Shown here one piece after another: positions 1 through 31,975 of a DNA stretch of 31,975 bases. The notes beneath the pieces were generated by a model. It saw only the letters and a program-made list of their open reading frames with translations, was not told the origin of the DNA and did no database searches. Each line of letters begins with the position of its first letter. The first letter of the stretch is position 1. Made by a program: the position numbers and the translations under genes. The stretch lies in IMG/VR virus record IMGVR_UViG_3300032295_001031, positions 1 through 31,975 of that record; one strand, written 5' to 3'. The DNA comes from a virus. Taxonomy: Duplodnaviria; Caudoviricetes.

Positions 1-1263
1 ATAACTGTTACTAATACTAATATAGGTATTAATAAAACTAATCCTACAGAAGCATTAGATGTGACTGGAAAAATTGTAGTTAGTGACGGATTAATAGTAA
101 CATCAACAACAAACGCAACTGACTTATTAACAGGTAGTATCAAAACTGTTGGCGGCGCAAGTGTAACTAAAAGTTTGTTTGTAGGACAGGGTATTGACGT
201 TACCGGAACAATTGACTCAAATAATATTATCCCTAAAACAGGTAGCGCATATGATTTGGGTAACTCTACAAAATCGTTTAACAGAATTTACGCTAACACT
301 GTGGGCAATATTGACAATTCAACACAGTTTGTAGGAACGTTTACCGGAAGTTTTGCTGGATCTGTTACTGGTACAGCGTCTAGATTAACAAGCCCTACAG
401 TGTTTAATATTACTGGGGATGTTGCTAGTACTAATGCTATTAGTTTTACGGGACAGCAGCCTAGCGGTGTTGCTACGTTTATTACAGAACTCAGTACAGA
501 TTTTATTAGTAATAAAACAACAGCCACTGATTCGTTAGCATCTGATCAAATTCTTATTAATAGACCCAGTGTTGGGTTAAGAAAAATAACAAAAACTACA
601 TTTTTAGCACAGGTCGCTACAGTTCCTACAGCCGCAATATTTCCATTTGCGGGCCCAGAAACTGCAGTGCCAAATGGATATTTGTTGTGCGATGGCGCTG
701 AAGTATTAATTAGTGATTATCCAGAATTGTATGCCGTTATTAACTATACTTATAAAGCAGTAGGTAATCTAGTAGGAGTTGCTACTTTTGGTCTACCTGA
801 CTTGAGGGGTAGGTTTCCGTTAGGTGCTGATAACATGAATAATGGAATAGAAGTTCCATTATTACCAACCGGCGCAACTTCAGGGCCAACTACTGTAGAC
901 GTAGATGATAACTCTAGTTTAACTGCAAATCGAGTAACTGATGTTACAGCTGATACAATTGGCGAAGGCAACGGTGTTGAAGAACGTGCTATTGCTACTA
1001 GTAATCTTCCAGAACATCAACACGATATGAAAGGTACTGCTGGTACACAGTTCTATGCTATTAGAGATAACACAAGTTCTGAAATTATTGCCGACATTGA
1101 TGCAGTAGACCATACAACAAATGGCGGAAGCATTAGTGGCAACGCAAAATTTTTACCTAACAGTGGCGGAATTTTAGGAGCAACATCAACTGATGTACCA
1201 TTAAATGTAATGAACCCATATCTAACAATTAACTATATTATTTTTACTGGTAGGATTCTATAA
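1..1263 (+). CDS. Tail fibre protein with C-terminal phage tail-collar domain (5'-truncated by window edge)
   Basis: Frame 1 is open from base 1 (ITVTNTNIGINKTNPTEALDVTG...), so the track's GTG at 61 is internal. The C-terminal part has the tail-collar signature VPTAAIFPFAG..VPNGYLLCDG....YPELYAVI...TFGLPDLRGRFPLG, plus LPEHQH and MNPYLTINYIIFTG. The sequence is Thr/Ser/Gly rich. Confidence 0.88.
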   Translation: MTVTNTNIGINKTNPTEALDVTGKIVVSDGLIVTSTTNATDLLTGSIKTVGGASVTKSLFVGQGIDVTGTIDSNNIIPKTGSAYDLGNSTKSFNRIYANTVGNIDNSTQFVGTFTGSFAGSVTGTASRLTSPTVFNITGDVASTNAISFTGQQPSGVATFITELSTDFISNKTTATDSLASDQILINRPSVGLRKITKTTFLAQVATVPTAAIFPFAGPETAVPNGYLLCDGAEVLISDYPELYAVINYTYKAVGNLVGVATFGLPDLRGRFPLGADNMNNGIEVPLLPTGATSGPTTVDVDDNSSLTANRVTDVTADTIGEGNGVEERAIATSNLPEHQHDMKGTAGTQFYAIRDNTSSEIIADIDAVDHTTNGGSISGNAKFLPNSGGILGATSTDVPLNVMNPYLTINYIIFTGRIL

Positions 1264-3101
1264 TGGCATATAAAATAAACAAAACTGACGGTTCTTTATT
1301 AACTGAAATTGTAGATAGTACTGTTGACCAAACGGCCACTGACCTTACATTGATAGGTAAAAATGTATCTGGATTCGGCGAATTTATTAATGAAAATTTT
1401 ATAAAGTTACTAGAAAACTTTGCAGCCACTAGTTCCCCAAACAATCCCATTGCAGGTCAATTATGGTATGACACTAGTCAAAACAGATTAAAAGTTTATG
1501 ATGGTGCAGGGTTTAGACAAGGAAGCGGCCCCATAGTATCAGGAGCAGTACCATCTAACCTAGTGCAAGGAGATCTATGGATTGACAGTTCAGAAAATCA
1601 ATTGTATTTTTATGACGGAACTGATAGAGTATTAGCAGGTCCAATATACAAAGCAAGCCAGGATATTTCCGGATTCGAAGTCGAAACAATTATTGATTCT
1701 AATAACTCAGAAAAAACTATATTAAATCTATGGGTTAATGGTATATTATTAGGAATATTCAGTAGGAACACTATAGAATTTACACCTAAAGCTACAATTA
1801 CTAATTTTTCAGGAACAATTAAACCAGGATTTAATGCAAGTACACTTGCGGGAATGAAATTTAATGTAACTTCTAGTAAAGCTGATGCACTAGTTGACAC
1901 TCTAGGAAATCTATATACTTCTAATAGTTTTATGAGTACAACCGCTAATGCTACTACAACTGGACAAATTAGAATTCAAAACTCAACACCGTTAATTCTA
2001 GGTGCTAATCAGAACTATGAAGTGACAGCTACTACAACTGCACTGGCAATAACTAGCAATAACGCTGGACAAAATTATCAAATTAAAATTAAAAATGCCA
2101 GCGGAACAAGAGATGCAATCACAGTAAGAGCAACTACTGAACGTGTTGGTATCTTTAATGATAATCCTGCATACACGTTTGATATAAATGGAGATGCAAG
2201 AATTACAGGTAATCTCACAGTTGAAGGGGTAACTTCTAGTATCGAAAGTACTAACTTAGTTATTGAAGACAAGAACATTGTTATAGCAAATGTTGCTGCT
2301 CCTACAGATTTTACAGCCGACGGCGGTGGAATAACTATTAAGGGATCTACTGATAAAACAATTGTATATAATCAGTCTAATAATAGACTTAATATTTCTG
2401 AATCTATTAATCTTGCATTAGGTAAAACATTACAAATTAATGGAGTTACGGTTATTTCGGGTAGTGCATTAGGCAGCGGAATTACCAGTGCTCCTGGAAT
2501 TACAGCGTTTGGCGCACAAACAGAAATAACAGTTGATAACTTATACTTAAATTCTAACAGAATACAATCAACTAACAACAATGGTGATATTGAAATAGAA
2601 CCAAACGGCACAGGAAACGTTGTTTTAGTAGGAAGCCCTAAGATTACCGGACTTGCTACACCTACTACTGGGACTGACGCAGCCAATAAAACCTATGTTG
2701 ATAATACTGTAAATGCAAAAGCTCTTGCACTTAGTATGGATGTAACGGGGTTAAATGATATTCAAATATCAAACTATCTACAAGAAATTGCCCCAGTTGC
2801 TAATTATGTTTTAGGCACACAGGCTAGAATACATTGTACGCGACAAATAGCTACCTATGCATCAACAGCGTTAACCGCTAGTACATATCCTAGTACTAGC
2901 GGAGCTATTGTTAAGACTTATGTGGCAGTTAACAAAGCAGCCGGTTCAGAAAATCAGCCAGTTTTAGAAGATATTGCAGTCACTTTAAATCTAGGAAATT
3001 CAACAATTACAGTTGAAAGAACTACAAAACTATTTGAAATTAATCTTATTACGGGCGTATGGACATATGTCTCAACTATTAGCGGCCCGACAATAACATG
3101 A
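1263..3101 (+). CDS. Tail fibre / baseplate-associated virion protein (612 aa)
   Basis: TAATG coupling to the upstream gene. The N-terminal module (LIGKN..GFGE..NENF..LLENF..P..PI.GQLWYD) is shared with 3143-4594. It has repeated G(Q/D)LW.D motifs, fibre-type segments (RVGIFNDNPAYTFDING; ITGLATPTTGTDAANKTYVD) and T/S/N-rich composition. Confidence 0.8.
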   Translation: MAYKINKTDGSLLTEIVDSTVDQTATDLTLIGKNVSGFGEFINENFIKLLENFAATSSPNNPIAGQLWYDTSQNRLKVYDGAGFRQGSGPIVSGAVPSNLVQGDLWIDSSENQLYFYDGTDRVLAGPIYKASQDISGFEVETIIDSNNSEKTILNLWVNGILLGIFSRNTIEFTPKATITNFSGTIKPGFNASTLAGMKFNVTSSKADALVDTLGNLYTSNSFMSTTANATTTGQIRIQNSTPLILGANQNYEVTATTTALAITSNNAGQNYQIKIKNASGTRDAITVRATTERVGIFNDNPAYTFDINGDARITGNLTVEGVTSSIESTNLVIEDKNIVIANVAAPTDFTADGGGITIKGSTDKTIVYNQSNNRLNISESINLALGKTLQINGVTVISGSALGSGITSAPGITAFGAQTEITVDNLYLNSNRIQSTNNNGDIEIEPNGTGNVVLVGSPKITGLATPTTGTDAANKTYVDNTVNAKALALSMDVTGLNDIQISNYLQEIAPVANYVLGTQARIHCTRQIATYASTALTASTYPSTSGAIVKTYVAVNKAAGSENQPVLEDIAVTLNLGNSTITVERTTKLFEINLITGVWTYVSTISGPTIT

Positions 3102-3111
3102 TTATAATACA

Positions 3112-3119
3112 GCTAAATA
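3112..3119 (+). promoter_or_regulatory. Late-promoter-like motif GCTAAATA
   Basis: TAAATA core in the 41-nt gap before the tail-fibre gene at 3143. Confidence 0.5.
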
Positions 3120-3142
3120 CAACGAGTTAAGGGGTTGCTTGC

Positions 3143-4594
3143 ATGCCATACAGCATTAATAGATATAATAATACGTTACTAACCGTTGTCGAAGACGGGA
3201 CCATTGATAGTACGCTCGATATTAAACTTATCGGTAAGAACTACGCTGGTTACGGAGAAGTACAAAATGAAAATTTTGTAAACTTACTGGAAAATTTTTC
3301 AGGCACCACAGAGCCTCCTCGCCCTATAAGCGGTCAAATTTGGTTTGACAGCAATCTTAACAAATTAAAATTCCGTGATAAAAACAATGCCTGGAGAACA
3401 ACAGGTGGCGCCGAAGTTGGAGCAACTGAGCCTACGACAGCATTGTCTACTGGTGATTTTTGGTTTAAAACAAGCACAGATCAACTGTATGCATGGAATG
3501 GATCTGAATATGTACTAATAGGTCCAGAGGCAGCATTAGGTCAAGGAACTACACTTTTACGTTCTAGAACAGTATCGGATACTATTGGCGGTACCCATGC
3601 TGTTATTGAATCTATTGTAGATGATGCCACTGTTTATGTTATTTCGTCTGATGAATTTACATTAGATGGAACATTAAATCCTATAACCGGATTTAGTGTG
3701 ATTAAGAAAGGACTAACCCTTGTAAACACTGGAACAAACGGAGTAACAACATCCGATCACAGATATTGGGGCACTGCAAGTAACTCTTTAAAGTTTAATG
3801 GATTAACTGATGCAGATTTTGTCAAAACTGTTGATTATGGGGGTTTTACTGATATAGGATTTACTTTAGGAGACAGTGATGATCTAGCAGTATTCATCGA
3901 TGTTGACGGAGTAACGCCAATTATTAGAAATACTCTTAATAATACAATTAAATTTCAAACAACAAGCGCAGGTGTAAAGACTCCGTTAACACTAGTGGCA
4001 AATGATATTTTACCAGGAACAACTGCTGTTTCTAACATTGGGTCAAGTTCGTACAAATATGCAACAGTATATGCAGCATCGTTTGACGGAGTAGCAACTC
4101 AATCAACAACATTGTTTTTTAACGGCGGCTATCGATCAGCAGTTGGCGCTGCAAGTACAGCTAATTCAATAGTTGCTCGCGATTCTAGTGGCGATGTGTA
4201 CGCAAACTTATTTCAAGGTACTGCTACAGCAGCTAGATTTGCTGACTTGGCAGAAAAATATCTTGCAGATGCTGAGTATGATGTAGGCACAGTTGTTGCA
4301 GTCGGCGGTGACAAAGAAGTTACTGCTGCAAAATACGGTGATCGTGCATTAGGCGCAGTCAGTGCTAATCCAGCGTTTATGATGAACAAAGATTTAGAAG
4401 GTGGAACATACGTAGCATTAAAAGGTCGTGTGCCTGTTAAAGTGCAAGGTGCAATTCGTAAAGGCCAACGTCTAGTAGCAGCTAACAACGGTACAGCAGT
4501 AGCCGCAGTTCCACATGCAAATGATGTATTTGCCATAGCTTTAGAATCGAGTGACAACACTGGCGTCAAATTAATTGAAGCAGTAATACTATAA
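3143..4594 (+). CDS. Tail fibre protein with putative C-terminal intramolecular chaperone / autocleavage (peptidase G2-like) domain
   Basis: The N-terminal module is paralogous to 1263-3101. The C-terminus ADLAEKY...GTVVAVGG...GAVS.NPA..MN...VALKGRVPVKV.G.IRKGQRLV resembles the AD(Y/L)AE-type chaperone domains of phage appendages. RBS AAGGGG lies upstream. Confidence 0.78.
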   Translation: MPYSINRYNNTLLTVVEDGTIDSTLDIKLIGKNYAGYGEVQNENFVNLLENFSGTTEPPRPISGQIWFDSNLNKLKFRDKNNAWRTTGGAEVGATEPTTALSTGDFWFKTSTDQLYAWNGSEYVLIGPEAALGQGTTLLRSRTVSDTIGGTHAVIESIVDDATVYVISSDEFTLDGTLNPITGFSVIKKGLTLVNTGTNGVTTSDHRYWGTASNSLKFNGLTDADFVKTVDYGGFTDIGFTLGDSDDLAVFIDVDGVTPIIRNTLNNTIKFQTTSAGVKTPLTLVANDILPGTTAVSNIGSSSYKYATVYAASFDGVATQSTTLFFNGGYRSAVGAASTANSIVARDSSGDVYANLFQGTATAARFADLAEKYLADAEYDVGTVVAVGGDKEVTAAKYGDRALGAVSANPAFMMNKDLEGGTYVALKGRVPVKVQGAIRKGQRLVAANNGTAVAAVPHANDVFAIALESSDNTGVKLIEAVIL

Positions 4595-4604
4595 GGGATA
4601 GAAA

Positions 4605-5573
4605 ATGGCAGCAGGTGTTGGACAATTAATACAAGTTAATGACTTTAACTCTATTAGAACTAAAATTAACAATGTTATAGGAACAGGAACCGATGGCTAC
4701 GGCCAAGCATTATCTAGTATTGATGCTACTTCTGGTTCTACACAAACTGCAACATTTTGGAATAATTTAAGAATAGATATTGCTAAATGTCGTGGACACC
4801 AAACTGGCAGTAACGAATTGTTAAACTTATCAGAACCTGTTAGCACAACTCCCGGTGCTGGACAAGTACAAGTTATATCAGAAGCAGTTAGATCTCAATA
4901 CGATACAATGGCAGATGCTTGTGTCACTAATAAAAGAGTCTGTGCTGCCGGCCAAGGTTCTGCAGAATCTATCACCAACGGAGTCGGCACTAGATCAACT
5001 AACTGGAAAGTAAAAATAACTCATTCAGTAACTACTGCGTTTACGTCCTCATTAGCAGCCCGATATTTCTTTAATGCAGGCGGCCAAATAAGATTCAGCG
5101 CAAGTAGAGTAGGCACTGCGGCAACTACTAAAGACACCAATTGGACTAATCTGTTAGAGCAGCAAGGTACTGTATTCATGGACTACACCGGAACAGGCCA
5201 AGCAATTGCTGCTACTCCCACTAACTCATTTGGTACTTCAACTAGTATAGGATTTTTTGATCTAACAACTTCGGATCAACAAATTTATATTAAAAATGCT
5301 ACCGCTGGTACGTATGCTGAAAATAATTATCGAGTATTAGCTAGACTTAATACAGCATTTGGATCCGGAACAGAACCTACATCTATTATATTCACAATAG
5401 AATTTAATGATGCAGATACCGGTGATCAACAAGGAGGCTATTTGCCCGGCCCTGCAGTTGACGAAAACGTCACAGGTACACTAACTAGCACAGTATCTAT
5501 GTTTAGACCATCTGGCGCAAACGTATCTGTTACTGGCCCAACTATTGCTTCCCCAACCTTCAGCGGCTCATAA
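4605..5573 (+). CDS. Putative virion structural protein, Ser/Thr/Gly/Ala-rich (322 aa)
   Basis: Co-oriented after the fibre genes with RBS AAGGGA. Composition is typical of tail proteins, with the motif ARYFFNAGGQIRFS. No enzyme motifs seen. Confidence 0.65.
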   Translation: MAAGVGQLIQVNDFNSIRTKINNVIGTGTDGYGQALSSIDATSGSTQTATFWNNLRIDIAKCRGHQTGSNELLNLSEPVSTTPGAGQVQVISEAVRSQYDTMADACVTNKRVCAAGQGSAESITNGVGTRSTNWKVKITHSVTTAFTSSLAARYFFNAGGQIRFSASRVGTAATTKDTNWTNLLEQQGTVFMDYTGTGQAIAATPTNSFGTSTSIGFFDLTTSDQQIYIKNATAGTYAENNYRVLARLNTAFGSGTEPTSIIFTIEFNDADTGDQQGGYLPGPAVDENVTGTLTSTVSMFRPSGANVSVTGPTIASPTFSGS

Positions 5574-5586
5574 ATTTCCTAGCTCA

Positions 5587-5635
5587 GTAGATCGTTGCAT
5601 AATTACAGTATAGATTGTAATTATGGAGTATCTAC
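5587..5635 (+). promoter_or_regulatory. Hairpin enclosing the RBS of gene 5636, with late-promoter-like CATAATTA in its 5' arm
   Basis: CATAATTACA (5598-5607) pairs with TGTAATTATG (5616-5625). Outer GTAGAT (5587-5592) pairs with ATCTAC (5630-5635). GGAG is at 5625-5628 and ATG at 5636. Confidence 0.6.
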
Positions 5636-5980
5636 ATGAACGAGCAAGTTACTAAGGCCTTTGATATAGCCAACCTAATGGTTACTATGGCTAATCAAAA
5701 ACGGATCTTAAAAGAAGAATTTGAACAAACACTGTTTTATTTTCATAACGGTGGTACGTTTCAAGCTACCCCTGCGCTAATTGCATATGTTCAAAGTCTA
5801 AAATTATTAGAGTTAGAAGAAACTGTAATAGTTGATAATAATGGAATTCCGATACTTGTAAAAAGTCTTTCTAATTTTTTAGAACAACTGTTAGATTGTC
5901 ATGTACGAGCTAACAATTTGTATTTCACAAAATATGAAGATTTAAAAAAATCTAGATCTGTAGAAAGTATCCTAGCATAA
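5636..5980 (+). CDS. Hypothetical protein (114 aa), first gene of the enzyme cluster
   Basis: ATG with GGAG RBS at 5625-5628; TAATG coupling to the next gene. Confidence 0.75.
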   Translation: MNEQVTKAFDIANLMVTMANQKRILKEEFEQTLFYFHNGGTFQATPALIAYVQSLKLLELEETVIVDNNGIPILVKSLSNFLEQLLDCHVRANNLYFTKYEDLKKSRSVESILA

Positions 5981-6804
5981 TGACACAGGGAGTTTTAATT
6001 TTTGCATTTAACAGCGAGTTCAATTATCAAGAACTTGCATTAGCAGCAGCCAAACGAGTAAAAGAACACTTACAGTTACCAGTTAGTATTGTAACTGATG
6101 CAATAACCCCGTTACCAGAAATATTTACATCTGTATTTGATAAGATAATTTTTTCCGAAGATACTTCTACACAAACTAAAACTTTCTTTGACGGCGCCAC
6201 AGTATCAAATGTTTACGTTTGGAAAAATGCAAATCGATATCAAAGTTATGATCTAACTCCTTACGACGAAACCCTAGTAATTGACGCAGATTACTTAGTT
6301 AACGGTAATTTTTTATTAAATTGTTTTAAGTTAGAAAAAGATTTTTTAATTTACAAAAATTCCTATGATTTAACAGGATGGAGAGAAGCTAACGAGTTCA
6401 AATATGTAAATCAACATTCTATACCATTTTACTGGGCAACAGTGCTGTACTTTAAAAAAACAACAAAGACTCGTGTGCTGTTTGACCTAGTTGATTTTAT
6501 AAGACAAAACTGGAACTACTATAGATTAATCTATCAAATTCCTGAAAAGAAATTTAGAAACGATTATGCATTTAGTATTTCTTTACATATTTTAAATGGT
6601 TATATTACCGATAATGTTGACACAATTCCCGGAAAAATGTATTATGTTACAGATAAGGACGTTCTAATTGCCGCAACACCTACATCCTGCACGTTGTTAG
6701 TTGAAAAAGAACATGCAATGGGTGAATATACTGCTTTGAAAATTTCCGATGTTGATGTGCATGTAATGAACAAGCACAGTATTTTAAGGGTGTTAAATGA
6801 CTAA
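5980..6804 (+). CDS. Putative GT-A fold glycosyltransferase (pair 1, copy A)
   Basis: N-terminal GVLIFAFNS strand and a DxD motif after a hydrophobic strand (TPYDETLVIDADYL); also FRNDYAFS and HVMNK. Clearly paralogous to 6797-7633. Confidence 0.65.
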   Translation: MTQGVLIFAFNSEFNYQELALAAAKRVKEHLQLPVSIVTDAITPLPEIFTSVFDKIIFSEDTSTQTKTFFDGATVSNVYVWKNANRYQSYDLTPYDETLVIDADYLVNGNFLLNCFKLEKDFLIYKNSYDLTGWREANEFKYVNQHSIPFYWATVLYFKKTTKTRVLFDLVDFIRQNWNYYRLIYQIPEKKFRNDYAFSISLHILNGYITDNVDTIPGKMYYVTDKDVLIAATPTSCTLLVEKEHAMGEYTALKISDVDVHVMNKHSILRVLND

Positions 6805-7633
6805 AGGGCATTTAATTTTTGCACAAAATTCCGACATTGATTATGTTAGACAAGCCTATGCATTGGCATTGTCAATTAAACAACATAATAAAATAAACAG
6901 CGTTTGTTTAATGACAAATGATGCTGTTCCCTTTGAATATACAACAGCATTTGACCACGTAGTTTCAATCCCATGGGGAGATGCAGCTGAAAAATCTGAA
7001 TGGAAAATTGAAAATAGATGGAAGATAATTTATGCCACTCCGTATAATGAAACCCTAGTCTATGATTCAGACATGCTACTGTGTTCTTCTAATGACCATT
7101 GGTGGGACTATCTAGAAAATAAAAATGTTGCCTTAACCGGAAATGTACAAACATACAAAGGTGAAACTGTAACTAATAATTTTTATAGGAAATCATTTGT
7201 TGAAAATAATTTACCAGATCTATATTTTGGAATACATTACATTAAAAAAAATAAAAGATCCTATGAATTTTACAAATGGCTAGAAATTATTGTAAAAAAC
7301 TGGAAACAATACTACAGCATTTATACTCCTAATAATCCTCAGAAGTTTTGTAGTATGGATGTGTCGTCTGCTATTGCGGCAATAATATTAGATGCCAAAG
7401 AAGAATTCGGCACAGGTAATCCTTTAACTTTTACGCATATGAAGCCAGCAATACAAAACTGGCATGATATTCCGGATACATGGCAATCAGCAACTACTGT
7501 GCAGTTTACTGAACATACTGATCTTAAAATATCAAATTTTTTACAAACAGGTGTTTTTCATTATACTGAAAATGATTTTCTTACTGATGATATTATAAAA
7601 AAATTAGAGGCTGCATATGAATCAAGGAATTGA
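6797..7633 (+). CDS. Putative GT-A fold glycosyltransferase (pair 1, copy B)
   Basis: GHLIFAQNS...FDHVV...TPYNETLVYDSDML (DxD), FTHMKP and FHY. Paralogous to 5980-6804; overlaps the upstream gene by 8 nt. Confidence 0.65.
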   Translation: MTKGHLIFAQNSDIDYVRQAYALALSIKQHNKINSVCLMTNDAVPFEYTTAFDHVVSIPWGDAAEKSEWKIENRWKIIYATPYNETLVYDSDMLLCSSNDHWWDYLENKNVALTGNVQTYKGETVTNNFYRKSFVENNLPDLYFGIHYIKKNKRSYEFYKWLEIIVKNWKQYYSIYTPNNPQKFCSMDVSSAIAAIILDAKEEFGTGNPLTFTHMKPAIQNWHDIPDTWQSATTVQFTEHTDLKISNFLQTGVFHYTENDFLTDDIIKKLEAAYESRN

Positions 7634-8189
7634 AGGCATTGATTTTATAAGCGAAGAAGACCGCTTGCGTACACATAAAATGTTTTCTGCGCCCAATATG
7701 TTTTATGTATATTACGACGATGACAATAACATATATTCAATCACAAATGAAAAAAAAGATTCTGGAAACTTTGTTGAGACTACTGAAGCATTAGTTAAAG
7801 ATTTTCTCGAAGGTAAAAAAGATTATAAAAATTTTAAAATTAACGGCAGCAGAAATAAACAATTTATTGAAAACACTGTGTATGTTAAATCTGTTTACAA
7901 AGATTTTTCTGTAATAACACCTTGTGAGACTTCTCCTGAGTTAGCAGTATCTATTAAAGACAATAAAATAATTTTTAAAATTAATCTTGACATTACAGGA
8001 TATAGTGGAAATTTACAATTTTTTATTGTTGATAAAAACGATTATAATTGGCTATTTGAAACACTTGACGTAAATTTAGAAGATATTCAACTGCACGGAA
8101 GTGTTGAAAAACTTTTAAATTACAACTTTGAAAATATTGCCATACTTACTAAGAATTTTTTTAATTCTTATGGAATAGTAAATGACTAA
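7617..8189 (+). CDS. Hypothetical protein (190 aa)
   Basis: ORF overlaps both neighbours and fills the space between the two GT-like pairs; no recognisable motif. Confidence 0.7.
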   Translation: MNQGIEGIDFISEEDRLRTHKMFSAPNMFYVYYDDDNNIYSITNEKKDSGNFVETTEALVKDFLEGKKDYKNFKINGSRNKQFIENTVYVKSVYKDFSVITPCETSPELAVSIKDNKIIFKINLDITGYSGNLQFFIVDKNDYNWLFETLDVNLEDIQLHGSVEKLLNYNFENIAILTKNFFNSYGIVND

Positions 8190-9108
8190 AAAAATTAAAT
8201 TAATAGACTATGATGTTGTTTATCTAAGTTACGATGAACCTAATGCAGAAAAAAACTATGCTGATCTATTGACAAAAATACCTTGGGCTAAACGAGTTCA
8301 TGGAGTAGATGGCAGCGACAGCGCACACAAGGCCTGTGCAAGACTTGCAGAAACAGAACGTGTTACTATTATTGATGGCGACAATATTATTAAACCTGAA
8401 TTAATTCAACAGACAATTGAATTTATTGATGATGCAGATTTATCTAAATCTGTTCTATCATATGCAGCAGAAAACATTATTAATGGACTACAATACGGTA
8501 ATGGCGGAATTAAAAATTGGGATAGAGAATTAATTCTAAATATGAAAACTCATGAAAACGCTGATCCATCTAATGATAAAACTCAAGTAGATTTTTGTTG
8601 GGATATAAACTATCTACAGTTAAAAAGTTGCATGAGTTATGTGCATAATAACGCCACCCCTCATCAAGCATGGCGAGCAGGATTCCGCGAGGGCGTAAAA
8701 ATGAGCCTACTTGAAGGCAGCAAACCTACAAAAGATCGACCATTTGACAAACAAGTGCATTGGAAAAACTATCATAGACTGGTAACATGGATGAATGTTG
8801 GTGCAGATGTTAACCACGGTATATGGGCCATGTACGGTGCTAGATTAGGCTGCTGGATGACAAATCTTAAAGACAGTTGGGACCATACTAATGTTCGAGA
8901 CTTTAAGTATCTTAACAGCCTATGGAACGAAATTGAGACAAACGCAGATTTTGATTTGTCTCAAGAAATGCTAGATTTAGGAACACAGTTAAGGGATCAG
9001 TTAGGCATACTTACAGGTCCTAGCATTTTAGATCCAGATCAAAGCAAATTTTTTAAAGCACTATATACTAATCCTCCTCGAATGAAAAATAATTGGGTCA
9101 TAGAGTAA
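8182..9108 (+). CDS. Putative glycosyltransferase-like protein (pair 2, copy A)
   Basis: YDVVYLSYDEPNA...AKRVHGV.G...AH..CA...VTIIDGDN (DxD)...YGNGGIK...AWRAGFRE; layout resembles the GT2 nucleotide-binding half. Paralogous to 9108-9782. Confidence 0.6.
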   Translation: MTKKIKLIDYDVVYLSYDEPNAEKNYADLLTKIPWAKRVHGVDGSDSAHKACARLAETERVTIIDGDNIIKPELIQQTIEFIDDADLSKSVLSYAAENIINGLQYGNGGIKNWDRELILNMKTHENADPSNDKTQVDFCWDINYLQLKSCMSYVHNNATPHQAWRAGFREGVKMSLLEGSKPTKDRPFDKQVHWKNYHRLVTWMNVGADVNHGIWAMYGARLGCWMTNLKDSWDHTNVRDFKYLNSLWNEIETNADFDLSQEMLDLGTQLRDQLGILTGPSILDPDQSKFFKALYTNPPRMKNNWVIE

Positions 9109-9782
9109 TGTACGATATTGTTTTTATAAGTTATAACGAACCTAATGCAGATGAAAATTGGGAAAGGTTATCATCTAGGTTTCCTCTAGCTAAACGTGTG
9201 CATGGAGTTAAAGGCATTCATCAAGCACACATAGTGGCTGCAAAAAAATGTTTTACAAATATGTTTTGGGTAGTAGACGGAGATGCAGTAATACTTGATA
9301 CTTTTGATTTTAGTTATAAAACTAAATTACAAGACACAGTGCATGTTTGGCGTAGTCGTAATCCTATCAATGATCTTGAATATGGCAATGGCGGCGTAAA
9401 ACTGTTGCCTAGACATATGACTATTCGTATGGATACTAGAAAACCAGATATGACAACTAGTATTAGCACAAAATTTAAACCAGTATTAGAAGTCAGTAAC
9501 ATTACAGCATTTAACAGTGATCCGTTTAATACTTGGAAAAGTGCATTTAGAGAATGTTGCAAACTGTCTAGTAAAATAATAGACAGACAAAAAACAGATG
9601 AAACACAAAACAGATTGAATGCATGGTGTCAACTAGGTGCAGATAGGCTCTATGGAGAATATGCAATTAAAGGTGCCCTTGCCGGGGCTGAATATGGAAT
9701 TAAAAATAAAAAAAATTTAGAAGCGTTAAAATTAATCAATGACTTTGAATGGTTAGATAGTAAATTTAAGGAACAACTATGA
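9108..9782 (+). CDS. Putative glycosyltransferase-like protein (pair 2, copy B)
   Basis: Start moved from the track's TTG at 9093 to ATG at 9108 (TAATG coupling; MYDIVFISYNEPNA aligns with the paralog). Motifs FWVVDGDA (DxD), YGNGGVK and TWKSAFRE. Confidence 0.6.
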   Translation: MYDIVFISYNEPNADENWERLSSRFPLAKRVHGVKGIHQAHIVAAKKCFTNMFWVVDGDAVILDTFDFSYKTKLQDTVHVWRSRNPINDLEYGNGGVKLLPRHMTIRMDTRKPDMTTSISTKFKPVLEVSNITAFNSDPFNTWKSAFRECCKLSSKIIDRQKTDETQNRLNAWCQLGADRLYGEYAIKGALAGAEYGIKNKKNLEALKLINDFEWLDSKFKEQL

Positions 9783-10609
9783 AAGAATCTTCCGGTGTAC
9801 GAGAAGTATTCTTTGGTTTAGAAGAATACTTAAAATTTAAAAATAATGATGAAGGGACAGAGTTTCTTAGAGAATTTGTTAAAATTCTCGACAGCGAGGA
9901 CATACAAACTGCAATTCTTGAATATTGTATCAAGAATTTAAATGAACAAAACACTACAGATAAAATTTTTAGAAGTATATTTGATTATAAAAAGAAGGTA
10001 AATGATACTCACATTTATGATGCATTTAGCAGGAGCCAAATTAAAAGTAAAGTTTGGTTAATTGAAGAACTAGCAAGGATTAACGATCACTATGATAACG
10101 TAGTTGTTCTTGCTGGGTGGTACGGCCAATTAAAATCTATTTACGAACAAAGATTAACATATCGAAAGTTACGAAATGTTGAATTAGATAAAGCCGCATG
10201 TAATGCTAGCGATTATATTTTTAACATTGCAAATTTAGAAAACCATAAAGTAAAAGCAGTTCATGCAAATATCAATGAATTAACATTGCACAAAAACGGT
10301 TATGAGTGGACAGTAGAAAACTTTAAAGAAGGTACTAGTTACAGTGAAAAGTTTCTACCCGATTTAATTGTTAATACTAGTGCAGAGCATATGTCAGAAG
10401 AATGGTTTCATCAAATTAGATTTAAGCAACTAAAATCTAACCCTATCGTTGTGATTCAAAGTAATAACATGTTTGATGGTGATGGTCACATTAATTGTGT
10501 ACATAGTATTGATCATATGAAGAAAAAGTTTCCCATGAAAGAAATATTATACGAAGGCGAATTACAATTAAAAGGGTATAAGCGAGTGATGCTTATAGGT
10601 AGACCATGA
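9779..10609 (+). CDS. Putative class I SAM-dependent methyltransferase
   Basis: Gly-containing motif I-like VVVLAGWYG, acidic end of strand 2 (NVELD), ANIN and motif IV-like DLIVNTSAEHM. ATGA overlap with the upstream gene. Confidence 0.6.
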   Translation: MKESSGVREVFFGLEEYLKFKNNDEGTEFLREFVKILDSEDIQTAILEYCIKNLNEQNTTDKIFRSIFDYKKKVNDTHIYDAFSRSQIKSKVWLIEELARINDHYDNVVVLAGWYGQLKSIYEQRLTYRKLRNVELDKAACNASDYIFNIANLENHKVKAVHANINELTLHKNGYEWTVENFKEGTSYSEKFLPDLIVNTSAEHMSEEWFHQIRFKQLKSNPIVVIQSNNMFDGDGHINCVHSIDHMKKKFPMKEILYEGELQLKGYKRVMLIGRP

Positions 10610-10824
10610 TAGATGATTTAGAACTAAGAGATCTGCAAAAAGAAGCAGCTCGAGCACTAACGGTGATGGAAGCTACAAATAATAATATCTATAAGTATAA
10701 TGTGCAAGCACATCATAATAGTCAAAATTGGTATAAGGCCGTAATTAAAGATTATGTAGAAAAATACGGAGATCTTCCTAGTCGAGCAGGTCCTGCCAAA
10801 GACATAAAATTAGTAATAGAATAG
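10606..10824 (+). CDS. Small hypothetical protein (72 aa)
   Basis: ATGA overlap, AGGT upstream, fills the gap in the operon. Confidence 0.7.
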   Translation: MIDDLELRDLQKEAARALTVMEATNNNIYKYNVQAHHNSQNWYKAVIKDYVEKYGDLPSRAGPAKDIKLVIE

Positions 10825-10825
10825 C

Positions 10826-11188
10826 ATGTTAACATTTAGTAAAAATTTAAAAATTTATCTTTTTAAAGAAAAAGACAAGGTTAGCTTTAGTGTAAAGGTC
10901 AGTGACATATGCGTTAATGAATATTATTTTTCTATTGTTGAATTTGAAGAATTTATAAGCCAATGGAATATGCCCGGGGGAATTGATAAACATTACTCTA
11001 ATGGACACTGGAGTGTTATCTACAAAAAATCAACACCTAGACCGGAAGCAGCGGCTGCAAATTATGTTAGATTAACAGTATATAAAAACGGTATAGGTAA
11101 TCATCATCGTGTAGATTATAGTGATATGTTAGAAGTTCAAAAAGATTATTTCTATCAAAAGAATAACAAAATGTATTGGGACAATTAA
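10826..11188 (+). CDS. Hypothetical protein (120 aa)
   Basis: Starts after a 1-nt gap following the previous stop; TAATG coupling to the radical SAM gene. Confidence 0.7.
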   Translation: MLTFSKNLKIYLFKEKDKVSFSVKVSDICVNEYYFSIVEFEEFISQWNMPGGIDKHYSNGHWSVIYKKSTPRPEAAAANYVRLTVYKNGIGNHHRVDYSDMLEVQKDYFYQKNNKMYWDN

Positions 11189-12360
11189 TGTTATACACAT
11201 ACGATGAAATTAAGACAGTGCATTTAGAAATTACAGATAACTGTAATGCAGCCTGTCCCATGTGTGCCCGCAATATTAATGGCGGCCAGGAAAACCCACA
11301 AGTCCCGGGTACTGAACTTTTTATAGAAGACATTAAGAAAATATTTGAACCTAGTTTTATTGCACAATTAGATCGTATGTACATGTGCGGCAATTACGGA
11401 GATCCTATTGCCGCAAGGGATACGTTAGAGGCTTTTGCCTATTTTAGAGAACACAATCCTAAAATGAATCTTAGTATGATGACAAACGGTTCTGCTAAGA
11501 AACCAGAGTGGTGGAAGATGCTTGCTCATGTATTAGGTCCTAAAGGTTATGTTACATTTAGTATTGATGGATTAGAAGATACTAATCATCTATATAGACA
11601 AAATACCGTTTGGTCTAAGATTATGGAAAATGCACAGGCATTTATAGCCGCTGGCGGACGAGCACGTTGGGACTATATTGTGTTTGCGCACAACGAGCAC
11701 CAAGTAGAATCTGCAGAAATTTTATCAAAGTCTATGGGATTTGAACGTTTTCAATTTAAAAAATCTGCTAGATTCTTTAGTAATGCTAGCGGTGTCACTA
11801 AAGAAATACACCAAGCTGCTAATCGTAAGGGTATGGCAACTACTTTATTACAAGCACCTACTAATCCTAAATATCGAAATGCTGCTTTAAAAGAACTTAG
11901 TAAGATAGCTAAATCAGAAGAATCTATTAAATTTCTTCCTAGCCAGCAAAAAGATGTAGAAGGCTACACATTTCCGCAGATCTTCCACACAGATCCTGCA
12001 AAGAAAAAACCCATGGAAAAATATTGGGACGAAGTTCCTATTAAGTGCAAAGTTGCAGAAGAAAAAAGTCTGTATGTAAGTGCAGAAGGAATTGTACAAC
12101 CTTGTTGTTGGACAGCCGGCCAAATGTATGTTTGGTACTGGACTCCTAAAGGGGGACAAATTTGGAATTTAATAGAGCAAATTGGCAAAGACAATCTTAA
12201 TGCTACTAAATCAAATTTAAAAAGTATTGTTAATGGTAAATTTATGCAGGACCTTATTCCTAATAGTTGGGGCAAAAGTAGTTGTGCAGATGGAAAACTT
12301 GCAGTTTGTGCAAAAACGTGTGGCACTAAATATGACGCATTCAGCGAGCAATTTAAATGA
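11188..12360 (+). CDS. Radical SAM enzyme 1, with C-terminal SPASM/twitch-like Cys cluster
   Basis: CX3CX2C motif CNAACPMC (11242-11265), GNYGDP, TNG and FSIDG; C-terminal KC...GIVQPCCW...VCAKTC. Start moved to ATG 11188 (TAATG coupling). Confidence 0.92.
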   Translation: MLYTYDEIKTVHLEITDNCNAACPMCARNINGGQENPQVPGTELFIEDIKKIFEPSFIAQLDRMYMCGNYGDPIAARDTLEAFAYFREHNPKMNLSMMTNGSAKKPEWWKMLAHVLGPKGYVTFSIDGLEDTNHLYRQNTVWSKIMENAQAFIAAGGRARWDYIVFAHNEHQVESAEILSKSMGFERFQFKKSARFFSNASGVTKEIHQAANRKGMATTLLQAPTNPKYRNAALKELSKIAKSEESIKFLPSQQKDVEGYTFPQIFHTDPAKKKPMEKYWDEVPIKCKVAEEKSLYVSAEGIVQPCCWTAGQMYVWYWTPKGGQIWNLIEQIGKDNLNATKSNLKSIVNGKFMQDLIPNSWGKSSCADGKLAVCAKTCGTKYDAFSEQFK

Positions 12361-13361
12361 AATCTTTAGTTAGTAAATGGGATCACAATCAAGACAATCT
12401 ATCGGATAACAAAGTATTACGAGTCAATTGGCATCTGGGAAATACCTGCACCTACAAATGTAGTTACTGTGATCCAAAACTCAACAATGGCGATAAACCC
12501 TGGATAAACATTGCTGCTGCTAAAAAAATTGTTGATGATATTATTGCTGTCTACAGAGAAAAATATAATAAAACTATTTTTATATTTGAACTAACCGGAG
12601 GAGAGCCCACAGTATATCCTGGAATTGAAGAACTTTGCAATCACATGAAGAGTCTTGGCATTTACGTACAACTCTGTACCAATGGATCTAGAACAGTAAG
12701 GTGGTGGGAAGAAAATGCAAAAAACTTTACATCAATCACCAACAGTTATCATGTGGAATTTACCGATGTTAAACATCTAACAGCAGTGTGTAATACTGTG
12801 TTAGATCAAAATGTAACAGCCAATGTACTTGTATTGTTGGATCCATTGCATTTTGATAAAGTTAAAAACGATATCGAATACATGAAAGAGTTTGGAAATT
12901 TTGGAATTGCAGTTCGAAGAGTTTACGATAGAAATCCCTTTATTACTAGAAGTTATGAATACACTCCAGAGCAACTGGATTATCTCAATGATAATGTAAT
13001 AATAAAAGAAAAAATATCTGTAGAATTCCCTCAAGAAATGCGGTATCGAACAATAATGATAAAAGACGAAACATCATTGAACGTAAATGAAAATGCTATG
13101 TTTAACACTAAGGATAATGATTTTTTAGGTTGGGATTGTTACGCCGGAATAGACACACTATCCTTGGATGTAACTGGAAATATATTACCAGCCTATTGTT
13201 ATACTGGTTACAAACAAGTAATAGGTAATTGGCTAACAGATAATCTAGCAGATTTACAATGGCCACTAGGGCCAATGAAATGTGGAGATACAAAATGCAT
13301 ATGTGTACACGATATGAGAGCACGAAAGATTAAAAATTTGAATGAAATCTTTAGTGAGTAA
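12357..13361 (+). CDS. Radical SAM enzyme 2 (subfamily B), C-terminal auxiliary Cys cluster
   Basis: CTYKCSYC, TGGEPT and TNGS; C-terminal WDCYAG...YC...KCGDTKCIC.HD. Confidence 0.92.
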   Translation: MKSLVSKWDHNQDNLSDNKVLRVNWHLGNTCTYKCSYCDPKLNNGDKPWINIAAAKKIVDDIIAVYREKYNKTIFIFELTGGEPTVYPGIEELCNHMKSLGIYVQLCTNGSRTVRWWEENAKNFTSITNSYHVEFTDVKHLTAVCNTVLDQNVTANVLVLLDPLHFDKVKNDIEYMKEFGNFGIAVRRVYDRNPFITRSYEYTPEQLDYLNDNVIIKEKISVEFPQEMRYRTIMIKDETSLNVNENAMFNTKDNDFLGWDCYAGIDTLSLDVTGNILPAYCYTGYKQVIGNWLTDNLADLQWPLGPMKCGDTKCICVHDMRARKIKNLNEIFSE

Positions 13362-13369
13362 AATGCCAG

Positions 13370-13377
13370 TATAAATA
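13370..13377 (+). promoter_or_regulatory. T4-type late promoter motif TATAAATA
   Basis: Exact T4 late consensus in the only sizeable intergenic gap (13362-13429) inside the enzyme cluster. Confidence 0.55.
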
Positions 13378-13429
13378 TGTTGTCCTTTAGATATTAAAAA
13401 ATACTTGTGACCTATAAGAAAAATTAGTA

Positions 13430-14452
13430 ATGACAAATAAAAAATATAATCAATGGTTAATGAAAGAACATAACTTTGATACTTCAACTGCTAACAGTGA
13501 TAATTATCTAAGAGTGTGTTTTCAACTAGGTAATGTATGCACTAACAATTGTGTCTATTGTCCGCCAGGATGCAAAGACGGCACGTATCCTTGGCCAACT
13601 TACGAACAAGCTGCTAGAATTATTAATAAAATTGATCAAGTATACAAATCAGCTCCTTATAACAAAAAGAAAATACAGTTTGAACTACTCGGCGGCGAAG
13701 TAACCTTATGGAAAGACATTGAAAAAATACTCGAATTAATACACTCTCTAGGTAACGATGTAGATTTAGTTACTAACGGAGTTAGAACTGTAAGATGGTG
13801 GGCAGAATACGGAAAATATTTCAGCCATGTAACTTTAAGTTTTCATCCAGAATTTGCTGAAAAAGAACATGCAACAGAAGTTTTAAACACTCTAACTGAC
13901 AATAATGTTGGCGCAGGTACATTAGTTCTAATGTTACCTAGTCATTGGGATAAATGTTTAGAAACAATAGAATACATGACAGCTCATGGAAAATGGGAAG
14001 TTGGTAGAATTAGATCTCTCACATTGATTGGACATATGGGGAAACATGATAGATGGCCATATACTGACGAACAATGGAGTTGGTTAGGAAAAAATAATGC
14101 GTTCTATCCTGTAAACGGAAAAAAAGTTCAGTATAAAGAAGGACCTCACTGGCAAGTGCCAGTTTGGAGAAATTCAGAAACTGATGAAACTTTGAGAGAA
14201 GATTTCGAAACAGTCATATCAAATAAACGAAACAATTGGTATGGTTGGAATTGTTACGTAGGGATTGATACTCTCTATTTAGAGCAAAATGGTGATATTC
14301 GAAGAGATGCTATGTGCTATTCGGCTCCTCAGTTGGGTAACTGGAAAAACGGTAATTTAGATAATATTATTTGGCCCCATGAACCTATTAAATGTAAATT
14401 TCTTTCCTGTTTTTGCACACATGATATGAAAGCAAGAAAAATTAAAATATGA
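13430..14452 (+). CDS. Radical SAM enzyme 3 (subfamily B), close paralog of enzyme 2
   Basis: CTNNCVYC, LGGEVT and TNGVRTVRWW; C-terminal WNCYVGIDTL...MC...KCKFLSCFC.HDMKARK. An in-frame stop at 13415 bounds the start. Confidence 0.92.
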   Translation: MTNKKYNQWLMKEHNFDTSTANSDNYLRVCFQLGNVCTNNCVYCPPGCKDGTYPWPTYEQAARIINKIDQVYKSAPYNKKKIQFELLGGEVTLWKDIEKILELIHSLGNDVDLVTNGVRTVRWWAEYGKYFSHVTLSFHPEFAEKEHATEVLNTLTDNNVGAGTLVLMLPSHWDKCLETIEYMTAHGKWEVGRIRSLTLIGHMGKHDRWPYTDEQWSWLGKNNAFYPVNGKKVQYKEGPHWQVPVWRNSETDETLREDFETVISNKRNNWYGWNCYVGIDTLYLEQNGDIRRDAMCYSAPQLGNWKNGNLDNIIWPHEPIKCKFLSCFCTHDMKARKIKI

Positions 14453-15087
14453 AATATTCACAGCACAACGAACAAGAAATTATATTAAATTTCTTTAATG
14501 GGCGCATTGGTCGATATTTAGATATAGGTGCATTTGATGGTGTAGAGATGAGTAACACTCTTGCTCTAGCTGAACTAGGATGGCAAGGCACTGCAATAGA
14601 AGCATCTCCTTGGGTTTTTAAAAGATTAAAAAAAAATTACGAAGAAAGAAATTTAACAACAAATGTAAACTTAATAGAGGCTGCAGTTGTTCCAAATGAT
14701 TATCCAGATCAAATGAAATTTTATGAGACTCATATGAGTCATAATTTTGAACCAGGGACCGGTGTAGGGAGTTTTTCCGTAGAACATTCATATTTTTGGG
14801 CAAACAAAAATAGCGGATCATTTTATACTACCGTACTTGAAACTACAGTAAGTACTATAAAACTGAACGATATATTTAAAGATAATGATTATACTTTTAT
14901 CAGCATGGACGTTGAAAGTTTTAACTTAGAATTAATGATTTCGTTACCATGGAATTCTTTAACAAAATTAGAAATGTTCTGTATTGAAGCAGACTTATCA
15001 TATCACCGATTTGTTAATTTTATGAAACCCCTTGGGTGGAAATTATACATACAAGAAGATGTAAATTTATTTTTTATAAGGTCGTAA
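14449..15087 (+). CDS. FkbM-family SAM-dependent methyltransferase
   Basis: YSQHNEQ, YLDIGAFDG...SNT...GWQGTAIEA, FISMDVE and CIE form the FkbM-family pattern. ATGA overlap with the upstream gene. Confidence 0.85.
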   Translation: MKYSQHNEQEIILNFFNGRIGRYLDIGAFDGVEMSNTLALAELGWQGTAIEASPWVFKRLKKNYEERNLTTNVNLIEAAVVPNDYPDQMKFYETHMSHNFEPGTGVGSFSVEHSYFWANKNSGSFYTTVLETTVSTIKLNDIFKDNDYTFISMDVESFNLELMISLPWNSLTKLEMFCIEADLSYHRFVNFMKPLGWKLYIQEDVNLFFIRS

Positions 15088-15088
15088 A

Positions 15089-16489
15089 TTGAGTTATCCT
15101 AGTAAAACATTTTGTATTCTACCTTGGGTACATTTAAGTACGAGACCAGATGGCAGCATGCGGGTATGCTGCACAGCTAATGCCAGCGGAGTAGGAGCCA
15201 GCAATGATAAAAAATTAGGTGGAGCACAAGTTGGTGTACTTAAAGACGATGAAGGTCTTCCTAGCAATCTTAACAATACAGATTTTCAAACAGCGTGGAA
15301 TAGTAATTACATGAAGAATGTACGTAAGCTGATGTTAGCAGGCGAACAACCTCCAAGCTGCACTAAATGCTACAAAGAAGAAGCAGCAGGACACAATAGC
15401 AAACGTCAATGGGAAACTGAATATTGGTCAAAACGTGTAAGCATTGACACATTAATTAATGAAACTAACGACGATGGCAGTGTTCCTCCACAGTTGGCCT
15501 ACATTGATCTGCGGTTTGGAACAAAGTGCCAACTGGCCTGTGTCATGTGCAGCCCACATGACAGCAGTGGTTGGATCAAAGATTGGCAAAAAGTATTTCC
15601 TACACTGGAAAATGAGGGAGTTAAAAAGATATGGCAATGGGACAACAAGGGCAGCATCAACGGCAGTAGTTACAATTGGCACAAACAAAATCCTGTATTC
15701 TGGCAACAATTCTATGAACAGATTCCACATATGCAACAGGTATACTTTGCTGGTGGTGAACCCCTGATCATTGACGAACATTATGAAATTCTAGAAGAGA
15801 TCATTCGGCAGGGTCGTGCTAAAGACATTGAGATACGTTATAACAGTAACGGAGTTGAATGGCGTGAAGATCTATTTGAGTTATGGAGTCATTTTAAAAT
15901 TGTACGTTTCCATTACAGTGTAGACAGTATAAGTGCTATGAACGAATACATTCGATATCCTAGCAAGTGGGAGCGTACACAAGAAGTGTTTCGCATACTC
16001 GATGAACAGACTACAGACAACGTAGAAGTTACTATTGCCTGTGCTGTTAATGCTCTAAACATATACTACATTCCAGACTTTTTAAAATGGAAACTATCTC
16101 AAAACTTTAAGAAAGTTAATATGTGGCCGTTAGGAGCAGGCGGTATCAATTATCACTTTGTCTACTGGCCTGCCTTTCTAAATGTAAAAGTATTGCCGCA
16201 ATGGTTTAAAGACGCTTGTGAGCAAAAGTATGAAGAATTTATTCCCTGGTTTGAAGAAAATTGGGAATTGTGCCTATCTGAAAAAGACAGAGGAAAAGTA
16301 AGTAAAGAACGCTGGTTAGCAAACAGCTATGGTGTTAAAAGATTACGCGGTATGATTAGCTTTATGAAAAGCGAAGATTGGAGTCAACGCTTACCGGAAA
16401 TGAAAGACTATCTAGAAAAAATAGATGCCCATAGGGGGATTTCTTTCTATGACACTTTTAAAGAAATGAAGGATATTTTTAATGGATGA
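15089..16489 (+). CDS. Radical SAM enzyme 4 (subfamily C), N-terminal twitch-like domain
   Basis: N-terminal FCILPWVHL...G.MRVCC...CTKC; core DLRFGTKCQLACVMC, FAGGEP and YIRYPSKW. TTG start with AAGG upstream, consistent with the N-termini of its paralogs. Confidence 0.92.
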   Translation: MSYPSKTFCILPWVHLSTRPDGSMRVCCTANASGVGASNDKKLGGAQVGVLKDDEGLPSNLNNTDFQTAWNSNYMKNVRKLMLAGEQPPSCTKCYKEEAAGHNSKRQWETEYWSKRVSIDTLINETNDDGSVPPQLAYIDLRFGTKCQLACVMCSPHDSSGWIKDWQKVFPTLENEGVKKIWQWDNKGSINGSSYNWHKQNPVFWQQFYEQIPHMQQVYFAGGEPLIIDEHYEILEEIIRQGRAKDIEIRYNSNGVEWREDLFELWSHFKIVRFHYSVDSISAMNEYIRYPSKWERTQEVFRILDEQTTDNVEVTIACAVNALNIYYIPDFLKWKLSQNFKKVNMWPLGAGGINYHFVYWPAFLNVKVLPQWFKDACEQKYEEFIPWFEENWELCLSEKDRGKVSKERWLANSYGVKRLRGMISFMKSEDWSQRLPEMKDYLEKIDAHRGISFYDTFKEMKDIFNG

Positions 16490-17606
16490 CAACATTTTCT
16501 GTGTAGCACCGTTTGTTAATTTAAGCACGACTAACAACGGAAAAGTTAGACTTTGCTGTCAGTCAAATACTCTAGATGACCTGCATGTGAACACACACAG
16601 TCTTGAGGACATATGGCATGGCAAAGAGTATAAACGTATACGAGGACAATTTTTAAATAACGAGTGGCCAAAAGAATGTGTTACTTGTAAAATTAATGAA
16701 GATAAAAATATCCCCAGTCGTCGAGAGTTTGAAAATCAAAAGTGGTCTCAGATAGAAAAAAAACCATATCCTACCAGTGCTATAGATTTTCCATGGGCAG
16801 TTGATCTTAGACTTGGTAATCTCTGTAATTTAAAATGTGTAATGTGTACACCGCACAACAGCAATACATGGTATGACGAATTTGAAAATTTCAAACACTT
16901 ACAGTTCTTTAAAAAAGACGAAAATGTTCGATGGCCGTTCCACGCTAGTTTTCTAGACAACTATACAGAATGGATATCAAAAGTAAAAGTATTATATTTT
17001 AGCGGTGGCGAGCCCTTGTTGTTAAAAAAACACAAAGAAATTATAGAATTTTTAATTGAACAGGATCTAGCAAAAAATATTATTCTTTGGTACGATACTA
17101 ACGGCACCTATATCGATCAAGAATGGATTGACATGTGGGCCTGCTTTGAAGAAGTTAATCTAAGTCTAAGCATTGACGGCGGCAAAGTAGTTAATGAATA
17201 TATACGATATCCTGTAAATCACGATAATCTTTTAGAAAAATACAAACTTCTTTCTACAAGACCGGAAAATATTAAAGTTAAGTTACAAATAGCAATTGGT
17301 GCTTTAAATATTTTTGAACTTCATAGCATTAGACAATATTCAAGAATGTTTAATTTCTCACTTAATTTTAATGTAAGTATTGTATTTTGGCCAACTTTTA
17401 TGACATTAGATGCACTACCTCAAAGTGTAATAGACCAGCTAGAAAATCTGTATAAAAATGATTATAATGATAGGATTAAAAATATGACTAAAAATCTTAA
17501 ACACGATCCGCAAAAACTAAAAGAACTAAAAGAATATTTGAATAAAATAGATGAATTAAGAGGGTTAGATCATAAAACCTGTTTTGAATACCTATATAAG
17601 GAGTAA
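16482..17606 (+). CDS. Radical SAM enzyme 5 (subfamily C), N-terminal twitch-like domain
   Basis: FCVAPF...GKVRLCC...CVTC; DLRLGNLCNLKCVMC; FSGGEP; DTNG; SIDG; YIRYP. Confidence 0.92.
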   Translation: MDDNIFCVAPFVNLSTTNNGKVRLCCQSNTLDDLHVNTHSLEDIWHGKEYKRIRGQFLNNEWPKECVTCKINEDKNIPSRREFENQKWSQIEKKPYPTSAIDFPWAVDLRLGNLCNLKCVMCTPHNSNTWYDEFENFKHLQFFKKDENVRWPFHASFLDNYTEWISKVKVLYFSGGEPLLLKKHKEIIEFLIEQDLAKNIILWYDTNGTYIDQEWIDMWACFEEVNLSLSIDGGKVVNEYIRYPVNHDNLLEKYKLLSTRPENIKVKLQIAIGALNIFELHSIRQYSRMFNFSLNFNVSIVFWPTFMTLDALPQSVIDQLENLYKNDYNDRIKNMTKNLKHDPQKLKELKEYLNKIDELRGLDHKTCFEYLYKE

Positions 17607-17607
17607 T

Positions 17608-19572
17608 ATGAAAATAGCGTTTGGTTACTGGGACACTAGAAAATTAGCAAAAGGAATAACAAAAAATTTTGCTGATTTAACATTGTACTGGACAAAGACA
17701 ACCGGTGATACATTAGCAAAGCAAGTAGATACAACTATCACTAGTTTTATTATTTCTTCAGATAATATAAACACAATAATAAAACAAGCAAGTATAGAAT
17801 CTGCTGATTTTTTGTTTGTAGTGTCGTCAGGTACTATTTTCTTAAACCCTATTCCTGTAGCCAACGGCCTATTAGAATTTATAAAAACAAACCCTGCAAT
17901 AGCTGGACACATTATTGACCATTCAATTAAAAACAATAATTGGAAATCTTTCTTTGGCTTACACGAGCAGTGTATTTTAATTTCTAAAAGAGTGATTGAC
18001 GATATAGTAACTGAAGATTTTATAATAACAGAATCATTTGAATATAGTGATACTAGTTGGCCGTCAATTGTAAGAAGTCAAGAAAATATACATGATGACT
18101 ATACTCCGCTATGGATAACAAAAGAATCTGAAAAAACATTACAAATAGAAAAGAAAAATTCTGAATTCTGTCTTTTTCACGACCTAATTAAATTTGCCAT
18201 TAACAAAAATTATACTATACACAACTTACCTCAAGAAGTTAGACAGCATAGAACCTATACGTATCATTTAACTAGACCGGGCGACATTGAAGCATTAATA
18301 GATAAACCGTTATCTGAAATCAACAAGATAGAAACACAGGTAAAAGGACATAAAGAATTTTTAATTAAATGGAAAACGTTATTAAATCCCGAAACAGGTT
18401 TTTGGGCCTATAATACAGAATCTACAACAGTTGATAAGAATTTAAAAGTTGATTGTTTTATTGCTGTTGCTAGTGGAATTATTCCGTGGAGCTATCTTGC
18501 AAAATTTGATCTCCAGCCAAATTCAAATATTTATTTTGTTGATGTAAATCAAAACTGTCTAGACTTTCAAAAATATATTTTAGACAATCTTTACAACTTT
18601 GATAATTATGCAGATATTGTTGAAGAATTTAACAAAGAGCGTGGTCTAATTAAATTTGGATCAAAAAGCCAAGCAGTAGATGAAGATAAGTTATTAACTG
18701 AAATTAAAGAAAAATGGAACATTATTAAAACTTGTAATTTTTACTTTGTCAACGGCAACATTATTCAACTAACTGACGACATTAAACAGTCTGTAAAGAA
18801 TTCCAAACATCCGTACCTTTGGTTTAGTAATGTACTACGTTACATTCCTAGTTTAACACAAATGTATCATGATGACAATCTTCAGGCCTATCTAACAGAA
18901 TTGCTATCTTATAATTTAAACTTTTCTTGGTCAGGAATTGGCATTAATAATCATAGAAGTTCTGGACCAAATAGTTTACCAAACGCTTCTGGAAATTTTT
19001 ATAAAACACTAAACATTAAATTGCCGTATGATGATTTTTTAGATGAGATAGAAACTTTAGAAAAATTAAAACTTTTTACTCCACACAGAGAAGAAAACTC
19101 TGTTAAGGGAGTTAGTCTACATAGGGGATGGTCAAGTTTTGTTATGCACGGTTTAGGGTATAACAAAACTGAGGGATATGAAGTTTATGGGTATGCCAAT
19201 AATGACGATGCTCCGTATGATTGGACACTGGAATCATTAGAGCATTGTCCAAAATTAGTAGCTTGGTTTAAAGAAAACAAGTTTAAAGACAGATATCATA
19301 GAGTTAGAATAATGAAATTAGCACCAGGAGGAATGATAGGACTACATTACGATAATCCTAACTCCGATACATGGGCAACTAATATGGCTATTAATAATCC
19401 GGAAGAATGTGAAATGCATTTTTGGAATAAAAATTGGCAGTATTTAGGCCAAGTTCCTTGGAAAGCTGGTGACACTAATAAGATTAGAATTGGTTACTAT
19501 CACATAGTAATTAATAAAAGCAATAAAGCAAGATATCATATGATCACACATGGAGAAGGCGGATGGATGTAA
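17608..19572 (+). CDS. Multi-domain protein with C-terminal 2OG-Fe(II) oxygenase (Asp/Asn beta-hydroxylase-like) domain and possible central Rossmann/methyltransferase-like domain
   Basis: Start moved to ATG 17608 (AAGGAG RBS at 17598-17603). The C-terminal RVRIMKLAPGGMIGLHYD...HIVINKSNKARYH gives the HxD...H facial triad plus the 2OG-binding Arg. The central IAVASG...IYFVDVN...WFSNV resembles a SAM-binding fold (weaker). The N-terminal domain is unassigned. Confidence 0.72.
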   Translation: MKIAFGYWDTRKLAKGITKNFADLTLYWTKTTGDTLAKQVDTTITSFIISSDNINTIIKQASIESADFLFVVSSGTIFLNPIPVANGLLEFIKTNPAIAGHIIDHSIKNNNWKSFFGLHEQCILISKRVIDDIVTEDFIITESFEYSDTSWPSIVRSQENIHDDYTPLWITKESEKTLQIEKKNSEFCLFHDLIKFAINKNYTIHNLPQEVRQHRTYTYHLTRPGDIEALIDKPLSEINKIETQVKGHKEFLIKWKTLLNPETGFWAYNTESTTVDKNLKVDCFIAVASGIIPWSYLAKFDLQPNSNIYFVDVNQNCLDFQKYILDNLYNFDNYADIVEEFNKERGLIKFGSKSQAVDEDKLLTEIKEKWNIIKTCNFYFVNGNIIQLTDDIKQSVKNSKHPYLWFSNVLRYIPSLTQMYHDDNLQAYLTELLSYNLNFSWSGIGINNHRSSGPNSLPNASGNFYKTLNIKLPYDDFLDEIETLEKLKLFTPHREENSVKGVSLHRGWSSFVMHGLGYNKTEGYEVYGYANNDDAPYDWTLESLEHCPKLVAWFKENKFKDRYHRVRIMKLAPGGMIGLHYDNPNSDTWATNMAINNPEECEMHFWNKNWQYLGQVPWKAGDTNKIRIGYYHIVINKSNKARYHMITHGEGGWM

Positions 19573-20798
19573 ATAAGGAAACATTTTGTATTGCACCCTT
19601 TACTCATTTGTCAACAAAAACAGATGGCAGTATAAAAGCCTGTTGTAGAAGCTTGCCATCCCTAGCAAACATAAAGAACGAATCTTTATTGCAGGCATGG
19701 AATAATAGTGAAATGAAACAGCTTCGTAGCGATCTTATAAACGGTATTAAAAATGAAAAGTGCAATGTTTGTTGGAAACTAGAAGATGTTGGAGCACAAA
19801 GCCTTCGAATGAAATATAACAATCCAAATACTGGCAGACAACTAATTAATGCAGATACAAATTTAAAATCTTTAAATGAGGATTATAGTTTAAACAACAA
19901 GCCAACATGGATTGAATTTAAACTTAGTAATCTTTGTAATTTTAAATGTCGTATGTGTCATCCTATGGACAGTACACGCTGGTTTGAAGATTATAAAAAG
20001 ATAGTACATTTACACGATACTGGTTGGCAGAAAGAAATGGAAAATCTTAATCTAACTAAAAAATCGTTGTTAAGAAGTTATTCGGAAGAATTTTTTGAAA
20101 GTCTGCCAGAGTTAATGAGTAATGTTGATGAAATTTGGTTTGCTGGCGGAGAGCCGCTTTATGACGACGATCACTATAGAATACTTGATAGTGTAATGCA
20201 TCGTGCTGATAAAATTACTTTAAATTATGCAACTAATTTAAGTATGCTATCTAATAAAAAATACAACGTAGTTAATTATTGGAAAAAGTTTAAGAAAGTT
20301 ATTGCAGCAGTAAGTTTAGACGGACCACCTGAACTTAATGAATATATTAGGTCCGGTGCTGATAGTAAAGTTATTGAAGAAAATATAAAAATAGTACAAA
20401 AAGAATTGCCTAATGTTCTTATACATGGTAAAATGACAGTGCAAGCCTTAAACATTTATTATGCCCCAGAAACATTTGAATGGTTTAAAAGTATGAATGT
20501 TTTTACCGGGGTACATTTTGTTACGTGGCCAAATTTTTTAGATAGTCGTATATGGACTGGTGATGCAAGACAAGAGATAAAAGAAAAACTACAAAGTTAT
20601 CTAACTCATCAAGATAATCTTGTTGGCTTGCAATTAAATGTAGGTAATAGTGTTAGAGACATTGTTAGATTTTTTAATGCAGCAAATAAATTTGACGACA
20701 CTCAATGGAATAAGTTCTTAGAGTATAATAAAACACTTGATGTTGCAAGAAATGAAACATTTGAAAAATTTGAGTTTTTAAAAAAATGGATGAAATAA
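19563..20798 (+). CDS. Radical SAM enzyme 6 (subfamily C), N-terminal twitch-like domain
   Basis: FCIAPFTHL...GSIKACC...CNVC; SNLCNFKCRMC; FAGGEP; YATN; SLDG; YIRSG. Confidence 0.92.
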   Translation: MDVNKETFCIAPFTHLSTKTDGSIKACCRSLPSLANIKNESLLQAWNNSEMKQLRSDLINGIKNEKCNVCWKLEDVGAQSLRMKYNNPNTGRQLINADTNLKSLNEDYSLNNKPTWIEFKLSNLCNFKCRMCHPMDSTRWFEDYKKIVHLHDTGWQKEMENLNLTKKSLLRSYSEEFFESLPELMSNVDEIWFAGGEPLYDDDHYRILDSVMHRADKITLNYATNLSMLSNKKYNVVNYWKKFKKVIAAVSLDGPPELNEYIRSGADSKVIEENIKIVQKELPNVLIHGKMTVQALNIYYAPETFEWFKSMNVFTGVHFVTWPNFLDSRIWTGDARQEIKEKLQSYLTHQDNLVGLQLNVGNSVRDIVRFFNAANKFDDTQWNKFLEYNKTLDVARNETFEKFEFLKKWMK

Positions 20799-21967
20799 AA
20801 TCTAAAACATTCTGTGTGTTACCTTGGATGCATCTAGCTACAAATGCTAGCGGTAATCTTCGAGTATGCTGTAATAGCAGTCCAAAAAATAATAATATTT
20901 TAAAAAGTAACGGATCTTCGTATCAGGTCCAACGAGATGACATGTTAGAAGCATGGAATAGTCCCACGTATACAAAAATAAGACAGCAGTTTTTAGATGG
21001 CGAACGACCTGATATGTGCGTTAGATGTTTTCGAGAAGAAGATGCAGGTATCAAAAGTGCAAGACAAGCAGCTAACAGCAAATGGGGGACGGACGGAGAG
21101 TATCCGATTCAGGCAACATTTAATATTAGGTATGTTGATATTCGATTGAGTAATTTATGTAATCTAAAATGTCGTATGTGTAACCCGTATGCTAGTAATA
21201 TGTGGACAGAAGAATGGCCTTTAATAGGTGAAGTTCTCAGTCAAAGTGAATACGATAGATTAAACAACATGGATTGGCCTGAACGAGAAAAAACTTGGGA
21301 AAATTTATATCTTATTGCCGACACTGTAGAAGAAATATATCTAACAGGCGGTGAGCCAACTATTATTAAAGCACAGCATAAACTCTTAGATTATTTTATA
21401 GATAGGGGTACTGCTAAAAATATTAGATTAAAATACAATACAAATCTTACTAATGTTCCAAAACATTTATTAGATCGGTGGACTCATTTTAAACGTGTAC
21501 AATTAAATTGTTCTATTGATGCAACCGGCGAACTTGATCGATATATTAGATTTCCTAGCAGTTGGCAGCATATTCAAGAAAATTTTGAAAAAATTAGGAC
21601 ATTAAAAAATTGTGCAATTGAAATACATTGTACTGTACAAATGTATAATATACTTCGCCTTGACGAATTAATTGATTGGGCTGTTCCTTACGGCCACAAG
21701 ATTTATTTTAATATATTAAATCATCCCGAAGAATTAAACATACGAGTTTTGCCGCAACACTTAAAAGAACAAGCAACTAAATTATTACAATCTTACTTGC
21801 ATTTAGACAAAGTTAAGGGTATAATTGACTATATGAATGCAGAAGATTGGAGCCACAAACTTCCTAAGTTTTATGCCTATACCGATGCATTAGATAAATC
21901 ACGAAATCAAAATTTATCATTATTAATACCAGAACTATCACATGAAAATACTAGTAGCAGGAAATAA
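20786..21967 (+). CDS. Radical SAM enzyme 7 (subfamily C), N-terminal twitch-like domain
   Basis: FCVLPWMHL...GNLRVCC...CVRC; DIRLSNLCNLKCRMC; LTGGEPT; YNTN; SIDA; YIRFPSSW. Confidence 0.92.
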   Translation: MDEIKSKTFCVLPWMHLATNASGNLRVCCNSSPKNNNILKSNGSSYQVQRDDMLEAWNSPTYTKIRQQFLDGERPDMCVRCFREEDAGIKSARQAANSKWGTDGEYPIQATFNIRYVDIRLSNLCNLKCRMCNPYASNMWTEEWPLIGEVLSQSEYDRLNNMDWPEREKTWENLYLIADTVEEIYLTGGEPTIIKAQHKLLDYFIDRGTAKNIRLKYNTNLTNVPKHLLDRWTHFKRVQLNCSIDATGELDRYIRFPSSWQHIQENFEKIRTLKNCAIEIHCTVQMYNILRLDELIDWAVPYGHKIYFNILNHPEELNIRVLPQHLKEQATKLLQSYLHLDKVKGIIDYMNAEDWSHKLPKFYAYTDALDKSRNQNLSLLIPELSHENTSSRK

Positions 21968-22496
21968 AAATTACGGCCTTGCTGCCGAATTGTATAAACT
22001 ATATCCAGATGCTTTTTTTGCTAGTCGCACTAGCGGGTTTGATTTAACAAAAAATGACGATCAAAAAAAATTAGCAGATTTAGTATTAGAGTATGATGTT
22101 TTCATCAACTGTAGTGCCTTATGGAAATTTAATCAAACTGTGTTACTTGATACAGTTTATAAAAAATGCACAGATAATAATCATCGTTCTTATATTATAT
22201 GCATTGGGTCTACTACTGATCGTGTGAAGAAAGGTGGAGCTTGGTTATACAATGCAGAAAAGAAAGCCTTAAGAGATTACTGCAATACATTAGGAATGAA
22301 TGGCGTCTGGGGTGTTACACCTAAAATAACTTTAATAAGTTTTGGAAGCCTAAGTAATGTTCAAGAAAAACACCCTACAAGAAAATGTTTAGACATTGAT
22401 AGAGCAGCGATATATATTAAGTGGTTATTAGAACAACCGACTGATATTTGTATTAACGAAATTAGTATAGATCCACTACAACAACCTTATGAATGA
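21942..22496 (+). CDS. Minimal short-chain dehydrogenase/reductase (SDR)-like protein (184 aa)
   Basis: N-terminal ILVAGNKNYGLA (Rossmann Gly motif), DLT, DVFINCS, ICIGS (catalytic Ser region) and YNAEK (YxxxK). Confidence 0.75.
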   Translation: MKILVAGNKNYGLAAELYKLYPDAFFASRTSGFDLTKNDDQKKLADLVLEYDVFINCSALWKFNQTVLLDTVYKKCTDNNHRSYIICIGSTTDRVKKGGAWLYNAEKKALRDYCNTLGMNGVWGVTPKITLISFGSLSNVQEKHPTRKCLDIDRAAIYIKWLLEQPTDICINEISIDPLQQPYE

Positions 22497-23658
22497 TTTA
22501 AGCTGGTCAGCATATGACTTCACTCAAATACCTTACAATGATATTGTTCGTGTAGGACAACGTACAATGTTGTACAAAGATCTCTTTACAGTCAGTTGGC
22601 TGTTAGGACGTTACTGCAATTATCGTTGCAGTTATTGCTGGCCATATGCCCGCAGTGACAGCAAAGATCACAGACCAACCGAACTGTGTTTGCGTACAAT
22701 AGATGAAATTAAACGACAGGCTAGAGAACGTAACTTTAACAGTTTCCATTTTAGTCTTAGTGGCGGCGAGCCTACCTTCCATCCTGGTTATATTGATATC
22801 CTTAATTACCTAAATGACGATGTAGCCAACACAAACTACACCAGTGTACACATGACCAGTAATATGAGCAGACCACTCAAATGGTTTGAAGAAAAGTATT
22901 GTCCTGCTGTTAGTAAGTTTCATCGTGCCAGTATCACTGCTAGTCTGCACACAGAACATGTAGACACCCCTGAGAAGATGCAGGAATTTGCTGACAAATT
23001 AATACTTTGTCAGAAACACGATGTTCAAATAACCATCAATCAAGTTATGGTTCCTGAATGGTTTGATCGTGATTTTGAAAATGCACTTTTCTTTCACAAT
23101 CAAGGTATCAATGTAACACTAAAACCGCAGAGCGATCCTACTGCCAGTAAAGTAGTAGATGGCTATACTGATGAGATGTTGAAACGTCTGCATAACGGTA
23201 TGCCGCAACGTGCGTTTACGGAGACAAAAAGCGCACTCGCCAAACTGGTAAAAAGACCTGAACCTAAGTTCTTTAAAACACCTGATCCCATATATCAAGA
23301 AGCACAGAGTAAAGTACCACAACACTTTCAAGTAGAGTTTAGAGATAGTGAGCATAAGATTTGGTATATGGATCAAGCAGAACGTTTTAATGCTTTTAAT
23401 TTTAACAAATTTAAAGACTGGGAATGTTCAAGCGGTTATAGAGGAATTATTATTCGCGAACCTGACGGCAGTATTAAACGTAGTTACAGTTGCGGTGATG
23501 CTCCTCTAGGAAATATTGAGACAGGATTTAAATTGTTTGATGGGCCTAAGCCTTGTATTAGTGATAGTTGTGTAAGTAGTGCTGATAGTAAAATACCCAA
23601 AAGAGCGCCCGGAACAAAGTTACCTCTGTGGCCGGGCGATACGACTTTTGAAAATTAA
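22489..23658 (+). CDS. Radical SAM enzyme 8 (divergent subfamily B), last gene of the cluster
   Basis: WLLGRYCNYRCSYC, SGGEPT, TSN and SLHTE; C-terminal WECSSG...SC....GN...PCISDSC. Confidence 0.92.
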   Translation: MNDLSWSAYDFTQIPYNDIVRVGQRTMLYKDLFTVSWLLGRYCNYRCSYCWPYARSDSKDHRPTELCLRTIDEIKRQARERNFNSFHFSLSGGEPTFHPGYIDILNYLNDDVANTNYTSVHMTSNMSRPLKWFEEKYCPAVSKFHRASITASLHTEHVDTPEKMQEFADKLILCQKHDVQITINQVMVPEWFDRDFENALFFHNQGINVTLKPQSDPTASKVVDGYTDEMLKRLHNGMPQRAFTETKSALAKLVKRPEPKFFKTPDPIYQEAQSKVPQHFQVEFRDSEHKIWYMDQAERFNAFNFNKFKDWECSSGYRGIIIREPDGSIKRSYSCGDAPLGNIETGFKLFDGPKPCISDSCVSSADSKIPKRAPGTKLPLWPGDTTFEN

Positions 23659-24329
23659 CGATCTAGCGGAAAAATTTCTGTAATAATTTTAGCACAAGCT
23701 AGGGCAATTTCCATGTGTTCTTTTTGTGTACCGTTTTCTTTACGTAGATCAATATAGTGTATCCAACTACGTAATGTACCATTCATGTACATACGACTAA
23801 TTGTAAGACCTTCTGGTAGAACAGCACGAGCCTGTTCTTTGGCAATACCGTTTTTAATAGCCCAGGAGTATTCTTGTTTAACACTAAACAGTACACGCTT
23901 CTGAGCACGTTCCCATTCAACAGCTAGTAGTTTTTGTTTTTCATCGCTCATATCTAACTCAACACTATTCTGACGATTCTTTGTATCTTGGAATCTTGCT
24001 TCACGTAATACAAACGCTTCATCTAACTCTGCTGTAGGATCAGCATATCGTTGGCTAAACTCTTGAAAGCTAAAACTACGATGACGTAAAATTTGACGAG
24101 CAATATCGCGAGTAGTTTCAATTTCAATACAGGCACTGACCATCTCAAGTGGCGACCAGTGTTGATGCTTGATCAAATACTTGATTAGTTTTTCACTAGT
24201 TTCTGTATTAAATTGATTAGCAGGATTGCTAACTCTGGCACAGTATGCAACAAGATCTAGTGCATCTGTAATATTCTGTTGACGAAACTCATCTGTTGGC
24301 TGTGAGTACGATACAAGTTTAACTTTCAT
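23655..24329 (-). CDS. thyX: FAD-dependent thymidylate synthase ThyX
   Basis: Signature RHRSFSFQEFSQRY (RHRX7S), plus HWSPLE, EQARAVLP and NGTLRSWIHY..LR...TQKEH. Confidence 0.97.
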   Translation of the reverse strand: MKVKLVSYSQPTDEFRQQNITDALDLVAYCARVSNPANQFNTETSEKLIKYLIKHQHWSPLEMVSACIEIETTRDIARQILRHRSFSFQEFSQRYADPTAELDEAFVLREARFQDTKNRQNSVELDMSDEKQKLLAVEWERAQKRVLFSVKQEYSWAIKNGIAKEQARAVLPEGLTISRMYMNGTLRSWIHYIDLRKENGTQKEHMEIALACAKIITEIFPLDR

Positions 24330-24646
24330 CTAAGATGTCTTTTTTTTAAAAATTTGTTTGTATGTTTAATCATGTCTTTTTTAACTCGTTCTGTATCTAA
24401 TTTAAAATCGACATTGTCTATTTTGCTTTCGTATGAGGAAAGCATTTCTTTGAGGCTCGTCTCAAACGAGTCCCAATCACTTTGTGCCTGCTTTGCTCTC
24501 ATATTAATTTCCCACACTTTACCATTCTTGAATTTAATCGTAATGGAATCTAAGTATTTTAGCGGAACTACGTTTAGTGTAATTTCGCCAAATACTTCAG
24601 GCCAGTGTTCTACTACATCAGTGGGAAACTTCTTTCCCTTGGTCAC
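24326..24646 (-). CDS. Hypothetical protein (106 aa)
   Basis: GTG start in a GTGA overlap with the upstream gene; ATGA overlap with thyX. Confidence 0.72.
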   Translation of the reverse strand: MTKGKKFPTDVVEHWPEVFGEITLNVVPLKYLDSITIKFKNGKVWEINMRAKQAQSDWDSFETSLKEMLSSYESKIDNVDFKLDTERVKKDMIKHTNKFLKKRHLR

Positions 24647-25305
24647 TCTTTAATAGCTGTCTTTTTCTTTGCAGGAGATAAATCTTCGGCCTTTCTACGC
24701 ATTTCTGCAGCCTGTTTACTTAACTTATCAGCTTGACTACGATAGAACTTAGCGACATCATCCGGAGTTCCGGACGGCACAGTTAATTCTTGTTCTGCTT
24801 CATTGACACTTGCACTAGTTGTTCTACCTTGATCAACTACTGGATCTGTGTTATTAGATGTAGGACTAATATCTTTAGCTGTAGCAATTTCTTTAATTTC
24901 GCTTTTTGCCTTACTATCTGTAACAGCTAGATCCTGGACGCTTATTCCCTGTTGTTCTGCAATCATTTGATTTAATTCAGATAACAAAATTGCTACAGAA
25001 TTATTTGGTAGCATTTCAATCATGTCGGTGGGAACTTTAACTAAGTTTCCTTTTGCATGTAGACTAGGCAACATTGTACTACCGTCGGAGAAAACAGCAC
25101 GAGCTAGTACTTCGGCAAACTCGTTTGCATTTTGCGCAGCCGGTGATTCAACTAGATTAATCAATGAGTCATGATAACTGTCTGACAAATTTTCTGTTTG
25201 TACAATTAGACAATTAAATGCATCGTTAGGTAACGTTCTAAAAACCACAAGACATTTTCTGCCATTAGTTTTAATACGACCTACGTGTTTTAAATTTACA
25301 GCCAT
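24643..25305 (-). CDS. Hypothetical protein (220 aa) with low-complexity linker and C-terminal helical segment
   Basis: AGGAG RBS, long ORF, coupled to neighbours; no catalytic motif recognised. Confidence 0.78.
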   Translation of the reverse strand: MAVNLKHVGRIKTNGRKCLVVFRTLPNDAFNCLIVQTENLSDSYHDSLINLVESPAAQNANEFAEVLARAVFSDGSTMLPSLHAKGNLVKVPTDMIEMLPNNSVAILLSELNQMIAEQQGISVQDLAVTDSKAKSEIKEIATAKDISPTSNNTDPVVDQGRTTSASVNEAEQELTVPSGTPDDVAKFYRSQADKLSKQAAEMRRKAEDLSPAKKKTAIKE

Positions 25306-25306
25306 A

Positions 25307-25540
25307 TTAGGCTCCTTGTTTTGTTTGTTTTGACACTGTTTCTAAAAATGAAAATAGCTTTTGATAAGTTTGTCCAACAGCTATCATTTCGTTAGGTTTA
25401 AATGCACCGCGAGAACTAGCAATATCAATGATAGTTTTAAGAGCATTAAGGTCATTAACAGTTAAATCTGCAGATTCCTGTTGCTCAGGTGCAGGGGTTG
25501 GTTGTGCCGATGGCATTGGTGTTTTAGTTTCTTCAGTCAT
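25307..25540 (-). CDS. Small hypothetical protein (77 aa)
   Basis: Strong AAGGAG RBS; Pro/Gln/Glu-rich N-terminus followed by a helical core (LTVNDL...IIDIASSRGAFK). Confidence 0.8.
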   Translation of the reverse strand: MTEETKTPMPSAQPTPAPEQQESADLTVNDLNALKTIIDIASSRGAFKPNEMIAVGQTYQKLFSFLETVSKQTKQGA

Positions 25541-25571
25541 AAGATCTCCTTGTAAGATTATATATGTATAT

Positions 25572-25579
25572 TAATTATC
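25572..25579 (-). promoter_or_regulatory. Late-promoter-like motif GATAATTA
   Basis: In the 41-nt gap upstream of gene 25540, about 20 nt before its AAGGAG RBS. Confidence 0.4.
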
Positions 25580-25581
25580 TA

Positions 25582-25860
25582 TTAGATTAAATGTGGACAT
25601 GCAAGTTTGAAGAAACTAAGTTCTTTTTCCTGTTCAAACCCTATCTTTGTAACATAGACTACAGTGTTATCAACAAGATCTACAGCTTGACCTATGTAAT
25701 AACGACTATTTAAGTTGGTGTAAATCCAAGAATCTATATTTTTATGAAATGCTGGCGTGTATTTAGGTAACAACGTATAATGGAAATGAAACGCTGGAAA
25801 TGAGACCTTTCTCAAATCCAGCGCATTAAGGGGATTAACCTTACCAGTTTTTAAACTCAT
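25582..25860 (-). CDS. Hypothetical protein (92 aa)
   Basis: TAATG coupling with the upstream VWA gene. Confidence 0.72.
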   Translation of the reverse strand: MSLKTGKVNPLNALDLRKVSFPAFHFHYTLLPKYTPAFHKNIDSWIYTNLNSRYYIGQAVDLVDNTVVYVTKIGFEQEKELSFFKLACPHLI

Positions 25861-27032
25861 TAATTCTTAAACTCGTAGTATGCGTGAGCACCAAATGGTG
25901 GAACAATTGTATTGTTACCGTGTATTACAAAGAATGTGTCACAGTAGTTCTCATCGCCCCAAGAGCCGTATGGATATCCATCTGTAAACATGATAAACTT
26001 CTTAGGGTTAATATCGTTAGCTTTCATGTAGTCCCAGTTGGCATCAAACTCTGTACCGCCACCACCTCTAACTTCATATTCCATAATGTCTTGACCGTAG
26101 CCGTCAAAGTCTTGTTCATTATAGACCTTAGTGTCAAAGCACCACAGTTTGATCTTGTACTCTTTGTACTCGTCCATAATGCCTTTAATTTCGCTAATAA
26201 AGTCTTTAGCCTGGTCATCACCAATAGAGCCAGACATGTCAATGCCAATACAGATGTCAATAGTTTCGTCGTAGTTAGTACCTGGCAAAATGGCAGTCAT
26301 GTGCCAGCCCTTACGGTTAGGGCGCATGAAGGTATAGTCGTTCTTAATAGTACTTTGAATCTGCTGGCGCAGAATCTCACGCCAGTTCATCTTTGGCTCA
26401 GTAAGCTCTCGGATCATACGACCAATCTCTGCGGGCACATTTCCCGCACCCGCTGCCTGAGCCGCTGTCATCATGGCTTCTTTGATCTCATCACGAATCT
26501 GTTTGAGCTCTTCTTTAGAGTAAGCAGGCTGACCATTTTTGCCTTCTTTCTCCCAGTCAATGTGTTCGTCTAACAACTCGCCAAGTGCTGCCAATTCTTC
26601 ATCGTCATATTGCTCATAAATTTCATCATAGATCTGTTCTGAGCTTTTGCCGTAGTGAGCAGTGTCGTGAAAGATTTTAATCTTTGGAGGAGCTTCACCA
26701 ATACGGTCACGGGTTAATGTACCATTAACACTATAGTCAGCGGCAATGTTCCATATTTTGCGATCACGACCTTCTACACGGAGCATGTGTTCAAAAACAT
26801 TATGCAGAATTTCGTGTGCTACAACAAACTCGACCTGTTTAACAGACAAGTCTGCAAAAAAGTCTCGATTGTAATATAAGTGACGTCCGTCTGTAGCGGC
26901 AGTAGCACACCATTCTGTAGCATCCTCAATCTTAAGACGAGTAGCCATATTGCCAAAAAACGGATGACGTAGTAGCAATCCAACACGAGCTACTACAATT
27001 TTATCAACAATTGGGTCTAGATAATTTGACAT
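25860..27032 (-). CDS. VWA-domain protein with N-terminal HExxH putative metallopeptidase (DUF2201-like)
   Basis: TAATDG, HEILH (HExxH) and WNIAADY; MIDAS motif DMSGS, GGGGTEF and FTDG. AGGAG RBS. Confidence 0.9.
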   Translation of the reverse strand: MSNYLDPIVDKIVVARVGLLLRHPFFGNMATRLKIEDATEWCATAATDGRHLYYNRDFFADLSVKQVEFVVAHEILHNVFEHMLRVEGRDRKIWNIAADYSVNGTLTRDRIGEAPPKIKIFHDTAHYGKSSEQIYDEIYEQYDDEELAALGELLDEHIDWEKEGKNGQPAYSKEELKQIRDEIKEAMMTAAQAAGAGNVPAEIGRMIRELTEPKMNWREILRQQIQSTIKNDYTFMRPNRKGWHMTAILPGTNYDETIDICIGIDMSGSIGDDQAKDFISEIKGIMDEYKEYKIKLWCFDTKVYNEQDFDGYGQDIMEYEVRGGGGTEFDANWDYMKANDINPKKFIMFTDGYPYGSWGDENYCDTFFVIHGNNTIVPPFGAHAYYEFKN

Positions 27033-27064
27033 TTTCAGCTCCTAAATATTTACTGTATGTATAT

Positions 27065-27093
27065 ATTATAACAGGACCCGCAGGTCCTGTCAA
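27065..27093 (-). promoter_or_regulatory. Perfect-consensus sigma70 promoter upstream of the VWA gene
   Basis: Minus strand reads TTGACA (27093-27088), 17 nt, TATAAT (27070-27065), with an extended -10 TGn. Confidence 0.88.
27071..27090. repeat. GC-rich inverted repeat filling the promoter spacer (possible terminator, stability hairpin or operator)
   Basis: ACAGGACC-cgca-GGTCCTGT: 8-bp perfect arms and a 4-nt loop, about 20 nt after the AAA+ stop codon; no clean U-tract. Confidence 0.7.
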
Positions 27094-27110
27094 TTGACTT
27101 TGGCTACTAA

Positions 27111-28202
27111 TTAACGTTTTTCTGTAGCGGCCGCAATGTACTTACCATATTTGGCATGGAAGTCATCAAAGCACTTGATCTCATCTGGATCCAAGGGCAA
27201 TTGATATTGTGTAAGAGCAAGTTTGGTACCCATAACAACCAATTCAGTTTCAAAATTATCCATCATAAACTGGAAGAAGTAGTTGACCTTGTCGTTAAAC
27301 TTCTTGTCGTTTTTGTCGCTAGCGTCTTTAAGCTCGTAGCACAGAGACACAGTCAAAGAGTACATGGCACTGATTTCTTTAGTGTCCATTTTCTTAACCT
27401 TGCCGTTTAAGATGTCTGTAGGATCAGGCAACTTTGAGCTAATCTTGCGGTGCGCCATAAACTTAACAGCAAGGCCTTCACCGACCGCACCCGAGATCAA
27501 ATCGGTCAATGTGTCTGTATCTTCCTCGTCATCAAACAACAGCTCAGATACAAATGACCAGCTACGTGGTGTAGCAAATGCACGTGATGCTGACTTAGGA
27601 TCAAAGTCGTACAGGTCCTTCTTACTGAAGGTCAAAAAGCCTACAACATCCTTATGAATCTTGTTGTCAACAGCCCAACCAAAATAGTCTTCCCAATCAA
27701 CTTTCATCTCCAAGTGAACAAAACGGTTAGCCAACGGAGCAGGCATACGATATGTAACACCTTTGTCAGTTTCACGGTTACCAGCGGCAACAATATGCAC
27801 ATTGTCTGGCAACTTGTAAGTACCGACACGACGATTCAACACCAACTGATAAGCCGCTGCCTGTACAGCAGGTGCCGCACTATTCATCTCGTCCATAAAC
27901 AAGATGATCTTGTCATGTTGAGCAGCCATTGCCTCGTCGGGCAATTCTACAGGAGGAGCCCATTCCATCTTGTTAGATGTAGCATTAAAAAACGGAATAC
28001 CTTTAATGTCTGTAGGATCCCACAGTGACAAGCGAATGTCAATAACATGAGCGTTTAATTCTTCGCCCATTTGTTTAACGATATCAGATTTACCAATACC
28101 TGGAGGGCCCCACAAGAACAAAGGGCGATTGGCTTTAAAAGCACGACGCAGAGATTTCTTTGCGGATTTTGGGCCAACTGTACGAGAACTAATTTCGCTC
28201 AT
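27111..28202 (-). CDS. MoxR-like AAA+ ATPase
   Basis: Walker A GPPGIGKS, Walker B LFMDE, AAGN, Arg-finger region PLANRF and TPRSW. Adjacent to a VWA partner; AGGAG RBS. Confidence 0.92.
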   Translation of the reverse strand: MSEISSRTVGPKSAKKSLRRAFKANRPLFLWGPPGIGKSDIVKQMGEELNAHVIDIRLSLWDPTDIKGIPFFNATSNKMEWAPPVELPDEAMAAQHDKIILFMDEMNSAAPAVQAAAYQLVLNRRVGTYKLPDNVHIVAAGNRETDKGVTYRMPAPLANRFVHLEMKVDWEDYFGWAVDNKIHKDVVGFLTFSKKDLYDFDPKSASRAFATPRSWSFVSELLFDDEEDTDTLTDLISGAVGEGLAVKFMAHRKISSKLPDPTDILNGKVKKMDTKEISAMYSLTVSLCYELKDASDKNDKKFNDKVNYFFQFMMDNFETELVVMGTKLALTQYQLPLDPDEIKCFDDFHAKYGKYIAAATEKR

Positions 28203-28250
28203 ATAAACTCCTAAGTTAAAAGCGGGTTAATGTTTGCTGTCTATGTATCT

Positions 28251-28279
28251 ATTATACAGGTAAACTGCTAACCCGTCAA
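28251..28279 (-). promoter_or_regulatory. Near-consensus sigma70 promoter upstream of the AAA+ ATPase gene
   Basis: Minus strand reads TTGACG (28279-28274), 17 nt, TATAAT (28256-28251), with an A-tract upstream. Confidence 0.85.
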
Positions 28280-28287
28280 CAGATTTT

Positions 28288-28695
28288 TTAGGAGTTTTCG
28301 TCCGTTTGAGCGTCTTTGTTTTGATTATTCATTGCTTTAACTAATCCGTATTTTCGGATATCGTCCGAAAACATGTAAAGCTCAAACGATTTTCTTTCCG
28401 AAAATACAGTAATACTTTGGTTTGTAAGGTAATATGGAAAATCCATAGTCCTATCAAAAAATATAATAGTTTGGGGACTTAGGTCGATTGGCTCAGTAAA
28501 TGGAATCTCGTAACTACGTAGTTCCAATTCGTTTACCAAATAATCAAACCCTTCTTCGCTTAGACGTAGTCCCCCTACATCCTTGCTTCTATGACTTTGC
28601 CACCATTTGTACATATGGTGCTTGATATTAGCACTATCTGTACTTTTATCTTTTTGTTGCAAAAAAATTTTAGTGAAAGTTTCTTTTGATATCAT
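28288..28695 (-). CDS. Hypothetical protein (135 aa)
   Basis: ATGA overlap with the upstream gene; no motif recognised. Confidence 0.72.
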   Translation of the reverse strand: MISKETFTKIFLQQKDKSTDSANIKHHMYKWWQSHRSKDVGGLRLSEEGFDYLVNELELRSYEIPFTEPIDLSPQTIIFFDRTMDFPYYLTNQSITVFSERKSFELYMFSDDIRKYGLVKAMNNQNKDAQTDENS

Positions 28696-28976
28696 TTAAT
28701 AATTTCACCACTGGTCAGCTTAACTACTTCAAATTCTTTGCAGTTAAACATTTGATTTAGTTTTTTAGCAAGATTATGGGCATGACCTGGATTACTAAAA
28801 CTAACTTTTTTGTATTTAGGGCCAGGGTAGCTAGTCACATTACTAGCAGATTTTAAGTTAAAAGGTTCGCCTTTATAGAATACTGCCCATATGGCGTCTG
28901 CTTCAAGAATCTGTTCGCTCTTGTAGGTCTTTTTATTAACGTATTCTAAAAGAACCTTGGGCTTGGGTCTACTCAT
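28692..28976 (-). CDS. Hypothetical basic protein (94 aa)
   Basis: AGGA RBS; Lys-rich; the start lies within a hairpin downstream of a late-promoter-like motif. Confidence 0.78.
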   Translation of the reverse strand: MSRPKPKVLLEYVNKKTYKSEQILEADAIWAVFYKGEPFNLKSASNVTSYPGPKYKKVSFSNPGHAHNLAKKLNQMFNCKEFEVVKLTSGEIIK

Positions 28977-29009
28977 ATATGCGTCCTATTATGTACGCAT
29001 ATATTTATC
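28975..29009 (-). promoter_or_regulatory. Hairpin covering the RBS/start of gene 28976, overlapped by late-promoter-like GATAAATA
   Basis: ATATATGCGT (28975-28984) and ACGCATATAT (28995-29004) form a perfect 10-bp inverted repeat. Minus-strand GATAAATA lies at 29009-29002. Confidence 0.65.
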
Positions 29010-29011
29010 AC

Positions 29012-29254
29012 TTAACTGTTAGAAAAACCGCCACCATCCATACTTACACTAACACTTGCTCCAGTGTTAGATTCTAGTTTTTTAAGCAGAATATCGTAAT
29101 CTTGCAGTATTTTTGCATTTACTTCTGCTAGACTGTACGCAAGTGCTTTAGCAGTTTTAATATCCATTTTAATTTCGCGTTGTTGAGACAGATCGGCAGC
29201 TTTAACCTGCTGTATAAACTGCTGTATAGGTATAGTATTAATCGGATTTGACAT
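29012..29254 (-). CDS. Small hypothetical protein (80 aa)
   Basis: Overlaps the upstream gene by 17 nt; helical, ends in MDGGGF. Confidence 0.7.
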   Translation of the reverse strand: MSNPINTIPIQQFIQQVKAADLSQQREIKMDIKTAKALAYSLAEVNAKILQDYDILLKKLESNTGASVSVSMDGGGFSNS

Positions 29255-29729
29255 TGCTCATGGCCTGCTTCATTTCGAGTTCGTTTTTAAACGGTCCTCG
29301 ATATTCATAACGCTCAACAGTAATTAATTTTGGACAGAAAGATTTAACCCAGCCTTTGTCAAACTTAATTGTATAATAGCCTGCACAATATAAACTCTTG
29401 CTAGCACTTGACTTAGTAAACAGTGGAAGTTTTCTTTGCAAATTGTATAATGGATTATATGGATGGCAACTAGTAGGATAATCGTAAACATCTCTCACTT
29501 CAGTATGTACAATTTTACTTTTGTCATTAACTAGAAAAAAGTCCTTACCAAACTGTTTTGTTAGTTCATCTTTTTTGTTAAAGTATGCTTCACCATCTTT
29601 TGAACTTAGCATAAACTTGTTATTTTCTTTCTTATGTAGAATACCAACTTTCTCACCGTTTTTTTCTACAATCCAAAACTTACCATCTACAATAGGTTTA
29701 GCTTTTAAATTCATTTGTACCTCGATCAT
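29238..29729 (-). CDS. Hypothetical protein (158-163 aa)
   Basis: Start is either 29729 (ATGA overlap) or 29714 (preceded by GAGG); no motif recognised. Confidence 0.75.
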   Translation of the reverse strand: MIEVQMNLKAKPIVDGKFWIVEKNGEKVGILHKKENNKFMLSSKDGEAYFNKKDELTKQFGKDFFLVNDKSKIVHTEVRDVYDYPTSCHPYNPLYNLQRKLPLFTKSSASKSLYCAGYYTIKFDKGWVKSFCPKLITVERYEYRGPFKNELEMKQAMSNVKSD

Positions 29730-30712
29730 TTTGTATATCTTGCTTGAAATGGATCAGCATACGTTTGTATAGTGTCCATAATTTTTTTCATGTCATAAAG
29801 TTGACAAAACTTTAACAATCGAATACCTACTTGACTAATATTTTTAGGCTCTCGTGTTTTTTCTTCAATTGTTTCCGTAATAAGTTTACGGATATCTTCA
29901 GGCTGTGCAGTAAGATCAACTAGAGTAACATTTCGTTCATAATCATCTAATACACGATGTTCGGTACCTTCATGGTCGGTCCAACGCTGAAGCATCATGT
30001 TATTCCACGCCCAGCCTTTTTTACCTTTATCTTCGTAGGCTTCTGTCAGGCCAACTTTGTTCTTTGTACCTTTAGTACGGACGCCTGGATACGCAGAGAA
30101 GACATTATCACTGCTATCGCCACGCATACATTTCTCAAATAAGATCCATTGCGGATTGGGTGCCGCCACCGCTTCTTTAGTTTTCTTATCAATTACACTT
30201 TTACCTTTCTTATCAAAGATACCTTCGATAGTAGTAAGTGTGTCTGCTACACCGTTATACTGTTTAACATTTGGCGCAATCAACTGGTGAAAATCGCTGT
30301 CTGTCGAGATGATCACATGGTCGGCATCGGGATGCATCTGGATGAAGCCAGCAATCAAATCATCTGCTTCTAGCTGTTTATGTTGTAAGACTGTGCAGTT
30401 AGTCTTCGTTTCAACAAATTCTTTAAAAGCGTCAAACGTTTCCCAAAAGAGTTTATCTTCTTCTTGTTCACGTACAGTCATTGCCGCACGAGTTTCTGCA
30501 CGATTGGCTTTGTAAGGCTTGTAAAAATCCTTACGCCAGCTACGACCTTCTAAACAGAATACCACATGAGTACCACCAAAGTCATTCCACGCTTTTTTAA
30601 TACTGTTAAAAGTAATGTGAAGGGCCATGCCTAGCTTGATGTCAGCGTCACCGCGAACAACGTGTCTAGCACGGAAGAATGTGTTAGCAGTATCAACTAA
30701 AATATATGTCAT
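29726..30712 (-). CDS. rnh: T4 RNase H-like 5'-3' exonuclease / flap endonuclease
   Basis: ILVDTAN, SWRK.FY.PYKANR, LEADDLIA, IISTDSDF.QL and GDSSDNV...PGV match the acidic metal-binding motifs of the FEN/5'-nuclease family. Confidence 0.9.
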   Translation of the reverse strand: MTYILVDTANTFFRARHVVRGDADIKLGMALHITFNSIKKAWNDFGGTHVVFCLEGRSWRKDFYKPYKANRAETRAAMTVREQEEDKLFWETFDAFKEFVETKTNCTVLQHKQLEADDLIAGFIQMHPDADHVIISTDSDFHQLIAPNVKQYNGVADTLTTIEGIFDKKGKSVIDKKTKEAVAAPNPQWILFEKCMRGDSSDNVFSAYPGVRTKGTKNKVGLTEAYEDKGKKGWAWNNMMLQRWTDHEGTEHRVLDDYERNVTLVDLTAQPEDIRKLITETIEEKTREPKNISQVGIRLLKFCQLYDMKKIMDTIQTYADPFQARYTK

Positions 30713-31164
30713 GAAACTTCTGATTTGCCTTTTGCAATAGGAACCACATTAATGTAGCCTGCCGGTCTAGATGGATCAAGTCCTGCTTCTGCAAGCATGT
30801 TACTTGCCAAATCTCTAAACCAACGATCTACAATCTCTTCGTCAGGATCGCCATCAAAGCCGTACCCTGCTTGCTTCAATTGTACTATAAAATGTTCATT
30901 CCAGTCAAGCTCAAAAAAGCCATTTCTAACATTGTCTTTATTTACGTGCGTATCTAAAACAGTGACATAAGGCATCCCTTGGGCAGTTGCACGTTCTTTT
31001 GGGCTCAGCTTGGCTGTTTCCTCCGCAAGTTTGGCTGCTTCAGCTTCAGCTTTGGCTGTGGCTGCTTCTTTAACAGCCTTTACAGCTTCTGCCTCTGCTT
31101 GAATTTTCATGTCTTCAATTGCTTGAATACCTGTAATCTTTTTTATAAATTTCTTTAACATCAT
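30709..31164 (-). CDS. Hypothetical protein with Ala/Glu/Lys-rich coiled-coil N-terminal region
   Basis: Start moved to ATG 31164 (ATGA overlap with the queE stop). AEAEAVKAVKEAATAKAEAEAAK segment; C-terminal GFFELDWN...EEIVDRWF. Confidence 0.75.
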   Translation of the reverse strand: MMLKKFIKKITGIQAIEDMKIQAEAEAVKAVKEAATAKAEAEAAKLAEETAKLSPKERATAQGMPYVTVLDTHVNKDNVRNGFFELDWNEHFIVQLKQAGYGFDGDPDEEIVDRWFRDLASNMLAEAGLDPSRPAGYINVVPIAKGKSEVS

Positions 31165-31975
31165 GTACCCCACTCATTTTTAAATAGTGGCACTTGCAAT
31201 CGATCGCTATAACGCAAGCCTGCCTTCATTGCTATATCCGCCACAGCACGATTGTTCAATGCGTAAACACTTTCTACTCCACCCACAGGCATTAGATAAA
31301 CATGTCCTCTAAATCCTGCTTTACGATAAGCGGCAATAGCACACTCTACATCAGCAAAATCTTGTTCTGTAGCAATAACAAACTTTAGATATGCTGTGCC
31401 AACTTCTTCATACTCACAAACTACTTCTGGAAGAATTGCTTCTTCCCACCTCTCACCACTGCATGGCAGTTTAGCACTTACTGAGAATGTAACTTCTCGG
31501 CTAGTAAATGGAGGATTCTGTGCCCACTGCTTTAAGAACAATTTAAATTCTGGAGTTAGTTTCTGAGTACCATTTGTTTCAAAAGTAATTTCTTTAAGTC
31601 TACTCATGCTAGGATGACTTAGTAAGTCTGGATAAGCACGTTGCCAACCTAGCAACGGCTCGCCTCCAGTAATAACTATGTGTTCATCCTCCCAACGCTT
31701 GTGAGGAAGTATTTCCATAATACGATTTACAATGGCATTACTTTCTAGCATTGGACTCAGGTCTTTAAAGTCAGGATGCCAACTAGCATAGCTGTCACAG
31801 CCTGTGCTAACTAGTGGCAGATCTTCATATTTTGTAAACGGTGTAATCAACGTATGAGTTGCTGCAATGTCAGTGGCTTCGTGGCTAGATTCGCCACGTG
31901 GCATACCAAAGCCTGCACACTTAAAGTTACAACCAAATGTGCGAAGAAACACACTCGGGACACCCATGTAGCGTC
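31161..31975 (-). CDS. queE: 7-carboxy-7-deazaguanine synthase QueE-like radical SAM enzyme (5'-truncated by window edge)
   Basis: The frame stays open to the window end (..RYMGVPSVFLRTFGCNFKC). Motifs include GCDS, VITGGEPLL, ETNGT, SVSAKL, LKFVI, VYLMP.G and RYSDRLQ...WGT, which follow the QueE family pattern. Confidence 0.85.
   Translation of the reverse strand, partial: RYMGVPSVFLRTFGCNFKCAGFGMPRGESSHEATDIAATHTLITPFTKYEDLPLVSTGCDSYASWHPDFKDLSPMLESNAIVNRIMEILPHKRWEDEHIVITGGEPLLGWQRAYPDLLSHPSMSRLKEITFETNGTQKLTPEFKLFLKQWAQNPPFTSREVTFSVSAKLPCSGERWEEAILPEVVCEYEEVGTAYLKFVIATEQDFADVECAIAAYRKAGFRGHVYLMPVGGVESVYALNNRAVADIAMKAGLRYSDRLQVPLFKNEWGT

Follow-up and report, generated by a model that had tools for sequence, protein, structure and literature searches.

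The cluster described here is predicted from sequence to be a two-module operon, joining a set of genes seen only in phages, with two predicted sugar transferases, to a radical SAM enzyme set held in common with predatory bacteria. It occupies about 18 kb just behind the tail genes of an uncultured giant freshwater phage, in a window of 31,975 nt (the whole stretch of DNA that was analysed), and its two modules, A and B, differ in distribution.

As the first-pass annotation had described, 20 genes of the same orientation, all on the + strand, are present within 5636-23658; the first begins 62 nt past the end of gene 4605 (genes are named here by their start positions), and most overlap, with 15 of the 19 junctions overlapping, three leaving a 1-nt gap and one leaving 68 nt, the largest intergenic gap in the cluster. 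Long contigs from an independent metagenome span nearly all of 4500-24400 with an identical layout, which shows that the cluster is no assembly artefact. No membrane segment was found in the 20 cluster proteins (maximum 19-residue hydropathy of 1.39). The cluster is flanked by the following features:

61..1263, + strand: tail protein with collar domain (400-aa ORF; PF07484 above cut-off; PHROG tail matches)
1263..3101, + strand: virion structural or fibre-like protein (PHROG virion structural matches; 21% Ser+Thr)
3143..4594, + strand: tail-fibre-like protein (weak C-terminal Peptidase_G2 match)
4605..5573, + strand: Ser/Thr-rich (24%) protein of no known family
5574..5635, + strand: operon leader (hairpin dG -18.8, z -3.1; three of four RBS bases paired)
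23655..24329, - strand: ThyX, convergent; close relatives usually have it as the right-hand limit of the island

The ORF at 61..1263 is probably truncated at the window edge, since its relatives have about 700 aa. The cluster had been placed next to tail-fibre genes, which holds for genes 61, 1263 and 3143, given their tail or virion matches, whereas the product of the adjoining gene 4605, in the window copy, matched no family. Two of 44 members among the homologs of the 4605 product match a baseplate wedge PHROG, and in the cultured Ralstonia phage RsoM2USA a 4605-like part is fused behind an N-terminus resembling, by eye, those of the 1263 and 3143 products. We infer that the 4605 product is a virion protein, and it is our leading candidate for the acceptor of a glycan. 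A synteny survey of relatives, proposed with the first description, found the linkage of the cluster to virion genes to be fixed: the gene for the 114-aa protein that opens the cluster lies directly 3′ of a 4605-type gene in 50 of 51 relatives' loci, and this adjacency is kept where other tail genes have moved away (locus L026 and RsoM2USA). Since the link is broken in L003 and G004, and L070 lacks module A, the synteny may partly reflect shared ancestry. Complete records of relatives measure 344-400 kb, and the island in them extends from the 4605 gene as far as thyX.

In the leader of most relatives, TTGACA-N17-TATAAT takes the place of the late-like motif of the window, CATAATTA at 5598, which lies in the 5′ arm of the leader hairpin. 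Of 50 relatives, 33 have a sigma-70 promoter in the leader and 32 a hairpin that covers the RBS. For comparison, sigma-70-class leaders precede moxR in 18 of 22 cases, a vWA gene in 21 of 25 and tail gene 3143 in 0 of 44; upstream of 3143 stands the late motif TAAATA (at 3114), found in 39 of 44 homolog leaders. From these signals, the operon appears to be driven by a promoter of its own and shielded by a hairpin against read-through from the tail genes, so that the earlier phrase "joined to the tail-fibre genes" stands for physical adjacency rather than demonstrated co-transcription.

Module A consists of four genes:

5636..5980, + strand: conserved 114-aa protein of no known family (724 representatives at 50% clustering)
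5980..6804, + strand: GTa, putative GT8/glycogenin-like GT-A protein (DAD 102-104, H261)
6797..7633, + strand: GTb, predicted GT8/glycogenin-like GT-A protein (DSD 90-92, H255)
7617..8189, + strand: divergent 190-aa protein of no known family (flanked by GTb and GTc in 60 of 60 loci)

The GTb profile matches glycogenin (E 1.4e-7), and the fold of its structure model (pLDDT 96) matches glycogenin, GlyE and UGGT; the predicted GT-A fold, together with the DxD motif and a C-terminal His, would make GTb a GT8/glycogenin-like protein. GTa is a paralog of GTb (hhalign 99.8%) with weak glycogenin matches of its own, and it is solely through this paralogy that it would be placed in the same group. As single sequences, neither GTa nor GTb has a Pfam match. 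Comparison of the 114-aa protein with DUF4376 gave an hhalign probability of 0.17%, no better than shuffled controls. Glycogenin, GlyE and UGGT act on proteins or protein-linked glycans. Module A was absent from two bacterial genomes and 18 bacterial stretches holding module B, and was seen only in phages among the records searched here.

Module B comprises the GT-A pair GTc and GTd, a methyltransferase, three core radical SAM enzymes and an SDR-like protein, listed here with two small intervening genes:

8182..9108, + strand: GTc, predicted GT-A (GT2-like) protein (DGD 65-67)
9108..9782, + strand: GTd, GTc paralog (DGD)
9779..10609, + strand: predicted class I methyltransferase (profile match MJ0882, E 5e-4)
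10606..10824, + strand: conserved 72-aa protein (43 homologs in the first 80 loci)
10826..11188, + strand: variable 120-aa protein (6 homologs in the first 80 loci)
11188..12360, + strand: core radical SAM R1 (C-terminal Cys cluster; bacterial homologs 41-48% identical)
15089..16489, + strand: core radical SAM R4, N_Twi_rSAM (NF033640, 429.7 bits; bacterial homologs 58-61% identical)
21942..22496, + strand: short SDR-like protein (YNAEK; bacterial homologs 27-45%)
22489..23658, + strand: core radical SAM R8 (PF04055)

Of the four proteins originally called glycosyltransferase-like, all have an invariant DxD, GTa, GTb and GTc match no Pfam GT family above cut-off, and a GT-A fold is predicted for two: GTb, and GTc, whose best fold matches include SunS, STIV A197 and the PBCV-1 capsid glycosyltransferase. 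For GTc, the scores of nucleotidyltransferases and of the best glycosyltransferase differ by no more than about 2 Z units, with TM-scores of only about 0.3. GTd most likely starts at the ATG at 9108, in agreement with an invariant M2, and occurs fused to GTc, to GTc plus the methyltransferase, or to two GT2 domains (in the bacterial G001). The proposed second class I methyltransferase is a weaker call, with the MJ0882 match and an Atlas cluster with 21% PF13847; homologs occur in seven bacterial stretches and in Pelagibacter phage Mosig (25%). Cys is missing from the 72-aa protein, and Ser and Thr are scarce in it. The YxxxK motif of the proposed SDR is present, but the protein itself has no Pfam or PDB match and its 45%-identical bacterial homolog matches adh_short_C2 below cut-off.

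The remaining genes of the cluster are accessory, and one promoter motif lies among them:

12357..13361, + strand: accessory radical SAM R2 (PF04055)
13370..13377, + strand: T4-type late promoter motif TATAAATA, the sole copy in the window, in the cluster's only large gap
13430..14452, + strand: accessory radical SAM R3 (PF04055)
14449..15087, + strand: accessory FkbM-family methyltransferase (PF05050, TIGR01444)
16482..17606, + strand: accessory N_Twi_rSAM R5 (297 bits)
17608..19572, + strand: 654-aa protein with C-terminal AspH-type Fe/2OG hydroxylase domain (PF05118)
19563..20798, + strand: accessory N_Twi_rSAM R6 (334 bits)
20786..21967, + strand: accessory N_Twi_rSAM R7 (401 bits)

The eight announced radical SAM enzymes were borne out, each having one CX3CX2C motif, a PF04055 score above the gathering cut-off (8/8) and an auxiliary Cys cluster, which is N-terminal in 15089, 16482, 19563 and 20786 and C-terminal in 11188, 12357, 13430 and 22489. 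R4-R7, with the N-terminal twitch cluster, exceed the 170-bit cut-off of NF033640 (N_Twi_rSAM) at 297-430 bits, whereas R1, R2, R3 and R8 score 21-50 bits, below it. The best-scoring model for R2 and R3 is that of viperin, with scores far short of its cut-off, and R7 has no PDB sequence match. An analogy with BtrN had been drawn in the first-pass annotation; none of the three radical SAM enzymes searched against the PDB matched BtrN. These enzymes probably do not belong to the RiPP radical SAM/SPASM maturases, as all maturase models scored far below cut-off and the largest gap, 68 nt, leaves no room for a precursor gene in the cluster. The FkbM-type methyltransferase scores above cut-off with both of its models, and the HxD oxygenase domain likewise (PF05118, 28.8 against 22.6 bits; HYD 580-582). 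In the literature found, no reaction is described for the N_Twi_rSAM family, and our literature searches found no published biochemistry of such an island.

Several hundred viral contigs (597 and 371 relatives) carry arrays of 4-12 radical SAM genes, and the enzyme family also occurs in a few per cent of the sampled Bdellovibrionota genomes. Array size across islands ranges from 0 to 12 genes; with no copies in eight loci, the radical SAM part is dispensable. The four-GT core, by comparison, is invariant in phages from marine, freshwater and soil sources, a Ralstonia phage among them: RsoM2USA, whose island is the core plus one radical SAM gene, was the sole match for GTb and GTc among 50,697 phage records. 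L070 carries module B without module A. R8 is 75-97% identical among the best 80 phage matches and 57-66% in Bdellovibrionota, where module B lies in cell-surface glycan loci, with GT2, PMT_2, membrane GT-C, NDP-sugar and O-antigen-type genes as neighbours, next to prepilin-type genes in G001 and G054 and once directly behind the flagellar genes flgM-flgL-fliW. Relatives' islands encode GDP-mannose dehydratase, DegT aminotransferases, UDP-glucose dehydrogenase, mannose-phosphate isomerase, carbamoyl- and acetyltransferases, and accessory AspH-type hydroxylases, desaturases and PP-loop ATPases.

We hold, with belief and doubt in about equal measure, that the operon attaches a sugar to tail or baseplate proteins of the phage itself and afterwards modifies that sugar chemically. 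We propose that expression starts at the operon's own promoter and that the hairpin silences or terminates transcription reading in from the late tail genes; the soluble enzymes would then be on hand before virion proteins build up, or while they do so. Module A, with its glycogenin/GT8-like pair and two small proteins, would initiate glycan synthesis on a virion protein, with 4605 the first candidate; a further unit, a methylated sugar or something similar, would come from GTc/GTd and the methyltransferase that is often fused to them. R1, R4, R8 and the SDR would act on that unit, or on the nucleotide sugar that donates it, by oxidation, reduction or rearrangement. Exchangeable paralogs and accessory enzymes would make the decoration differ from strain to strain, in the manner of virion serotypes. 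A glycan pathway is supported by the position of bacterial module B among GT2, GT-C and NDP-sugar genes and by the GT2-domain fusion. This upholds the glycan part of the "build a glycan, then tailor it" pathway first proposed, but the division into two modules speaks against a single pathway. Those outcomes that had been named in advance as contrary and could be computed did not appear: a GT-A fold is predicted, and linkage is kept.

The sigma-70-class leader found in 33 of 50 relatives would suit a host-directed early function equally well. The operon may remodel a host surface glycan (O-antigen, capsule, pilin or flagellin) early, blocking competing phages or altering predator recognition, a serious prospect that we nonetheless consider rather unlikely. 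Soluble enzymes are able to act on cytoplasmic precursors, and module B is a bacterial envelope-glycan cassette, once found behind flgM-flgL-fliW; a role of this kind, modification of the host O-chain, is proposed for GT8-rich pelagimyophage islands in the available part of PMC7029224, which describes no test of it. Yet the four-GT core stays invariant across phages though host glycans differ, module A did not turn up in any bacterial locus examined, the window has no membrane component, and such a role needs no tight linkage to one virion-type gene.

The GTc fold, inseparable from nucleotidyltransferases, leaves a small place for a non-glycan product or direct protein or lipid editing (a nucleotide-derived small molecule, the 72-aa protein or fibre residues), with modules A and B perhaps independent; AspH-type hydroxylases, desaturases and PP-loop ATPases are not sugar-specific, module B can stand alone (L070; bacteria), and viperin is the best-scoring model for R2 and R3. 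We judge this improbable, as GTd is fused to canonical GT2 domains, NDP-sugar neighbours recur, the 72-aa protein is poor in the relevant residues, and a small precursor gene has no room. Least probable is hypermodification of phage DNA, in which sugars placed by the GTs on a modified base would be edited by the radical SAM enzymes. An early-type promoter, the adjoining thyX, a QueE-like gene in the window and in 4/4 IMG/VR relatives, a divergent second thymidylate-synthase-family gene in RsoM2USA and below-cut-off TAGT matches on two bacterial GT2 fusions would fit it. However, the 5-hmU DNA kinase family (PF18723) is absent from three complete relatives and RsoM2USA (Vi01 control detected), the complete island-bearing genomes G003 and G004 have no thymidylate-synthase-fold gene (control 10/14), DpdA/TGT is absent from five records (a divergent phage DpdA could be missed), RsoM2USA has the core yet no QueE match, and bacterial module B lies in envelope loci. 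A Tet_JBP search, run without a positive control, gave no matches.

Returning to virion glycosylation, a more specific scenario is conceivable, if doubtful: an aquatic jumbo phage clade would prime a tail-protein glycan with the glycogenin-like pair, and a radical SAM cassette, acquired from predatory bacteria and expanded to a dozen paralogs, would write strain-specific, radically edited sugars on the virion as a serotype system. Radical SAM enzymes make unusual bonds. If the virion is the target, phage glycosylation would widen from plain sugars to hypervariable, chemically edited coats, and these could determine the range of hosts or resistance to grazing. Seen as two modules, the 20-gene problem shrinks to a small soluble core expressible in a laboratory strain, a minimal version of the cassette is available in a cultured phage, RsoM2USA, and the leader signals make a clear prediction on timing.

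Among known systems, the host recognition cluster (HRC) of pelagi- and cyanomyophages is, from the available part of PMC7029224, the same kind of hypervariable island beside tail fibres in T4-like aquatic myophages, and the pelagimyophage islands reported in that 2020 paper are GT8-rich, with radical SAM cassettes gained or lost. GT8 is the commonest HRC glycosyltransferase there. Hypervariable, beside tail genes and with GTs and radical SAM cassettes, the window island is of the HRC type. The HRC lies between VrlC and gp14 in smaller phages (same source), whereas the right boundary of the window island is the convergent thyX and non-structural genes, not the neck gene gp14. GTb and GTc had no match in cultured pelagiphages; only the methyltransferase did (Mosig, 25%). 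By NF033640 membership, R4-R7 are N_Twi_rSAM proteins and R1, R2, R3 and R8 stand outside.

Mycobacteriophages, in which phage-encoded GTs glycosylate the phage's own structural proteins (PMC11256854, PMC12619734, available parts), provide the model for the virion reading. Che8 capsids are glycosylated, and its relative Maravista has glycosyltransferases near the 3′ end, apart from structural genes (PMC11256854, available part), which makes separate transcription compatible with a virion target. Radical SAM tailoring is unmentioned in the available parts of these two articles, and no mycobacteriophage among the 50,697 records matched GTb or GTc. Glycogenin/GT8 and S. pneumoniae GlyE resemble GTb by fold, and STIV A197 and the PBCV-1 capsid glycosyltransferase resemble GTc, with the DxD conserved at 12-16% identity or less. 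In Bdellovibrionota, the GTc/GTd-methyltransferase-R1-R4-R8 loci hold module B and many of the same accessory genes, without module A and with membrane GT-C neighbours that the window lacks. The closest cultured counterpart, RsoM2USA ORF355-347 (MG752970), adjoins tail tube, sheath and NDP-sugar epimerase genes; in the available part of PMC8504454 these ORFs are annotated as hypothetical, the cassette is undiscussed and ORF355 is not among the 10 virion bands identified. Its order is 4605-like, 114 aa, GTa, GTb, 190 aa, GTc, radical SAM, GTd and methyltransferase, with one radical SAM enzyme against the eight of the window.

All twenty co-oriented, packed genes described in the first-pass annotation were confirmed in the window, where 15 of the 19 cluster junctions overlap and a single sizeable gap, of 68 nt, occurs. 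The relevant features are:

5574..5635, leader of the cluster
5636..23658, + strand, cluster of 20 genes
5636-8189, + strand, module A: 114-aa protein, the glycogenin/GT8-like pair GTa and GTb, 190-aa protein
within the cluster, + strand, module B: GTc/GTd pair, methyltransferase (9779), core radical SAM genes R1, R4 and R8, SDR
within the cluster, + strand, accessory radical SAM genes R2, R3 and R5-R7
23655..24329, - strand, thyX, usual right boundary of the island

The eight radical SAM enzymes recognized earlier correspond to eight proteins above the Pfam Radical_SAM cut-off; R4 to R7 also exceed that of NCBIfam N_Twi_rSAM, and no NCBIfam family scored above cut-off for R1, R2, R3 or R8. 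The proposed FkbM methyltransferase passed its family cut-off, and the proposed hydroxylase carries an AspH-type domain above its own. None of the 20 cluster proteins contains a transmembrane-like stretch. Sequence searches of the PDB with R8, R1, R7 and the SDR found neither a closely related structure nor BtrN, and family and structure searches with the product of 4605, the Ser/Thr-rich putative virion protein gene preceding the cluster, gave no assignment. Assignment of the 114-aa protein as DUF4376 or a fibre chaperone was unsupported. Long contigs of a second metagenome span almost all of 4500-24400 with the same layout, and no joint indicating island replacement inside a population was found in metagenome DNA contigs, the comparison covering four of the twenty runs that share words with this region. 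Where labelled, these twenty are lake, freshwater or riverine, with one fungus metagenome.

A GTc search of IMG/VR yielded at least 597 relatives, the best 80 of which, together with the cultured Ralstonia phage RsoM2USA, provided 65 distinct GTc sequences. Within this set (best 80 of at least 597 plus RsoM2USA), GTc is preceded by the 114-aa gene, GTa and GTb in 52 of the 53 loci with enough flank, the 190-aa gene sits between GTb and GTc in 60/60, and the suggested linkage to structural genes held, a 4605 homolog lying immediately 5′ of the 114-aa gene in 50/51. The complete relative G004, in which other genes precede the 114-aa gene, is an additional exception. Downstream of the core the island is hypervariable: 8 loci of the same set lack radical SAM genes, GTd being followed directly by thyX, and eight contigs, each built by joining GTc and R8 loci (chosen for R8 presence, two near-identical), contain 4-12 radical SAM genes per island, with R1, R4 and R8 orthologs in each. 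The other island genes formed 187 clusters, 99 of which have at least two members; 77 representatives of these were scanned, over half of them without a match. The matches include GDP-mannose dehydratase, DegT aminotransferases, UDP-glucose dehydrogenase, mannose-phosphate isomerase/cytidylyltransferase and carbamoyl-, acetyl- and methyltransferases, along with 2OG oxygenases, a desaturase and a PP-loop protein. In the radical-SAM-free loci L047, L063, L066, L071 and L072, GTd is longer (341-378 aa) and a homolog of the 9779 methyltransferase lies beyond thyX on the opposite strand. In L021, L028 and L045, the N-terminal part of the methyltransferase homolog contains imperfect tandem repeats of about 20 residues, variable in number.

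Among 50,697 phage records, GTb, GTc and 4605 were matched by RsoM2USA only. This phage retains the core with one radical SAM gene, next to tail tube, sheath and NDP-sugar epimerase genes. About 90 kb from its core, a second block (L082:13991-19567, ORF199-203) comprises an N-twitch-like radical SAM gene and a carbamoyltransferase-like gene, together with three similar proteins judged SGNH-like by eye. Complete relatives measure 344-400 kb, and one (L182, G003:C1:346600-347900, with L177) carries a second, remote GTd and methyltransferase pair, with more radical SAM genes, at a distance of about 130 kb from its main island. The cultured Vibrio phages K566 and K567 carry distant radical SAM clusters (23%), in K566 at 12.9-21.7 kb (L083), and lack the GT core. 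Phage-like island copies with R4 71-78% identical occur in contigs binned to Neisseriaceae and Arcticimaribacter MAGs (L084, L085); these are probably phage contigs in bacterial bins and thus no evidence of host.

In Bdellovibrionia and Bdellovibrionales records, R4 has orthologs that form part of an R8-R4-R1 triad adjoining GT2 genes. Across 201 Bdellovibrionota genomes, GTc/GTd occurred in 9, R8 in 8 and both in 7 (hypergeometric P = 1e-10, uncorrected for kinship), at most 15 kb apart in 6 of these 7; the methyltransferase, R1, R4 and the SDR also recur in these loci. Of 96 chosen neighbouring genes, mostly out of a list of 121, many are GT2s; the set also contains PMT_2 membrane transferases, DegT, NDP-sugar epimerases, a Bac_transf/CapD block and genes with prepilin-type N-termini. 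In the bacterial genome G001, a 1220-aa protein begins with GTd and carries two GT2 domains. Profiles of the four module A proteins matched 0/18 bacterial module B stretches, and that of GTb matched nothing in two whole bacterial genomes. The island therefore consists of two modules: module A, tied to 4605 and in these searches seen only in phages, and module B, which phages share with bacterial envelope-glycan loci. In the R8 tree a 100/100 branch keeps all 28 phage rows together and the midpoint falls among the 8 bacterial rows, a position that gives no direction of transfer since the phage rows were the best matches to the query, near-duplicates removed, and no outgroup was included. Other arrangements were seen in bacteria. 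In Bdellovibrionia, L174 (G001:C169:1-9700) has flgM-flgN-flgK-flgL-csrA-fliW followed directly by three radical SAM homologs and a desaturase. In Bdellovibrionales, L168-L169 (G002:C275) holds about 16 radical SAM genes in 45 kb, with carbamoyltransferase, PP-loop, AspH-type and SIS-domain genes partly common to phage islands. Near a bacterial radical SAM island there are also an MbnB/TglH/ChrH-family gene and a gene for a small protein (both at L171:2349-3719).

Of the 50 distinct leaders compared for the 114-aa gene, 33 had TTGACA-N16-18-TATAAT-type promoters, vs 0.4 expected from dinucleotide-block shuffles, and 32 had hairpins with z below -2, these counts coming from related, non-independent sequences. 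The hairpins usually cover the ribosome-binding site, and a T run follows in several. Leaders of the tail-fibre-like gene 3143 had TAAATA in 39/44, sigma-70 in 0 and a hairpin in 0. Promoters of the sigma-70 class also precede moxR (18/22) and the vWA gene (21/25); in the window, the latter is a DUF2201 metallopeptidase/vWA gene (25860-28202, - strand) adjoining the MoxR-like ATPase, which was named from motifs, the library search having no match. A sigma-70 scan of the whole cluster gave 106 matches against 88.9 ± 10.1 by chance, no clear excess, and only the comparison of leaders across relatives is informative. The window leader, like a minority of those compared, shows no sigma-70 promoter; its hairpin carries a late-like CATAATTA within the 5′ arm. 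A looser late-variant motif is weakly enriched in leaders (23/50 vs 11.4 expected), making CATAATTA a candidate promoter only. TATAAATA, single-copy in the window, lies in the R2-R3 gap (13370); gaps 5′ of radical SAM genes in relatives had sigma-70 in 4/9 and TAAATA in 2/9, and the late motif at 13370 is not established as general. From these sequence comparisons we infer that the operon would be transcribed as a separate unit, with an early-type promoter in most relatives and possibly a late-type one in the window. The window leader, with a promoter-type motif inside an RBS-covering stem, resembles that of T4 gene e, whose promoter is located in the RBS-sequestering stem according to the available part of PMC3014915.

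Module A, solubility and fold neighbours all fit glycosylation of virion proteins, which we favour at about even chances, inferring every chemical step; separate transcription is compatible with such a target, as far as the accessible text of PMC11256854 goes. That the operon instead edits a host-surface glycan, a role proposed for pelagimyophage islands in the part of PMC7029224 available, agrees with the sigma-70 promoter class and with the bacterial envelope-glycan context of module B; it accounts poorly for a core that is invariant across environments and tied to one virion-type gene, and we regard it as rather unlikely.

Modification of phage DNA appears improbable. A QueE-like radical SAM gene (window 31161-31967, - strand, under NCBIfam cut-offs) counts in its favour, being conserved in 4/4 IMG/VR relatives and not found in RsoM2USA, but no known handle enzyme was found, the genomes searched yielded neither DpdA nor TGT, the complete relatives G003 and G004 lack a thymidylate-synthase fold, and a PF18723 search was empty although its positive control matched. 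A Tet_JBP search, run without positive control, gave no match. RsoM2USA also has a divergent second thymidylate-synthase-family gene adjoining a deaminase (L231, 7739-8398), possibly for nucleotide modification unrelated to the island.

We found neither a description nor a test of the cassette in the literature searched, in which coverage of subscription journals was limited, nor a description in the available portions of PMC12801897 and bioRxiv 10.64898/2026.06.18.733297. Moraphages, with predicted Bacteroidota hosts, have four core GTs too, according to the accessible part of PMC12619734. The island is an uncharacterised, two-module and radical-SAM-expanded form of the phage GT islands beside tail genes, which, like virion glycosylation, are already known.
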